A model generated the notes under the pieces. That model did no database searches, had not been told where the DNA came from, and saw nothing but the letters and a program-made list of their open reading frames with translations. A stretch of DNA of 64,000 nt, taken from contig CAVTKS010000007.1 of the NCBI GenBank assembly GCA_963735375.1, forward strand, positions 10,434 to 74,433, written 5' to 3'. Below, in pieces: positions 1 through 64,000 of this stretch. Origin of the DNA: an uncultured Acidimicrobiales bacterium. GTDB taxonomy: Bacteria; Actinomycetota; Acidimicrobiia; Acidimicrobiales; VFJN01. Both the position numbers and the translations under genes were made by a program. Within the stretch, counting starts at the first letter, position 1; each line of letters opens with the position of its first letter.

Positions 1-704
1 CCCGGATCACCACCGCCCAGCTCGAGGACTTCGCGGGCCTCATGCGGCGCCTGTTTCGCGGCGAGACGATCGTCGGCCACGATGGTCCCGCCGGTTCGTG
101 GCCCGTTCTCTCGCTCGATCCAACCCTGGACGAGCACCTCCCGATGAGCATCGTCGCCTTCGGCCCGAACACGCTCGACCTCGCCGGGCGCTGCTTCGAC
201 GAGGTCGTCCTCCACACGTTCTTCACCGACGAGACGACCGCTCGATGCGTGCAGCGAGTCAAGCAAGCTGCCGAGCAGGCTGGTCGCGACCCGAGCTCGG
301 TGAAGGTGTGGTCGTGCTTCGCGACCGTCGGTGACTGGATCCCCGAGGACCTGCGACTGCTCAAGCTCGTCGGCCGCCTCGGGAGCTATCTGGAGGGCTA
401 CGGCGAGCTGCTCGTCCGGACCAACGGGTGGGACCTTGCGGTGCTCGAGCGCTTCCGTGCCGACCCTGTCGTGCAGAGCATCCGCGGCATCGACAGCACT
501 GCCACCAATGACCAGCTCGAGCACATCGCGACGCTCATCCCGGTCGAGTGGCTCGCGCCGGCGGCCGTCGGCGAGCCGAGGCAGTGCGTGGCGGCGATCC
601 GCAAGCAGCTCGAACTCGGCTGCGATGCCGTGATCATGCACGGTGCGACGCCCGCTGAGCTCCGGCCCATCGTCGAGGAGTACCGCTCCGGTCGGCCGCG
701 GTGA
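1..704 (+). CDS. LLM-class (probably F420-dependent) oxidoreductase, 5'-truncated by window edge
   Basis: Luciferase-like TIM-barrel motifs (FDEVVLHTFFTDETTARCV, AEQAGRDPSSVKVWSC, GCDAVIMHGATP); frame open back to the window start. Confidence 0.8.
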   Translation, partial: RITTAQLEDFAGLMRRLFRGETIVGHDGPAGSWPVLSLDPTLDEHLPMSIVAFGPNTLDLAGRCFDEVVLHTFFTDETTARCVQRVKQAAEQAGRDPSSVKVWSCFATVGDWIPEDLRLLKLVGRLGSYLEGYGELLVRTNGWDLAVLERFRADPVVQSIRGIDSTATNDQLEHIATLIPVEWLAPAAVGEPRQCVAAIRKQLELGCDAVIMHGATPAELRPIVEEYRSGRPR

Positions 705-714
705 TGCCATCGAC

Positions 715-1872
715 ATGCGGCGAGGAACCGACAGGGGTGCCTGTGAGACCTGGTTCGAAGTCGTACCCGACGGCCGCGAGGTCCTTGCCATCACGGCGCT
801 GTGCATGGCGATGGCGGCCATGTCGATCGATCTCCTCCTCCCCGCGTTCCCGGAGATGCGCGAGGCGTTCGGGCTCGCCCCGGGCGCCACCGAGATCTCC
901 AGGGTGCTCACGGGGTTCTTCGTCGGCCTGGGCGTCGGCTCGCTCGTCTTCGGGCCGCTCTCGGACCGCTTCGGCCGCAAGCCGATCCTCCACGCGGGCA
1001 TCGCCGTCTACATCGTCGGCGCGCTGGGATCGACACGTGTCGGGTCGCTCAACGCGTTCGCGTTGTGCAGGTTCGTGTGGGGCCTGGGTGCCGCGTGCCC
1101 ACGGTCGCTCGCGCTCTCCATCCTCCGCGACGTCTTCGAGGGAGACCGCATGGCGCGTGCCATGTCGAACGTCATGGCGACGTTCCTGGTCGTGCCGATC
1201 GTGGCCCCGAGCTTCGGGTCAGTCCTTCTCCTCGTCGACTGGCACCTGACGATCTGGGTTGCTGTCGCTGTTGCCGTCGTGCTCACAGTATGGGTGGCCA
1301 CGCGGTTGCCCGAGACGCTTCCGGTCGAGGAGCGCCTGTCTCTCGCACCCAGCGCCCTATGGAGCGCCGCCGGCGCGGTCGTGCGCAACCGGCAGACGAT
1401 GGCGTTCACCGCGTCGTCGACGTTCCTCATCGGCATCATCACCGCGTACGTCGATAGCACCCAGCTGATCATCGACGAGGTCTTCGGCCAGGCCGACCTC
1501 TTCCCCGTCCTCTTCGGCGTGAGTGTCACCACCGGCGGTCACCCGCCCCTGTGGATGTACCTCGCGACGACCGCCGTGATGCTCCCGGCTGTCGCGTCCC
1601 TCGGGCCGAACACCAACACCGCCGCGACGACGCCCCTCGGTGACGTGGCGGGCATGGCCGCCGCCATCATCACCACCATCTCGACCGCTGGCGGCGCGCT
1701 GCTCGGCAGCATCATCGACAGCGCCTACGATGGCTCCGTCCGACCGTTCACCATCGGGGCGCTCGCCTTCGCCGCCGCGGCGTGCGCAGCGGTGTGGCTC
1801 GCCGGCCCGCCGCAGGCCCACGTCCCCGACGAGCTCATCGCCAAGGGCGAGGGCATCGCCGTCATCGACTGA
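715..1872 (+). CDS. Bcr/CflA-family MFS drug:H+ antiporter, apparently with an internal in-frame deletion
   Basis: AMSIDLLLPAFP and MFS motif A GPLSDRFGRKP; jump FPVLFG->VSVTTGGHPPLW near 1515 looks to lack 1-2 TM helices; start uncertain. Confidence 0.75.
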   Translation: MRRGTDRGACETWFEVVPDGREVLAITALCMAMAAMSIDLLLPAFPEMREAFGLAPGATEISRVLTGFFVGLGVGSLVFGPLSDRFGRKPILHAGIAVYIVGALGSTRVGSLNAFALCRFVWGLGAACPRSLALSILRDVFEGDRMARAMSNVMATFLVVPIVAPSFGSVLLLVDWHLTIWVAVAVAVVLTVWVATRLPETLPVEERLSLAPSALWSAAGAVVRNRQTMAFTASSTFLIGIITAYVDSTQLIIDEVFGQADLFPVLFGVSVTTGGHPPLWMYLATTAVMLPAVASLGPNTNTAATTPLGDVAGMAAAIITTISTAGGALLGSIIDSAYDGSVRPFTIGALAFAAAACAAVWLAGPPQAHVPDELIAKGEGIAVID

Positions 1873-1984
1873 CCCATTCGGCAGGCTCCCCGCTGTCGAC
1901 AGACTCGACATCTTCTGCACCGCAGCTCGAGCACTCCGGCCGAACCTTCCGATCACTTCCGACGCCGAACTACAGGCTTTCCTC

Positions 1985-2915
1985 TCAAGAGACCGACGGC
2001 AGCACCTCTTCGGCGAGCAAAGCAAGGTGATCGAGATCGTGGATGTCGACCAGGTACAGGTACACGCGCGTGACACCGAGCTCGGCGCAGCGCCGCAGCT
2101 GCTCGATCACCTCGTCGGGCCTGCCGCCGACGTACGGGGTACTCGATGTGTCGACCTGCCGCCCGATGGCCTCCGCGCGCCGGGCGACCTCCTCGTCGTT
2201 GCGGCCGCAGCACACGACGGTCAGCAGCGAGAACGTCATGGTCTCTGATCGCGTCCGCGCTCCTCGCAGGCGCGAAGGACGTTGTCCCGTTGCGCCCCGC
2301 AGGCCTCGACTGAAGTCATCGGGATGTTGAACTCGTCTGCGTAGGTCGCCGCCAGCCGTGGGGTCCGCCTCGCACCCGAACCACCCACGATGATCGGCGG
2401 GTGCGGCCTCTGCGCCGGCTTCGGCAGCGCCGGCGAGTCCGTCACGGCATAGTGCGCGCCCTCGAACGAGAACCGGTCGCCCTCCTTCGTCTCCCACAGG
2501 CCGGACACGATGGCGAGCTGCTCCTCGAGCATCTCCATCCGCGTTCCCGTGGGCGGGAAGGGGATCGCGTAGGCGGTGTGCTCGGGTTCGAACCAGCCGG
2601 CGCCGAGCCCGAGCTCGACGCGACCACCGCTCATCATGTCGACCTGGGCGACGCTGATCGCCAGCGGCCGGGCAGGCGGAACGTCACCGGCGACACGAGC
2701 GTGCCGAGCCGGATGCGGGACGTCTCGCGCGCGATCCCGGCAAGGGTGATCCAGGCATCGGTCGAGCCTGGCAGACCTGGTGAGTCGTCGAACCTCGTGT
2801 AGTGGTCCGACCGGAAGAAGGCGTCGAAACCATGGGCTTCGGTTGCCTTGGCCACGGCGAGCAGGCCGTCATAGGACGCGCCCAGGTTCGGTTCGGTGAA
2901 GATGCGTAGGTCCAC
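1985..2915 (-). CDS. LLM-class F420-dependent oxidoreductase (Rv1855c-like), split by two frameshifts
   Basis: MDLRIFTEP..GASYDGLLAVA..FDAFFRSDHY, SGGRVELGLGAGW, PPIIVGGSG across three frames (breaks ~2665 and ~2240); TACGAT -10 lies 7 nt before the GTG. Confidence 0.8.
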
Positions 2916-3042
2916 GGCCCACATCGTAGTTTGCCTAGTAAGCACTCGCTTGCTGATCTCCTGGCGCCGGGCCATACTTCTCCGGTTGAACAGATCAGGG
3001 CTCGGCGTGCGTCGCAGCCCGCAACCCAGGGGAAGGTGCCAG

Positions 3043-4275
3043 ATGGTGGAGCAGCGCAGGTTGATCACCACCGACAGCCACACGGTCGCACCGCTGACGT
3101 TGGCGGATGAGCTACCTGAGCGCCTGCGGGGCAAGGTCCCCCACCTCGAGGAGCGCAGCGACGGTACGTATCTGGTTCGCCCCCTGCCGGGGATCGCGGA
3201 CAAGGACGGCAACGTGGACCGCGGCGACGCGATGACGAAGAACCTCCTGGCGGGGATCAAGGTCGATCCCGACGACGACGCGATGATGTCTCGGGTCCTG
3301 CATGGTGACGTCGCGCAGGAGGCGAACCCTGGCTTCACCGTCGAGCAACGGCTCGTCGAGATGGAGCGCGACGGCGTCGTCGGCGAGGTGCTGATCGGAG
3401 GTCCGTGGGGCGCGCTCTGCGACCCGGAGGTCGGCCTGCCTTGGGCTCAGATCATGAACGATTGGTTGGCCGACACGTATCGAGATCACCTCGATCAGTT
3501 CGCACCGAGCATCCACCTTCCGCTGTACGACGCCCGCGTCGCCGCGAAGGAGCTCGAGCGAGCGGCGGGCATGGGGCTCCGACCCGGCCTGTTGCCCGAC
3601 TTCTACCCCAACCGTCCGTACTCCTCGCAGCAGTGGGAGCCGCTCTGGGAGGCGGCAGCAGGTCTCGGCGTGCCGCTGGTGTTCCATCTGAGCGGCATGC
3701 GGGTCGCCCGTCCCAACAAGTCCCAGGGCGCGATGGGGATGGCCGCGTCAGGCACGCCCAAGGTCCTCACGTTCGGCTCGAGCGACATGATCACCGGCCT
3801 GGCGGTCATCTCCGCGGGGGTCGTGGAGACCGTTGGCTGGTTGGTGAACAGCGGTGTGCTCGAGCGTCATCCGGACCTACAGGTCGTGATGACCGAGTCC
3901 GGTGCGGGGTGGCTGGGCTGGCTGATGGACTTCATGGACTTCTACCACCAGCAGCGGTGGACCGGACCGGACGGCGCCATGCGGCTGGCCGGCTTCGTCG
4001 ACAAGCGGCCGAAGATCGCCGAGCTGCCGAGCCACTACGTGCGTCGGCAGGTCAAGTGCACCTTCATGCACGACGCCGCGGCGATCCGCCTCCGGGACTT
4101 CACCGGGCTCGACTGCCTCATGTGGGGCAACGACTACCCGCACATCGAGGGGACGTTCCCCTACTCGCAGAAGGCCGTAGACGAGCAGTTCGCCGGCGTG
4201 CCCGAGGCCGAGGTCATGCAGATCGTGCACGACAACGCGGCCAGGCTCTACGGGCTTGACAACCACGCGGCCTGA
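3043..4275 (+). CDS. Amidohydrolase_2-family protein
   Basis: ITTDSH, LVFH, VMTESGAGW, LMWGNDYPHIEGTFP metal-binding motifs; GGAAGGTG SD upstream. Confidence 0.85.
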   Translation: MVEQRRLITTDSHTVAPLTLADELPERLRGKVPHLEERSDGTYLVRPLPGIADKDGNVDRGDAMTKNLLAGIKVDPDDDAMMSRVLHGDVAQEANPGFTVEQRLVEMERDGVVGEVLIGGPWGALCDPEVGLPWAQIMNDWLADTYRDHLDQFAPSIHLPLYDARVAAKELERAAGMGLRPGLLPDFYPNRPYSSQQWEPLWEAAAGLGVPLVFHLSGMRVARPNKSQGAMGMAASGTPKVLTFGSSDMITGLAVISAGVVETVGWLVNSGVLERHPDLQVVMTESGAGWLGWLMDFMDFYHQQRWTGPDGAMRLAGFVDKRPKIAELPSHYVRRQVKCTFMHDAAAIRLRDFTGLDCLMWGNDYPHIEGTFPYSQKAVDEQFAGVPEAEVMQIVHDNAARLYGLDNHAA

Positions 4276-4435
4276 TCGAACGGGCCTCCATCGAAGCCTC
4301 CGAGACGGCCAGACGTGCCGGCTCCATCTGTTCGACGTCGCGACCTGTACGGCCGCGGTCATCAATGTGAACAGCTGGAGCCCCGACTCGACGCGATTCG
4401 CCTTCGTTTCGTATCCCCGTCGGTAGGGGCCGCTG

Positions 4436-5338
4436 GTGCTCGCCGTCTTTGGAGGTGTGCTGCTTCCCGTGCTGCTCGTCGCCGGCGTCGGTGGCGCTGT
4501 GGCCAAGCGGGTGGGGATGCCCATCGCCCCCCTGGCCGCGCTTACGTTCGACGTCTTCTCCCCGGCTCTCGTGTTCGAGGCGCTCCGGGAGGCCGAGACG
4601 AGCAGTGCGACAGCGGTCCAGGTCACCGTGGTCATCGTCGCGGGCTTCGTCGTCGTGGCCGCAGCAAGCATGGCGTGGTCGCGGCATCGCCATCATGATC
4701 GGCCAACCCTCGCTGCCGGCGCCCTGTGCGCCGCCGTCGGCAACATGGGCAACATGGGGCTCCCGATCGCATCCCTAGCGTTCGGACGGCCAGGTCTGGA
4801 CATCGCCGTGGTGGCGTTCGTCGCCTCGTCGGTGCTGACGTACTCCGGCGCGGTCATGCTCGCTTCGTATGCGTCAGGCTCGGCTCGTGACGCATTGCGC
4901 GCGCCCGTGCGCGTGCCGGCCCTCTGGGCAGCGCTCGGCGCGCTAGCGGTTCGCATCGGAGGAGTGCCGGTCCCGGACGCGGTGGCCGCCACCACCAGGA
5001 CGCTCGCGGGCGCCGCCGTCCCAGTGATGTTGGTGGTCCTCGGTCTGCAGGTACGCCAACACGCTCCAGCGATCCGCAACCTCCGCGCTGCCGTCGTCCC
5101 ACTCGGGCTCCGGCTCGGCGCGTCTCCTGCGATCGCCGCCGCTTTGGCGACCACTGTCGGCCTCGACGGCGTCGCCCGGAACACCATGATCGTGCTCGGT
5201 GGCATGCCCACAGCCGTCAACACGACCATCCTTGCCACGCAGTACCGCGCCCACCCTGCATTCGTGACGCAGGTCGTGGTGGCGTCGACGCTCGTCAGCG
5301 TCGTCTCCATCACGGTCCTCGTCACACTCCTTCACTGA
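4436..5338 (+). CDS. AEC (auxin efflux carrier/malate permease) family transporter
   Basis: ~10 TM helices; GNMGNMGLPI and GMPTAVNT motifs. Confidence 0.85.
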   Translation: MLAVFGGVLLPVLLVAGVGGAVAKRVGMPIAPLAALTFDVFSPALVFEALREAETSSATAVQVTVVIVAGFVVVAAASMAWSRHRHHDRPTLAAGALCAAVGNMGNMGLPIASLAFGRPGLDIAVVAFVASSVLTYSGAVMLASYASGSARDALRAPVRVPALWAALGALAVRIGGVPVPDAVAATTRTLAGAAVPVMLVVLGLQVRQHAPAIRNLRAAVVPLGLRLGASPAIAAALATTVGLDGVARNTMIVLGGMPTAVNTTILATQYRAHPAFVTQVVVASTLVSVVSITVLVTLLH

Positions 5339-5352
5339 ACGAGGTCGTCATC

Positions 5353-6253
5353 GTGCTGAACAGGAAGATCGGTTGGATTGGGACAGGGATCATGGGCTCC
5401 GCAATGTGCGGACATCTCATCGACGCTGGCTACGAGGTCGTCGTCTCGAACCGGACCCCTGAGCGGGCGCGCCGACTGATCGAACGAGGGGCGACCTGGG
5501 CGGATACTCCCGCTGAGCTCGCGGCGGCAAGCCAAGTCGTGTTCAGCATCGTCTCCAGGCCCGAAGATGTGCGACAGGTCGTTCTCGGGCCCCAGGGGAT
5601 CTTCGTGGGCGCCGAAAAGGGAACGATCCTCGTCGAGATGACCACAAGCGAGCCCTCGCTCGCGGAGGAGCTCGCTTACGTAGGCGGCGACCGGGGGATC
5701 CACGTCCTCGATGCGCCGGTGACAGGAGGTGACATCGGCGCGAGAGATGGCACCTTGTCGATCATGGTGGGCGGCCCGGCCGAGGTGCTCGACGAGGTCC
5801 GTCCGCTGCTCGAGCTGCTCGGCACCATGATCGTGCACCAAGGCGGCCACGGTGCTGGGCAGCGCACCAAGATGGCCAACCAGATGCTCATCGGGGGTCA
5901 GATGGTCGCCATCTGCGAGGCGCTGCTCTTCGCCGTGCACGCCGGCCTCGATCCCACGACTGTGCTGACATCGGTGAGCGCCGGCAGCGGCGCGGAGCGC
6001 GCTGTTGGAGAACCTCGCACCCCGCATCATCCGAGGAGACGTTGCCGCGGGGTTCTTGGTCGATCACTTTGTGAAGGACCTTGGCATCGCCCTCGCGGAG
6101 TCGACGCGCATGCAGCTGTCCCCGCCCGGGCTCGCCCTCGCCCACCAGCTGTACGTGGCAGTCCAAGCGCAGGGACGCGGTCGGAACGGCACGCAAGCCC
6201 TCATCCACGCGCTTGCATCGCTGTCAGGGGACGTGTGGCCGCCCGAGTCGTAG
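5353..6253 (+). CDS. NAD(P)-dependent beta-hydroxyacid dehydrogenase (3-hydroxyisobutyrate/tartronate semialdehyde reductase family), frameshift ~5995
   Basis: [29 protein letters not shown]; C-terminal [14 protein letters not shown] in the next frame. Confidence 0.85.
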
Positions 6254-6356
6254 CCGACGATCACAAGGGTTGTTTGTGAGGTGGGTGGTCACTACACTGA
6301 ACGGCCAGTGATCGGCCTGTGCACCGAGGCCGGACCGTGACGATGCATCGGAGGCA

Positions 6357-7567
6357 GTGGACATGCCCGTAGTCGACGTCGACAGCCACTTCGAGCCACA
6401 GTTCGCCGACGACAAGGATCACCCGCTCGCCGAGCTGTCGGACAAGCTCCCCGGCCGAGCAGAGATCGCCATCGAAGGGCTCGCCGGCGATCTCTGGAAC
6501 CAGACTGACGCCGAGACGCGGGCGGAGCTCGACGCGCGGATCCCGATGCTGCGCCTCTTGCGTGGCGAGGTGGACGGCGAGTTCGCGCAACAGATGATGG
6601 CTACGGCGGCCAACCGCCCACCTGCTGCGGACGATGCCGACGCCCGGGTCGCGTGGATGGATGCCGTCGGCATCGACTACGCGCTCGTCAATCCCGGCGG
6701 TGGCTACGCGGGACCCGTGGCGCTGACCAAGCGGTGGCTGCCTGACCCTGCCGACTATCAGCGCGGCGTCCGGCTGTGCAACGACTACCTCGCCGACTGG
6801 ACGGCCGGACACGCCGATCGCCTGGCCCCGGCGACGCTCATCGACGTCGATGACATCGACTGGTCGGTCGGCGAGTTGGAACGCATGCGGGGCGCGGCAG
6901 CCGTAGCGTGTTCTTGCCCGCCACCCCCTACGGTGGTCGTTCACCCGCCCACCCGGAGAACGACCGCCTGTGGGGGACCATGGCGTCACTCGGGATGATC
7001 GGCGTCCTCCACATCGGTTCGACACCGGCCAACTTCGCCGGCGGCTGGGCCGACGCGGGATGGCTCCTGCCGGGCGGCGGAGGCGCCGGCGGCTACGCCC
7101 GCTTCGCCAACTCGGCCCGCACCGAAGCGGCACAGAAGTTCATCAACGCCATGGTCTTCGGCGGCGCGTTCGAACGGGTCCCCACGGCAACGATCCTCCT
7201 GTCCGAGCTGTGGGCGGGATGGCTCCCGTGGTTCGTGGACCGGTTCGAGATGCTCGCCGACAGCGGCGGCGCGCTCGGCCCGATGGAGCTGTCGATGAGC
7301 CCCCAGGCCTATGTGCGTCGCAACATCAAGGCTTCCCCACTGCCCGGGATGCAGGACGACGGCATGACCATCATCCACTCGATCCCCGAGATGCTCGTGT
7401 TCTCCTCCGACTTCCCCCACACCGAAGGCAACGCCGATCCGATCCGGGTCTACGGAGCCGCGCTCGACGAGCTCCCGGACGCCGAGCGCACGGCGTTCCT
7501 CAGCGGAACGATGCTTGCCGTCTTCGAGCGGACCGGCGATCCGCTCGTGCTCGCCTCATCGTCGTAG
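6357..7567 (+). CDS. Amidohydrolase_2-family protein, frameshift ~6895
   Basis: VVDVDSH, GVLHIG, LVFSSDFPHTEG in two frames. Confidence 0.8.
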
Positions 7568-7596
7568 CCCGATCAGTTGGTCGGCCGGCCATCCGG

Positions 7597-8580
7597 TCAC
7601 AGGTCGATCTCGCACGTGACCCTGTCGGGGTCTGCGACCGAGCGAGCGACGACGATGCGATGCCTGCCCGCGGCCGCACGCCAGGCGTGGGCCTGAGGAT
7701 CGCGGGTGGCGAGACGATCGAGCGGGATGCGCAGATCGAAGCTGGCCGCGCCACCCGCCGGGATCTCGACACGGGCGAAGCCGACGAGTCGAGCCGGTAC
7801 GTTGGGATCAGGCAGATGGGCGTAGATCTGCACGACGTCGGCGCCGTCGCGGTCGCCCGTGTTGGCCACGGTGCCACCAACAACGATCTCCTCGTCGCTG
7901 ACGTTGACCTCGACATGATCAAGCTCGAAGGTGGTGTAGGCGAGGCCGAACCCGAACGGGAACGTCGGGGTGCGCTGCGTGCGAGAGAGATGCCACCATC
8001 CGTGCCAGCGGTCGTAGCGGAACGACGTCGCGTCGGGGTCAAAGGGCGGTAGGTCGGCTTCGTCAGCGGGGATGCTGAAGGGCAGCCGGGCCGACGGGTT
8101 GACGACGCCGAAGACCACGTCGGTCAGGCCGGGGCCCGCCTGCGAGCCGCCGTACCAAGCCTGCACGACCGCGGGAACCGCATCGACCCACTCGCTCATC
8201 AAGACGGCGCTGCCCGATTGGACGGCGACGATCGTGCGGGGATTGGCGGCAGCAACGGCACGAACGAGCGCGACGTCCTCGGCCCGCAACCGCAGCCAGG
8301 TGCGGTCACCGACGCCGTACTTGGGACGTGCTGATACGTGCGCTGGCATGGTGGTCGGTGGGAGGTCAGCGAGCATCGCCTCGAACCGCTGGAGCACCTC
8401 GGGTTCATCGCAGGGTGGGAAGAGCTGCGCCAACGACGCGCCGCCGTCGCCGATCTGCTCGCCCTCGTCGAGGTACGTGTAGCCGACCACGACGATCGCA
8501 GCGTCCGCCGCCGCGGCGACCGCCGCTGCGCGCCGCGCGTCGGCACCGTCGTCGTACGTGACGGTGCCGGCCGCTGACAG
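7597..8580 (-). pseudogene. GH3 beta-glucosidase C-terminal part (GH3_C + Fn3-like); N-terminal catalytic barrel missing
   Basis: DAAIVVVGY, AVVQAWYGG, NPSARLPFSIP, FPFGFGLAYTTF, GADVVQIY, LVGFARV; homology ends ~8580. Confidence 0.8.
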
Positions 8581-8975
8581 TTCGCCTCAAGTTCCTGGAC
8601 GCGATCGCCGGCCAGCCCGTCGAGGGCGTCGCAGTAGCCGTCGAGCCAACCACCCCTCGCCGCCAGGAACGAGCCCGAGCCCACGCGTGGTGGAGCCTGG
8701 CCTGGCACCTCGCCGAACGCAACGTGACCCAGCTCGTGATCGAGGCCCGCGAGGAGGACCTGAACCGCCGCGACCAGAGCACCCTGTCCGCCATCCAGCG
8801 AGCCGGCATCGGCACCGCCATCGCCTATCGGTTCGCATACTCCAGCGAGCGGCCACTGCTGTGGGCAGCCGACGCGCTCGCTGGCGCCCTCAGCGCCCAA
8901 CTCGGCGACGGCACCACTCGCTACACCGACCGCCTCCCCGCCTGCCTGACCGAGATCCACCACATCGCCGGATGA
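8574..8975 (+). pseudogene. 5'-truncated DUF3800-like protein
   Basis: Open frame ..RRQERARAHAWWSLAWHL..LVIEAR..NRRD..ERPLLWAADALAGA resembles actinobacterial DUF3800-like proteins; no start or N-terminal acidic motif; family call from memory. Confidence 0.55.
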
Positions 8976-9062
8976 CGCGCACAGGCCCGGGCTCCCGTCA
9001 TTCCGGCGGGGGGTCCCGGGCCTCACTTCCGGATGCGGAACGCCTCCGGCACCCACAGGATA
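8976..9062 (+). ncRNA. Structured RNA downstream of DUF3800-like gene (DUF3800 RNA-motif-like)
   Basis: Stem AGGCCCGGG 8983-8991/CCCGGGCCT 9015-9023 with an inner stem, linker CACTT, second hairpin CCGGA 9029-9033/TCCGG 9045-9049. Confidence 0.5.
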
Positions 9063-9254
9063 CCTGCCCCGCATCGACGTGCCCAGCACGATCGCCGCGG
9101 TCGGCAGCACCGAGGGCAAGGCCGACAGGCCAGGACTGACCGAGAAGTCGAGATAGACCGGCCGCTATAGGTAGGCGTGGAGGATCGTCGCACGCGAGAC
9201 GCTGAGCCAACACAACCGGGCGACGGACAGGCCGGCGACGATCGCACCCACCTG

Positions 9255-9386
9255 ATGGCCGTCGTCAGGGTCACGGGCGAGCCCCCGCAGCTCACCCCCG
9301 CAGCGGCGTCGGCGCTGTTGCGCATCGTGCTCAAGGCCACCGCTCACCGGACACCGTCACAAGACGGCGCGCGCCGGGCCGGGTGA
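9255..9386 (+). CDS. Small hypothetical protein preceding the serine recombinase
   Basis: MAVVRVTGEPPQLTPAAASALLRIVLKA..; stop overlaps a possible recombinase GTG (GTGA 9383-9386); may start at 9177. Confidence 0.4.
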   Translation: MAVVRVTGEPPQLTPAAASALLRIVLKATAHRTPSQDGARRAG

Positions 9387-9409
9387 GCTCGCGCCTACCC
9401 TCTGCGGCC

Positions 9410-11045
9410 ATGGCGCGCTTCGCCTTCTACGGCCGAGTCAGCACCGAGGACCAGCAGGACCCCGAGTCGTCCAAGGCGTGGCAGCTCGCCCGCTCCCGCC
9501 AGCTCATCGAGCCGGCCAGCGGCGAGATCGTCGCCGAGTTCTTCGACATCGGCGACAGTCGGTCGATCCCCTGGAAGCGTCGCCCCGAGGCGACCCGCCT
9601 GCTCGAGTCGTTCCGCGATCCTCGACCGGGGGTTCGACGCCGTGGTGATCGGCGAGCCTCAGCGTGCGTTCTACGGCAACCAGTTCGGGCTGACGTTCCC
9701 CGTGTTCACGCACTACGGCGTCGCGCTGTGGGTGCCCGAGGTCGGCGGCGCCATCGACCCGGGCAGCGAAGCACACGACATGGTGATGTCGCTCTTCGGC
9801 GGCATGAGCAAGGGCGAGCGCATGCGCATCAAGACACCGCGTCCGCGCGGCCATGGCCGCCCAGGCTGCAGGCGAGGGCCGCTACCTCGGTGGGCGGCCG
9901 CCCTACGGCTACCGTCTCGCCGACGCCGGACCCCACCCCAATCCCAGCAAGGCCGCCGACGGCAAGCGCCTTCGCCGCCTCGAGCCCGATCCCGTGACCG
10001 CGCCTGTGGTCCAGCGGATCTTCGACCGAGTTCATCGACGGCATCGGCCTGCACCTCATCGCCACCAGCCTGAACCACGACGGAATCCTCTCCCCCTCGG
10101 GACACGACCCGGCCCGCAACCGCCACCGCGCTACCGGCCGAGGACGCTGGGCGAAGTCCGCGGTGCGGGCCATCCTCATGAACCCGCGCTACACCGGCCG
10201 CCAGGTGTGGAACCGGCAACGACGAGACGAGGTGCTCATCGAGCGTCGACGACGTCGCCCTCGGCCACGAGACCAAGATGCGATGGAACCCCGACTCCGA
10301 CTGGGTGTGGTCCGCCGAGACCGGTCCATGAGCCCCTCGTGTCCGTCGACGAGTTCGAGGCCGCCCAGACGATGTTCACCGTCAAGAAGCAGGCCACCAG
10401 CCGCACCCCCATCGACGGCCGCCTCTACCAGCTCTCCGGCCTGCTGCACTGCTCGCTCTGCACCCGTCGGATGCAGGGCCAGTGGAACCACAACCGGGCC
10501 TACTACCGGTGCAAGTTCCCCGAGGACTACCCGATCGAGGACCCCGAACATCCCCGCAGCGTCTACGTCCGCGAGGACGCCATTACCCGGGGCCTCGACT
10601 GCTGGCTCGCCGCGCTGTTCGACGACGACCACCTCGATCGACACGTGTGAGCTGCTGGCGGGGGCCTCCGAACCCGACGACGCCACCGAACAGCGCGTCG
10701 CCCGACTACGGAGCCAGATCACCGACTGCGACCGACGCCTCGACGGCTACCGCTCGGTCGTCGACAACGGCGGCGATGTCTCCGTCGTCGCCAAGTGGAT
10801 CGGCGAGACCCAACGCGAACGGAAGACACTCCTCGCCCAGCTCAACTCACCGCTGCACAGCGAGGAGCTCACGGCGGACCAGGTCAGAGCACTCGTCGAA
10901 GCCCTGCGGGACATCGTCGGCGACGCTGGCGGAGGCCGACCCTGCCGACAAGACGGAGCTGTACAGGGCACTCGGGGTCAGCCTGTCGTACAACCCAGAC
11001 GGGCTGGTCACCGTCGAGGCTCGACCCGCGTGGGGTAAACGTACG

Positions 11046-11064
<19 letters not shown>
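9410..11064 (+). mobile_element. Large serine recombinase (integrase) gene with ~8 frameshifts
   Basis: FAFYGRVSTEDQQD catalytic motif, GRYLGGRPPYGY, ILMNPRYTG, HEPLVS, Zn ribbon LSGLLHCSLC..YYRC, coiled coil; ends inside the tRNA-Leu 3' arm. Confidence 0.85.
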
Positions 11065-11130
<66 letters not shown>

Positions 11131-11219
11131 GTGGCTGCCCAGCGGGGCCGGGCAAGGGGAGACACTCTAGCGCGACGGCTCAGCCCGCCCAATCGGGCGA
11201 CGACGTGCGCTGACCGAGG

Positions 11220-12065
11220 TCACTGCCGGCGACGACGACGGCGCAGGAAGATGCTGAGCAGCCACAACGCGCTGAGCCCGGCCACGACGGGCAGCGCGCG
11301 CTTGGCGACCGGGGCACCGGCGGCGTCGAGCAGATCGACCGGCTCGACCTCGGGCGAGTCCACCACCCTGACGGTGGGACCCGACGTGCCGTCGACACGC
11401 TGGGCACCCGGTCGCGCCGCGCTCGACGACGGCGCGGCATCGGCCCGCGATGCCGCGGCCTCCGCCGCGAGGTCGACCTCATGAGCCGCCGCCGCGCCCT
11501 CGGAGGCGATGTCGCGCGGTCCGTGGCCGCCCGGCGCCTCCGACGTACCGGCGCCGCTCTCCGCCGGCCCGGTCGTCGACGAGCCGGTAGCCGATGACCC
11601 GGCACCCGACGAGCCGCCGTTGTCGACCAACAGCTTGTGCTCGAGGCAGTCGACGAACTGGCCGAGCAGCTTGGACGACACGTCCGCCATCACGCCACGA
11701 CCGAACTGCGCGACCCGACCGGTGACGGTGAGGTCGGTCACCACCGACACCGCGGTGCCGTCGCCGTCGGGCGTGAGCTGGGCCGTGATGGTCGCGTTGG
11801 CGTTGCCCTGGCCCCGGGTCTCACGGCCCTCGGCCCGCAGCACGACCTTGTGCCCGGCCTCGTCCCGCTCGACGAACCGGGCCGCGCCCTTGTACTGGGC
11901 GGTGATGGGGCCCACCTTGACCTTGACCACGCCGCGGTACTCGTCGCCCTCGACCTCCTGCAGTTGCGCGCCGGGCATGCACGGGGCGATCAGCTCGACG
12001 TCGGTCAGCACCTCCCACGCCCGCTCGACGGGGACCCCGACCCTGAAGTCGTTGGTGAGCTCCAT
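11220..12065 (-). CDS. coxG: CoxG/SRPBCC carbon monoxide dehydrogenase accessory protein with C-terminal anchor
   Basis: AWEVLTDVELIAPCMPGA, VAQFGRG; low-complexity linker, then a TM helix and Arg tail. Confidence 0.85.
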   Translation of the reverse strand: MELTNDFRVGVPVERAWEVLTDVELIAPCMPGAQLQEVEGDEYRGVVKVKVGPITAQYKGAARFVERDEAGHKVVLRAEGRETRGQGNANATITAQLTPDGDGTAVSVVTDLTVTGRVAQFGRGVMADVSSKLLGQFVDCLEHKLLVDNGGSSGAGSSATGSSTTGPAESGAGTSEAPGGHGPRDIASEGAAAAHEVDLAAEAAASRADAAPSSSAARPGAQRVDGTSGPTVRVVDSPEVEPVDLLDAAGAPVAKRALPVVAGLSALWLLSIFLRRRRRRQ

Positions 12066-12079
12066 ACGTGCCTCCGGCG

Positions 12080-12655
12080 TCAGCTCCACTCGGCGAGATC
12101 GTCCACCGTGTCGATGTCGGCGGACCGCCCCGGACACGGTACCTCCACCACGAGGTCAGGCCGCCGGCGCATCACGACCCTGGCGCCCTCGTCGCCGGCG
12201 GTCGGCAACAGGGGCCATGCCATCGACGACAGGCGCACGGGGTTCCCCCGCTCGCCCTCGTACGTCGCGACCGCGACGGGCGACGTGGTCGCGCGTGCCA
12301 CCCGCCGCCAGGCCTCGGTCTGCACGAGCGGCTGGTCACCGAGGCCGATGACGACGGCTGCGTGGCCGTCTCGCCGCGCTCGGGTGATCCCCGCGTGCAT
12401 CGACGTGGCGATGCCCTCGCGCCACCGGTCGTTGCGCACGAAGCGCACGGCGTCGGCGGCCAGGGTGGGCACGGGCAGGTCGGTCGCGCCCCGCACCACG
12501 TAGGTGGCGTCGAGACCGGCTGCCGCCGCTGTCTCGATCGACCACTCGACCACGGTGCGCCCGAGGTACGGGGCCAGCAGCTTGTGGCCCGTGCCCCCGG
12601 ACGCCGTGAACCGGGACCCGCCGCCCGCGGCCAGGACGATCGCTGCCGTGGTCAT
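12080..12655 (-). CDS. mocA: Molybdenum cofactor cytidylyltransferase (MocA/YgfJ family)
   Basis: IVLAAGGGSRF, KLLAP, GLGDQP, GNPV, GDEGAR, DIDTVDD. Confidence 0.85.
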   Translation of the reverse strand: MTTAAIVLAAGGGSRFTASGGTGHKLLAPYLGRTVVEWSIETAAAAGLDATYVVRGATDLPVPTLAADAVRFVRNDRWREGIATSMHAGITRARRDGHAAVVIGLGDQPLVQTEAWRRVARATTSPVAVATYEGERGNPVRLSSMAWPLLPTAGDEGARVVMRRRPDLVVEVPCPGRSADIDTVDDLAEWS

Positions 12656-12668
12656 GGGTGCGCCACGA

Positions 12669-13478
12669 CTAGCGGTGGATCGGTCCGTCGGTGTCTCGCA
12701 ACGGGCGGGCGTCGGTACGTCCCGTGCGGTGGGCGATGATCTCGGCGCAGATCGACACGGCCGTCTCCTCCGGTGTGCGGGCACCGACGTCGAGGCCGAT
12801 CGGGGCGCGTACGCGGGCGAGGCCGCCAGGGTCGACTCCTGCATCGACCAGGCGGGCGACACGGTCGGCATGCGTGCGCCGGCTGCCCATCGCCCCGACG
12901 TAGCCGACGTCGGTGGCCAGTGCGGCGACCAGGGCGGGGACGTCGAACTTGGCGTCGTGGGTGAGCACGCACACGGCGTCCCGTGGCGTCAGCGACGAGC
13001 CCTCCCGGCCGAGCAGCCGATCGGGCCAGTCGACCACCACCTCGTCGGCCTGCGGAAAGCGGGCCCGCGTGGCGAAGACCTCGCGGGCGTCGCACACCGT
13101 GACCCTGTAGCCGAGCACCTTGGCCACCTTGACGAGCGCGGCCGTGAAATCGACGGCCCCGAACACCAGCATGCGGGGCGGCGGGGCGAAGCTCTCGATG
13201 AACACGGCCACGACCGCCTCGCGCGCCTCGCCGTGCTCGCCATAGTGGCGCACCGCCGTCGTGCCCGCCGCCAGCTCGCCCAGGGCATCCCGCGCCACCA
13301 CCCGGTCGAGGTCGGCATCGCCGAGCGAGCCGAGCCACCCGAGCGACCCGTCCACCGCCCGGTCGGGGCGCACGAGCAGCTTGGACCCCGCGCCCGGCCC
13401 CGCGATGACGGTGGCGAGCGCGACCGGCTCCTCGCGCCGCACCGCGGCCGCCAGGGTGTCGTAGACGGTCCCGGTCAC
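12669..13478 (-). CDS. XdhC/CoxF family Moco-insertion chaperone, C-terminal part
   Basis: LVFGAVDF, VLTHDAKFD, YVGAMGSRR, APIGLDVGARTPEETAVSI; GTGA overlap with the upstream ORF. Confidence 0.85.
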   Translation of the reverse strand: MTGTVYDTLAAAVRREEPVALATVIAGPGAGSKLLVRPDRAVDGSLGWLGSLGDADLDRVVARDALGELAAGTTAVRHYGEHGEAREAVVAVFIESFAPPPRMLVFGAVDFTAALVKVAKVLGYRVTVCDAREVFATRARFPQADEVVVDWPDRLLGREGSSLTPRDAVCVLTHDAKFDVPALVAALATDVGYVGAMGSRRTHADRVARLVDAGVDPGGLARVRAPIGLDVGARTPEETAVSICAEIIAHRTGRTDARPLRDTDGPIHR

Positions 13479-13789
13479 CAGTCGAGGGGCTCCAGGTAAA
13501 GGTGGATCGTGCCACCGCACGTCAGCCCGACCGCGAAGGCGTCGTCGTCGCTGTAGCCGAAGGTGACGACCTTGCGCGCGCCGGTGCGCAGGATCTCGAG
13601 CGCCTCGGTGACCACGGCTCCCTCGACGCAGCCTCCCGACACCGAGCCCACCACCTCACCACGCTCGTTGACGGCCATCGCCGCGCCCGGGGACCGTGGG
13701 CCTGACCCATCCAGGTCGACGACGCGGGCGATCGCCACCGCCACCCCCTCGGCGCGCCAGCGGTCGAGGTCGTCCAACAGATCTCTCAT
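13475..13789 (-). CDS. XdhC/CoxI N-terminal domain protein
   Basis: GSGPRSPGAAM, GSVSGGCVEG, AVGLTCGGTI. Confidence 0.85.
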   Translation of the reverse strand: MRDLLDDLDRWRAEGVAVAIARVVDLDGSGPRSPGAAMAVNERGEVVGSVSGGCVEGAVVTEALEILRTGARKVVTFGYSDDDAFAVGLTCGGTIHLYLEPLDW

Positions 13790-14011
13790 GTTCTCCGCTC
13801 CTGGCCTTCGGCCGGGCCGCTCGGGCCACGGTCGCTCTCACGCCCCTCGGGACGCTCCCTCATGCTCCCCGCTCCTGGCCTTCGGCCGGGCCGCTCGGGC
13901 CACGGTCGCTCTCACGCCCTTCGGGACGCTCCCTCATGCTCCCCGCTCCTGGCCTTCGGCCGGGCCGCTCGGGCCACGGTCGCTCTCACGCCCTTCGGGA
14001 CGCTCCCTCAT
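13786..14011 (-). repeat. Three tandem 74-bp intergenic units, each a 25-aa mini-ORF ([25 protein letters not shown]) chained by ATGA overlaps
   Basis: Mini-ORFs 13934-14011, 13860-13937, 13786-13863; the last TGA overlaps the xdhC ATG; CAGGAG SD in each unit. Confidence 0.9.
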
Positions 14012-14018
14012 GTCTGTC

Positions 14019-15143
14019 TCACCTTCCGACCACGTCGGCCAGCGCCTCCAGCGAGGCGATCGAATGGCCCTCGACGAACTCGTCGACGTGCGGCAGGGCG
14101 GCCGCCATACCGCCGGCCAGTGGTGCATAGCCGGGCGACGCCTTGAGCGGGTTGACCCACACGACGCGGTGCGCGACCCGGCGCAGCCGGGCCAGCTCGT
14201 CGCCCAGGACGGCCGGGTCGCCCCGGTCCCACCCGTCGGACAGGATCACGACCACTGCGCCCCGAGCGAGGCCGCGCACGCCCCAACGGTCGTTGAACCG
14301 GCGCATGCCGTCGCCCAGCCGGGTGCCACCGGACCAGTCGACGACCGCGTGGGCGGCCTGACGCAGGGCCTGGTCGGGGTCGTGGGTCGCCAGCTCGCGG
14401 GTGATGCGCGTGACCCGGGTGCCGAGGGCGAACACCTCGACCTGGCCGCGCCTGCGGGCGGCGACCGCGGCGTGCGCGAAGCGCGTGAGCGCCCGGGCGT
14501 AGGGCTCCATCGACCCGCTGACATCGACGAGGACCACCAGCCGGCGGGGCCGCTCCCCCGCCTCCTCGCGGGCTGGGCGCAGCACCTCGCCTCCGGTGCG
14601 CAGCGAGCGCCGGACAGTGCGACGCAGGTCCAGGCTGCCGCGCCCGGCCGGGGCCGGGCGGCGCCGCCGGCTGGGCCGACGAGCGGCGCGCACCCGGAGG
14701 TCGGTCATCAAGCGGTGGGCCTGGGCCAGCTCGTCGGGGGTGCAGGTCGCCAGGTCGCGGTGGCGCAGCACCTCCGTGGCGCTCCACCGCACCGCCTGGA
14801 TGTCCGTCGGTGGCCGCTCGGCACCCGGCTCGTCGTCGGGCGGCGCGGCGGGGTCGTCGTCGGCGTCGAGCTGGATCTCGACCTGCCGGGGCGCGGCCAC
14901 CACCTCGGCCATGCGCAGCCCGCCGAACACGTGGCCGAAGACCTGGTCGTAGGCGGCGATGTCCTCGGGGCGGTGCACCAGCGTGGCCCGGCCCGACCAG
15001 TACATCCCGGTGGCCGACGAGCCGACCGCCGTGAGCGCCCGGGCGTAGGCCACCGTCGCCCCGGTCGGCACCGCGACCCCGGCGCGCCGCAACGCCAGCA
15101 CGACGTCGATCACGATCTCGTCGAGCGCCGCCGCGTCAGGCAC
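14019..15143 (-). CDS. coxE: CoxE-like VWA domain protein
   Basis: LVDVSGSM MIDAS motif, WSGGTRLG, ILSDGWDRG, WVNPL. Confidence 0.85.
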   Translation of the reverse strand: MPDAAALDEIVIDVVLALRRAGVAVPTGATVAYARALTAVGSSATGMYWSGRATLVHRPEDIAAYDQVFGHVFGGLRMAEVVAAPRQVEIQLDADDDPAAPPDDEPGAERPPTDIQAVRWSATEVLRHRDLATCTPDELAQAHRLMTDLRVRAARRPSRRRRPAPAGRGSLDLRRTVRRSLRTGGEVLRPAREEAGERPRRLVVLVDVSGSMEPYARALTRFAHAAVAARRRGQVEVFALGTRVTRITRELATHDPDQALRQAAHAVVDWSGGTRLGDGMRRFNDRWGVRGLARGAVVVILSDGWDRGDPAVLGDELARLRRVAHRVVWVNPLKASPGYAPLAGGMAAALPHVDEFVEGHSIASLEALADVVGR

Positions 15144-16074
15144 TGCGCGCCACCGCCTCGCGCACGAGCGCGTCGATGCCGTGCTCGCGCACCCGCTGGG
15201 CGTCCTCGCGGTACTTGACCACCGACCCGAGGGTGGCATCGGCCGAGCGTTCGTCGAGACCGCCGCGGCTGAGCAGCGACAGCGCCCGCGCCCAGTCGAT
15301 GGCCTCGGCGATGCCCGGGGGCTTGTAGAGCCCGAGGGTGCGGATCTCGCCGACGGCGACGGCCACCTGCCGCGCCAGCTCGCCGTCGACCTCGGGCGCC
15401 CGCAGCCGCACGATGGCGACCTCGCGCTCGACGTCCGGCTGGTCCACCCAGTGGTACAGGCAGCGCCGTTTCAGCGCGTCGTGCACGTCGCGGGTGCGGT
15501 TCGACGTCAGCACCGTCACCGGCGGGACGGTCGCCCGTACGGTGCCCAGCTCGGGGATCGTCACCGCCCAATCGGACAGGAGCTCGAGCAGGAACGCCTC
15601 GAACTCGTCGTCGGCCCGGTCGATCTCGTCGATCAGCAGCACCGGGGGTGGGCGGCCCTCGGGGGTGTACAGGGCCTGCAGCAGCGGCCGGCGCACCAGG
15701 AAGCGCTCGTCGTACAGCTCGTCCTCGAGCGCGTCGACGCCGGCCGCCTCGGCCCGGCCTACAGCCTCGGCGGCGCGGAGGTGGAGCAGCTGGCGGGCGT
15801 GATCCCACTCGAACAGCGCCTGGGCGGCGTCGATGCCCTCGTAGCACTGCAGGCGCACGAGCCGCCCGCCAGTCCAGGCGGCCAACGCCTTGGCCACCTC
15901 GGTCTTGCCCACCCCGGCGTCGCCCTCGAGGAACAACGGTCGCTCCAGCCGCAGGGCGAGGAACACCGCCGTCGCCAGCCCCTCGTCGGCCAGGTAGTCG
16001 TGGGCGGCCAAGCCCGCGACCACGGCATCGACGTGGTCGACGCCCGCAGCGACAGAGGAGGCCTCGTCGGACAT
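15136..16074 (-). CDS. coxD: CoxD-like MoxR AAA+ ATPase
   Basis: LEGDAGVGKT Walker A, LLIDEIDRAD Walker B, HDALKRRC. Confidence 0.9.
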   Translation of the reverse strand: MSDEASSVAAGVDHVDAVVAGLAAHDYLADEGLATAVFLALRLERPLFLEGDAGVGKTEVAKALAAWTGGRLVRLQCYEGIDAAQALFEWDHARQLLHLRAAEAVGRAEAAGVDALEDELYDERFLVRRPLLQALYTPEGRPPPVLLIDEIDRADDEFEAFLLELLSDWAVTIPELGTVRATVPPVTVLTSNRTRDVHDALKRRCLYHWVDQPDVEREVAIVRLRAPEVDGELARQVAVAVGEIRTLGLYKPPGIAEAIDWARALSLLSRGGLDERSADATLGSVVKYREDAQRVREHGIDALVREAVARSA

Positions 16075-16122
16075 GGGCACAAGACTACGAGGCCGGGCTC
16101 GGACACCGGCATGACGCCGCGT

Positions 16123-16953
16123 TCAGGCGCCCGCCGTCTCCAACGCGCGCCGCACCAGGACCTGGGCCAGATGGCGGCGGTACTCCGGCGAGCCGTTGAG
16201 GTCGTCGGGGGGCTCGGTGCCCTCGTCGGCCCGGGCGGCCGCCTCGGCGGCAGCCGAACCGGAGCGCAGAGCATCCTCGACCCCGGCCGCCCGCAGGGGC
16301 TGCGAGCCCATGTTGACCAGCCCCACGCCCGGACCCTCCGACCCGTTCGACAGCACCGCGGACACCCCGACGATCGCCCAGTCCTGGGCGCGGCGGTTGA
16401 ACTTCTCGAACGCCCAGCCCACCCCCGGCAGGGCCGGGACGCGGATCTCGGTGAGCACCTCGTCGGCCGCGAGCGCGGTCTCGAGGAACCCCGTGAAGAA
16501 GTCGTCCGCCGCGATCTCGCGCTCGCCGCCGGCGCCGCGGGCTACCAGCGTCGCCCGTAGCGCCAGCAACGCGGCCGGCAGGTCGGACGCCGGGTCGCCG
16601 TGGGCGACCGACCCACCGATCGTGCCCCGGTGTCGGACCTGGGCATCGCCGATCTGCCCGGCGACGTGGGCCAGGAGCGGCACCTGCTCGCGCAGGACGT
16701 CGGAGGTCTCGAGGTCGCGGTGCCGGGTGAGCGCACCGATGCGCACCGTGCCCGACCCGTCCGTCACGTAGGACAGGTCGCCGATGCGGCCGATGTCGAC
16801 GAGCACCGACGGCGCGGCCAGCCGCAGCTTCATGAGCGGCAGCAGCGAATGCCCGCCGGCGATCAGCTTGGCCTCGTCGCCATGCTCGTTGAGGAGGCCA
16901 ACGGCCTCGTCGACCGACGAAGCCCTCTGGTAGTCGAACGGTGCCGGGATCAC
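16123..16953 (-). CDS. coxM: CODH/xanthine dehydrogenase family medium (FAD) subunit
   Basis: IAGGHSLLPLMKLRLA, QVRHRGTIGGS; GTGA-coupled to the large subunit. Confidence 0.9.
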   Translation of the reverse strand: MIPAPFDYQRASSVDEAVGLLNEHGDEAKLIAGGHSLLPLMKLRLAAPSVLVDIGRIGDLSYVTDGSGTVRIGALTRHRDLETSDVLREQVPLLAHVAGQIGDAQVRHRGTIGGSVAHGDPASDLPAALLALRATLVARGAGGEREIAADDFFTGFLETALAADEVLTEIRVPALPGVGWAFEKFNRRAQDWAIVGVSAVLSNGSEGPGVGLVNMGSQPLRAAGVEDALRSGSAAAEAAARADEGTEPPDDLNGSPEYRRHLAQVLVRRALETAGA

Positions 16954-19364
16954 GACGCCCCCTCCCCTGTCGGCGACGACGCACTTCGTGCGTCTCTGAT
17001 GGCCGCCCACACCCGTTCGGGGTGAGCCGGCATCAGCATGTCGGTGATGCCGAACGGCGCCAGCGCGTCGATCACGGCGTTCATGACCGTCGGTGTCGAG
17101 CCGATTGTGCCGGCCTCGCCGATGCCCTTGACCCCGAGCAGGTTGGTGGGGCTGGGCGTCACCGTGTGGTCGAGCTTGAACGTGGGCACCTCGGCCGCGC
17201 TGGGCACGCAGTAGTCGATCAGGCTGGGGTTGCGCAGGTTGCCGTCGTCGTCGTAGACGGCCTCCTCCCACAGCGCCTGGGCGACGCCCTGGACGATGCC
17301 GCCGTGGAGCTGGCCCTCGACGATCATCGGGTTGACCTGCGGCCCGCAGTCGTCGACGGCTGCGTAGTCACGCAGCTCGACGTGGCCGGTGTCCTCGTCG
17401 ATCTCGACGACGGCCACGTGCGTGCCGAAGGGGAAGACGAAGTTGGGCGGGTCGTAGGTCACCTGCGCCGCCAGGTTGGGCTCGACCCCGTCGGGCAGGT
17501 CGTGGGCGCTGAACGCCTCGAACGCCACCGCCTGCAGCGTCATCGACCTCGTCGGGGTGCCGCGCACCCGCAGCTCGCCGTCGGCGAGCTCGAGGTCGTC
17601 CTCCGCACATTCGAGCTGGTGGGCCGCGATGGTCTTGGCCTTGGTGATGACCTGATCGGTGGCCATCGCCACCGCCACCCCGCCGACGGGCAGCGAGCGA
17701 CTGCCGTAGGTGTCCATGCCCATGGGGCTGATGGCGGTGTCGGAGTGCAGCACCTCGATGTCGTCGGGGTCGACACCCAGCCGGTCGGCCACGATCTGCG
17801 ACCAGGACGTCTCGTGGCCCTGGCCATGTGGTGTGGTGCCGCTGACCACCTGGACCTTGCCGGTGGGGAGCACCCGTACGGTCGCGGCCTCCCATCCGCC
17901 GGCGGCGTACTTCAGCGAGGCGAGCACGCGGCTGGGGGCCAGCCCGCACATCTCGACGTAGGTGGCCACGCCGATGCCCAGGTGCTTCGTGTCGCCGGCG
18001 TCGCGCCGCCGCTGCTGCTCGGCCCGCAGGTCGTCGTAGCCCACCAGCTCGAGCGCGCGATCGAGGGTCGGCTCGTAGTTGCCGGAGTCGTAGGTCAACC
18101 CGGCGATCGAGGCGTACGGGAACTTGTCGGGTGCGATGTAGTTGCGCCGGCGGATCTCGACCCCGTCGACGCCGACGGCGCTGGCCAGCGCATCCATGGC
18201 CCGCTCGACGGCGTAGGTCGCCTCGGGGCGGCCGGCGCCGCGGTACGCGTCGGTGGGCGTGAGCGTGGTGAACACGCCCGTGCACTCGAAGTGGTAGGCG
18301 GGCACGTCGTACACGCCGTGGTAGAGGAAGGCCCCGAGGAGCGGGATGCCGGGCGTGACGAGCTGCAGGTACGCGCCCATGTCGGCCGTCAGGTTGGCCC
18401 GCACGGCCGTGACCTTGCCGTCGGCGTCCGCGGCCAGCTCCATGTGCTGGATCTGCCCCCGGCCCTGGATGGTGGCCACGGCGTTCTCGGTGCGTCCCTC
18501 GGTCCACCGGGTGGGCACCCCCAGCCGGCGGGCGAGGGCCACGCCGATCAGCTCCTCGGCGTAGACGTTCAGCTTCGACCCGAAGCCGCCGCCCACGGCC
18601 GGCGCGATGACCCGCACCTTCTGCTCGGGCACCCCGCACGTCGCCGCGATCATCACCTTGAGGATGTGCGGGATCTGCGTGGCCGAGTAGACGGTCAGCT
18701 CGCCGCCGTAGACGGCGGGCACCACGGCGACGCCGCGTGGCTCCATCGCCACCGGGATGAGCCGCTGCTGGATGTACGTCTCGTCCACCGTGTGGGCAGC
18801 CTCGGCGAACGCCCGGTCGACGGCCTCGGTGTCGGGCGACAACGTCCATGTGTAGCTGCGGTTGGTGCCGAGCCCCTCGTGGATGACCACACGGTCGCTC
18901 GCCGCATCCTCGAGGTCGACCACGGCCTCGAGGGGGTCGTAGTCGACCACCACCGCGTCGACCGCGTCGGCGGCCTGATAGCGGCTGTCGGCCACCACCA
19001 CGGCCACGATGTCGCCCACGAAGCAGGCCTTGTCGCGGGCGACCGGCCAGTGGTCCGGCGCCTTCATGTCGTCGGTGACCGGCCAGGCGCACGGCATGGC
19101 GGCGGCCCACGCATCGTGGAGGTCCTCGCCCGTGATGACGTGGCGCACGCCGGGCATGGCGGCGGCCGCGCTCGTGTCGATGTTGCCGATGCGGGCGTGG
19201 GCGAACGGGCTGCGCACCATGCCCATCCACAGCGCGCCGGGGATCTGCAGGTCATCGACGAAGCGCCCCTCGCCGGTGAGCAGGCGGGCATCCTCCTTGC
19301 GCAGTAGGCGCTGGCCGAACGCGCCGCTACCGGCGTCCGTGCGGGGAGCCTCGGTCGCGGTCAT
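16950..19364 (-). CDS. coxL: Molybdopterin-binding large subunit, form II CoxL-like
   Basis: [17 protein letters not shown] (form II signature), [21 protein letters not shown]. Confidence 0.85.
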
Positions 19365-19441
19365 CGTTCCCCGCTCCTGCTGCTCCGCAGCGGGCCGCTC
19401 GGGCCACGCTCGCTCTCTCGCCCTTCGGGACGCTCGCTCAT
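19361..19441 (-). repeat. Single 77-bp unit of the same repeat: mini-[29 protein letters not shown]
   Basis: ATG overlaps the coxS TGA (19438-19441); TGA overlaps the coxL ATG (19361-19364). Confidence 0.9.
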
Positions 19442-19944
19442 GCCGGCACCTCCTCGCCGGCGGCGGCCAGCACGGCACGCACGATGTTGTGGTAGCCGGT
19501 GCAGCGGCAGAGGTTGCCCTCGAGGCCCAGGCGCACGTCCTGCTCGCTGGGATGCGGGTTCTCCTCGAGCAGGGACACGGCGGCCATGACCATGCCGGGC
19601 GTGCAGAAGCCGCATTGCAGACCGTGCTGCTCGTGGAACGCCTGCTGCATCGGGTGCAGGGCACTGCTCGCGGCGACGCCGTCTCCGTCACCGTGGCCCG
19701 ATGCCGTGGCCGCCAGCCCCTCGATCGTCGTGACGGCTCGGCCGTCGGCCTGCACCGCCAGCATCGTGCACGACTTCACGGACTCGCCGTCGAGCAGGAC
19801 CGTGCAGGCACCGCACGACGAGGTGTCGCACCCCACGTTCGTGCCGGTCAGACCGAGGTCGTCGCGCAGGTGGTGGACCAGGAGCCGTCGAGGTTCGACG
19901 ACGCTCGACCGTTCCTCGCCATTGACGGACAGGGTGATCTCCAC
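19438..19944 (-). CDS. coxS: 2Fe-2S small subunit
   Basis: [31 protein letters not shown]. Confidence 0.9.
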
Positions 19945-19987
19945 GAGCCCTCCCTGGAACGCGCCCGGAGCGCACGACGCCGGGCAC

Positions 19988-22372
19988 CTATGTGACGGGC
20001 GCCACACTATCGCCGGGTGCCGGTGCCGTGGCCGGTGTTTCGCGGCTGATGTCGGCGGCATCCCGGATCGCCCGCCAGACCCGCTCGGGCGTGCATGGCA
20101 TGTCGATGTGCCGCACCCCCAGGTGGGCGACCGCGTCGCACACCGCGTTGTGCACCGCGGGCGTCGAGCCGATGGTGCCCGACTCGCCGATGCCCTTCGC
20201 GCCGAGCGGGTTGACCCAGGTCGGCGTCTCGCTGTCGACGAGCTCGAACGACGGCAGCTCGGCGGCCGACACGACCGCATAGTCGGCGAAGTTGGTGGTC
20301 AGCGGGTTGCCCTCGGCGTCGAACACCACCTGCTCGTACAGCGCCTGGGCCACGCCCTGGGCGATGCCGCCGTGGCGTTGGCCATCGGCCAGCAGCGGGT
20401 TGAGCACGCGCCCGGCGTCGTCGCACGCCACCAGGCGCACCAGGCGGGCATCGCCGGTCTCCGTGTCGACCTCGACGACGGCCACGTGAGCGCCGAACGG
20501 ATAGGTCGGCTGCGTGGTCGTGAAGTCGTGCTCGGCGCTGAACGCCGGTCCGGCGCCGTCGTCGACGGCGGCCACCACGTCGCCCCAGGTCCGACCGACC
20601 GCCGGCGTGCCCACCACATGGAACCGTCCGGCAGCCACGTCGAGGACCACGTCGTCCGGCGCAGCCTCGAGCAGCTCGGCAGCCGCCCGCCGCGCCTGGT
20701 CGACGACCTCGACGACAGCCTGCCGTACGGCGGACCCGCCGAGCTGCAGTGAGCGCGAACCGAAGGTGCCGGTGCCCCGCGCCACCTGGTCGGTGTCTCC
20801 GTGGATCACCCGCACCGCGTCGAGCGGGACGCCCATCTCGTCGGCGACGAGCATCGCGAACGCGGTGGCGAGGCCCTGGCCGTGCGGCGACGTACCCGTG
20901 GCGACGACCACCTCGACCCCGCCCGCGCCGGAGTCGCCCCCGCCAGCGGCGCCGTCGCCGCGGACGACCGGCTGCACGTCGACTCTCGCGAACTCGGACC
21001 CCGCCCGCGGACCGCTCGTCACCTCGACATAGGTCGACACGCCGATGCCGAGCACCCGTCGGTCGCCGGCCTCGCGTCGCCGCCGCTGCTGGGCCCGCAG
21101 GTCCTCGTAGCCGGCGGCCGCCAGCACGCGTTCGAGCGCCGCCGGGAAGTCGCCGCAGTCGTAGGTCGCGCCCGTGGGGGTGACGTGCGGCCCGTCGAAG
21201 CGCGGCACCAGGTTGCGCCGCCGCACCTCCGCGGGATCGAGGCCAGCCTCGGCGGCGAACAGGTCGACCGCCCGCTCGAGGGCCGCCGTCGCCTCCGGCC
21301 GGCCCGCACCCCGGTACGAGCCGACGGGGGTGGTGGGGGTGACCACGACCCGGGCCGAGGACGTGACCGTCGGGATGGCGTAGGTGCCCGCCGCCATCGA
21401 GCGCGTGAGCCGGGGCAGGAAGGCCCCCATCGACGGGTAGGCGCCGGCGTCCTGCACGATGCCCAGGTGGTAGGCCTCGATGGTGCCGTCGGACCGGCCC
21501 CCGATGGTGACGTCGTGCACCTGGGCACGGCCGTGCACCATGCCGACCATGTTGTCGGTGCGCGTCTCGACCCAGCGCACGGGGCGGCCGCACCGCCGCG
21601 CCAGCCAACCGAGCAGCACGTCCTCCGGGTGGCCGCCGATCTTGGCGCCGAAGCCGCCGCCCACGTCAGGCGCGATCACCTGCACGTCGGACCGGTCGAG
21701 GCCGTAGGCAGCGGCGAGGGCCCACTGCAGGCCGTGGGCGTTCTGCGTCGAGCACCACACGACCAGCCGCCCGTCGACCCACGCGGCCGCCGAGGAACGC
21801 ACCTCCAGCGGACAGGCGGCGAGCCGCTGGTTGACGACGCGCTGCCGGACCACGATCTCGCACCCGTCGGGCCCGCCGGGCGCCGCTGCGCCCGCGGCGT
21901 CGCCGAAGGCGCCGACCAGGTTGGTGCCCACATCCGGGAACAGGACAGCCCCGTCCGACAGGGCGACGACCGGGTCGACCGCCACCGGCAGGGGCTCGTA
22001 GTCGACCGCGACCAGCTCGGCCGCGTCGGCGCCCTGGTCGGATCGCTCGGTCAACACGACCGCGACCGGCTCGCCCACGAACCGCACGCGGTCGACGGCC
22101 AGGTACGGCCGGGCCATCGCCTCGTTCGTGACGCCGGGGATGGCCGGCAGGTCGATCTCGGCGCCCGTCACCACGTCGACCACGCCGGGCTGCGATCGGG
22201 CGTCGGCGACGTGGACCGCCGTGATCCGCGCGTGCGCGATGGTCGACCGCACGTAGGTGGCATGGACGGCGCCCTCGAGTCGGACGTCGTGCAGGTCGGC
22301 CGTGTAGGTGCCCCCGGCGGTCAGCAGCCGCGGGTCCTCGACGCGCACCACGCGCGTACCGAGGATGCTCAC
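19988..22372 (-). CDS. Second molybdopterin-binding large subunit (xanthine dehydrogenase family, form II-like)
   Basis: [34 protein letters not shown]. Confidence 0.85.
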
Positions 22373-22379
22373 CGTGCGG

Positions 22380-22610
22380 TCAGCCGAGCATGAGCGACAG
22401 CGCCACCACGGAGAACGCCCAGACGAGGGCCACCACCACGGTGATGCGGTCGAGGTTGCGCTCCATGACGGTGGACCCCATGGCGCTGGCCCCCATGCCG
22501 CCACCGAACATGTCGGACAGGCCGCCGCCCTTGCCGCTGTGCAGCAGCACGAGGACGATCATGATGAGCGACGCGGCGACGTTGAGCGCGGCGGTGATGG
22601 CGGTGAGCAC
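22380..22610 (-). CDS. secG: Preprotein translocase subunit SecG
   Basis: LVLLHSGKGGGLSDMFGGG..ERNLDRIT; two TM helices. Confidence 0.92.
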   Translation of the reverse strand: MLTAITAALNVAASLIMIVLVLLHSGKGGGLSDMFGGGMGASAMGSTVMERNLDRITVVVALVWAFSVVALSLMLG

Positions 22611-22665
22611 GGGGGCGGGGTCTCCTCGGACGGCGGAGCGGCCAGGATAGTGCGCGGGCGGCGCG

Positions 22666-23733
22666 CTACACGACCGCGTGCGTCTGTGCGAAGTGGCAGG
22701 CCACGGGGTGGTCGATGTCGCTCGACGGACGGATCTCGAGGAGCGGCTCCTGCTCGACGCAGGCCGACGTGTCCACGCCGGCGACGTCGAGCTCGAGCTT
22801 GCGCCAGCACCGGGTGCGGAAACGGCACCCGGACGGCGGGTTGGCCGGGCTGGGCACGTCTCCGGTGAGAAGTATGCGCGCGCGGGTCTTCTCGCGACGG
22901 GGGTCGGGCAGCGGGATCGCGGACAGCAGCGCCTGGGTGTAGGGGTGGCCCGGCTTCTCGTAGATCGCCTTGCGGTCGCCCTTCTCGACGATCTTGCCCA
23001 GGTACATCACCGCGACCCGGTCGGAGATGTGGCGCACCACGGACAGGTCGTGGGCGATGAAGACGTAGGCCAGGCCCAGCTCGTCCTGCAGCCGCTGGAG
23101 CAGGTTGACGACGCCGGCCTGGATCGACACGTCGAGGGCCGACACCGGCTCGTCGAGCACGATCATCTCCGGCTCGAGGGCCAGGGCCCGGGCGATGCCG
23201 ATCCTCTGGCGCTGGCCGCCGGAGAACTCGTGCGGGAATCGGTTGGTGTGCTCCGGGGCCAGACCGACGGTCTGGAGCAGCTCGGCCACGCGAGCCTGGA
23301 TCTGTTCCTTGGACCAGCCGAAGTGCACCTTGAGCGGTTCGGTCAGCGTGGCGCCGATGGTCATGCGGGGGTTGAGCGACGCGTAGGGGTCCTGGAAGAC
23401 GATCTGGAACCGCCGACGCATCTCGGAGAGATCCTTGCCCTTCATGCGACTGATCTCCCGGCCGTCGAAGACGACCGAGCCTGCAGTGGGCCGGATCAGG
23501 TTGAGCAGCAGGCGCCCGGTGGTCGACTTGCCGCATCCCGACTCGCCCACCAGGCCGAGGGTCTCGCCCTTGGCGACCTCGAGATCCACCCCGGCGACCG
23601 CCGAGACCTGCCCCACCGTGCGGCTGAACAAGCCGCCGCGGATAGGGAAGTCCTTCACCAGGTCGCGAGCGACCAGCAGCGGCTGGCCCGCGTCCTCGAC
23701 ACCCTCGGTCTCGAGCGCGGCGTCGATGCTCAT
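22666..23733 (-). CDS. Oligopeptide/dipeptide ABC ATPase (OppF/DppF)
   Basis: GESGCGKST, FSGGQRQR, LDEPVSALD, C-terminal PSGCRFRTRC. Confidence 0.9.
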   Translation of the reverse strand: MSIDAALETEGVEDAGQPLLVARDLVKDFPIRGGLFSRTVGQVSAVAGVDLEVAKGETLGLVGESGCGKSTTGRLLLNLIRPTAGSVVFDGREISRMKGKDLSEMRRRFQIVFQDPYASLNPRMTIGATLTEPLKVHFGWSKEQIQARVAELLQTVGLAPEHTNRFPHEFSGGQRQRIGIARALALEPEMIVLDEPVSALDVSIQAGVVNLLQRLQDELGLAYVFIAHDLSVVRHISDRVAVMYLGKIVEKGDRKAIYEKPGHPYTQALLSAIPLPDPRREKTRARILLTGDVPSPANPPSGCRFRTRCWRKLELDVAGVDTSACVEQEPLLEIRPSSDIDHPVACHFAQTHAVV

Positions 23734-24989
23734 CACCTCGCCTCCTGCTCGCGCTCGTCGTCGGGCGGTGGCTCGGGCCACACGTCGGCGCGGTTGTCGA
23801 GCGCGTCTTCGGTGACGCCTGGGTGGGCGACACCCTCCTCGACGATCGTGTCGTGGACCTCGACACGGCCCTCGTCCTCGGTCTCGGGGCCGAGCACGGC
23901 GTCGAACAGCTCCTCGTCGGCCACCACGTCGACCTGCTCGCGCAGCGACTCGATGGTGACATCGGCCAGCTCTTCGCTGTAGTGGCAGGCCGCCGTATGG
24001 GCGTCGCCGGCCACCAGGCGCAGGGCGGGTACCTCGCCGTCGCACAGGCCGGGCAGGCGGGCGAAGCGGCACCGCGGGTGGAACGCGCACCCCGTGGGCT
24101 TGCGGATGAGCGACGGCGGCGAACCGGTGATGGGGACGAGCGGCTCGTCACCGACGTCGTCGAGGCGGGGCAGGCTGGCCAGCAGCCCCAGCGTGTAGGG
24201 GTGCCGGGTCTCGTAGAAGACCTCGTCCGTCGTACCCAGCTCGACCTGCCGGCCCGCGTACATGACCATCACCCGGTTGGCCAGGCCCGCGACCACACCC
24301 AGGTCGTGGGTGATCAGCATGATGGCCGAGTCGATCTCGTCCTTGATCTCGAGGAGCACCTCGAGCACCTGGGCCTGCACCGTCACATCGAGCGCCGTGG
24401 TGGGCTCGTCGGCGATCAGCAGATCGGGGTTGCACGTGATCGCCATGGCGATCATGGCCCGCTGGCGCATGCCACCCGAGAACTCGTGGGGGTACATGTC
24501 GGCCCGCTTGCGCGACTCGGGGATCCCGACGAGGTCGAGCATCTCGACCGACTTCTCGAAGGCCTGCTTCTTGTTGATGCCCTCGTGGATGCGGGCCATC
24601 TCCGAGATCTGACGGCCGACCGTGTGGACCGGGTTGAGCGCCGTCAGCGGGTCCTGGAAGATCATGGCGATCTCGTTGCCCCGTATCTTGCGGAGCTCGT
24701 CCTCCGGCAGCGTGAGCAGGTCGCGCCCCTTCCAGAGGATCTCGCCTCCGGTGATGTCGAGCGTGGGCTGGAGGCCCAGGATCGCCATGGCGGTCACCGA
24801 CTTGCCGGAGCCTGACTCGCCCACGATCGAGAACACCTCGCCGCGGCTCACGTCGAACGAGACGCCGTCGACCGCCTGCACCCGGCCGTCGTCGGTGTCG
24901 AAGCCCGCGCGCAGGTCGCGGATCGAGAGCAGCACGTCCTTGCCGGCGGTCGCCGCTCCCCCGAGGGGTGTCGTCACTACATCGGTCAT
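23733..24989 (-). CDS. Oligopeptide/dipeptide ABC ATPase (OppD/DppD) with acidic C-terminal tail
   Basis: [33 protein letters not shown]. Confidence 0.9.
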
Positions 24990-24992
24990 CGG

Positions 24993-25907
24993 TTACTTCA
25001 GCTTCGGGTCGAGGGCGTCGCGCAGGCCGTCGCCCACGAACACGAACGCCAGCACGGTCAGGAAGATGGCTGCACCCGGGAAGAACAGCAGGTGGGGTGC
25101 ACTGGTCAACGCCCCCTTGCCCTGGGCGACCATGAGCCCCCAGGCAGGAGTCGGGTTCTGTGGCCCGACGTTGAGGAACGACAGCGCCGCCTCCGCCAGG
25201 ATGACGCTGCCGACGGCGATCGTGCCGTAGACGATGATCGGCTGGAGCGCGTTGGGGAGGATGTGGCGGAACATGATGCGCGACTTCTTGAACCCGAGCG
25301 CCGTCGCCGCCTCGACGTACTCGAGTCGCTTCAGCGACAGGAAGCTCGATCTGACGATGCGGGCCATCGCCAGCCAGCCCGTCAGGCCGAGCACGAGGAT
25401 GATCGCGTTCTCGGTGCGGCCGAGCACCGAGGCGATGGCCACGGCGAGCACGATGTAGGGGATGGCGAGGAACACGTCGATCAGCCGGGTGATCAGCGTG
25501 TCGGACAGACCGCCGAAGAACCCGGCGATCGCGCCGAACAGCAACCCGATGACCAGCGAGATGGCGGTCGCCAGGAACCCGATGCGCAGTGAGACGCGCG
25601 CCCCGTACACGACTCGGCTGAACACGTCGCGACCGATGTCGTCGGTGCCGAATATGTGGTCCAGCGAGGGGGGTTGGCGGAACTCGGACGTGCGCTCGGT
25701 GATGCTGTAAGGCGCAATCAGTGGTGCGAAGATCGCCACGAGCACGAGCAGGATCAGGAACACGAGCCCGACCATCGCCAACCGGTTGCGGCGGTAGCGC
25801 TTCCACACGTCGGCGCGCAGTGGGCGGGCCTCGCCCAGGTCGTCGGCGCCTGGCGCCTCGGGGACGCCGGTGACAGTGACAGGAGCACCCGGTTCGGCGA
25901 TCGTCAT
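24993..25907 (-). CDS. ABC peptide permease (OppC/DppC)
   Basis: [12 protein letters not shown] motif [15 protein letters not shown]. Confidence 0.9.
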
Positions 25908-26911
25908 GATTGGTCTCCCTTCCCCAGGCGGATGCGCGGATCGAACCAGGCGTACGAAACGTCGACCAGCAGGTTGATCACCGCGAAGGCGATGACGACC
26001 ACGAGCGTGAGCCCGAGGATCACCGGCAGGTCACGTTGCGCGACGGAGCTGGCGATCTGCGACCCCAGGCCCGGCCACGAGAACGTGGTCTCGGTGAGGA
26101 CGGCCGCGCCGATGACGGTGCCGAAGTCGATGCCGATGAGGGTCACGACGGGCAACATCGCATTGCGCAGGCCGTGCTTGAAGACCACGTTCCGCTCGGT
26201 CAGACCCTTCGCCCGTGCCGTGCGCATGTAGTCGGCGCGCAGCACCTCGAGCATCGAACCGCGCATCATGCGGGCGGCCAACGCCGTGGAGACCGAGGCG
26301 AGCGTGACGGCAGGCAGGATCAGGTAGCGCCACTGCTCGCCGGTCGGGATGAAGAAGAAGGTCCAGGTATCGGGCCCGAGCCCCGAGGTGCGCAGGCTCG
26401 CCCATTCGGGCCAGCCCAGCTTGTTGGGTTGGACGGCGAACAACCACTGGAGCACAAAGCCCAGCACGAACACGGGGATTGCCGAAGCCGCCGCCGTCAG
26501 GATGGTGGTGACGCGATCACCGATCGAGTAGCGGCGTATGGCCGACAGGAGGCCGACCGAGATGCCGACGATGATCTCGATGATGATCGCCCAGATGCCC
26601 AGGCGGATGCTGTTGACGGCCTTCTCGCCGAGGATGTCGTTGACGCTGCGGCGGTTGAGGAACGACTCGCCCAGATCCCACTGGATCGTGCGCTGCCAGT
26701 AGTCGACGAACTGGGTCGGCAGCGGATCGTCGAGCCCGTACCGCTCGTTGACGCGCTCGATCACACCGGGGTCGATGGCGCGGTCGGCGCCGCCCGCGAT
26801 GAGGCGCGCCGGGTCGCCCGGCAGGGCGAAGAACAGGAAGAACAGGAACGACAGTGCCAGGAACACCGTCGGGATGATGAGCAGGAAACGGCGGATGATG
26901 TAGCTGGTCAT
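25904..26911 (-). CDS. ABC peptide permease (OppB/DppB)
   Basis: LPGDPA, DYMRTARAKGL, HGLRNA. Confidence 0.9.
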   Translation of the reverse strand: MTSYIIRRFLLIIPTVFLALSFLFFLFFALPGDPARLIAGGADRAIDPGVIERVNERYGLDDPLPTQFVDYWQRTIQWDLGESFLNRRSVNDILGEKAVNSIRLGIWAIIIEIIVGISVGLLSAIRRYSIGDRVTTILTAAASAIPVFVLGFVLQWLFAVQPNKLGWPEWASLRTSGLGPDTWTFFFIPTGEQWRYLILPAVTLASVSTALAARMMRGSMLEVLRADYMRTARAKGLTERNVVFKHGLRNAMLPVVTLIGIDFGTVIGAAVLTETTFSWPGLGSQIASSVAQRDLPVILGLTLVVVIAFAVINLLVDVSYAWFDPRIRLGKGDQS

Positions 26912-26933
26912 CGTTACCCTCGAGGGAAGGGCA

Positions 26934-26959
26934 GCCGGGGGCGCTCACGCGCCCCCGGC
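26934..26959. terminator. Perfect intercistronic hairpin after the SBP gene (mRNA stabiliser/partial terminator)
   Basis: GCCGGGGGCGC-TCAC-GCGCCCCCGGC; a second imperfect hairpin lies at ~26970-26995. Confidence 0.5.
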
Positions 26960-26994
26960 CACCACCTTGCAGGACCCTGTGATCAGGGACCTTG

Positions 26995-28692
26995 TCAGCT
27001 CTTGACGAACACCTTCTCCCAGATGATGAGCCCGAAGTTGGTCTGGGTGAAATCACCCAGCTTGTCCTCGTTGAAGACGTAGTCACCGCGGTACCAGACC
27101 ACGGGGATGACCGCCACGTCGTCGAGCAGCATCGTCTCGGCCTGCTGGAACAGGTCAGCCTGCTCCGCGGGGTCGACCGTCGCCTTGGCCTCGTCGACAA
27201 GCTCGTCGAACTCGGGGTTCGAGTAGTACGAGTAGTTGTTCCCGCCGATGGCGTCGGTGTGGAACAGGTCGTACATGAAGTTGTCGTACGTCGGGTAGTC
27301 GGCGAACCAACCGGCCCGGCAGATGGTGCAGGCACCGTCGGCGAGCTGCGTGAAGTAGGTCTCGGTGTCGATGCCCTCTTCGACCGCCTCGATGCCGATC
27401 GCGCTGAGGTTGTCGATCATGATCGCCACGACGTTCTCATGGCCGGCACCCAGGTTGTACTGGATCCGCAGCGGCTCGGTGAGCTCGTTGCCCTCGGCCA
27501 CCCACGCGTCGAAGTTCTCCTGGGCGGCCTCGACGTCGTACCCGCAGTCGGCGCACAGGTCGGCCGCCCAACCCGGGATGCCCTCGGGCGTCACGCCGTT
27601 GGAGACCGTGCGGCTGTCCTCGTAGACGGCCGCATTGATCTCGTCGCGGTTGAGCGACTGCGAGATGGCCTTGCGGAGCAGCAGGTTCTCATCGCCGCCC
27701 AGCACCGGGTCTTCCATGTTGATGTCGAAGTGGTACGAACCGAGGATCGACACGTCGAGCGTGTTGGCGTAGGCACTGGTGGCCTCGTTGACACGCCCGG
27801 GCGGGATCTGAGCCGTATCGCCCTCGCCGGCCTCGAACGAGTTGTACGAGGTGTCGGGGTCGGCCGACACCCGGAACGTGAGGGTGTCCACGTAGGGCTG
27901 CTCGGGAAGAGCGAAGGCCTCGTCGTACTTGGTGCCGTCCCATTCGGGGTTGGGCACGAGCACGATCTCGGTGTCGGTGCGGGCCGTGTCCAGCATGAAC
28001 GGGCCGTTGCCGACCATCAGGCCGTTCTCCCACTCGTTCTGATCGGCCAGATCGTCGACGTCGGACGGCATCGGCATGAACAGCTGGAAGCCGGCGACGG
28101 CCGGGAAGTTCGAGTACGGCGCGCTGAGCGTGACCGTGAGGGTCATCGCGTCGTCGTCGACCTCGACACCGGCAAGCGTGTCGGCCGTGCCGTCGAGCTT
28201 CTCGGCACCGCCCTCGATGAAGTTCATCAGGTACGAGTAGTCGCCCGCGAAGTCGGGGTCGCTGGCACGTTCCCACGCCCGCGAGAACGAGCTCGGGAGC
28301 ACCTGTTCACCGCTCGAGAAGAAGAGCTCGTCGCGGATGGTGAACGTCCACTCGGTGGCGTCTTCGTTGGACTCGAACGACTCGGCAACCTGCGGCACGA
28401 TCTCCGGGTTGTCGGGATCGCTGGCATCGATGTCGGTCAACCCGTCGTAGAGCGAGTTGACCACCTGGTAGGCATCGAGCGTCGAGTTGAGTGCCGGATC
28501 GATGTGTTCGGGCGGGTCGCCCACGAAGGTGCCGAGGTCTACGACCTCGCCGCCCTGGGTCGGCTCTTCGCCGCTTGCCCCTGTGTCACCGCTGTCGCCG
28601 CTCTCGTCGTCATCGCCGCCACAGGCGGCAGCCACGAGAGAGAGTCCCAGGATGAGAGCAAGGAGCTTTACGCCCCTGCGCTGTCGTCTCAC
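26995..28692 (-). CDS. Family 5 ABC substrate-binding lipoprotein (OppA-like)
   Basis: Lipobox VAAAC, LYDGL, WTFTIR, VGNGPF, RAGWFADYP. Confidence 0.9.
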   Translation of the reverse strand: MRRQRRGVKLLALILGLSLVAAACGGDDDESGDSGDTGASGEEPTQGGEVVDLGTFVGDPPEHIDPALNSTLDAYQVVNSLYDGLTDIDASDPDNPEIVPQVAESFESNEDATEWTFTIRDELFFSSGEQVLPSSFSRAWERASDPDFAGDYSYLMNFIEGGAEKLDGTADTLAGVEVDDDAMTLTVTLSAPYSNFPAVAGFQLFMPMPSDVDDLADQNEWENGLMVGNGPFMLDTARTDTEIVLVPNPEWDGTKYDEAFALPEQPYVDTLTFRVSADPDTSYNSFEAGEGDTAQIPPGRVNEATSAYANTLDVSILGSYHFDINMEDPVLGGDENLLLRKAISQSLNRDEINAAVYEDSRTVSNGVTPEGIPGWAADLCADCGYDVEAAQENFDAWVAEGNELTEPLRIQYNLGAGHENVVAIMIDNLSAIGIEAVEEGIDTETYFTQLADGACTICRAGWFADYPTYDNFMYDLFHTDAIGGNNYSYYSNPEFDELVDEAKATVDPAEQADLFQQAETMLLDDVAVIPVVWYRGDYVFNEDKLGDFTQTNFGLIIWEKVFVKS

Positions 28693-29100
28693 TTGGAGGA
28701 CCTCCTGCTGATGGTCATGGGACCGCGAGGAGAGACGTACGGGGCAACTGGTCGACCCGGCACGCGGGCCGGTGTACCGGCCCCCGCACCGAGGAACGAG
28801 CCACGGCTGTCGTCACGGCGACTCTCCCTGCGGGTGTTCGCATGCGGGGACGCTTTGACGCGCTCCCAGTGAACGGCCGGAACTTAGCAGGAACGTCTCG
28901 CCCGATGCCGTTCTGGTGTTGCCGATGGCCAGAACATCGCCTGTCTCCTGGGCATTCACAGCAGCTCACAACCAGATCGTCACGCAACCTGTACGTTGTC
29001 AGGGCGCCCCGACCCGGCGGTCGTCCACCCGCTCCGTGATAGCACGCTGTGTCGCGGGTCACCCCATCGAGGCGGAGAATGCCCGCCCGTGAGCGACGGG

Positions 29101-29892
29101 TCAGGCGCGGTCGCGGTAGCGCACGATGCCGGCGAACGACTCGGACTCGAGGCTGGCCCCGCCGACCAGGGCACCGTCGACGTCCGGGCACGCCATCAGC
29201 TCCGCCGCGTTGGTCGGCTTGACCGAACCGCCGTACTGGATGCGCACGGCGGCGGCCGTGTCGGCCCCCTTCAGCTCGGCGACCGTGGCGCGGATCGTGC
29301 CGCACACCGCCTGGGCGTCGTCGGGCGTGGCCGTGCGGCCCGTGCCGATGGCCCAGATCGGCTCGTACGCGATGACCAGCCCAGCCGCCTGCTCGGTGGA
29401 CAGACCGGCCAGCCCGGCGGTGACCTGACCGGTCACCTTGGCCTCGGTGGTGCCGGCCTCGCGCTCGTCGAGCGTCTCGCCGACGCAGAGGATGGGCGTC
29501 ATCCCCCACGTGTAGATGGCGTGCACCTTGAGGTTGACCGTCTCGTCGGTCTCGCCGAACAGCTCGCGCCGCTCGGAGTGCCCGGCGATGACGTAGGCCA
29601 CGTCGAGCTTCGCCAGCATCGCCGGTGACACCTCGCCGGTGAAGGCACCGCTGTCCTCCCAGTGACAGTTCTGGGCACCGATCGCGATCGGGACCGGGTC
29701 CTTCTCGGCCAGGAAGTAGGTCTGGACGGTGCGGATGTCGGTGAACGGCGGGTGGATCGACACGTCGACCACGTCGAAGTCCTCGGCCGTCAGCTCGTAG
29801 GTCAGCTTCTGGACGAGCGCCGTCGCCTCGAAGTGGTTGAGGTTCATCTTCCAGTTGCCGCTGATCAGCGGCTTGCGCACGATGTCGATCAT
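29101..29892 (-). CDS. tpiA: Triosephosphate isomerase
   Basis: GNWKMN, GHSERR, AYEPIWAIGTG, YGGSV, LVGGASL. Confidence 0.97.
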   Translation of the reverse strand: MIDIVRKPLISGNWKMNLNHFEATALVQKLTYELTAEDFDVVDVSIHPPFTDIRTVQTYFLAEKDPVPIAIGAQNCHWEDSGAFTGEVSPAMLAKLDVAYVIAGHSERRELFGETDETVNLKVHAIYTWGMTPILCVGETLDEREAGTTEAKVTGQVTAGLAGLSTEQAAGLVIAYEPIWAIGTGRTATPDDAQAVCGTIRATVAELKGADTAAAVRIQYGGSVKPTNAAELMACPDVDGALVGGASLESESFAGIVRYRDRA

Positions 29893-29917
29893 CGTCGTCC
29901 CTTCGTCGGTCCCACCC

Positions 29918-30014
29918 CGAGGCAATAGCGGTCGCTTCTCAACTCTCGAGGCGATGGCGGTCGGGGGCCGACGGCTATCGCCTCGGGAACCGCCGACCGA
30001 CCGCTATCGCCTCG
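29918..30014. repeat. Four copies of a 17-bp motif (2 direct + 2 inverted), REP-doublet-like
   Basis: CGAGGCRATRGCGGTCG at 29918 and 29947; reverse complements at 29969 and 29998. Confidence 0.75.
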
Positions 30015-30042
30015 CCATGAACTCCTCCACCGAACGGCGGGA

Positions 30043-31176
30043 TCAGCCCTTCCACTCGCCGCGGAGAGCCGCCAGGCCTGGCAGGTCGCCCTGCTCGAGC
30101 AGCTCGAGTGAGGCTCCGCCGCCCGTCGACACATGGTCGACCTCGTCGTCGAGGCCGAACTGGGCGAGCGCTGCCGCGCTGTCGCCGCCGCCGACCACGG
30201 TGAACGCCTTGGTGTCGGCCACCGCCTGGGCCACGGCGCGGGTGCCCGACTCGAAGCGCGGGTCCTCGAACACGCCCATCGGGCCGTTCCAGAACACCGT
30301 GCGGGCCTCGGCGATGCGGTCGCCGAAGTCGGCGGCGGAGCCGGGCCCGATGTCGACGCCCATCCAGCCGTCGGGGACGGTGGTGCCGACCTGGCGGACG
30401 TCGCCTCCCGCCGCCGGGTCCATCAGCCTGCCGCCGGGCCCGAGCGCGGTGATGTCGGACGGCAGCACCAGCCGGTCGGCGTGCTGGTCGAGCAAGGTCC
30501 GGCACGTGTCGACCATGTCGCGCTCGCACAGGCTGGCCCCGACCCCGTTGCCCCTCGCCGCCAGGAACGTGAAGCACATGCCGCCCCCGATCAGCAGCTC
30601 GTCGGCCACGTTGAGCAACGCCTCGATGACCTTGAGCTTGTCGCTGACCTTCGAGCCGCCGAGGATGGCCACGAACGGCCGCTTCGGGTCGGTGCGCAGG
30701 CCGCCAAGCACGTCGACCTCCTTGGCCAGCAGGCGGCCCGCCGCCGAAGGCAGGAACTGGGGCGGGCCGACGATCGAGGCGTGCGCCCTGTGCGACGCCC
30801 CGAATGCGTCGTTGACATACGCGTCGAACCCGTCGACCAGCCGGGACACGAACGCGGGGTCGTTGCGCTCTTCCCCCGGGTCGAAGCGCAGGTTCTCGAG
30901 CAGCTCGACCCCGGGCGCCAGCTCCGCCAGCCGTGCCCGCACGGGCTCGACCGAGTACTTGGGGTCGACCGTGCCCTTGGGCCGCCCCAGGTGGGTGCAG
31001 GCCACGACCTGCGCGCCCTGCGCCTGCAGCCACTCGATCGTGGGCAGCGCGGCGCGAATGCGCAGGTCGTCGACGATCTCGCCGTCGCGGATCGGGACGT
31101 TGAAGTCGGCGCGCAGGAGGACACGCTTGCCGGCCAGGGGCGGCAGGTCCTCCAGCACCGGAACGCTGTGGGTCAC
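30043..31176 (-). CDS. pgk: Phosphoglycerate kinase
   Basis: RADFNVP, HLGRPKG, LLENLRF, WNGPMGVFE, HVSTGGGASL. Confidence 0.97.
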   Translation of the reverse strand: MTHSVPVLEDLPPLAGKRVLLRADFNVPIRDGEIVDDLRIRAALPTIEWLQAQGAQVVACTHLGRPKGTVDPKYSVEPVRARLAELAPGVELLENLRFDPGEERNDPAFVSRLVDGFDAYVNDAFGASHRAHASIVGPPQFLPSAAGRLLAKEVDVLGGLRTDPKRPFVAILGGSKVSDKLKVIEALLNVADELLIGGGMCFTFLAARGNGVGASLCERDMVDTCRTLLDQHADRLVLPSDITALGPGGRLMDPAAGGDVRQVGTTVPDGWMGVDIGPGSAADFGDRIAEARTVFWNGPMGVFEDPRFESGTRAVAQAVADTKAFTVVGGGDSAAALAQFGLDDEVDHVSTGGGASLELLEQGDLPGLAALRGEWKG

Positions 31177-31182
31177 GCGCCC

Positions 31183-32196
31183 CTACTTCTGGTTGGCGGC
31201 GCCGACGATCTCGACGAGATCGACCAGGCGGTTCGAGTAGCCCCACTCGTTGTCGTACCAGCCGAACACCTTGACCAGGTTGCCGATCGACTGCGTGAGC
31301 TTGCTGTCGTAGGTGCACGAGGCCGGCGAGCCGACGATGTCGGTCGACACGAGCGGCTCTTCGGAGTACTCGACCACCTTGGCCAGCGGCCCCGACTCGG
31401 CGGCGGCCTTGAAGGCCTCGTTGACCTCGTCGACGGTGACCTCGCGGCCCAGCACGCCGGTGACGTCGGTGAGAGAGCCGTCGGGCACCGGCACGCGGAT
31501 GGACTGGCCGTCGAGCTTGCCCTGCATCGATTCGAGCACCAGGCCCGTCGCCCGGGCGGCGCCCGTGCTGGACGGGATCAGGTTGATGGCCGCGGCGCGC
31601 GCCCGGCGCAGGTCGCTGTGGGGACCGTCCACCAGGCTCTGGTCGCCCGTGTACGCGTGGATAGTGGTCATCAGGCCCTTCTCCACGCCGAACGCGTCGT
31701 CGAGGATCTTGATCATCGGCACGAAGCAGTTGGTCGTGCACGAGGCGTTCGACACCACCTTGTGGCTGTCGCCGTCGAACGTGTCGTCGTTGACACCCAC
31801 GACGAAAGTGGCGTCGGCGCCGGAAGACGGGGCCGAGACGACCACGAACGGCGCCCCGCCCTCGAGGTGCAACGCGGCCTTGTCGCGGCTGGTGAAGATG
31901 CCCGTCGACTCGATGACCACGTCGACACCGAGGTCGCCCCAGGGCAGCTCCTTGGGGTCACGTACGGCCAGCACCTGCAGCGTGTCGCCGTCGACCTTGA
32001 TGCCCTCGGCCGTCGCCTCGATGTCGTAGTCGAGCCGGCCCAGCACCGAGTCGTACTTGAGGAGGTGGGCCATCGTGTCGACCGAACCGAGGTCGTTGAC
32101 CGCGACGAACTCGATGTCGGCGCCCGCCTTCTTTGCCGCCCGGAAGAAGTTGCGGCCGATGCGGCCGAAGCCGTTGATCCCCACACGGATGGTCAT
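31183..32196 (-). CDS. gap: Type I glyceraldehyde-3-phosphate dehydrogenase
   Basis: GINGFGRIGR, SNASCTTNC, WYDNEWGYS. Confidence 0.97.
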   Translation of the reverse strand: MTIRVGINGFGRIGRNFFRAAKKAGADIEFVAVNDLGSVDTMAHLLKYDSVLGRLDYDIEATAEGIKVDGDTLQVLAVRDPKELPWGDLGVDVVIESTGIFTSRDKAALHLEGGAPFVVVSAPSSGADATFVVGVNDDTFDGDSHKVVSNASCTTNCFVPMIKILDDAFGVEKGLMTTIHAYTGDQSLVDGPHSDLRRARAAAINLIPSSTGAARATGLVLESMQGKLDGQSIRVPVPDGSLTDVTGVLGREVTVDEVNEAFKAAAESGPLAKVVEYSEEPLVSTDIVGSPASCTYDSKLTQSIGNLVKVFGWYDNEWGYSNRLVDLVEIVGAANQK

Positions 32197-32302
32197 GTCG
32201 AGTGGACCTCTCTGTCGTCGACGTGGATGCCTGCCCCCGACCCTAGTGGGAGCGGGACGGATGCCACCCAGGGCCGCCCGAGCGGCGCTGAAGCCCCCGC
32301 AC

Positions 32303-33199
32303 CTACCCGACCAGGCCTGCCAGCGCCGCGCCCAGCAGCGCCGGATCGTGGGCCAACCCGTTGGGCCGCACCAGGTCGGCCTCGACGACCTCGACACCCA
32401 CGTAGCCTCGGGGCAGAGCACCCCGCTGGGCCAGCACGACATCGGGCTCGATCTCATGCCGACGCAACGCATCGACGTGGGCGGCCACGTCGTAGCCGCG
32501 GGTCTCGCCCAGTTCGGCGCGGACGTTGCACACGTAGACCCGGCGCCCCGCCGTCCGCTTGAGCGCGTCGCGCACCCCGTCGACCACCGCAGCGGCCAGC
32601 ACCGATGTGAACAGCGAGCCGGGCCCGAGGACCACCTGGTCGGCCTCGAGCAGCGCGTCGATCGCGTCGTCGGGCACGTGGGCGTCCGACGGCCGCACCA
32701 CGACCTGCTGGATGCCGACCGTGCGGGCGATCGCCACCTGGCCGGTGACGTCTCCGCCGTCCCGCAACTCGGCGTGCAGCACCACGGGGTCGACGGTGGC
32801 GGGCAACACCCGGCCGGACACGGGGTCGACCCCGGCCAGCCGGCTCAGCTCGTCGACCGCCGTCACGAAGTCGCCGGTCACGGCATGCAACCCGGCGAGG
32901 ACCAGGTTGCCGAGCGCGTGCCCCTCGACATCGCCACCGGTGAAGCGGTACTCGAGCGCCCCGGCGAACGGGCGGCCGGACCCCGCGGCCATCGCCTCCA
33001 CGCACCGGCGCAGGTCGCCAGGGGCGGGCATGTCGATGGCGCTGCGCAGCCGCCCGGTCGACCCGCCGTCGTCGGCCGTCGCCACGATCGCGGTCGTGCG
33101 CCCGGCGTAGCGCCGCACAGCCCGGATGGTGGCCGCCAGACCGTGGCCGCCTCCGACGGCGACGACGTGTGGTTGTGCGCCGGCGCTCCCCCGGCTCAC
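32303..33199 (-). CDS. yvcK: YvcK/CuvA gluconeogenesis factor (UDP-GlcNAc-binding)
   Basis: VAVGGGHGL, ADDGGSTGRLR, PGDLRRC, GHALGN, LGPGSLFTS. Confidence 0.9.
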   Translation of the reverse strand: MSRGSAGAQPHVVAVGGGHGLAATIRAVRRYAGRTTAIVATADDGGSTGRLRSAIDMPAPGDLRRCVEAMAAGSGRPFAGALEYRFTGGDVEGHALGNLVLAGLHAVTGDFVTAVDELSRLAGVDPVSGRVLPATVDPVVLHAELRDGGDVTGQVAIARTVGIQQVVVRPSDAHVPDDAIDALLEADQVVLGPGSLFTSVLAAAVVDGVRDALKRTAGRRVYVCNVRAELGETRGYDVAAHVDALRRHEIEPDVVLAQRGALPRGYVGVEVVEADLVRPNGLAHDPALLGAALAGLVG

Positions 33200-34071
33200 T
33201 TGTCGACGTCCCGGTGCAGCACGCCCACGCGCTGCCCGTCGGCCCGGAGGCGCCTGGCCATCTCCTCGGCGATGGCCACCGATCGGTGGCGGCCACCCGT
33301 GCATCCCAACGCGATCGTGAGGTACGCCTTGCCCTCGGCCACGTACGCCGGCAGCAGCTGTTCGAGCAGGGTCTCGAGGTTGTCGAGGAACTGCCCGGCC
33401 GCCGGCTGCCCCAGCACGAAGTCCCGCACCGGCACGTCCAGGCCGGTCAACGGGCGCAGCTCGTCGACCCAGTGGGGGTTGGGCAGGAACCGGCAGTCGA
33501 ACACCAGGTCCGCGTCGAGCGGCAGGCCGTTCTTGTAGCCGAACGACAGGAGCGTGGTCTGCATCGTCGGCTCGGACTCGTCGCCGCCGAACAGCGTGTG
33601 CATGCGCCGCCGTAGCTCGTGCACGTTCAGCTCGCTCGTGTCGACGACCACGTCGGCCTCGGCCTTGACCGGCTCGAGCAGGAGGCGCTCGCGCTCGATG
33701 GCCGGGCCCAGGTGGCCGGACCCGGCCGCGGCGTCGCCCTCGTCGCCCGACAGCGGGTGGCGACGACGCGAGCTCTCGTACCGACGGACCAGCGTGTCGG
33801 TCGACGCCTCGAGGAACAGCACTCGTACCCGGGCTCCCGTCGACCGCAGCCACGCGAGCGTGGGCAGGATCTCGTCCTGGTAATGGCCGGTGCCCATGAC
33901 CAGCGCCACGCGCCCCACCTGTGAGCCGGGCGTCTGCGCCAGCTCGACCACCTTGGGGACCAGCTCGGGCGGCAGGTTGTCGATGACGAACCACCCGAGG
34001 TCCTCGAGGTCATCGGCCGCGAGGCTGCGCCCCGCACCCGACAACCCCGTGATCACGACGAACTCACCCAT
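33196..34071 (-). CDS. rapZ: RapZ/YvcJ P-loop nucleotide-binding protein
   Basis: ITGLSGAGRS, IDNLPP, RRRHPL, FDCRFLPNP, GCTGGRHRSV. Confidence 0.92.
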   Translation of the reverse strand: MGEFVVITGLSGAGRSLAADDLEDLGWFVIDNLPPELVPKVVELAQTPGSQVGRVALVMGTGHYQDEILPTLAWLRSTGARVRVLFLEASTDTLVRRYESSRRRHPLSGDEGDAAAGSGHLGPAIERERLLLEPVKAEADVVVDTSELNVHELRRRMHTLFGGDESEPTMQTTLLSFGYKNGLPLDADLVFDCRFLPNPHWVDELRPLTGLDVPVRDFVLGQPAAGQFLDNLETLLEQLLPAYVAEGKAYLTIALGCTGGRHRSVAIAEEMARRLRADGQRVGVLHRDVDK

Positions 34072-34108
34072 ACGACGTCAAGGCTACGGCCCCGCCGATG
34101 GACGGCAC

Positions 34109-34288
34109 TCGGGACGCTCGCTCAGTGCTTTCCGCTCTTGTCGCCTTCGGCGTCGGGCCGCTCGGGCCACGCTCGCTCTCTCGCCCTTCGGGACGCTCGC
34201 TCAGTGCTTTCCGCTCTTGTCGCCTTCGGCGACGGGCCGCTCGGGCCACGCTCGCTCTCTCGCCCTTCGGGACGCTCGCTCAGTGCTT
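34109..34288 (-). repeat. Two full 79-bp units plus a partial unit of the same repeat; no ATG and frame not kept
   Basis: TGA at 34280, 34201 and 34122 (period 79); units begin CTGA. Confidence 0.88.
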
Positions 34289-35027
34289 CTCGGCCCGCAG
34301 GAGCAGCAGGCGCGGGATCGTCGCTGCGTCCTCGTACTGCGGGGCGAGCGCCAGGAAGCGGGCCGGGGGTGCCGGCTCGAGCATGCGGGTGACGTACAGG
34401 CCGCGCTCGGCCAGCGAGTTCACGTAACGGCTCAGCGGGCGGTGGAAGAAGGGCAGGCGCACGCCGGCGTCGACCTCCTCGACCGACACGCCCTCGCTGA
34501 GGTACGGGCCGACCCGCCAGTACTGCTCCGGCGGGTCGAGCACCTGGTCGTCGATCCAGCCGCTGCCGGGCGTCTGGAACAGCGGGTGATTGACGAACAT
34601 CACGAACCGGCCTCCGGGACGCAGGACGCCGCGACACCTCGTCGAGGGCGCCGTCGAGGTCAGCGAGGTGCTCGAGGACCAGGCAGCTCACCACGGCGTC
34701 GAACCATCCCCCGACCAGCGGCAGCTCGGTGGCCGAGGCCCGGGCGTACGCCACGCCTCCGCCCCGCCGACCGGCCTCGAGGATCTGCGCGGCGGAGGCG
34801 TCGACCCCCACCACGTGGCGGGCGCCGCCCGAGGCTGCCAGCCGGGCGACCTGTCCCTCGCCGCACCCCAGGTCGAGGACGCGGGCCGCGCCGGCCAGGT
34901 GGCGGGCGGCCAGCGGCAGGATCTGCTCGGCGTACTCGACGTCGGCGCCGCGGGTGAACTCGTCCTGCCACCAGCCCGCGTGGCGCTCCCACACGGCGGC
35001 GGTGTCGAGCGCCTCGTCCTCGCTCAC
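34280..35027 (-). CDS. Class I SAM-dependent methyltransferase, frameshift ~34630
   Basis: VLDLGCGEG, VVGVDAS, FDAVVSCLVLEH; continues as FVNHPLFQTPGSGW in the next frame. Confidence 0.8.
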
Positions 35028-35104
35028 GTCTTCCGCTCTCGGCCTGCGGCCGGGCCGCTCGGGCCACGCTCGCTCTGCTCGCTCACGTCGGGACGCTCGC
35101 TCAC
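35024..35104 (-). repeat. Single 77-bp unit: mini-[29 protein letters not shown]
   Basis: GTG overlaps the uvrC TGA; TGA overlaps the methyltransferase GTG (GTGA at both ends). Confidence 0.88.
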
Positions 35105-36978
35105 GCCGTCCCCCTTCCCACCCGGTCGCCGTGGATCTTGCCGTAGACGGCGAGCGCCACGTCGTCGGGCAGCCAGGACAGCGCCCGCAGGTCCTCGAGC
35201 GACGCCTGCTTCACCGCCGCGACCCCGCCCAGCTCCTTGGTCAGGCGCTTCTTGCGGGTCGGTCCCAGGCCCCTGATGTCGTCGAGCACCGACTTGGTCA
35301 TGCGCTTCCCTCGGAGCTGGCGGTGGTACGAGATCGCGAAGCGGTGGGCCTCGTCACGGATGCGTTGGAGCATGTACAGCCCTTCGGACCCCCGCGCCAC
35401 CCGCACCGGGTCGGACATGCCGGGGACGTAGACCTCCTCGAACCGCTTGGCCAGCGAGGCCACCGGGATCTCCTCGTCGAGGCCCAGGTCCTCGAGCACG
35501 CGCAACGCCACGTTGAGCTGCCCCTTGCCGCCGTCGACCAGCAGGAGCTGGGGAGGGTACGAGAACTTGCCCGACCGCTCGCCCACCGGCAGGGCGCGCT
35601 CGTCGATGTAGGCGGTCAGGCGCCGGGTCAGCACCTCCTCCATGGCCGCGAAGTCGTCGTTGCCCGCCACCGTGCGCACCTTGAACCGCCGGTAGTCGGA
35701 CTTCTTGGGCAGGCCGTCCTCCATGACCACCATGGACCCCACGTAGTCGGTGCCCTGGATGTGGCTCATGTCGTAGCACTCGATCCGCAGGGGGGCCTCG
35801 GGCAGCCCGAGGGCGTCCTGCAGCTCGTTGAGCGCCTTCGCCCGGGCGTTGTGGTCGCTCGCCCGGCGCAACCGGTGGCGGGTGAACTCCTCGGACGCGT
35901 TCCGGGTGACCGTGGCCTGCAGCTCGCGCTTGGCGCCCCGCTGGGGCACCCGCACGTCGACCCGCGAGCCGCGCAGCAGCGTGAGCCAGTCGGCATAGAG
36001 CTCGGGGTCGTCGGGCTCGGTGGGCACCAGCACCGCCTTGGGCACGCCGAGCGGTGGGTCGTCGTACAGGCCCTCGAGCACGTCGCCCACCAGCTCGCCG
36101 GGCGCCAGGTCCTCGACCTTGTCGACCACGAACCCCTTGCGGCCGACCACCCGGCCCTTGCGGACGAAGAAGACCTGGACGGCCGCCTCGAGGTCGTCCT
36201 CGGCCATGCCGACGACGTCGAGGTCCTCGTTGCGCTCGGCCACCATCTGCTGGCGCTCGATGGCCTTGCGCACGCTGGTCAGCCGATCGCGCAGCCGGGC
36301 CGCCCGCTCGTACTCCAGCGTCGACGCGGCCTCGCGCATCTGCTCCTCGAGCCGGTGCACCACCGTGTCGGTGTCGCCGTCGAGGAAGTCGATCAGGTCG
36401 GCGACCAGGCGGTCGTAGGTCTCGCGGTCCACCTCGCCCACGCACGGGCCGGAGCACTTCTCGATGTGGAACAGCAGGCAGGGCCGGCCGAGCCGCTCGT
36501 GGCGCCCGAACTTGTTGTCGCTGCACGTGCGCAGTGGGAACGTGCGCAGCAGCAGGTCGAGCGTCTCGCGGATGGCGTAGGCGTGGCCGTACGGACCGAA
36601 GTAGCGCACACCTTTGCGCTTGCGGCCCCGCATGACCGTCGGACGGGGCCACTCGTCACCGACCGTGACCGCCAGGAACGGGTAGCTCTTGTCGTCGCGC
36701 AGCCGGATGTTGAACCGCGGCTTGTGCTGCTTGATGAGGCTGTACTCGAGCATGAGCGCCTCGACCTCGTTGCGGACCTGGATCCACTCGACGGTCTCGG
36801 CGGTGGCCACCATGCTCGCCGTGCGGGGCGGCAGGTTGCGGGGGGCCTGGAAGTAGTTCGAGAGCCGCTGGCGGAGCGAGCGCGCCTTGCCGACGTAGAT
36901 GACGCGGCCCTCGCGGTCCTTGAACTGGTAGGAGCCGGGGGCGTCGGGGATCGTGCCGGCCGGCGGTCGTTGCACCAC
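35101..36978 (-). CDS. uvrC: Excinuclease ABC subunit C
   Basis: GIY-YIG (PGSYQF..IYVGKA), RDDKSYP, RIECYDMSH, LLVDGGKGQ, RDEAHRFA, HhH. Confidence 0.97.
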   Translation of the reverse strand: MVQRPPAGTIPDAPGSYQFKDREGRVIYVGKARSLRQRLSNYFQAPRNLPPRTASMVATAETVEWIQVRNEVEALMLEYSLIKQHKPRFNIRLRDDKSYPFLAVTVGDEWPRPTVMRGRKRKGVRYFGPYGHAYAIRETLDLLLRTFPLRTCSDNKFGRHERLGRPCLLFHIEKCSGPCVGEVDRETYDRLVADLIDFLDGDTDTVVHRLEEQMREAASTLEYERAARLRDRLTSVRKAIERQQMVAERNEDLDVVGMAEDDLEAAVQVFFVRKGRVVGRKGFVVDKVEDLAPGELVGDVLEGLYDDPPLGVPKAVLVPTEPDDPELYADWLTLLRGSRVDVRVPQRGAKRELQATVTRNASEEFTRHRLRRASDHNARAKALNELQDALGLPEAPLRIECYDMSHIQGTDYVGSMVVMEDGLPKKSDYRRFKVRTVAGNDDFAAMEEVLTRRLTAYIDERALPVGERSGKFSYPPQLLLVDGGKGQLNVALRVLEDLGLDEEIPVASLAKRFEEVYVPGMSDPVRVARGSEGLYMLQRIRDEAHRFAISYHRQLRGKRMTKSVLDDIRGLGPTRKKRLTKELGGVAAVKQASLEDLRALSWLPDDVALAVYGKIHGDRVGRGTA

Positions 36979-37099
36979 CCTGCTGAGGGTAGAGGGTGCC
37001 GCCTGCTGTCAGATCTGCTCGTCCGGTTCCGGTTGTCAGATCTGCGCATGGAGTTCGTAAACTGCCGTTCAAGCCGGCCCGGCATTCCGGCTGCATATC

Positions 37100-37180
37100 G
37101 GTTCCGGGGACGACAACCCCGTGGGAGAGGCGACCGGGCTGTCCCCACCGTCCACAAACCGGAGCCACCTCGACGGAGGT
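37100..37180 (+). ncRNA. Candidate NAD+-I (nadA motif)-like riboswitch with SD-sequestering hairpin
   Basis: GGACG/CGTCC stem, ACAACCCC bulge, GTGGG/CCCAC stem, outer GGTTCCGG/CCGGAGCC; ACCTC-GACG-GAGGT hides the SD; directly 5' of nadA. Confidence 0.6.
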
Positions 37181-37188
37181 ACCACCCC

Positions 37189-38307
37189 ATGCTTCGGCTC
37201 CAGACCCCGCTCGACGAGCGGTACACCGCAGCGTCCTCAGACGACCTGGCCCCGCGCATCGCGGCGGCGAAGGCCGCGCTGGGCGACCGTTTGTTCATCC
37301 TCGGCCACCACTACCAGCGCGACGAGATCATCCGCTGGGCTGACGCCCGTGGCGACTCGTACCGCCTCTCGGTGCTGGCGCAGGAACGGCCAGAGGCCGA
37401 GCACATCGTGTTCTGTGGCGTGCACTTCATGGCCGAGTCGGCCGACATCCTGACCGGCGACCACCAGACGGTGGTCCTGCCCGACCTCAACGCCGGCTGC
37501 TCGATGGCCGACATGGCCGACATCGACGAGGTCGAGGAGGCCTGGGAGAGCCTGGCCGGCGTGACCGACATCGACCGGGTCGTGCCGATCACGTACATGA
37601 ACAGCTCGGCAGCCATCAAGGCGTTCGTCGGCCGCCACGGCGGCGCGGTGTGCACCTCCACCAACGCCCGCGCCGTCCTCGACTGGGCGCTCGGCGATGG
37701 CCCGGGCTCGTCGGGTGGGCAGGGCGACCAGGTGCTGTTCTTCCCCGACCAGCACCTGGGCCGCAACACCGGCATCGCCATGGGCTACGGGCTCGACGAC
37801 ATGCGCGTCTGGGATCCCCGCAAGGACCTGGGCGGCCTCACCGAGCGTGACTGCAAGGAGTCGACCTTCCTGCTGTGGCGCGGGCATTGCTCGATCCACC
37901 AGCGGTTCCGCCCCGAGCAGATCGCCGCGTTCCGGACCGAGCATCCCGACGGCATCGTGATCGTCCACCCCGAGGTGCCCCACGAGACCGTGCAGGTCGC
38001 CGACCAGGTCGGCTCGACCGACTACATCATCCGCGCCGTGGCCGATGCGCCCACCGGATCGACCATCGCGGTCGGCACCGAGGTCCACCTGGTCAACCGG
38101 TTGGCCCAGGAGAACCCCGACAAGGCCGTGGTGTCGCTCGACCCGCTGATCTGCCCGTGCTCCACCATGAACCGCATCGACGAGCCCCACCTGGCCTGGG
38201 TGTTGGACGAGCTGATCGAGGGCCGCGTCGTCAACCCCATCAGGGTCGACGACGCCACCGCCGAGTGGGCGCGGGTCGCGCTCCAGCGCATGCTCGACAT
38301 CACCTGA
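37189..38307 (+). CDS. nadA: Quinolinate synthase
   Basis: ILGHHYQRDE, FCGVHFMAESA, AGCSMAD, TYMNSSA, FFPDQHLG, HCSIH, VHPE, CPCSTMNRI. Confidence 0.95.
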   Translation: MLRLQTPLDERYTAASSDDLAPRIAAAKAALGDRLFILGHHYQRDEIIRWADARGDSYRLSVLAQERPEAEHIVFCGVHFMAESADILTGDHQTVVLPDLNAGCSMADMADIDEVEEAWESLAGVTDIDRVVPITYMNSSAAIKAFVGRHGGAVCTSTNARAVLDWALGDGPGSSGGQGDQVLFFPDQHLGRNTGIAMGYGLDDMRVWDPRKDLGGLTERDCKESTFLLWRGHCSIHQRFRPEQIAAFRTEHPDGIVIVHPEVPHETVQVADQVGSTDYIIRAVADAPTGSTIAVGTEVHLVNRLAQENPDKAVVSLDPLICPCSTMNRIDEPHLAWVLDELIEGRVVNPIRVDDATAEWARVALQRMLDIT

Positions 38308-38315
38308 CCGGCGAG

Positions 38316-40667
38316 TCACTCGCGCTGGCCGCGTCGCTCCGGCTCGCGACCCTGCGGTTGGGTCGGGCGCGGGCCCAGATGCACCGGCGTGACCGGGCGC
38401 TCGACGTCGTCGTCGCCGAGCGAGAGCTCCTTGCCCTCGTGCCAGATGGTCAGCGGCGGGCCGGCGAACCGGTGGTAGCTCACCGTCGTGCCGTCCGTCT
38501 CGACCCGCACGCCACTGCCCCGGTACTGCACCCGGAAGCTCAGCCGCCCGATGCCGCTGGGCAGGCGCGGCGCGAAGCACAGCCGCCCGTCGCGCGCCCG
38601 CATGCCGCCGAACCCCGCGACCAGCGCCGTCCAGGCGCCGGCGAGCGAGGCCATGTGGAGGCCGTCGCGGGTGTTGTGGTTGCGGTCCTCGAGGTCCATC
38701 AAGGCGGCCTCGGCCAGGTAGTCGTACGCCAGCTCGAGATGCCCCAGCTCGGCCGCGACGACCGCCTGCGTTGCCGCGGACAGGGACGAGTCACGCACGG
38801 TCAGCGCCTCGTAGTACTGGAAGTTGCGCTCCTTCTCGTCGGGCGTGAACGCGTCGCCGCGCAGGTGCAGCGCCAGCACCAGGTCGGGCTGCTTGACCAC
38901 CTGCTTGCGGTACAGGTCGAAGTACGGGAAGGACAGCAGCAGCGGGTACTGGTCCGGGCGGGTGCCGGCGAAGTCCCACACGGCGTGCTCGGTGAAGCCC
39001 TCGCTCTGGGGGTGCACCCCCAGCTCGTCGTCGTACGGGATGACCATCGCGTCGGCTGCGTCCCGCCACGACGCCATCTCCTCGGTGTCGACACCCAGGC
39101 CCTCGGCCAGATCAGGGTGGCGGGCGGCGACCTCTGCCGCTTCCCGCAGGTTCTGCTGGGCCATGAGGTTCGTGTAGACGTTGTTGTCGGCGATGGCGCT
39201 GTACTCGTCAGGGCCGGTCACGCCGTCGATGCGGTACCGTCCCTTGCGGTCGTGGTGACCCACGCTGCGCCACAGCCGTGCGGTCGAGACCAGCAGGTCG
39301 AGACCGACGTCGCGCTCGAAGTCCTCGTCCTGGGTCGCGTCCAGGTAGCGGACGACTGCGTCGGCGATGTCGGCGTTGATGTGGAACGCAGCGGTGCCCG
39401 CGGGCCAGTAGCCCGACGACTCGCGGCCCCGGATCGTGCGCCAGGGGAAGGCGGCCCCGTCGAGGCCCAGCTCGTGCGCCCGCTCCTGGGCGACAGGCAT
39501 CGTCAACTTGCGCCAGGTCAGGGCCGCCGCCGCCGCGTCGGGCTTGGTGTAGGTCAGCACGGGGAGGACGAACGTCTCTGTGTCCCAGAAGGTGTGGCCG
39601 TCGTACCCGGGGCCGGTGAGCCCTTTGCCCGGGATCGGCCGCTGCTCGGCCCGCGCGCCGGCCTGCAGGATGTGGAACAGGCCGAACCGCACGGCCTGCT
39701 GTACCTCGGCGTCGCCCTCGAGCTCGACGTCGGCGCCCGCCCAGAAGTCGTCGAGGTAGGCACGTTGCTCCGCCAGCAGCCCGTGCCACCCGGTCAACCG
39801 CGCCGCGGCCAGGGCGGCGACGACCTGGTCGTGCAGCGCCGGCCGGGTGCGCTGGCTCGACCATCCGTAGGCCAGGAACTTGACGATCCGCAGCCGCTCC
39901 CCCGGCCCGAGCCGGGTGGCGATCGTGAACCGGCAGGTGTCCGGCGAGCTGTCGATGTCGAGCTCGGTGTTCGACGGCCCCTCGACGACGTGTCGCATCC
40001 CCGAGGCGACCCGCAGCCCGCTCTGGCGCGTTCGATGCACCATCAGTGCCTCTGTGCCCGACGCGCTGTGCTCCTCGATCTCGAGGGGGCTCTCGAGCGC
40101 AGCCGCCGTGCGGGGGTCGGGGCCAAGGTCCGGCAGCGCCTCGTTGGCCACCAGCTCCGACTGGACCACGACGCGCAGTGACCGGTCGATCGGCTCGACC
40201 TCGAAGCAGATCGCCGCCACCGCCCGCTGTGTGAGCGACACCAGCCGCGTCGAGTTGACCCGGATGCCGTCGCCCGCCGGCGAGTGCCACTCGACCTGGC
40301 GCTCGAGAGTGCCCGCTCGTAGGTCGAGGCGGCGTGTGTGCGAGTCGAGCGTGCCGTAGCGGACGTCGAACGGCTCGTCGTCGACCAGCAGGCGGAACAG
40401 CTTGCCGTTGGTGACGTTGATGACCGTCTGACCCGACTCGGGATAGCCGTAGCCCTTCTCGCCGTGCGGCAGCGGCCGCGACTCGTAGACCGAATTGAGG
40501 TACGTGCCCGGCACGCCGTGGGGGTCGCCCTCGTCGAGGTTGCCCCGCAGACCGATGTGGCCGTTGGACAGGGCGAACACCGACTCGGTGCTTGCCAGCT
40601 CATCGAGGTGCAGCACCTCCTCGGTGACGAACCACGGCTCGACGGCGAAGTTCCGGTGCTCGCTCAT
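38316..40667 (-). CDS. GH65 glycoside phosphorylase (maltose/trehalose/kojibiose phosphorylase family)
   Basis: FALSNGHIGLRG, KGLTGPGYDGHTFWDTE, GVTGPDEY, VVKQPD, DSSLS. Confidence 0.92.
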   Translation of the reverse strand: MSEHRNFAVEPWFVTEEVLHLDELASTESVFALSNGHIGLRGNLDEGDPHGVPGTYLNSVYESRPLPHGEKGYGYPESGQTVINVTNGKLFRLLVDDEPFDVRYGTLDSHTRRLDLRAGTLERQVEWHSPAGDGIRVNSTRLVSLTQRAVAAICFEVEPIDRSLRVVVQSELVANEALPDLGPDPRTAAALESPLEIEEHSASGTEALMVHRTRQSGLRVASGMRHVVEGPSNTELDIDSSPDTCRFTIATRLGPGERLRIVKFLAYGWSSQRTRPALHDQVVAALAAARLTGWHGLLAEQRAYLDDFWAGADVELEGDAEVQQAVRFGLFHILQAGARAEQRPIPGKGLTGPGYDGHTFWDTETFVLPVLTYTKPDAAAAALTWRKLTMPVAQERAHELGLDGAAFPWRTIRGRESSGYWPAGTAAFHINADIADAVVRYLDATQDEDFERDVGLDLLVSTARLWRSVGHHDRKGRYRIDGVTGPDEYSAIADNNVYTNLMAQQNLREAAEVAARHPDLAEGLGVDTEEMASWRDAADAMVIPYDDELGVHPQSEGFTEHAVWDFAGTRPDQYPLLLSFPYFDLYRKQVVKQPDLVLALHLRGDAFTPDEKERNFQYYEALTVRDSSLSAATQAVVAAELGHLELAYDYLAEAALMDLEDRNHNTRDGLHMASLAGAWTALVAGFGGMRARDGRLCFAPRLPSGIGRLSFRVQYRGSGVRVETDGTTVSYHRFAGPPLTIWHEGKELSLGDDDVERPVTPVHLGPRPTQPQGREPERRGQRE

Positions 40668-40744
40668 CGCTCTCCGCTCATGCTGCTCCGCAGCGGGCCG
40701 CTCGGGCCACGCTCGCTCTCACGCCCTCCGGGACGCTCGCTCAT
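40664..40744 (-). repeat. Single 77-bp unit: mini-[29 protein letters not shown]
   Basis: ATGA overlaps at both ends (beta-PGM stop, GH65 start); 22-bp direct repeats at 40658-40679 and 40735-40756. Confidence 0.9.
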
Positions 40745-41502
40745 CGCTCTCCGCTCTCCGGCCCCGGGGCGTCGAGGAGCTCGCTCAGGTCCTCGACCAC
40801 GATGTCGGCGCCGTGCGCTCGCAGCCCGGCGGCCTGGCCCACCCTGTCGACGCCCACCACCAGCCCGAAGCCACCCGCCCTCCCGGCCTCGACACCGGCC
40901 AGCGCGTCCTCGAACACCGCGGCGGCACCTGCGTGCAACCCCAACGCAGCGGCGCCGGCGAGGAACGTGTCGGGCGCCGGCTTGCCCGCCAGGCCCTGCT
41001 CGGCGGCGACCAGACCGTCGATGCGCACCTCGAACAGGTCGGCGATGCCGGCGGAATCGAGGACCTGTGCCGTGTTGGCGCTCGACGACACGACCGCCGT
41101 GTGCAGTCCCGCAGCCCGCACGGCACGCACGTACCGCACCGAGCCGTCGAACACCTCGACCCGATCGTCGTCGAGCAGCCGGAGCACCAGCTCGTTCTTG
41201 GCGTTGCTCAGGCCGTGGACCGTCGGCGCCCGCGCCGGGTCGTCGGGTGTGCCCTCCGGCAGCTCGATGCCGCGCGCACGGAGGAACGAGCGTGTCCCGT
41301 CGAGGCGCGGCCGCCCGTCGACAAAGCGGTCGTAATCGGCAGGGGTGAAGGGCCGCAGGTCCTCGCCGGCGTGCGGGGCCCGAGCGCCGAGGAAGTTGTC
41401 GAACATCTCCGCCCAGGCGCGGGCGTGGACGCTGGCGGTGCGCGTGAGCACGCCGTCGAGGTCGAAGAGGCAGCCGGTCACTCCGGGGGGAAGTCCGAGC
41501 AC
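40741..41502 (-). CDS. Beta-phosphoglucomutase-family HAD hydrolase
   Basis: LFDLDGVLT, VSSS, GKPAPD, FEDALAG; paired with GH65. Confidence 0.88.
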   Translation of the reverse strand: MLGLPPGVTGCLFDLDGVLTRTASVHARAWAEMFDNFLGARAPHAGEDLRPFTPADYDRFVDGRPRLDGTRSFLRARGIELPEGTPDDPARAPTVHGLSNAKNELVLRLLDDDRVEVFDGSVRYVRAVRAAGLHTAVVSSSANTAQVLDSAGIADLFEVRIDGLVAAEQGLAGKPAPDTFLAGAAALGLHAGAAAVFEDALAGVEAGRAGGFGLVVGVDRVGQAAGLRAHGADIVVEDLSELLDAPGPESGER

Positions 41503-41541
41503 ATGCTCTGGTTACCCGATCCGGCCGCGGATGTGAACCGA

Positions 41542-42297
41542 TCAGGCGTTGCCGAAGAATCCCAGGGCGAACGGATCGTGGCTGCCGCCGGTGTGAATCA
41601 CCCGAATCACGTACGTGCCCGTGGCCGGCAGCGGCTCGTCGGGGAGGTACCACTCGAGGCCGTTGACGACGCCGGGCTCGCCGCCCTGCCACGTCCCCTC
41701 GCTGCTGCCGTCGGGGGCGAACACCTCGATGGCCGTCTCGATGCCGTCGTCGGCCAGCGAGAGCACCTGGATCTCCTGGTCGGAGCGGAGGTGCACCGCG
41801 AAGTCGAGGTAGCCGCCCTCTTCGAGATCGACGACGAGGGTCCCGAACTGGGGCGCTTCCTCCCCCGTCATGATGTCGGCGGGTACCGAGTTCGGCTCGG
41901 ACCCGGGGATGGTGGTGGGCGGCGACGACTCGGCGGGGATCGTGACCGGCGGCAGGTCTGCGCCCGCGGACGATCCGCCCCCCGGGTCGCCCCCCTCCGT
42001 GGTCGTTGGTGCGACGGTGCCCTGGTTGGACGGTACGGTCGTCGTCAGAGGTGTCGCGGAGCCCAGCGCGCTGCCGGCCGCATCGCCACCGCCGCCGCCT
42101 CCGTTGCCATCGCCGTCACCGCCGACGACCATGACGATCGCCACGAGAGCGAGCACGACCACGACACCGATGGCCGCGAGCAGGGCGACCCGGTTGCCGC
42201 CGGCCGATGCCTGCTGCTGAACGACGTGCTGAGCAGGCGGCTCGTCAGGGGGCGCCGCACCCCATCCGTCCCCGTCCCGGGGAGATATGTGGCGCAT
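41542..42297 (-). CDS. Hypothetical membrane-anchored protein with G/T/P-rich linker and C-terminal beta-sandwich (PPC-like)
   Basis: One TM helix, low-complexity stalk, LPATGTYVIRV motif. Confidence 0.55.
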   Translation of the reverse strand: MRHISPRDGDGWGAAPPDEPPAQHVVQQQASAGGNRVALLAAIGVVVVLALVAIVMVVGGDGDGNGGGGGGDAAGSALGSATPLTTTVPSNQGTVAPTTTEGGDPGGGSSAGADLPPVTIPAESSPPTTIPGSEPNSVPADIMTGEEAPQFGTLVVDLEEGGYLDFAVHLRSDQEIQVLSLADDGIETAIEVFAPDGSSEGTWQGGEPGVVNGLEWYLPDEPLPATGTYVIRVIHTGGSHDPFALGFFGNA

Positions 42298-42396
42298 TCC
42301 GGTTTGTCTCCTCCAGCGGGGCGACGCGGCGTCGGGACGCTAGCGCCGAGCACGCTCGTATCCGTCGCGGCGCCTGACCACGCGAAACTCCAACCC

Positions 42397-42855
42397 GTGT
42401 CCGATCACCCCAGCAGCCACGCCGACGATCTGCTCACCGCCGATGCGGTCATCGACCGCCTGGGCCTGCGCCCCCATCCGGAGGGCGGTTGGTACGGCGA
42501 GACCTGGCGTCACGACGACGGCGAGGGCGGCCGCGGGGCGGGCACCGCCATCTACTACCTGCTGGCGGCCGGGCAGCGGTCGCACTGGCACCGGGTCGAC
42601 GCCACCGAGATCTGGCACTTCTATGCCGGCGACCCGCTGCGGCTGAGCATCCACGACGGGGACGGGCCGACGTCCGACGTCGCCCTGGGCGCCGACCTGC
42701 TCGCGGGCCAGGTGCCCCAGGCGATCGTCCCCGAGGGCGCATGGCAGGCTGCCGAGCCCACGGGCGCGTGGACCCTCGTGGGCTGCACGGTCTCACCCGG
42801 GTTCACGTTCGCGGGGTTCGAACTAGCTCCGCTGGACTGGTCGCCCCCGGCCTGA
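42397..42855 (+). CDS. Cupin_5 (DUF985) protein
   Basis: LRPHPEGGWYGET, TAIYYLL, SHWHRVDATEIWHFYAG, GCTVSPGF. Confidence 0.9.
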   Translation: MSDHPSSHADDLLTADAVIDRLGLRPHPEGGWYGETWRHDDGEGGRGAGTAIYYLLAAGQRSHWHRVDATEIWHFYAGDPLRLSIHDGDGPTSDVALGADLLAGQVPQAIVPEGAWQAAEPTGAWTLVGCTVSPGFTFAGFELAPLDWSPPA

Positions 42856-42915
42856 CGGGTCTCCGCGGCGAGAAGGTCGCTGTGACTGCGGACGGGGCGA
42901 GCCAGGCCGACCTGG

Positions 42916-45841
<2,926 letters not shown>

Positions 45842-45873
45842 GAAGCTAGAGGCTATCGGGCGCGCGCAACCCA

Positions 45874-45887
45874 GGAACGCATGTTCG
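45874..45887. promoter_or_regulatory. LexA SOS box upstream of uvrA
   Basis: GAAC-GCAT-GTTC (Gram-positive/actinobacterial GAAC-N4-GTTC) ~20 bp upstream of a TAGCCT -10. Confidence 0.75.
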
Positions 45888-45890
45888 CCA

Positions 45891-46646
45891 TCACCGCAGG
45901 ACCAGCAGGTCCATCCCCAGGTTCCACGGGCGCTCGCCAGCGGCCCGGGCACGCTCGACTGCCGCGATGCCCTTGGCCCACGCCTCGTCGTCGAGCCCGA
46001 TCAGGGCGGTGTCGCTGCGCCGCATCACCGGGAGGAGCGCCAGCATCTCGTCGTAGCTGTCGAACGTCGGTTCGCTCACGCGCTCGATGGCGACGACGTT
46101 GAACCCAGACTCCTCGAACGCGGTGATCACCCGGCCGAGACGCGGCCACGATTCGGCAACCCGCATCGCACCGGGGAAGAGGTGGAACAGCTCGATCTCG
46201 TCCTGGCGCCCGGGATAGCCGCCCCGGACGAGCACGGTGCCCCCCGGCTCGACGACCCGGCGGATCTCTCGCGCCGCACGCCCGAGGTCGGGGAACTGAT
46301 GGACGACGGTCGACAGCCAGGCGGCACCCACGGTCTCGTCCTCGAGCGGGAGCGCCTCGACGGAGCCTTCCACGTAGGACACGAGGGGGTGCGGGTGCGC
46401 GACCTCCGCTCGGGCACGCATGCCGCGTGATGGCTCGACGGCGTGCACGCGCACGCCGAACGATTCGGCGAACGCTCGAGACCAGATGCCCGTGCCAGCG
46501 CCGATGTCGACCATGGCCGGCGGTGGGGAGTCGGGAAGGTAGGTGGTGGCCCGCTCGCACCAGACGGCCTGTGACTCGGGTAGCCGATCGCGCACCGCGT
46601 CGAAGTTCTCGGCGATAGCGATCTCGTCGTAGCGAACGCTGCTCAC
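45891..46646 (-). CDS. Class I SAM-dependent methyltransferase
   Basis: [28 protein letters not shown]. Confidence 0.85.
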
Positions 46647-46825
46647 GTCTTCTCATCTCCCCGGCTCGGACGCCGTCGCTCCGCCGACCGCGCTCTCTGC
46701 GACCCCATCCGATGCTCTGACCGGAGAGGGGCGACACGACGCTGAGGGTCAACGTGAGGACATCTCACGGCCAACTGGAGTTCACCCATCATGCCCGATG
46801 TGAGGCGGCCACGACGGAGAGCGCG

Positions 46826-48865
46826 TCAGACGCCCGCCTCGCGGCGCTCGCGCTTGAGCTCGTTGACCTCGTCTCGCAGGCGGGCGGCGTACTCGAAGCG
46901 CAGGTCGGCGGCCGCCTCGTGCATCTCTTCCTCCAGCGTCTGGATGAGGCGCCCCAGCTCGGTGGGCGGCAGGTCGGCCAGCTCGTCGCGCAGCCTGGCC
47001 GCCGCACCGGGACGGCCCCGGCGACGGCCGTCGCCGGGGGTGGGGGCGGTCTCGGCCGGGCGCAGGTGGGCGAGGATGTCGTTGACCGCCTTGCGGATGG
47101 TCTGGGGCTCGATGCCGTGCTCGGCGTTGTAGGCGATCTGCAGTTGGCGGCGCCGCTGGGTCTCGCCGATGGCCCGGGTCATCGAGTCGGTGATCGTGTC
47201 GGCGTACATGATGACCTGGCCGTCGACGTTGCGAGCCGCCCGGCCGGTGGTCTGGATGAGCGACGTCTCGCTGCGGAGGAAGCCCTCCTTGTCCGCGTCG
47301 AGGATGGCGACCAGCGACACCTCGGGCAGGTCGAGGCCCTCGCGCAGCAGGTTGATGCCCACCAGCACGTCGAACTCGCCCAGACGCAGGTCGCGCAGGA
47401 TCTCGATGCGTTCGATCGTGTCGATGTTGGAGTGCAGGTAGCGCACCCGCAGGCCCTGCTCGAGCAGGTAGTCGGTCAGGTCCTCGGCCATCTTCTTGGT
47501 GAGGGTGGTGACCAGGACGCGCTGGTCGAAGTCGAGGCGCTTGCGGACCTCGGCCAGCAGGTCGTCGATCTGGCCCTTGGTGGGCTTGACGATGACCTCG
47601 GGGTCGACCAGGCCCGTGGGTCGGACGATCTGCTCGACGATGTTGGAGGACATCTCGAGTTCGTACGGCGACGGCGTGGCCGACAGGAACACCACCTGGT
47701 TGATGCGCTCGATCACCTCTTCGAACCGCAACGGCCGGTTGTCGGCGGCGGACGGCAGCCGGAACCCGTGTTCGATGAGCTGCTCCTTGCGGCTGCGGTC
47801 GCCCTCGTACTGGCCGTGGAGCTGGGGCACGGCGACATGGCTCTCGTCGATGACGAGCAGGTAGTCGTCGGGGAAGAAGTCGAGCAGCGTGTTGGGCGCA
47901 TCGCCCCGAGCGCGACCGTCGATGGGCGCCGAGTAGTTCTCGATGCCGTTGCAGAAGCCGACCTCCTGCATCATCTCGAGGTCGTACTGGGTGCGCATGC
48001 GGAGCCGCTGCGCCTCGAGCAGCTTGCCCTCCTTCTCGAAGTACGCCAGCCGCTCGGCCAGCTCGGTCTCGATGCGCCCGATCGCCTTCTGCATGCGCTC
48101 GTCGCCGGCCACGTAGTGGGTGGCCGGGTAGATCTCGAGCTCGTCGAGCACCCGCAGCTGCTCGCCCGTGAGCGGGTCGACGACGGTGATGCGCTCGATC
48201 TCGTCGCCGAACAGCTCGATGCGCACGGCCGTCTCGTCATAGGCCGGATGCAGCTCGATGGTGTCGCCCCGCACACGGAACGTGCCCCGGGTGAGGTTCA
48301 TGTCGTTGCGGTCGTAGCGCATGTCGACCAGCTTGCGCAGCACCGCCCGCTGGTCGATCTCCTCGCCGCGTTGCAGGTAGAGCAGGTTCTGGCGGTACTC
48401 CTCGGGCGAGCCCAGCCCGTAGATGCACGACACCGACGCCACCACGATGACGTCTCGCCGGGTGAGCAGCGCGGCCGTGGCCGAGTGACGCAGGCGGTCG
48501 ATCTCGTCGTTGACCGACGAGTCCTTCTCTATGTAGGTGTCGGACGAGGCGATGTAGGCCTCGGGCTGGTAGTAGTCGTAGTAGCTGACGAAGTACTCGA
48601 CCCGGTTCTCGGGGAAGAACTCGCGGAACTCGTTGGCCAGCTGGGCGGCCAGTGACTTGTTGGGTGCGATGACCAGCGTGGGTTTCTGCACCTGCTCGAT
48701 GGTCCAGGCGATGGTGGCGCTCTTGCCCGATCCGGTGATGCCCAGCAGCGTCTGGTAGCGCTCGCCGTTGGCGATGCCCTGGCTGAGCGCGGCGATGGCG
48801 CCCGGCTGGTCGCCCGCGGGATCGAACTCGGACACCATCTTGAAGGGGACGTTCGTCGGCGCCAT
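46826..48865 (-). CDS. uvrB: Excinuclease ABC subunit B
   Basis: [38 protein letters not shown]-terminal UVR domain. Confidence 0.97.
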
Positions 48866-48874
48866 CGCGAAACG

Positions 48875-48896
48875 ACTATACGGGCGAGGTGTGACA
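48875..48896 (-). promoter_or_regulatory. RecA-NDp/PafBC-type DNA-damage promoter of uvrB
   Basis: TGTCAC-N10-TATAGT, 9 nt before the ATG; fits the mycobacterial TGTC(GG)-N10-TANNNT architecture. Confidence 0.6.
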
Positions 48897-48913
48897 CTCA
48901 GACCGGCGCCGCG

Positions 48914-50395
48914 TCAGGCGACGTCGGCGGTGGCTCGTGTCGCCTCGAGGTGGTAGCGGTGGTAGGTGCCGCCCTGCCCCGCGCCCCGGCCGAAGTAGTG
49001 CCACTCGGGGAAGTTGAAGTCGGCGGTGACCGAGCGGGGCAGCAACAGCACGGCATGCAGGAAGTCGTCCAGTGTCTCCACGGCGTAGATGTTGACGTCG
49101 TGGCCCCACTGGTCGAACCGGTCGAGCAGCTCCGCGCGATCGGTGGCGTCCCAGGCGATCGAGAACCGGTCGACGCCCCACGACGCAACCTCGTCGAGCA
49201 TCGCCCGCGCCCGTTCGGGCGCCGCCAGCACGAGCGGGGTGATCAGGTCGACGGGGCACTGCACGGTCGCGTCCGGCCAGGCGTGACGGAGACGGCGCAG
49301 GCCGCGCTCGCCGAGCACATCGATCCGACCGTTGAACCACAGATCATCGCCGACCAGGCCGACCCGCTCGACGACGGTCAGGAGGTCCTCGACCACTTGG
49401 TGCTCCTTGATGTCGAGCTTGACGCCCTTGCCGGCAGCGGCGGCCACCGCCAGCATCTCCTCGGCGCGGAGCGGTTCCTGGTCGCCATCGGCGGACGCGG
49501 TGTCAATCGGGTCGTGACTCAAGACGAGCCGGCCCTGCGAGTCCCGCCGCACGTCGCACTCGCCCCAGCGCACCGGCGAAGCGAGGAAATGGCGCAAGTT
49601 GGCGCGGTCGTTCACCCCGTGCCACACCAGCTCCAGGTGCCCGGGCAGGTCGCGCTCTCCGATGAGCGCCCGCAGGTCGTACCTGTTGCCCGCGGGCGTG
49701 TCCGGCGGCGGTGAGCGGCGCGACTCGTAGAGCGTGCGGGCATGAAGGAACAGGATCTCGCCGCTGTCGTCGGCCGCGGCCATGGCCCGGATGACATCGG
49801 GCTCGTTGTCGAACACCGCCACCGGCCGGTAGCCGGCGGCCGCGAACGCCCGGAGCCCGGCGATCTTCGAGGCCGCGACGTCCGCCCCCCAACCGCCAGG
49901 GTTCATGTGCACCAACTCGGGCGCGAACCGCACGCGGTGGCCGTGGCCGAGCGCGACGAGCGACGCAAGCGTGTCGGCGCGGAGCATCTCCGGCCGTCCG
50001 GTGTTGAGTGCCACCGAGGTTGACGGCTGGATCTGAAACCAGCGGATCACCGCCATCACGTCGGGGTAGGCGGCGTGAGCCGCCCGCACGGTGTCGGGTC
50101 GCCACCGCCGCTCGACGTACCAGTCGAGCACCCGGGTGCGCACCGCGGCGGGCAGGCCGCGTCGCCCGAGAAGCGCGGCGACGTCGTTCTCGTGCACGTC
50201 GACCTCGTCGGTACGCAGGTCGCGGAAGTGGTCGGTGCCGTGCTCGCGATCGAAGGTGAGCAGCATGTGGCGGACCATGTGCCGCATGTCGAGGATCGTG
50301 CCGTCGATGTCGAAGACGACGAGCAGGTGGTCGTGCGGGTGAGCGACCCGCATCGCGGCGTAGTGGCGAGCCAGGCTGCGCATCCAATCGGACAT
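48914..50395 (-). CDS. HAD-family hydrolase fused to a PLC-like phosphodiesterase (DUF2181/FAM151-like) domain
   Basis: N-terminal VVFDIDGT, NTGR, VFDNEP; C-terminal VWHGVN, GECDVR, VLSHD, KGVKLDIKE. Confidence 0.6.
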   Translation of the reverse strand: MSDWMRSLARHYAAMRVAHPHDHLLVVFDIDGTILDMRHMVRHMLLTFDREHGTDHFRDLRTDEVDVHENDVAALLGRRGLPAAVRTRVLDWYVERRWRPDTVRAAHAAYPDVMAVIRWFQIQPSTSVALNTGRPEMLRADTLASLVALGHGHRVRFAPELVHMNPGGWGADVAASKIAGLRAFAAAGYRPVAVFDNEPDVIRAMAAADDSGEILFLHARTLYESRRSPPPDTPAGNRYDLRALIGERDLPGHLELVWHGVNDRANLRHFLASPVRWGECDVRRDSQGRLVLSHDPIDTASADGDQEPLRAEEMLAVAAAAGKGVKLDIKEHQVVEDLLTVVERVGLVGDDLWFNGRIDVLGERGLRRLRHAWPDATVQCPVDLITPLVLAAPERARAMLDEVASWGVDRFSIAWDATDRAELLDRFDQWGHDVNIYAVETLDDFLHAVLLLPRSVTADFNFPEWHYFGRGAGQGGTYHRYHLEATRATADVA

Positions 50396-50496
50396 CCGAC
50401 GCGGACGGTACCGAGCGCCGGTGAACAAACGGTGAGGCCCCGGTGTCCGGCCGAGGACCGGAGACCGAACGAATCCGTCGCCCTCGCACAGTCGGC

Positions 50497-51123
50497 TCAG
50501 CTGTCGTGGACCGTCCGGACGCCGAGCAGCGCGCCGAACCCGACCAAGCCGAGCCCGGCGACGGCGTCGGCCGTCTGCACCGCTCGGTCGCCCAGGCGGC
50601 GACCGGCGAGCGTCACGCCCAGGGTGAGGACCGTGAACCAGCCGATGCTCCCGGCCCCGATGCCGACGAGCAGGGCCACCGCGTCGCCCCACCCCCCGAC
50701 GACCGAGGCCGTCGACGCCGCCGCGAACGCCGTCGCCCACGAGGCGATGGTCAACGGGTTCGACGCCGTGGCCGCCAGCGCGGTGCGCCATGCACGGGCG
50801 GGGGTCACCACCTCGGCGGGGACCTCGAGCCCGATGCGCACCCGGTGTGCCGCCCACAACGTGCGACATCCCATGATCACCAGCACGCCGGCGCCGAGCA
50901 CCCCCATGCCGATGCGGACGGGCGTGAATCCGATCAACGAGGCGGCGCCCAGCATCCCGAGCGCGCCGTAGACGGTGTCGACCGCCGCCGCGCCGGCCCC
51001 GACGGCGAGGCCGGGCGCGAACCCGTACCGCAGCGTGGTGCGGATGCAGAGCAACGACACCGGGCCCACCTGAGCGGCCACGAGGGCGCCGAGGCCGAGG
51101 CCGGTCAGGAGGGCAGCGAGCAT
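50497..51123 (-). CDS. LysE-family translocator
   Basis: AQVGPVSLLCIR, GAGAAAVD, SNPLTIASW. Confidence 0.85.
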   Translation of the reverse strand: MLAALLTGLGLGALVAAQVGPVSLLCIRTTLRYGFAPGLAVGAGAAAVDTVYGALGMLGAASLIGFTPVRIGMGVLGAGVLVIMGCRTLWAAHRVRIGLEVPAEVVTPARAWRTALAATASNPLTIASWATAFAAASTASVVGGWGDAVALLVGIGAGSIGWFTVLTLGVTLAGRRLGDRAVQTADAVAGLGLVGFGALLGVRTVHDS

Positions 51124-51175
51124 CACGACACTCAAGCACGGTCATCACGGCCGATACGCACCGATTTCGTGCGCG

Positions 51176-51778
51176 TCAGGCGCGGCGCAGGCCCTGGAGC
51201 CAGTCCCAGACCGCGTCGACCTGGGGGCGCAGGTCGTCCGCGGTGCCGCTGTTGTCGATCACCCGGTCTGCCCGTTCGAGCCGCTCCCCGCGGGTGGCCT
51301 GGCGGGCCATGCGGGCCCGCACGTCCGCCTCGCGCATGCCGCGGTGCTCGACCAGGCGGCGCACCGCGACCTCCGGATCGACGTCGACCACCAGCAGCCC
51401 GGCGACCGGGTACGCGTTCTTGGACTCGACCATGAGCGGGACGTCCAGCACGACCACCTCGTCTGTCTGACCGAGCTCCTCCATCCGACGCACGATCTCG
51501 GCGCCGACCGCCGGATGGACGATGGCGTTGAGATCGGCGAGCGCCTCGTGGTCGCTGAACACCAGGTCGGCAACCGCTGCTCGATCGAGTGCGCCGTCGG
51601 CGGCCACGATGCCCTGCCCGAACCGCTCGACCATGGCGTCGAACACCGGCGTGCCCGGCCGCTGGACGTCACGCACGATGGCGTCCGCGTCGACGACGAC
51701 GGCGCCCTTGGCGGCGAGCAGGGCCGACACGGTGGACTTGCCCGACCCGATGCCCCCGGTGAGACCGATGACCAGCAC
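51176..51778 (-). CDS. coaE: Dephospho-CoA kinase
   Basis: GLTGGIGSGKSTV, VDAD, IVHP, DVPL, RMARQ. Confidence 0.95.
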   Translation of the reverse strand: MLVIGLTGGIGSGKSTVSALLAAKGAVVVDADAIVRDVQRPGTPVFDAMVERFGQGIVAADGALDRAAVADLVFSDHEALADLNAIVHPAVGAEIVRRMEELGQTDEVVVLDVPLMVESKNAYPVAGLLVVDVDPEVAVRRLVEHRGMREADVRARMARQATRGERLERADRVIDNSGTADDLRPQVDAVWDWLQGLRRA

Positions 51779-51811
51779 GGCGCCGGACGTTAGCGGAGAG
51801 GCCGGAACGCG

Positions 51812-51841
51812 CAGGAGCGGGGGCCGTGGCCCCCGCTCCTG
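51812..51841. terminator. Strong hairpin downstream of rpsA
   Basis: CAGGAGCGGGGGC-CGTG-GCCCCCGCTCCTG. Confidence 0.65.
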
Positions 51842-51871
51842 GCGTGTCGAACGGTCGACCGTGAGGTCGCG

Positions 51872-53335
51872 CTACTCGCCGTCGCCCTCGGCCGCGGGGG
51901 CCTCGTCGGCCGCGGGGGCCTCGTCGGCAGCGGTCTCGTCAGCAGGCTCGTCTGCCGCAGCCTCTGCGGCAGGGGCCGCCCCCTCGGGCGGGGCCGGAGG
52001 TGCACCCTCGGGAGCCACACCACCCTCGGCGTAGTACTCGGCCCAGGCCTCGTCGGCCTCGGGCGAGTGCTCGACGGTGGGGCCGATGTAGTTGCCCTGG
52101 TCGTCGTAGGCGTGCTCGCCGAAGTGCTCCTGGTACTCGGCGGCCACGATGCCACCCTCGGCGGCCTGCTTGATCGACAGGCTGATGCGCCGGCGCTGCA
52201 GGTCGAGGTCGATGATCTTGACCCACAGCTCCTCGCCGGGGGTGACCACCTGCTCGGGCAGGTCGACGTGGTGGGCCGACATCTCGGAGATGTGCACCAG
52301 ACCCTCGATGCCGTCGCCCACCTGGACGAACGCACCGAACGGCACCAGCTTGGTGACCCGGCCGTAGACCAGCTCGCCCACGCGGTGGCTGGTGGCGAAC
52401 TCCTGCCACGGATCCTGCTGGGTGGCCTTGAGCGACAGGCTGATGCGCTCGCGGGACAGGTCGACGTCGAGCACCTGCACCTCGACCTCGTCGCCCACGG
52501 CCACGACCGAACCGGGGTGGTCGACGTGCTTCCACGACAGCTCGGACACGTGGATGAGCCCGTCCATGCCACCCAGGTCGACGAAGGCACCGAAGTTGAC
52601 GACGCTGGACACGACGCCCTTGCGGGTCTCGCCCGGCTTGAGGTTGGCCAGGAAGTCCTCGCGCTGCTCGCGCTGGGTCTCCTCCAGCCACGCCCGGCGG
52701 GAGAGCACGACGTTGTTGCGGTTCTTGTCGAGCTCGATGATCTTGGCCTCGAGCGACTTGCCCACGTAGGGCTGCAGGTCGCGTACGCGGCGCAGTTCGA
52801 CCAGCGAGGCCGGCAGGAAGCCGCGCAGCCCGATGTCGAGGATGAGGCCGCCCTTGACGACCTCGATGACCGGGCCGGACACGACGCCGTCTTCTTCCTT
52901 GACGCGCTCGATGTCGCCCCAGGCCCGCTCGTACTGGGCCCGCTTCTTGGACAGGACGAGCCGGCCGTCCTTGTCTTCCTTGGTGAGGACCAGCGCCTCG
53001 ATCTCGTCGCCCATCGACACGACCTCGTTGGGGTCGACGTCGTTGCGGATCGACAGCTCGCGGCTGGGGATCACACCCTCGGACTTGTAGCCGATGTCGA
53101 GGAGGACCTCGTCTCGGTCGACCCGCACCACCGTGCCGGTCACGATCGCGCCGTCCTCGACAGAGACGAGGGTGGCGTCGATGGCGTCGGCAAAGCTGAC
53201 ACCGAGATCGTCGTCGACGATCTGGCGGGGGGTGTAGCCGCTCTCGGGCGCCTGGGCGTCGTCGCTCGAACTGTCGGTCGAGGCGGCGGGATCAGGGTCG
53301 GGAGCGGTCGAGTCGGTTGTCTGGACGTCGGACAC
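51872..53335 (-). CDS. rpsA: 30S ribosomal protein S1
   Basis: Four S1 domains (DIGYKSEG, GFLPASL, GLIHVSELSW, GLVHISE); acidic tail. Confidence 0.97.
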   Translation of the reverse strand: MSDVQTTDSTAPDPDPAASTDSSSDDAQAPESGYTPRQIVDDDLGVSFADAIDATLVSVEDGAIVTGTVVRVDRDEVLLDIGYKSEGVIPSRELSIRNDVDPNEVVSMGDEIEALVLTKEDKDGRLVLSKKRAQYERAWGDIERVKEEDGVVSGPVIEVVKGGLILDIGLRGFLPASLVELRRVRDLQPYVGKSLEAKIIELDKNRNNVVLSRRAWLEETQREQREDFLANLKPGETRKGVVSSVVNFGAFVDLGGMDGLIHVSELSWKHVDHPGSVVAVGDEVEVQVLDVDLSRERISLSLKATQQDPWQEFATSHRVGELVYGRVTKLVPFGAFVQVGDGIEGLVHISEMSAHHVDLPEQVVTPGEELWVKIIDLDLQRRRISLSIKQAAEGGIVAAEYQEHFGEHAYDDQGNYIGPTVEHSPEADEAWAEYYAEGGVAPEGAPPAPPEGAAPAAEAAADEPADETAADEAPAADEAPAAEGDGE

Positions 53336-53490
53336 GAACGGGTCGGCTTTCTTCGGGGGCAGGATCTCGGGGTGCTGGCTCCCGCACGGAGCGGGATACC
53401 AGCCTCAGGGCGCGCCGGTAAGGCGCGGAGTGGCAGGTTAGCAGCCCCTCGCTGGGGACCGCTACGGCCCGTGGCACCCGGTTGACATGG

Positions 53491-54219
53491 TCAGGGACGC
53501 TCGGCCACCAGCAGGAACTCCGGCGACTCGATGGTCGGGACCTGGCGAACGTAGGCGCCGGGCGTGACGGACCACAGCGCCCGCACGACCAGGCCCGCCC
53601 GTACCGCGAGCAGGCGCAACTCACGAGGCGTGAAGCACGTGGTCCACAGATCGGCCGGCACGGCCGTCCCGGACTCGTCGCGCACCTCGGTCAGCTCGTG
53701 GTTGACCCCGGCGTCCGCGTCGAACGTGTCCACGTCCTCGAGCCACCGCACCTGGAAGTAGGCCGAGAAGGCCGACACCGCGGCGCGGCCCCCCGGGCGC
53801 AGCGCCCGGGCGATGCCGGCGAGGACGTCGGCGTCGCCGTCGAGCGGCGCACCGGGGCCACCGGCGAGCCCGAACGCGCCCTGGCACAGCGAGATCGCCG
53901 CGTCGAACTCGGCGTCGAACTCGAGGGCCCGTGCGTCGGCCCGCACGAACATGGCGCCGGCGGGCGCGTCGCGGGTGGCGAGGTCGACGAACCGCTGGCT
54001 GATGTCGACGCCCACGACGTCGATGCCCCGCGCCGCGAGGGCGTGAGCATGCCGACCGGGACCGCACCCCACGTCGAGCACCCGCATGCCCGGCTCCAGC
54101 CCGAGCTCGTCGACCAGGAACCCCACCTCCTGGGACGTGCCCTTGGTGAACGAGTAGCGCAGGTAGGCGTCGCCCAGGTGATCGGCGACCGGTTCGAACC
54201 AGTGGTCGTGGCCCGGCAT
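53491..54219 (-). CDS. Class I SAM-dependent methyltransferase
   Basis: VLDVGCGPGRH, GVDIS, FDAAISLCQGAFG. Confidence 0.85.
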   Translation of the reverse strand: MPGHDHWFEPVADHLGDAYLRYSFTKGTSQEVGFLVDELGLEPGMRVLDVGCGPGRHAHALAARGIDVVGVDISQRFVDLATRDAPAGAMFVRADARALEFDAEFDAAISLCQGAFGLAGGPGAPLDGDADVLAGIARALRPGGRAAVSAFSAYFQVRWLEDVDTFDADAGVNHELTEVRDESGTAVPADLWTTCFTPRELRLLAVRAGLVVRALWSVTPGAYVRQVPTIESPEFLLVAERP

Positions 54220-54842
54220 CACCCTGGTCGCGGGCGCAGCATCATCTCGGCGGCCTCGTCGCCGGCGGCGTCGGGGTCCTCGAGCTGGCCCAGGACCTGG
54301 GCCCGGTAGAGCAGCAGCGCCGGCCCGATGTCGGCCCGGGCGTCGAGGTCGGGGTCGTCCTCCCCCACCACCTGGGCGACGAGCTCGCGCAGGCGCAGGC
54401 GCATGATCGCGAACACGTGCTCGCTGTAGGCCTCGGCGACGGCGGGCTCGGAGCGGACGACGGCGAGGAAGTTCTGGCACCGCCTGTCGTCGCAGGGCTC
54501 CGTGAGCGACCGTGCATACGAGCGCATGCCGGCGGTCAGGTCGGCGACAGGGTCACCGGTGTCGGGCAGGCCGGCGAGCGGGTCGATGCGCCGGACCGCG
54601 TCGGCGAACAGCGCAGGCTTGGTGGGCCACCGGCGGTAGATCGTGGCGAGGCCGACCCTGGCGCGATCGGCGACGTGCTGCATGTGCAGCGCCTCGTAGC
54701 CCACCTCGTCCAGCAGCTCGGCGGCTGCGCTCAGGATGGCCTCGGTGCTCTCGGCGTTGCGCGGCCTCCCCCGGGTCGGCCGGGCGGCGGCGGACGTGAC
54801 CGATTTCACAGCGTCGGGGGTTCCGAGAATCTTGCTTTTCAT
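54219..54842 (-). CDS. TetR/AcrR family transcriptional regulator
   Basis: GRPR..AILSAAAELL..VADRARVGLATIYRRWPTK; start uncertain. Confidence 0.9.
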   Translation of the reverse strand: MKSKILGTPDAVKSVTSAAARPTRGRPRNAESTEAILSAAAELLDEVGYEALHMQHVADRARVGLATIYRRWPTKPALFADAVRRIDPLAGLPDTGDPVADLTAGMRSYARSLTEPCDDRRCQNFLAVVRSEPAVAEAYSEHVFAIMRLRLRELVAQVVGEDDPDLDARADIGPALLLYRAQVLGQLEDPDAAGDEAAEMMLRPRPG

Positions 54843-54895
54843 AAATCACCATCGAATAGTGAAGCGGTGCTTACCGTATCTGAGAGCTCCCCCCG

Positions 54896-55780
54896 ATGCC
54901 ACCACTGAGCCCGGGTCGGCGTACTGCCACCCTGGCCGCCATGTGCCTGGCCGTCGCCATGATCGTCGCCGGCGTCGCCAGCCTGAACAACGCCCTCCCC
55001 CACATCGCCGAGGATCTCCACGTCAGCCACACCGGCCAGCAGTGGATCATCGACGCCTACGCCGTCGCGCTCGCGGCGCTGCTGCTCCCGTTCGGGGCGC
55101 TCGGCGACCGTTTCGGCCGCAGGCTCTTCTTGCTCGCCGGTGTCGGCATCTTCGCCGCCTCCAGTGCTGTCGCGGCCACTGCCACCAGCGGCGGGGCGCT
55201 CATCGGGGCGCGGGCCGCCATGGGTGTGGGCGCGGCGTTCGCCATGCCCGGCACGCTGTCGACCATCACCAGCGTCTTCCCGGCGGAGTCGCGGGCCAAG
55301 GCGGTGGGCATCTGGGCGAGGCCGTCGGCCTCGACCCTGTGGGCTCGCTGCTGTCGATAGTCGGCATCGGCGCCGTCGTGCTCGGCATCATCGAGGGTCC
55401 CGAGCGTGGCTGGACCGATCCGGTCACCCTCACCGGCATCGTCGGCGGCGCCCTCGTGCTCGCCGCGTTCGTGCGGGTCGAACTGAGGAGCAAGGCGCCG
55501 CTGCTCGATCCCCGCCTCTTCCGCATCCGGGGGTTCGCCACTGGTTCGGCGTCGTTGTTCCTGCAGTTCTTCGCCATGTTCGGCTCTTTTCTCGTTCATG
55601 GTCGGCATGCGGTGGGCGGTCGTGCTCGGATCGGCCCTGCTGCTCGTGGGCGCCGCGTACGTATGGCTACGCGGGCCGTCCGTCGCCGTCGCCGAGGACG
55701 AGGACGTCCTCGACCTGACCGACGGCGCCACCGACGGCCTCGACGTTGCCTTGGCCCCCGCGCCTGCAGAAGCCGGCTGA
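54896..55780 (+). pseudogene. DHA2 (EmrB/QacA) MFS transporter remnant with two internal deletions
   Basis: QWIIDAY, GALGDRFGRR, then a jump at VGIW (~55315) to LDPVG..PLLDPRLF, and a jump at FFAMFG (~55585) to the terminal helix. Confidence 0.75.
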
Positions 55781-55799
55781 ATCCGGCAGGCTGACCGGC

Positions 55800-56453
55800 A
55801 TGGACGTCGCCATCGCCGGTGGACACGGACAGGTCGCCCTGCGCCTGGAACGCCTCTTGTCGGGCGCAGGGCACCGGTCCCGGGCCATCATCCGCAACCC
55901 CGACCACGCCGCCGACGTCGACGCGGCCGGCGCGGTACCGGTCGTCCTCGATCTCGAAGCGGTCTCGGGGGTGGCCGACCTCGCCGACGCGGTGCGCGGC
56001 GCAGACGCTGTCGTGTTCGCGGCCGGCGCCGGCCCCGGCAGCGGGGCGGACCGCAAGCGGACCGTCGACTTCGGCGCTGCCGTCAAGCTGATCGCCGCCG
56101 CACAGGCCGCGGGCGTCGACCGCTACGTGCTGGTGTCGACGCTGGGCGCCGACCGCCCCGACGCCGGGGGCGAGGCCATGCGGCCCTACTTCGAGGCCAA
56201 GGGCGAGGCGGAGGACGCGCTGCGAGCGACGGACCTGGCGTGGACGATCGTGCGTCCGGGCTCGCTCACGAACGACCTCGGCACCGGTCGTGTGACGGTC
56301 GCCGAACGGTTGGGCGAGCGGGGGTCGATCCCGCGCGACGACGTGGCCGCCGTCCTGCTGACCGTTCTCGGTGCCCCCGGCACGATCGGCCGCACCCTCG
56401 AGGTGATCTCCGGCGACACGCCGATCGCCGACGCCCTCGCCGCGCCGGCGTGA
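55800..56453 (+). CDS. NAD(P)H-binding SDR/NmrA-like oxidoreductase
   Basis: IAGGHGQVA, VVFAAGAG, YFEAK, TIVRPG, IPRDDVA. Confidence 0.85.
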   Translation: MDVAIAGGHGQVALRLERLLSGAGHRSRAIIRNPDHAADVDAAGAVPVVLDLEAVSGVADLADAVRGADAVVFAAGAGPGSGADRKRTVDFGAAVKLIAAAQAAGVDRYVLVSTLGADRPDAGGEAMRPYFEAKGEAEDALRATDLAWTIVRPGSLTNDLGTGRVTVAERLGERGSIPRDDVAAVLLTVLGAPGTIGRTLEVISGDTPIADALAAPA

Positions 56454-56471
56454 GCCCGACGGTGGTGCGGT

Positions 56472-59178
56472 TCAGCCCTTGGCGTCGGCCCAGGTGGCGC
56501 CGAACGACAGGTTGACCTCGAGGGGCACGCTCAGCTCGACCGCACCCGACATGGCGTCGACGACCAGCTTGGTTGCCGCGTCGTGCTCGGCCGGCGGCAC
56601 GTCGAGCAGCACCTCGTCGTGGACCTGCAGGATGAGCACGCTGTCCATCGCCCCGCTCCTCCAGCGCCGTCTCGATGCGCACCAGCGCCACCTTGAAGAT
56701 GTCGGCGGCCAGGCCCTGGATGCCGGCGTTCATCGCCTGGCGCTCACCGGCCTGGCGTATGCGGTAATTCGGCGACGACAGCTCGGGGATCTGCCGGCGG
56801 CGCCCGAACAGGGTCTCGGTGTAGCCGCGCTGACGGGCCTCGGCCACCGTGCGGTCCATGTAGTCGCGCACGGCCGGGAAGGCCTCGAAGTACGCGGCCA
56901 GGATGATCGCCGCTTCCTCGGTCTCGATGTTGAGGCGCTGGCCCAGGCCGTAGGCCTCCATGCCGTAGGCCAGGCCGTAGCTGACCATCTTGGCCTTGGA
57001 GCGCTGCTCGATCGTCACGTCCTCGGGCCCGACGGAGAAGATCCGCGACGCCGTCTCCGTGTGGATGTCGCGCCCCGCGGTGAAGCTCTCGATCAGGCCG
57101 GGGTCCTGCGCCAGGTGGGCGATGCAGCGGAGCTCGATCTGGTTGTAGTCGGCCACGAGCAGCTCGCAGCCGGGCGCGGGCACGAACGCCCGCCGGAACT
57201 CGCGGCCCATCTCACTGCGCACCGGGATGTTGTGCAGGTTCGGCTGGTCGGACGACAGGCGGCCGGTGCGGGCCACCGTCTGGTTGAACGTGGCGTGGAT
57301 GCGGCCGTCGGGCGCGACCTCGGCCAGCAGGCCGTCGCCGTAGGTCGACCGCAGCTTCTCGACCTCGCGGTAGGCCAGCAGGTGGTCGATGATCGGGTGC
57401 TGGCCGGCCAGCTTCTCGAGGGAGGAGGCGTCGGTGGAGTACCCCGTCTTCGTCTTCTTCTGCGGGGTGAGGCCCAGCTTGTCGAACAGGATCTCGCGCA
57501 GCTGCGGGGTCGAGTTGACGTTGAACTCGCCGATGCCGGCGTCGTCCCAGATGGCCTGCCGCAGTGTCTCGACCTCGGACGTCAGCCGGTCGCGCAGCCC
57601 CCGCAGCTCGCCGGCGTCGACACCCACGCCGGCGTGCTCCATGCGGGCGAGCACCCGCACCAGAGGAACCTCGATGTCGTCGTAGAGGCCGCGCAGCGAC
57701 TGGACGTCGAGCGCCTGGGTGAGCGGCTCGACGAGGCGATCGACAGCCAGCGCGTAGCGCGCCGTGCGCAGCGCGGGGCTGACACCCGAGCCCTCGAGGT
57801 CGAGCTGGCCCTCCGCGGCGGCGCCCTCGACCGGCAGCTCGGCCCCGGCGTAGCGGCGCAGCACCTCGTCGAGGAGGTAGCGCGACTCCGCGGGGTCGAG
57901 CAGGTAGGCCGCGATCGCCGTGTCGAGCCCGAGGTAGCGGACGTCGACGCCCAGGTCGAGCAGGGAGCGCATGAGCGCCTTGGCCTGGTGGGCGGCCACG
58001 GGCCGTCCTCCGTCAGCCGGCAGCGCCACCAGCGCGGTGAGCGCGTCGCGGACCGCCGCGTCGGCCAGCACGTCGGCCGGCACCCAGGCGACCTCTCCCG
58101 CGGCGGGGTCGGTCAGGAAGGCGAGGCCCTCGAGCGGCGTGCGCCCCTCGCTGCCCGTCCACGCCGCCGCGACCGCCAGCGGCGCGCCGGCGCCCGCGGT
58201 CCGGGCGGCATCGAGGGCCGCCACCGCGTCGGCGGGCGCGTCGAGCGACGTCACCTCGGCCTCGAGCACCTCGACCGGCTGGCCGCCCAGGCCCAGGTCC
58301 TCGCCCACCGCCTCGGTCAACCGCTCGGCCAGGCTGTGGAACTCGAGGAAGTCGAACAGCCGCCGCACCTCGTCGACGTCGGCCGGCCGCCGGTCGAGCT
58401 CGTCGACCGTCGCCCCCACAGGCGCGTCGCAGATCAGCTGCATGAGCTCGGCGTTCTGACGGACGCTCGCCTCGTGCTCGGCCAGGTTGGCCCGCAGCTT
58501 TGGCGTCTGCTCGTCGAGGTGCTCGAAGATGCGGTCGAGCCCGCCGTACTTGTTGATGAGCTTGGCGGCCGTCTTCTCGCCCACGCCCGGCACGCCGGGC
58601 AGGTTGTCGGACGGGTCGCCGCGCAGGGCCGCGTACTGGAGGTAGAGGTTGGGCGCGACGCCGGTGCGCTCCTCGATGCCGGCCTCGTCGTAGAGGACGT
58701 AGTCGGATACGCCGCGCCGGTTGTAGAGCACCTTGACGTGCGGGTCCTCGACCAGCTGGTACACGTCGCGGTCGCCGGTGACGACGATGACGTCCAGCCC
58801 GGCGTCGCGGCCCTGGGTGGCCAGCGTGGCGATGATGTCGTCGGCCTCGTAGCCCGGCAGGTCCAGCACGGTGATGCCGAGGGTCTCGACGACCTCGCGC
58901 ACCAGGCCCATCTGCTGGCGAAGGATGTCGGGTGCGGCCTCGCGGTTGGCCTTGTACGTGTCGAGGCGCTCGTGGCGGAACGTCGGCTCGGGCCGGTCGA
59001 ACGCCACGGCCATGCGCCGGTGGCCGTGGTCGCGCATCAGGTTGATGAGCATCGACGTGAACCCGAACACCGCGTTGGTGACCTGGCCCGATGCAGTGGC
59101 CAGGTCGGTAGGCAGAGCGAAGAACGCGCGGTAGGTGAGCGAGTTCCCGTCGATGAGGAGGAGCGGATCGCCGGCCAC
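56472..59178 (-). CDS. polA: DNA polymerase I (one +1 frameshift ~56650, probably an assembly error)
   Basis: LIDGNSL, YEADD, GDPSDN, TGRLSS, DYNQIELR, LQVHDE in the shifted frame. Confidence 0.95.
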
Positions 59179-59190
59179 GGGGACGAGCAG

Positions 59191-59799
59191 CTACGCGTCC
59201 GGCTTGATGTCGCCGTCGATGATGCGATGGCTGATGTCGCGCATCGTCACCCGCTCGGACATGGCCCGACGCTGGATGAAGCTGAACGCGGCGTTCTCGT
59301 TCAGGCCGAACTCGTCCATGAGCTTGCCCTTGGCCCGGTCGACGATCTTACGGGTCTCCAGCTGCTCCTCGAGGCTGGCCGTCTGGTCGTGCAGCGCCCG
59401 GATCTCCTTGAAACGCCCGAGGGCGACCTCGACCGCGGGCACCAGCTCGCTGCGCTCGAACGGCTTGACCAGGTAGGCGAGCGCGCCGGCGTCGCGAGCC
59501 TGCTCGATGAGGTCGCGCTGGCTGAACGCCGTGAGGATGAGCACGGCGGCCCGGCGCTCGCCCGCGATCTCGCGGGCGGCGGCCAGCCCGTCGAGGCCCG
59601 GCATCTTGATGTCGAGGATCGCGAGGTCGGGCTCGAGCTCGCGCACGAGCTTGACCGCCTCGTCGCCACGGCCGGTCTCGCCGACGACCTCGTAGCCCTC
59701 TTCCTCGAGGGTCTCCTTGAGGTCGAGGCGGATGATGGCCTCGTCCTCGGCGATGACGACGCGTGTAGCCAAGGGCGTTCCTTTCGATTGGCTCTGCAC
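59191..59799 (-). CDS. ANTAR-domain response regulator (PdtaR-like)
   Basis: IAEDE, ILDIKMP, YLVKPF; ANTAR RKIVDRAKGKLM..AFSFIQRRAM. Confidence 0.9.
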   Translation of the reverse strand: MQSQSKGTPLATRVVIAEDEAIIRLDLKETLEEEGYEVVGETGRGDEAVKLVRELEPDLAILDIKMPGLDGLAAAREIAGERRAAVLILTAFSQRDLIEQARDAGALAYLVKPFERSELVPAVEVALGRFKEIRALHDQTASLEEQLETRKIVDRAKGKLMDEFGLNENAAFSFIQRRAMSERVTMRDISHRIIDGDIKPDA

Positions 59800-59801
59800 T
59801 T

Positions 59802-60101
59802 CTAGCGCGACTTCGACTCGGCCACGAACCGGTCGAGCAGCTCGTCCTGGTCGCGCTCCAACTTTGCGATCTCGGCCTCGACCTTGGCGCGGTGCTTGCG
59901 CATCGCTTCGGCGTGCCGGTCGGCCTGGCGGTGGTCGTGGTCGGCCACCGGCGTCTCGGACACCAGGGCGCGGAGGCGCGCGTCGTCCGCGGCATCGGCG
60001 AGGTGGGTGAGTTGCTCAGCACTGACCGCGAGCTCGCCACGCAACTGCCGGAGCCGTTCGCCGACCTGGCTGAGGCGCCGCTCGACCGACGACTTGGACA
60101 T
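59802..60101 (-). CDS. Hypothetical coiled-coil protein
   Basis: 99 aa helical ORF; TAAACT -10 lies 6 nt before the ATG. Confidence 0.6.
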   Translation of the reverse strand: MSKSSVERRLSQVGERLRQLRGELAVSAEQLTHLADAADDARLRALVSETPVADHDHRQADRHAEAMRKHRAKVEAEIAKLERDQDELLDRFVAESKSR

Positions 60102-60256
60102 GGGTCGAGTTTAGGTGGCGCGACGCCTCCGGCCTGCCGTCATGGGAGACGTGAGCCACGCCGTCGGCAACGGCGGGGCCGCACACCACCGTCCACGCGC
60201 AGCGCGCACGGACGGAGACGCACGGAGCCATCCGCGTACGGGTACCGTGCGCGGCG

Positions 60257-62092
60257 ATGGCCACCGACCCCTGGGGCATCGACGACGGATACTTCGACGT
60301 GGACGGCACCTGGCACGCCACATCGTCCGAGACGCGGTCCGCTCTGCGGGCCGCCATGAGCGGTGACGGCGACGGCGACGAGCCACCGCCTCCCGAGCGG
60401 CCACTGTGGGTGGCGCGGGCGGGGGCGGCGGAACCGCTGCTCGGCCCGTGCGAGCTCCGGCTGGAGGACGGCGAGACCCGACGGGCCGAGGGCGCGCTGC
60501 CGGCCGACATGCCGATCGGCTACCACGAGCTGCATCCGCTCGACGGCGGACCGGTGACCCGGCTGATCGCCACCCCCGGCCGGTGCCACCTGCCCGACGA
60601 CCTGCGGGCGTGGCTCCTGTCCGTGCAGCTGCCCGGCTGCCGGTCTGCGGAGAGCTGGGGAATCGGCGACCTGGCCGACCTGCGGGCGATCAGCACATGG
60701 GCGGCGGGCCGGGGCGCCGGGATGGTGGCGGTCAACCCCCTGCACGCACCCCTGCCGGTCGATCGTGTCGAGCCCAGCCCGTACCACCCGTCGAGCCGGC
60801 GGTGGTCGAACCCGCTGGCCCTGCGCATCGAGGAGCTACCCGGCGCAGCCGGCGACCCCAGTATCGGCGAGCTGGGCGCCCGGGCGCGTCGACTCAACCG
60901 GGCGCCCCTGGTTGATCGTGACCAGGTCTGGGACCTGAAGCGCCGCGCGCTCGACCTGCTGTGGGAGCGCACCGGGTCGGACCTGCGCTTCGAGCGCTGG
61001 CGCGAGGCGATGGGCGACGAGCTCGAGACGTACGCCCGCTTCTGCACGCTCGCCGAGCACCACGGCCGCGGGTGGCACGACTGGCCGCCCGAGCATCGCC
61101 ACCCCGAGCTGCCCGGTGTGGCGTCCTTCGCCGCCGGCCGGGCCGATCGCGTGGCCTTCTGGGCCTGGGTCCAGTTCGTGGTCGACGAGCAGCTGCGGCG
61201 AGCCGAGGAGCCGCTGCCGTTGCTGACCGACCTGGCGATCGGCGTCGACCCCGACGGCGCCGACGCCTGGGCCATGCAGGGGTTGCTGGCGCACGGCGTG
61301 CGGGTCGGGGCGCCGCCCGACGAGTTCAACCGCGCCGGGCAGGACTGGGGGCTCCCGCCCTTCGTCCCCCACACGCTCCGCGCCACCGGCTACACCGCGC
61401 CGGCGTCGTTGTGGCGGGCGGCGATGGGCCACGGCGGCGGTCTGCGCATCGACCATGCGATGGGCCTCTTCCGCCTGTTCTGGATCCCCCCGGGCGGCGG
61501 GCCCGCGGACGGCGCCTACGTCCGCTACCGGGGTGACGAGATGCTCGCCGTGCTCGCCATCGAGAGCGCCCGTGCTGGTGCGGTCGTCGTGGGCGAGGAC
61601 CTGGGAACCGTCGAGCCCGAGGTGCGCACCGCGCTCGCGGACGCCGGCGTGCTGTCGTACCGGCTCGTGTGGTTCGAGGACGAGCCGCCCGAGCGCTACC
61701 CCGCCCAGGCCCTGGCGGCGGTCACGACGCACGACCTGCCCACGATCGCGGGCGTGTGGTCGGGCGAGGACGCCGCCGACCAGCGCGCGGCCGGCGTCGA
61801 ACCGGACGAGGCCGCCCTCGAACGCCTGAAGGGCAAGCTGATGGGGGTGACCGACCTGGGCCCGGAGGCGCCGGTCGAGGACGTGATCGTGGCGGCACAC
61901 GCCCGGCTGGCCCGGGCACCGAGCGCCCTCGTCGCCGCCACCATGGAGGACGCGCTCGCCCTGCGCCAGCGCCCCAACCTGCCGGGCACCACCCACGAGC
62001 GCCCCAACTGGTCGATGACGTTGCCCCTGCCCCTGGCCGAGGTCTTCACCGATCCCCTGGTGTCACGCGTCATCGGCGCCATGCACCGCTGA
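60257..62092 (+). CDS. malQ: 4-alpha-glucanotransferase (amylomaltase, GH77)
   Basis: NPLHA, SPYHPSSR, DLAIGV, GAPPD, GQDWG, RIDHAMG, GEDLG, TTHDLPT, NLPGT. Confidence 0.93.
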   Translation: MATDPWGIDDGYFDVDGTWHATSSETRSALRAAMSGDGDGDEPPPPERPLWVARAGAAEPLLGPCELRLEDGETRRAEGALPADMPIGYHELHPLDGGPVTRLIATPGRCHLPDDLRAWLLSVQLPGCRSAESWGIGDLADLRAISTWAAGRGAGMVAVNPLHAPLPVDRVEPSPYHPSSRRWSNPLALRIEELPGAAGDPSIGELGARARRLNRAPLVDRDQVWDLKRRALDLLWERTGSDLRFERWREAMGDELETYARFCTLAEHHGRGWHDWPPEHRHPELPGVASFAAGRADRVAFWAWVQFVVDEQLRRAEEPLPLLTDLAIGVDPDGADAWAMQGLLAHGVRVGAPPDEFNRAGQDWGLPPFVPHTLRATGYTAPASLWRAAMGHGGGLRIDHAMGLFRLFWIPPGGGPADGAYVRYRGDEMLAVLAIESARAGAVVVGEDLGTVEPEVRTALADAGVLSYRLVWFEDEPPERYPAQALAAVTTHDLPTIAGVWSGEDAADQRAAGVEPDEAALERLKGKLMGVTDLGPEAPVEDVIVAAHARLARAPSALVAATMEDALALRQRPNLPGTTHERPNWSMTLPLPLAEVFTDPLVSRVIGAMHR

Positions 62093-62095
62093 TGC

Positions 62096-63508
62096 TCAGG
62101 ATCCCGTCGTGGACCAGTGCCACGGCTCGCTGGGCAGGTTGTACAGCCCGAAGCGGGCGGCGTTGGCCTCCAGCCAACGGAAGCACCGCCCCGAGCGCGA
62201 GCGGACCAGAGCCCTGTCGCAGCTGAAGTCGACCGCCAGGCCACGTTCGTGCATCGAGCTGCCCGGGCGGGCCGTCGGCGGCGAGCAGCTCGCCGCCGGC
62301 ATCTCGTAGACGGCGTAGTCGCTGGTGCCGCAATGGGCTCGCCGCAGTTCGATCTGGCGGGCGTGGTCCCGGTAGCCGCCGCCGGTGAGCCGGACACCGT
62401 CGGCCTGGGCGGCTGCCAGCATCCCCTCGAGCTGATGGGCGATCGCGGTGCTGACCGTGATGCCCCGCACGGTCACCAGGTCGAGATCGGACGACACGCC
62501 CGGCGGGAGCGCGACCGGGCCGCTCGACGGGGGCGCGATCTCGGCGGCCTCGTCGGGATCGGGCGCGAGGTCGGCCGGCTCCTGGACCCCTACGACGTGA
62601 CCCCGGTCGTTGATGCCGAGCGGGAGGGACCACGGTGCATCCGCGACGGCGACCGGCGTGAAGGGCCCGTCGGCCCCTCCTGCCAGCAGGAAGCCGCTCG
62701 CTCCCGCCGTCGCGGTCTCCTCGGTCGAGTATCCGACGATCTGACCCGCATCGTTGATGCCCAGCGGGACGGTCGTCGCGGCGCCGGGCGCGGCGAGGGT
62801 CGTGACGCGGCCGTCGCTCAGCAGGACCCCCCGCAGCGCTCCCGCGCGATCGCGGCTCAGGCCCACCACGTCACCTCGATCGTTGATGTCGACGGGCGTG
62901 ACTGCCGCAGTCGTCGGGCCCTCGAGCGGGCTGAACCGGCCGTCGCGCCACACGAACCCGTGCGTCCTCCCGCGTTCGTCGACGTAGTAGCCGACCACGT
63001 CGCCGCGGTCGTTGATGCCCGTCGGCAACGTGCCGGTCGCGTCCGGATGGTCGATCCTGGTGACCGTGTCGCCGTTCCGCAGGTAGCCGCGGACCCGGGC
63101 GCTGTCGTCGACGAACGGCGTGTCCTCGCTGTAGCGGCCCACGACCTGGCCACGATCGTTGATCTTGACGGCCTCGGTTCCCCGGGCGCCGGCCACGTCG
63201 AAGGTGGTGATCGTGCCCGTCTCGTCTCTGACGAATCCGGACTCACCGTCCGGCCGGACATATGCGCCGGTGAGGGCCCCACGGTCGTTGATGCCGCTCG
63301 GGACGATCCCCACGGCGGCACCTCGGGCCTCGACCGTCGTGTAGCGATCGGCGCTGAACAGGAACCCGACGGTGTGGCTGTCGAGCACGTCTTCCGCCGA
63401 CGCGCCGGCCGGCGCCCAGGCGGCCGTGGTGACGAGAGCGACGGCCGCAGCGGCCAGAGCGGCAACGACACGGTGGACGCCGGCGCGCGTCGTGCTGATC
63501 CAGGACAC
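62096..63508 (-). CDS. Secreted HAF-repeat protein with C-terminal M15 (VanY-like) D,D-carboxypeptidase domain
   Basis: Signal peptide; six xIND(R/A)G repeats; GGYR, SMHERGLAVD (SxHxxGxAxD), EPWHW. Confidence 0.8.
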   Translation of the reverse strand: MSWISTTRAGVHRVVAALAAAAVALVTTAAWAPAGASAEDVLDSHTVGFLFSADRYTTVEARGAAVGIVPSGINDRGALTGAYVRPDGESGFVRDETGTITTFDVAGARGTEAVKINDRGQVVGRYSEDTPFVDDSARVRGYLRNGDTVTRIDHPDATGTLPTGINDRGDVVGYYVDERGRTHGFVWRDGRFSPLEGPTTAAVTPVDINDRGDVVGLSRDRAGALRGVLLSDGRVTTLAAPGAATTVPLGINDAGQIVGYSTEETATAGASGFLLAGGADGPFTPVAVADAPWSLPLGINDRGHVVGVQEPADLAPDPDEAAEIAPPSSGPVALPPGVSSDLDLVTVRGITVSTAIAHQLEGMLAAAQADGVRLTGGGYRDHARQIELRRAHCGTSDYAVYEMPAASCSPPTARPGSSMHERGLAVDFSCDRALVRSRSGRCFRWLEANAARFGLYNLPSEPWHWSTTGS

Positions 63509-63584
63509 GTCAGGACTCCTCGATCGGGCGGCTGTCTCGACTCCACGCGCATTCGGAGCCGCCGGCCCAACCGGATCGAGGTCG

Positions 63585-64000
63585 TCAGGTGTCGTTCTCG
63601 CCGTGGACGAACGTCCGCAGGAGGTCGCGCACCTCGTCGTCGCTCACCTGGGTGAAGTCGCCGTACCACGGCCCGACCGCTCGGAAGCCGGGCGGGGTGA
63701 GCACGCATTCGAGGCGGTCGGCCACCCTGGCGACGGCGGCTGCCGCCTCGACCGACGCCACCGGCACCGCGGCGACGAGCGACCGGGGCGACTGGCGGCG
63801 CACCACGTCGACGGCCACGCGCATCGTCGCGCCGGTCGCCATGCCGTCGTCGACGATGACGACCGCGCGCCCCTGGATCGTCTCGGCCTCGCGCCCACCG
63901 CGGAACTGGCCGGCGCGTCGGGCGAGCACCGCCACGTGGCGGCGGGCGAGCTCGGCGACCTCCTGTCCGGACAGTCCGACCGCGGCGATCACCGACGGGT
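63585..64000 (-). CDS. Phosphoribosyltransferase-family protein, 5'-truncated by window edge
   Basis: VIVDDGMATGATM PRPP motif, AVPV, FRAVGPWYGDFTQVSD. Confidence 0.85.
   Translation of the reverse strand, partial: PSVIAAVGLSGQEVAELARRHVAVLARRAGQFRGGREAETIQGRAVVIVDDGMATGATMRVAVDVVRRQSPRSLVAAVPVASVEAAAAVARVADRLECVLTPPGFRAVGPWYGDFTQVSDDEVRDLLRTFVHGENDT

Follow-up and report, generated by a model that had tools for sequence, protein, structure and literature searches.

The 64,000-nt window (the whole stretch of DNA that was analysed, from an uncultured Acidimicrobiales genus) contains eight units of one 74-83 nt repeat, whose family most probably consists of non-autonomous, copy-and-paste, tandemly expandable elements of the Acidimicrobiales that carry a translational-relay mini-ORF. 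The geometry of the units, the constraint on their reading frame, their insertion and copy-number polymorphism and their distribution were all observed directly. The eight units lie at five places (Table 1), all on the minus strand, which is also the strand of the genes flanking each of the five, in agreement with the initial annotation of a single family that follows the gene strand. The 15-nt core GGCCCGAGCGGCCCG occurs eight times in the window against 0.21 expected, a count reached in none of 100 shuffles. By Pfam, the neighbouring genes are CoxE and XdhC_CoxI, Fer2_2 (coxS-like) and CoxL, UvrC and a methyltransferase, and a HAD hydrolase and GH65.

At the coxS/coxL, uvrC/methyltransferase and HAD/GH65 junctions the 81-nt unit is itself an ORF, sharing exactly four nucleotides (ATGA or GTGA) with the stop of the gene before it and with the start of the gene after it, just as had been annotated. 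Relative to the coxS copy, the uvrC copy has a 5' module longer by 3 nt, as annotated, whereas the 3-nt deletion reported alongside it is composed of a hairpin shorter by 2 nt and a tail shorter by 1 nt. In the threefold array at 13786-14011, three 78-nt ORFs (ATG at 14011, 13937 and 13863) follow one another through ATGA overlaps, and the TGA of the third (13788-13786) overlaps the XdhC_CoxI start codon (13789-13787), giving a chain of ORFs of 78, 78, 78, 315 and >450 nt. At its upstream end this array does not follow the annotated scheme, as 7 nt separate the coxE stop from the first array ATG downstream of it and the two do not overlap. The array annotated at 34109-34288 as two or more copies does comprise two units and a partial third, but these are not relay ORFs, each unit opening with CTGA, without a start codon, and the period of 79 being 3n+1. 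Its first TGA (34282-34280) is the methyltransferase stop, and the array closes the uvrC-methyltransferase unit, upstream of a promoter-like TAGCCT box of rapZ.

Table 1. Repeat units in the window and parts of the coxS copy.
Feature	Position	Strand	Context
Three tandem units, period 74	13786..14011	-	coxE / XdhC_CoxI junction
Single 81-nt unit, ATGA..ATGA	19361..19441	-	coxS-like stop 19440-19438; coxL ATG 19364-19362
coxS copy, hairpin 1	19419-19432	-	
coxS copy, conserved core	19391-19405	-	
coxS copy, hairpin 3 (variable stem)	19379-19391	-	
coxS copy, SD-like tail	19365-19378	-	
Two full units (period 79) and first 17 nt of a third	34109..34283	-	methyltransferase 3' end
Single 81-nt unit, GTGA..GTGA	35024..35104	-	uvrC stop 35103-35101; methyltransferase GTG 35027-35025
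Single 81-nt unit, ATGA..ATGA	40664..40744	-	HAD hydrolase stop 40743-40741; GH65 ATG 40667-40665
HAD last codons duplicating the element tail (GGAGAGCGGAGAGCG ahead of ATGA)	40745..40759	-	

Across the family, units measure 54-108 nt, most commonly 72, 78, 81 or 96 nt, and follow one order: an NTGA head, a 5' module, the core GTGGCCCGAGCGGCCCG, a 4-6 bp hairpin with a GNA loop, a purine-rich SD-like tail and a terminal NTGA. The NTGA at the insertion site is the stop of a gene, the start of the next gene, or both, and the tetranucleotide is present at both ends of the unit. The design is modular, the 5' modules being exchangeable and the hairpin covarying. The purine-rich SD-like end of the initial annotation was borne out by 34 units, in which G66, G68, C69 and G70 of ..GAGCGG.. 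are invariant.

The same geometry was found throughout G000, the genome examined genome-wide (91% complete). Its 32 arrays were parsed into 38 units, with three units per array at most, and all 32 are oriented like the gene at whose stop or start they lie. Start-codon heads were present in 28 of the 32 arrays; 23 of them are linked by -4 or -1 stop/start overlaps to an ORF >450 nt (the long-ORF cut-off used for scoring chains and fusions), three are in frame with such an ORF, and two form neither chain nor fusion. For 18 of the 28, the upstream gene terminates at the head TGA. NTGA overlaps, together with unit lengths that are multiples of 3 wherever start codons flank the unit, had been predicted from the window, and this is what was seen: with start codons at both ends, the length is a multiple of 3 in 30/32 units of G000 and in 38/45 units of MAG loci, versus 0/6 and 1/2, respectively, for units without start codons at both ends. 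When each distinct architecture is counted once, the length is a multiple of 3 in 19 of 27 (binomial p 9e-5, a value that overstates independence because the copies are related by descent). Shifts in hairpin length are compensated by shifts in tail length, the sum of the two always being 28, 31 or 34 in multiple-of-3 units, compared with 29 or 33 in CTGA units. Of the seven exceptions among the 45 start-flanked units of MAG loci, some arose from misparsed -1 overlaps and others may be genuine.

An independent sample consisted of 77 arrays from 80 loci of other MAGs, selected by the core alone. Their 70 start-codon heads comprised 42 relay chains, 21 in-frame fusions and seven others, four of which are relays or fusions to ORFs slightly shorter than 450 nt. 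The 21 fused copies, without a tail start, read into the gene as in-frame N-terminal extensions. Leaderless starts are indicated by a TAnnnT motif, which was found 5-10 nt upstream of 26 of the 37 heads that had no nearby same-strand gene end, against 3 of 37 in a control window. The location in coupled operons proposed by the initial annotation holds for heads that sit on an upstream stop, but the element extends beyond such operons and occurs equally at leaderless starts, at 3' gene ends in start-less form, and as in-frame N-terminal extensions. The relay idea is thereby extended to leaderless mRNAs and to in-frame protein extensions, and annotators of Acidimicrobiales MAGs should be alert to mis-called starts, spurious small ORFs and repeat-derived N-termini.

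Comparison with congeners revealed empty sites, with ATGA, GTGA or CTGA and no unit, for all but one of the five window junctions, including the direct ATGA or GTGA overlaps anticipated for empty-site orthologues. At coxS/coxL, G017 and G002 have an empty ATGA (..CATGAC..) and G000 and G008 have ATGA[unit]ATGA, so that the tetranucleotide forms a direct repeat at filled compared with empty sites. The HAD/GH65 junction is an empty ATGA in G017 and an empty GTGA in G002; the uvrC/methyltransferase junction is an empty GTGA overlap in G002 and is filled in G017; and the methyltransferase 3' end shows an empty CTGA in G002 and a single variant unit in G017. Copy number at coxE/xdhC varies across four congeners, which have three units, one unit, a shortened unit or none. 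On a larger scale, 60 of 65 sites filled in other MAGs have no core in G000 (e.g. TACCGT-7 nt-ATGACG), where "empty" means no core within 200 nt, some matches may be paralogues, and at least four of the 60 contain copies that are degenerate or lack the core (near C6:909470 and C7:620687). The many natural pairs of filled and empty sites could be used in tests of termination-reinitiation.

A search for the Y1 transposase family PF01797 gave no match in six genomes (G000, 91% complete, and five congeners, 73-95%), while the control search was positive in 6 of 14 known genomes. With PF01797 undetected, the idea of spread by a Y1 transposase, which drew on the NTGA target and the subterminal hairpins, had no support and was set aside. 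This search revealed no mobilising enzyme, and plasmid and phage collections yielded no match to the element.

We infer translation of the mini-ORF, the insertion without polarity proposed in the initial annotation, re-initiation as the mechanism of coupling, and the mode in which copies spread. According to the proposed relay, copies would persist only where translation stays unbroken. At an ATG or GTG head, ribosomes ending the upstream gene, or starting on a leaderless mRNA, would translate the mini-ORF, terminate at the TGA of the closing ATGA and begin again at its ATG with the assistance of the SD-like tail, and the downstream gene would therefore keep its translational coupling. A further-reaching interpretation, which we put forward only tentatively, is that of an independently evolved, translation-neutral mobile element whose copies are graded (operon relays, leaderless relays and exonised N-termini) and whose array length might tune coupling. 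The core and the GNA-loop hairpin would then be used in copying to NTGA sites, a leaderless gene would become a coupled one through a relay on its mRNA, and dozens of proteins would by now contain exonised N-terminal extensions. If true, relay-ORF repeats would be no mere mycobacterial curiosity, and would represent a general and recurrently invented lifestyle of selfish DNA in gene-dense, overlap-rich genomes.

Other explanations place the function of the unit elsewhere. It could be a portable ribosome-binding site, tolerated because ribosomes can initiate afresh at the SD-like stretch and start codon of its tail, whether or not the mini-ORF is translated. The ..A(A/G)GAGCGG.. tail is indeed the most invariant purine-rich part of the unit, and in three copies (L073, L074 and L109) the head is CTG and the length falls outside the multiples of 3, so that translation cannot begin at the head, yet the tail persists and its ATG serves as the start of the gene that follows; therefore, the SD-like tail alone may suffice for initiation. 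We nevertheless consider this explanation unlikely for the family, as it accounts neither for the multiple-of-3 lengths of start-flanked units as opposed to CTGA units, nor for the mutual offset of hairpin and tail lengths, nor for the in-frame run into the gene of 21 of the 70 copies. A structured nucleic-acid signal might instead be primary and the ORF its by-product, acting as an mRNA-stabilising or processing hairpin, as a protein site, or as a single-stranded DNA hairpin in replication or recombination. Pairing of hairpin 3 is kept through many different stems, with at least 4 bp in 41 of 46 distinct segments against 22% of shuffles, two-sided stem changes exceed the shuffle level, and the core, unlike the peptide, is conserved across families of the order. 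These stems were counted directly, since a model-fitted alignment still mis-registers the GGCC class; RNAalifold on a MAFFT alignment had not recovered hairpin 3 because its two stem classes are out of register. Against a purely structural role, whole-unit folding was no more stable than that of shuffles (z from -0.44 to +0.91), no terminator-like site was found in 33900-41000, and Rfam searches returned only a tRNA for the window at gathering scores and no match for seven element loci at E up to 1. Neither the frame constraint nor the exact register on NTGA, moreover, would be expected from structure alone, and we regard structure as an improbable primary function, although it may well coexist with the relay, for example as a part required for copying. 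A function of the mini-ORF product itself, as a small peptide or as a regulatory leader peptide, is scarcely credible. Its N-terminal 17 residues are alike in most copies, yet codon differences are non-synonymous in 73 cases and synonymous in 45, with no excess at third positions, and the hairpin portion encodes LRSS, AEGQ, AAGR or SPKAT with indifference to the peptide. As the variable positions are loops and spacer, conservation tracks the nucleic acid; judged from these codon patterns, the peptide is not the conserved feature.

The remaining alternative concerns ancestry. For decades, mycobacterial interspersed repetitive units (MIRUs) have been the sole textbook case of an operon-hiding repeat with a coupled mini-ORF, a case based mostly on sequence geometry in one genus; Supply et al. 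1997 is said to be the reference. The MIRU-like logic recognized in the initial annotation agrees with the parts of the published description available in two articles (PMC3184786, PMC12548453), where MIRUs appear as gene-oriented 40-100 bp units, present in tens per genome in dispersed and tandem form with variable copy number, whose ORF overlaps, at a -4 spacing, with the stop of the preceding gene and the start of the next. In the same passages, filled sites carry a tetranucleotide direct repeat and insertion at a start codon is said to affect expression little (PMC3184786, PMC12548453). To the extent of those passages, the Acidimicrobiales element shares with MIRUs its size, its tens of tandem and dispersed copies, its orientation with the operon, its stop/start-overlapping ORF and its tetranucleotide repeat. 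These likenesses, and the fact that both hosts belong to the phylum Actinomycetota, would also be expected of a true but highly diverged descendant of the MIRU family. The host of the present element, however, is a genus of the Acidimicrobiales (class Acidimicrobiia), not Mycobacterium, and likeness to mycobacterial repeats was not detected by indirect searches, which matched models of the present element to genomes of the phylum. Covariance model R1 found no match in 150 other Actinomycetota genomes, and gave a single chance match, inside a coding region, in five genomes bearing the PE family. The nhmmer profile reached a best E-value of only 6.4 in 800 kb of one PE-rich genome that holds five 53-58 nt tandem arrays, and these arrays match G000 by chance words of 19-23 nt only; by their appearance, they may be MIRUs in the strict sense. 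Judged from these indirect searches, descent from MIRUs appears quite improbable. Compared with MIRUs, new features are the modular build with exchangeable 5' modules, the covarying hairpin and the frame-keeping, offsetting indels, together with frequent placement at leaderless starts, in-frame N-terminal fusions and start-less CTGA arrays at 3' gene ends. A second family without detectable likeness, in another class of Actinomycetota, provides independent comparative support for selection on the reading frame, as seen in indels that offset one another and in the difference between units with and without flanking starts.

Other repeat classes show more partial resemblances. REP/BIME repeats with RAYT (Y1) and IS200/IS605-derived elements are also short GC-rich hairpin repeats between operon genes, with strand-specific insertion beside a short target, but PF01797 was not found in the six genomes searched and the Acidimicrobiales units are not simple palindromes and carry ORFs in register with starts and stops. 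MITEs share the small size, the dispersed and non-autonomous habit, the occurrence of filled and empty sites and the short terminal duplication; in contrast to them, the Acidimicrobiales element has strict gene orientation, commonly forms tandem arrays and lacks terminal inverted repeats, none being present in three units, whose only inverted pairs of at least 6 nt are an internal one and two palindromes, one in the flank and one in a stem. Rickettsia palindromic elements are short repeats that lie inside coding sequences and leave frames unbroken, and in this they resemble the 21 in-frame N-terminal fusions, although in the Acidimicrobiales such fusions are one outcome beside stop/start relays.

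The 80 core-bearing loci come, with one exception, from MAGs assigned to Acidimicrobiales, Acidimicrobiia or Actinomycetota, and diverged relatives of the element are present in the order Acidimicrobiales. In public runs, the share of the words sampled from 18900-20100 was at most 0.14; two DNA and two RNA runs yielded only short contig pieces from relatives, with many repeat-borne joints, and repeat depth was uninterpretable in them. In the literature search, the core and head strings appeared in none of the papers searched, and the matches listed for Acidimicrobiales repeats held nothing relevant.

A minor observation concerns the HAD hydrolase gene upstream of the GH65 copy. The codons at its 3' end that duplicate the element tail (Table 1) are probably the leftover of a further unit absorbed into the HAD C-terminus, and this C-terminus differs in the congeners with empty HAD/GH65 sites.

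The window carries one repeat family with eight copies (at 13782, 13856, 13930, 19360, 34123, 34202, 35020 and 40663 according to the repeat finder), each a unit of 74–83 nt. Its 15-nt core, GGCCCGAGCGGCCCG, occurs eight times in the window, always on the minus strand, where 0.21 occurrences were expected and 0/100 shuffles reached eight or more. The genes flanking the units lie on the same strand as the repeat (minus). These observations agree with the initial annotation, which had placed the repeat at five junctions in the direction of transcription, except that the array 3' of the methyltransferase merely follows the stop of that gene. At coxS/coxL, uvrC/methyltransferase and HAD/GH65, the proposed 81-nt ORFs overlapping both neighbours were recovered on minus-strand reading. 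The triple array between coxE and xdhC does form a three-ORF chain onto the XdhC_CoxI start, although the chain opens with an ATG located 7 nt past the coxE stop.

Repeat units, their Pfam-assigned flanking genes and the orthologous sites in three congeners (G002, G008, G017). Bare coordinates refer to the window (C7:10434-74433); C1–C7 are contigs of the source genome (G000).
Junction or family	Coordinates	Strand	Structure	State by genome
CoxE / XdhC_CoxI (coxE/xdhC)	13786-14011	minus	three chained 78-nt ORFs, last ends on XdhC_CoxI start	G000 three units; G008 one; G017 one shortened; G002 unrelated 39-nt ATGA..ATGA mini-ORF
Fer2_2 CoxS-like protein / CoxL (coxS/coxL)	19361-19441	minus	81-nt ORF, ATGA overlaps with upstream stop and downstream start	G000 81-nt unit; G008 75-nt variant; G017 and G002 empty, bare ATGA overlap
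Methyltransferase 3' end	34109-34283	minus	array, period 79, CTGA heads, without start codon	G017 one variant unit; G002 empty (CTGA)
UvrC / class-I methyltransferase	35024-35104	minus	81-nt ORF, GTGA overlaps with both neighbours	G017 filled; G002 empty (GTGA)
HAD hydrolase / GH65	40664-40744	minus	81-nt ORF, ATGA overlaps with both neighbours	G008 other repeats; G017 (ATGA) and G002 (GTGA) empty
Second family	C3:223818-223862, C4:199598-199641, C5:147875-147935, C6:98712-98755, C6:603046-603090, C7:530831-530873, others			

Across the source genome (4.84 Mb, 72% G+C, 7 contigs), an iterated nhmmer profile gave 67 matches in 53 loci, some of which have no more than the unit's 3' half in common with the rest and constitute other sub-families. 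Arrays with both head and core numbered 32, headed by ATGA (24), GTGA (4) or CTGA (4). Translation was followed from the 28 start-codon heads, with an ORF longer than 450 nt as target. From 23 of them, successive ORFs joined by −4 or −1 stop/start overlaps led to such an ORF, and three more reached it in a straight in-frame run; of the two others, one has a mini-ORF stopping 10 nt beyond the downstream ATG, and the other has a second small ORF that extends a few codons across the next start. With upstream genes called by codon-position G+C, the upstream stop is the head TGA itself in 18/28 cases and lies 2–25 nt before the head in five, and no same-strand gene end is near the remaining five. 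All four CTGA arrays start on the stop of the upstream gene. NTGA overlaps of the kind claimed for the window are found genome-wide.

Unit lengths were also said to be those that a relay, a mini-ORF overlapping the upstream stop and the downstream start, demands, with indels that keep the frame, and the counts bear this out. Measured from head to tail NTGA (five source-genome units without a parsable tail excluded), 30/32 source-genome units flanked by start codons on both sides were multiples of 3 (57, 63, 72, 75, 78, 81 and 84 nt), versus 0/6 units without start codons (79 or 83 nt). In 80 loci from other metagenome-assembled genomes (MAGs) the figure was 38/45 start/start units; 36 further units there have no NTGA tail, many being fusions or −1 overlaps. 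Because copies inherit their length, distinct architectures (5' length + hairpin length + tail length) were also counted, and 19/27 start/start architectures were multiples of 3 (p 9e-5 versus one third), seven of the eight exceptions being singletons. Lengths of the 5' part come in multiples of 3, and hairpin and tail together make 28, 31 or 34 in varying combinations (11+17, 13+18, 14+17, 11+20, 13+15, 13+21, 14+20), against 29 and 33 in CTGA units. Length changes are therefore offset between parts, and this offsetting is limited to units whose start codon makes frame matter.

Alignment of 34 distinct source-genome units revealed a modular build that opens with a head, NTGAGCGAGCGTCC, followed by a 5' module, continues with the core GTGGCCCGAGCGGCCCG and a short hairpin of variable stem, and closes with a tail of (C)A(A/G)GAGCGGG plus 4–8 nt and the terminal NTGA. 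The 5' module has two main versions, CGAAGGGCGAGAGAGCGAGC, which folds into a small hairpin, and GCAATGCAGCGAGC, and longer versions occur in other genomes. Compared with their consensus, 29 distinct 81-nt relay units showed 29/40/46 differences at codon positions 1/2/3 (hairpin and ends excluded); counted by codon, 45 differences were synonymous versus 73 non-synonymous. The variable sites are the two loops, the A/G of the SD-like stretch and the spacer ahead of the ATG. The mini-ORF peptide is not the conserved feature; the core and the hairpin are. The hairpin behind the core is preserved as a structure: 41 of the 46 different segments found there (162 occurrences in total, one unpublished genome excluded) form 4–6 bp stems of many sequences, mostly with a GNA loop, versus 22% (maximum 37%) of shuffled segments folding alike. 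Pair counts from a model-fitted alignment, which is biased towards the model, agreed with the stem count. Whole units folded no better than shuffles, three units examined had no terminal inverted repeats, Rfam gave just a tRNA for the window at gathering scores and nothing for seven element loci at E up to 1, and no terminator-like sites were found within window 33900-41000.

Other MAGs supplied 77 arrays from loci picked by the core alone (L037–L116; arrays by locus ends or adjoining N excluded). Start-codon heads in 70 of these opened 42 relay chains to a long ORF, 21 in-frame runs and seven other arrangements, the latter including two in-frame ORFs that reach 444 nt and two relays whose target genes measure 327 and 408 nt, each under the 450-nt cut. 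Where no same-strand gene end was near (37 heads), a TAnnnT box stood 5–10 nt upstream in 26/37, versus 3/37 in a control window 25–30 nt upstream. The boxes differ between loci (TAGCGT, TACCGT, TAAGGT and others), and thus belong to the host. By the usual layout of actinobacterial promoters, TAnnnT at this spacing has transcription begin on the head ATG; mRNAs from these heads would then be leaderless. In fusion copies the tail ATG is frequently ACG or absent and the element codes for an N-terminal extension (e.g. L082).

When junctions were located in congeners via neighbouring proteins, empty-site orthologues with a direct NTGA overlap were found, for example at coxS/coxL and uvrC/methyltransferase. 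Filled coxS/coxL sites carry ATGA at both ends of the insert. The downstream flank was matched in the source genome for 65 of the 77 MAG arrays, with a core ≤200 nt upstream in 5 and absent in 60. At least four of these 60 sites hold degenerate copies, and paralogues may be among the matches. Clean empty sites there include leaderless starts, for example TACCGT-7 nt-ATGACG at about C1:125,490 and TAGCCT-6 nt-ATGACC at about C2:169,600, as well as an ATGA junction at about C5:354,140. In G008 (L149), the HAD/GH65 junction is occupied by a series of different short repeats, which have GTGAGCGAGCG heads, end in CCATGA and keep one frame open from HAD to GH65 (1002 aa). Mini-ORFs of 39 nt, unrelated and bounded by ATGA on either side, occupy coxE/xdhC in G002 (L162) and a site near C6:1,170,900 of the source genome, junctions that are repeat-filled in other genomes; each may be a footprint or a relay ORF of independent origin.

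Species genomes scanned for the exact pattern gave at least 110 matching stretches. Among the matches listed, 80 loci were titled as Acidimicrobiales, Acidimicrobiia, Actinomycetota or unnamed-bacterium MAGs, with the exception of one titled Bifidobacterium breve (L044), a full CTGA-headed unit on a G+C-rich contig that is probably mis-binned. R1, a covariance model of the repeat, matched 16/18 genomes of the same genus, 2/12 of other families sampled alongside, 13/150 further genomes from the order with E of 1e-5 or lower (12/149 without the unpublished G060, none of whose sequence is used here) and 0/150 in the rest of the phylum. Order-level relatives retain head, core, tail and ATGA ends, with the hairpin paired differently. 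Nothing similar appeared in plasmid and phage collections. A second family in the source genome has only core, hairpin and tail in common with the relay repeat, with a different 5' module, GAGGCCGAGCCGACAGGCGAGGCC, that mostly begins on a stop codon or right behind it; its 3' extension, CAGCGACCGTTCG.., is conserved. Another family, the third, forms tandem arrays of ~68 nt period (C2:238984-239096, C7:183231-417).

The initial annotation had likened the repeat to mycobacterial interspersed repetitive units (MIRUs) while holding its sequence to be different. In passages of a 2011 and a 2025 review (PMC3184786, PMC12548453), each of which cites Supply et al. 1997, MIRUs are 40–100 bp units, in 40–50 copies, within operons; their ORFs overlap adjacent genes, filled sites show tetranucleotide direct repeats, and they are described as 'mobile' and inserted 'at start codons', the −4 spacing leaving expression little disturbed. 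The size, copy number in the tens, operon placement, position at start codons with −4 spacing, ORF overlaps and tetranucleotide repeats given in those passages are all present in the Acidimicrobiales repeat. For sequence, R1 on five phylum genomes carrying the mycobacterial PE family gave one match, at E 0.027, inside a coding region. TRF, run on 800 kb from the most PE-rich of these genomes, detected five non-PE arrays of 53–58 nt, three of one dispersed family; the nhmmer repeat profile had no match in this stretch (best E 6.4), and the arrays share no more than chance words with the source genome. We therefore class the repeat as one that works like a MIRU and do not assign it to the MIRU sequence family, the sequence comparison having used PE-bearing genomes as stand-ins for the published consensus.

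The repeat is registered on NTGA, strictly oriented, polymorphic, frame-constrained where start codons are present, and conserved in core and hairpin rather than in peptide. Ribosomes would translate the mini-ORF and then re-initiate at the terminal ATGA; termination-reinitiation is established for −4 overlaps generally, according to the review passages on MIRUs. The SD-like tail may help re-initiation, and alone may be enough in CTG-headed copies. No Y1 transposase was found in the source genome and five congeners searched. Many downstream genes open with the head sequence ATGAGCGAG, and 'solo heads' and tails absorbed into neighbouring genes also exist, which together hint that copies spread via recombination or slippage at short homologies. 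Genes at C1:508181, C5:200471, C6:338560 and C6:909536 start with the element head ATGAGCGAGCGTCC (MSERP..), the rest of the unit missing; the orthologue of the first in L046 has a complete unit, so that the head at C1:508181 may be the remnant of an in-frame deletion.

Between uvrC and rapZ, the methyltransferase gene (window 34280-35027, minus) shifts frame near 34680, with the N-terminal domain in the frame of GTG 35027 and the C-terminal part in that closed by TGA 34282-34280. Either the gene is a frameshifted pseudogene or the assembly is in error here. Upstream of rapZ, G008 lacks a methyltransferase gene of this kind. The rapZ start ATG (window 34071-34100, minus) is preceded by TAGCCT + 9 nt, of leaderless type, as in G017 (L150). 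Two CoxL-type large-subunit genes (17059-19022 and 20127-22081), 3068 nt apart and 72–76% identical (repeat families D5, D7, D9 and D15), are tandem paralogous molybdo-hydroxylase clusters. At the right end (62579-63301) lies a protein-coding repeat of ~129–144 nt period (family D2, ..GTCGTTGATGCC..), bearing no relation to the relay repeat.

Follow-up and report, generated by a model that had tools for sequence, protein, structure and literature searches.

The nadA locus and the parts of its leader RNA

The window, i.e., the whole 64,000-nt stretch of Acidimicrobiales DNA analysed here, contains a gene for quinolinate synthase (nadA), identified in a profile search of the respective ORF by a TIGR00550 match of 302.4 bits, above the cut-off of that model. 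Since uvrC lies upstream in divergent and a GH65 hydrolase gene downstream in convergent orientation, nadA stands alone. Scanning the whole window with Rfam at the gathering threshold revealed tRNA as the sole match. Positions 37070-37191 encode the 5′ UTR of the nadA transcript, which forms a conserved, riboswitch-like folded RNA of the Acidimicrobiia, an element larger than the one outlined in a preliminary description of this DNA. From 5′ to 3′, it comprises a P0 hairpin, an outer helix, P1, an 8-nt ACANCCCC bulge, P1a, P1b and a hairpin holding the ribosome-binding site (RBS), with the nadA ATG 21 nt past the fold:

37072-37092, + strand: P0, the 5′ hairpin, whose 6-bp stem (37072-77 with 37087-92) closes a 9-nt loop, CCCGGCAUU
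37078-37082, + strand: 5′ strand (CCCGG) of the kissing-loop contact, pairing with 37134-37138
37093-37099, + strand: single-stranded linker GCAUAUC (consensus CAUAUC)
37100-37107, + strand: 5′ strand of the outer (basal) helix, GGUUCCGG; partner 37159-37166
37108-37112, + strand: 5′ strand of P1, GGACG; partner 37149-37153
37113-37120, + strand: 8-nt bulge, ACAACCCC (family consensus ACANCCCC)
37121-37125, + strand: 5′ strand of P1a, GUGGG; partner 37144-37148
37126-37128, + strand: 5′-strand bulge AGA (1-3 nt in the family, sequence unconserved)
37129-37143, + strand: P1b and apical loop; GGCG (37129-32) with UGUC (37140-43)
37133-37139, + strand: 7-nt apical loop ACCGGGC, of which 37134-38 form the 3′ strand of the kissing contact
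37144-37153, + strand: continuous 3′ strand of P1a (CCCAC) and P1 (CGUCC)
37154-37158, + strand: asymmetric internal loop rich in A (ACAAA), 3′ strand, at the junction of P1 and outer helix
37159-37166, + strand: 3′ strand of the outer helix, CCGGAGCC
37167-37180, + strand: RBS hairpin ACCUC-GACG-GAGGU, adjoining the outer helix; Shine-Dalgarno (SD) sequence GGAGG at 37175-79
37189-38307, + strand: nadA (quinolinate synthase), 372 aa, ATG at 37189, monocistronic

The central part of this layout had been reported before, and its strings indeed lie where they were placed: GGACG (37108-12), ACAACCCC (37113-20), GTGGG (37121-25), CCCAC (37144-48) and CGTCC (37149-53), enclosed by GGTTCCGG (37100-07) and CCGGAGCC (37159-66) and followed by ACCTC-GACG-GAGGT (37167-80) with the SD inside. 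The minimum free energy fold of 37095-37200 recovers the outer helix, P1, the 8-nt bulge and P1a, and forms the ACCUC/GAGGU hairpin, which masks four of the five bases of the SD. RNAfold yields the P1b form listed above for the sequence type that dominates the family.

Conservation and covariation of the leader fold

The bare pairing layout is not above chance. The folding energy of 37095-37200 was no better than that of shuffled sequences (z = -0.74; 40 of 200 shuffles folded at least equally well), and among the 736 ACANCCCC strings in the 4.84-Mb genome, three sit in a perfect 5+5-bp bulge layout with a continuous 3′ strand, against ~3.5 expected per genome at the rate derived from 20 permuted control strings. 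That the RNA is real rests on its position in the nadA leader, its conservation and its covariation.

For the comparative analysis, the nadA loci of 60 relatives and 20 further regions were sampled. Within the first set, ACANCCCC was present in 26 of 29 relatives' nadA leaders, chiefly as ACAUCCCCGU. A MAFFT alignment of 38 leaders, built without reference to structure, had 91.7% of cells paired, as compared to 28-57% in slid controls whose 3′ partners had been moved by 1-3 columns. P1 was paired in all 38 leaders of this alignment, seven of the eight outer-helix pairs changed on both sides, and the kissing contact was likewise paired in 38/38, with CG (30), UA (7) or GC (1) as its centre pair.

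A second alignment of 100 rows was fitted to R1, a covariance model built from 36 distinct cores, and so favours the modelled helices, the kissing contact lying outside R1. With a revised apical model, 96.5% of its cells were paired (26-50% in slid controls) and 28 of 33 pairs changed on both sides, a number reached by none of 500 shuffles (mean 15.4); the covariation score was 0.387, against 0.141 for comparison. By helix, the figures were as follows: P0 (97.8% of cells paired; all five inner pairs changing on both sides), the outer helix (93.0%; 8/8), P1 (99.2%; 4/5), P1a (99.1%; 5/5, its second pair being UA in 47 and CG in 46 rows) and the revised P1b (96.7%). The penultimate P1 pair, C37111:G37150, was C:G in 99 of 99 distinct rows. 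The kissing contact, in which the loop consensus CCNGG of P0 (37078-82) forms 5 bp with CCNGG of the apical loop (37134-38), was 97.7% paired; its centre pair alternated between UA (58), CG (27), GC (8) and AU (1), and two flanking pairs switched from CG to UA in two rows each. G-U pairs were frequent, also in P0, which identifies the + strand RNA as the constrained molecule.

Single-stranded parts were conserved, too. The exact ACANCCCC bulge was found in 86 of 97 true family members, with a per-base conservation of 91-96 of 96 except at the N position; in four members it reads CCAUCCCC, which alters the adenine found stacked on the ligand in NAD+-I riboswitches. Per-column conservation of the CAUAUC linker (37094-37099) was 67-87 of 96, and the A-rich internal loop varied in length between 2 and 5 nt, its last A being kept in 69/96. 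Thus, the nadA leader is a real, strongly conserved folded RNA. The P1-bulge-P1a layout with an uninterrupted 3′ strand, first put forward from the letters of this one stretch, is borne out by these data, as is the covariation that an alignment of related leaders had been proposed to reveal.

Several candidate structures were discarded. The alternative GGGGAC/GTCCCC helix suggested in the preliminary description does exist in the window, but it is not conserved, being 71.9% paired (shuffle mean 70.0%), with two of its six pairs failing in 50 and 70 of 99 rows. P1b (GGCG/UGUC) took the place of an earlier apical model, GA/UC plus GG/CU, two of whose pairs failed to form in 38 and 22 rows. Weak matches to Guanidine-II (15.4 bits), L31-leader, malK-III and sR4 in a 311-nt scan were ascribed to chance; the one to Guanidine-II does no more than reuse P0 and GGGGACG..CCCC. 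Two CAGATCTG boxes further upstream, considered as an operator, were unconserved.

The element is found across the Acidimicrobiia, in front of nadA

The distribution of the element was determined by counting R1 matches at E ≤ 0.01. The genome of the window itself carries a single copy. At the level of the order, 89 of 151 sampled genomes (70 of 122 genera) carried it, each with one full-length match; this count takes in two unpublished genomes, G078 and G101, the sequence of neither of which was used. In the class sample, 47 of 151 genomes were positive, 34 of them from outside the order, and in the phylum sample 5 of 151, four of which were members of the class. Among ~140 phylum genomes outside the class no true copy was found, the lone match (G354) scoring 29.5 bits and lacking an adjacent nadA.

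Of the 100 R1 matches, one from each of 100 selected sources, 97 are followed 17-92 nt later by a nadA start codon on the same strand. The other three (G178, G244 and G354) lack nadA, rank among the four weakest and were set aside as false positives, so that all 97 verified members have nadA as their downstream gene. A pattern scan with one genome per species returned at least 120 stretches, 80 of which were read as loci. Of these, 57 were true R1 matches (42-107 bits), followed by nadA in 56 cases and by the contig end in the remaining one; the 23 loci without an R1 match had no nadA either and were regarded as chance occurrences. The titles of the 57 true loci name Acidimicrobiia, Acidimicrobiales, Acidimicrobiaceae, Microthrixaceae, Iamiaceae and Candidatus Poriferisocius, the rest being generic MAG names of Actinomycetota or Actinomycetes. 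Discordant labels (Nocardioides, Burkholderiales and Bifidobacteriaceae), which we suspect to be binning or labelling errors, occur on three MAG contigs of 2.7-22 kb.

A conserved -10 hexamer places the predicted transcription start at the foot of P0

Immediately upstream of the element, a putative promoter can be recognised:

37033-37038, + strand: TTGTCA, a weak, putative -35-like hexamer for nadA, separated from the -10 by 19 nt
37058-37063, + strand: -10 hexamer TAAACT, of TANNNT type

The -35-like hexamer, in a GTTGTCAGATC-like form, is common to the closest relatives only. Of 149 distinct members, 145 have a TANNNT hexamer that ends 0-14 nt ahead of R1 position 1, at 3-7 nt in 139 of them, whereas control windows 40, 80 and 120 nt further upstream contained one in 4/149, 5/148 and 1/110 cases. 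Transcription is therefore predicted to start at ~37070, the foot of P0, in which case the entire fold would be transcribed. RNA-library contigs from relatives cover parts of the region (X2, 114 nt over 37068-37164; X1, 341 nt over 37111-37446), yet prove neither transcription nor its start.

The leader shares its bulge, but not its scaffold, with NAD+-I

As far as the available text of PMC10702441 goes, two NAD+ riboswitch classes are in print. In domain 1 of NAD+-I, the penultimate C:G pair of P1 is described to read the ligand adenine (PMC7297122) and the ACANCCCC bulge to bind two Mg2+ ions and the diphosphate (PMC6859854, PMC7297122), while a 7-bp P1a leads to an internal loop containing GYG, which pairs with two cytosines of the bulge, and then to P1b (PMC6859854, PMC7297122). 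The same domain reportedly binds ADP and ATP besides NAD+ (PMC6859854, PMC10702441). In the accessible portions of PMC6859854, the hosts are Acidobacteria and all 101 of 101 reported representatives are tandem, with neither domain found alone.

The Acidimicrobiia RNA has in common with domain 1 of NAD+-I (RF03013) its place in a nadA leader, the penultimate C:G pair of P1, the 8-nt 5′-strand bulge ACANCCCC, a P1a starting with G, the continuous 3′ strand opposite the bulge and an RBS within a downstream helix. Beyond the bulge, the two part ways. In place of the conserved 7 bp of NAD+-I, P1a has 4-5 bp, followed by a 1-3-nt 5′ bulge and a P1b of 3-5 bp. The GYG internal loop is missing, the 3′ strand running from P1b into P1a unbroken (in L032, L035, L130 and L131, not one unpaired 3′-strand nucleotide occurs between bulge and apical loop), and so are the bulge-to-loop C:G tertiary pairs. 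Extra features are the 5′ hairpin kissing the apical loop, the conserved CAUAUC linker and the 8-bp outer helix, all of which are absent from the Rfam nadA model and likewise from the consensus descriptions in the available parts of PMC6859854 and PMC7297122. P0, its kissing contact and the linker had escaped the preliminary description; they argue for a different architecture rather than a trimmed NAD+-I.

Model searches gave the same picture. The preliminary description had viewed the leader as a NAD+-I variant and had itself named the Rfam nadA model as the check that could overturn this assignment. That model matched the leader with 14.1 bits (E = 1.9 in 311 nt; gathering cut-off 37.5) and the best relative's leader with 21.2 bits, and none of 41 relatives' genomes rose above the cut-off; canonical metagenomic examples, run as a positive control, scored 39-68 bits (38 matches in 20 loci, mostly tandem). 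Conversely, R1 reached 16.1 bits at most on 80 canonical NAD+-I loci. Membership in the Rfam nadA family is hence not supported, the 7-bp P1a and the GYG loop of domain 1 being absent as well. Other parts of the original proposal hold: an RBS hairpin comes after the fold; the aptamer is single, without a tandem second domain, as a second exact ACANCCCC occurs inside none of 97 transcribed leaders; and the host, an Acidimicrobiia-type actinobacterium, falls outside the Acidobacteria reported for the tandem NAD+-I (PMC6859854, in the portions available). When either model, Rfam nadA or R1, is run on the other family, the two bulges are aligned with each other.

The link to NAD+-I hence consists of ~10 nt plus genomic context, with no significant model match, and the pocket may differ given the absence of the GYG loop, by which the bulge is fixed in the solved structure. 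An unrelated origin of an identical 8-nt bulge and neighbouring pair, on the same strand and before the same gene, is nevertheless very unlikely. Be it by descent or convergence, the shared bulge points to the same ADP-type pocket, and from its sequence features the leader RNA is probably a new single-domain relative of NAD+-I that has kept the ligand-binding bulge and built the rest of the fold differently.

The nearest published architecture, judging from the available portions of PMC6859854 and PMC7297122, is the ubiB variant of Nocardia, which also resides in an actinobacterium and combines a single ACANCCCC-type domain with a strong, plain RBS hairpin where NAD+-I has its second bulged domain. 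Indeed, the leader shows one bulged domain and then a plain RBS-holding hairpin. The ubiB motif, known from nine representatives, differs in retaining the 7-bp spacing and the internal loop and in preceding ubiB/aarF (PMC6859854, PMC7297122); here the internal loop is absent and the downstream gene is nadA in all 97 true members. Compared by description only, the passages on the ubiB motif in these two sources mention no 5′ hairpin or kissing loop. The second class, NAD+-II (pnuC motif), resembles the leader in its reported NAD+ sensing and its control of an NAD-related gene, yet it is described to precede pnuC, to consist of three helices with a triple helix and a long-range pseudoknot, and to bind NMN, NAD+ and NR (PMC7749635, as far as available). 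A permissive Rfam scan of the leader returned no NAD+-II-type match.

The RBS hairpin and a model for nadA control

Constrained folding of 88 compact members was used to seek a mutually exclusive switch between aptamer and RBS hairpin, and none was found. At least four of the five SD nucleotides were paired in 57/88 members with the aptamer enforced and in 60/88 with the 5′ half removed. Enforcing the aptamer left the SD more paired in 16, equally paired in 48 and less paired in 24 members, and the SD paired with the aptamer's own 3′ strand in 6/88 only. Among 85 distinct compact tails, the RBS hairpin begins 0-2 nt past the outer helix in 52; the start codon follows the fold at a median distance of 23 nt.

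The explanation that best accounts for these observations, to which we assign a probability of roughly 0.6, is that this conserved single-domain nadA-leader RNA senses NAD+/NADH via the ADP moiety and represses translation. According to this model, the transcript would begin where P0 begins. Past this hairpin, the CAUAUC linker leads into a coaxial stack of outer helix, P1, P1a and P1b that is broken by the 8-nt bulge. The P0 loop folds back onto the apical loop through 5 bp and locks the fold, the kissing contact presumably standing in for the second domain of NAD+-I as well as for its tertiary pairs between bulge and internal loop. In domain 1 of NAD+-I, the bulge and the invariant C:G pair are the elements reported to bind two Mg2+ ions and the ADP portion of NAD+, which is why we infer NAD+/NADH binding through the ADP moiety. 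The bound ligand would rigidify P1 and the outer helix and, by coaxial stacking, stabilise the abutting RBS hairpin, such that nadA translation may be repressed when NAD+ is plentiful. As constrained folding gave no mutually exclusive switch, the stacking step is put forward here as a suggestion of the model rather than a result; the identity of the ligand and the direction of the switch are proposals, too.

Among the alternatives, it is unlikely, though worth weighing, that the leader responds to another ADP-containing or NAD-pathway compound (NaAD, ADP-ribose, ATP/ADP), or that it turns nadA on. The missing GYG contact speaks for a different ligand, as do P0, the kissing loop and the CAUAUC linker, new conserved elements by which the pocket could be reshaped; classical domain 1 takes ADP and ATP as well as NAD+, as reported in the available parts of PMC6859854 and PMC10702441. 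Set against this, the ligand-contacting bulge and the C:G pair are nearly unchanged, and all 97 verified members precede nadA alone, a context suited to end-product feedback. As to an ON switch, the RBS hairpin competes with the outer helix in some members (L087 and L091 are among the few whose hairpin borrows the 3′ strand of that helix), and enforcing the aptamer slightly lowers SD pairing (less in 24 members, more in 16). It is this minority that keeps an ON-type reading in play; in most members, the hairpin is independent of the aptamer strands.

Less likely still is that the leader is read by a protein or stabilises the mRNA without sensing any metabolite, the ACANCCCC bulge then being a protein contact, whether inherited or convergent. 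In folding, the RBS hairpin appears to be constitutive, and 5′-terminal hairpins, such as P0, can stabilise mRNAs. A complex, covarying, pseudoknotted fold is, however, typical of riboswitch aptamers. The near-invariant 8-nt bulge is, moreover, identical to a solved small-molecule pocket and comes with the same C:G pair before the same gene (PMC7297122, in the portion available).

That we are dealing with an ordinary NAD+-I member, its score lowered by GC-rich drift, is improbable: gene, bulge and P1 geometry are identical, but the second domain, the 7-bp P1a and the GYG loop are wanting, the scores of 14-21 bits fall short of the cut-off and of canonical controls, and the additional conserved parts have no counterpart in the Rfam nadA model. 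Functionless chance pairing in GC-rich DNA, with which the fold z-score and the per-genome layout count would agree, is refuted by class-wide conservation, covariation and the fixed place before nadA.

Implications for the proposed NAD+ sensing in Acidimicrobiia

A literature search, with most subscription journals and supplements outside its reach, retrieved no description of an NAD+ riboswitch in Acidimicrobiia, of NAD+-I with nadA in Actinobacteria, of an NAD+-III riboswitch or, by title or abstract among the papers listed, of a nadA leader with a kissing loop. A further-reaching proposal, which we advance tentatively and consider doubtful, is that the RNA represents a third NAD+-sensing architecture, in which 5′ hairpin, kissing loop and CAUAUC linker run back along the stack, close over the ACANCCCC bulge and take on the job supposed for the second domain. 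If true, this compact, single-domain RNA may sense the nicotinamide half, too, and thereby discriminate NAD+ from ADP and ATP, a distinction that classical NAD+-I reportedly cannot make (PMC6859854, PMC10702441, as far as available).

The puzzles of NAD+-I are that domain 1 binds the ADP half only and cannot reject ATP, and that the second domain has no clear role, although neither domain occurs alone according to its discoverers (PMC6859854). A widespread natural family that has the ADP-binding bulge yet neither the second domain nor the GYG lock, and a kissing loop instead, makes for a natural comparison case, which would show the minimum needs of the bulge pocket and whether other scaffolds add selectivity. 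The R1 covariance model and ~150 sequences are ready for curation as a new family. The proposed function would extend RNA-based NAD+ control to the Acidimicrobiia, a large and mostly uncultured class of the Actinomycetota.

Sequence elements around the nadA leader

Across the whole window, a single Rfam match, a tRNA, reached the gathering score. Closer to the conserved leader RNA, two further elements were considered, one overlapping the -35-like hexamer of the nadA promoter and one next to the start codon.

11046-11130, minus strand: tRNA, 85 nt, with a long variable arm
37002-37055: direct repeat with a 27-nt unit, copies 74% identical
37181-37188: ACCACCCC, between the Shine-Dalgarno sequence and the nadA ATG

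Both copies of the repeat contain the palindrome CAGATCTG, and the proximal one overlaps the -35-like TTGTCA. The distal copy is found in the source genome alone and the proximal copy, in the form GTTGTCAGATC, is shared by the closest relatives only; the repeat looks like a local duplication rather than a conserved operator. ACCACCCC differs from the bulge motif by one mismatch, lacks the bulge context and showed no conservation at a fixed place in relatives.

Occurrence and variation of the leader RNA

Within the order of the source genome, no copy of the RNA was present in four genomes (G044, G051, G053 and G056) whose nadA is of the same long type (64-73% identity). It was likewise missing from seven further genomes with a shorter nadA type (41-48% identity). 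Among the matches listed, three loci labelled as Burkholderiales, Nocardioides and Bifidobacteriaceae (L179, L207 and L216) are genuine copies, scoring 83-97 bits against the covariance model built from 36 distinct family cores; their 2.7-22 kb MAG contigs are probably mis-binned or mislabelled Acidimicrobiia.

A reduced version, consisting of the outer helix, P1, a bulge of sequence ACAUCCCC and a simple P1a hairpin of 6 bp, lies 81-83 nt from the nadA start in two loci of family f86 (L126 and L128), in which neither P0 nor a kissing partner was recognisable. In four family members (L121, L124, L125 and L130), CCAUCCCC replaces ACANCCCC. The A altered by this change is the one seen stacking on the adenine of the ligand in the structure solved for NAD+-I; the remaining fold and nadA are retained. 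Finally, a single member (L134, in genome G135) wholly lacks the 8-nt bulge and retains P0, the kissing loops, the helices and nadA, and may represent a decayed or ligand-independent copy.
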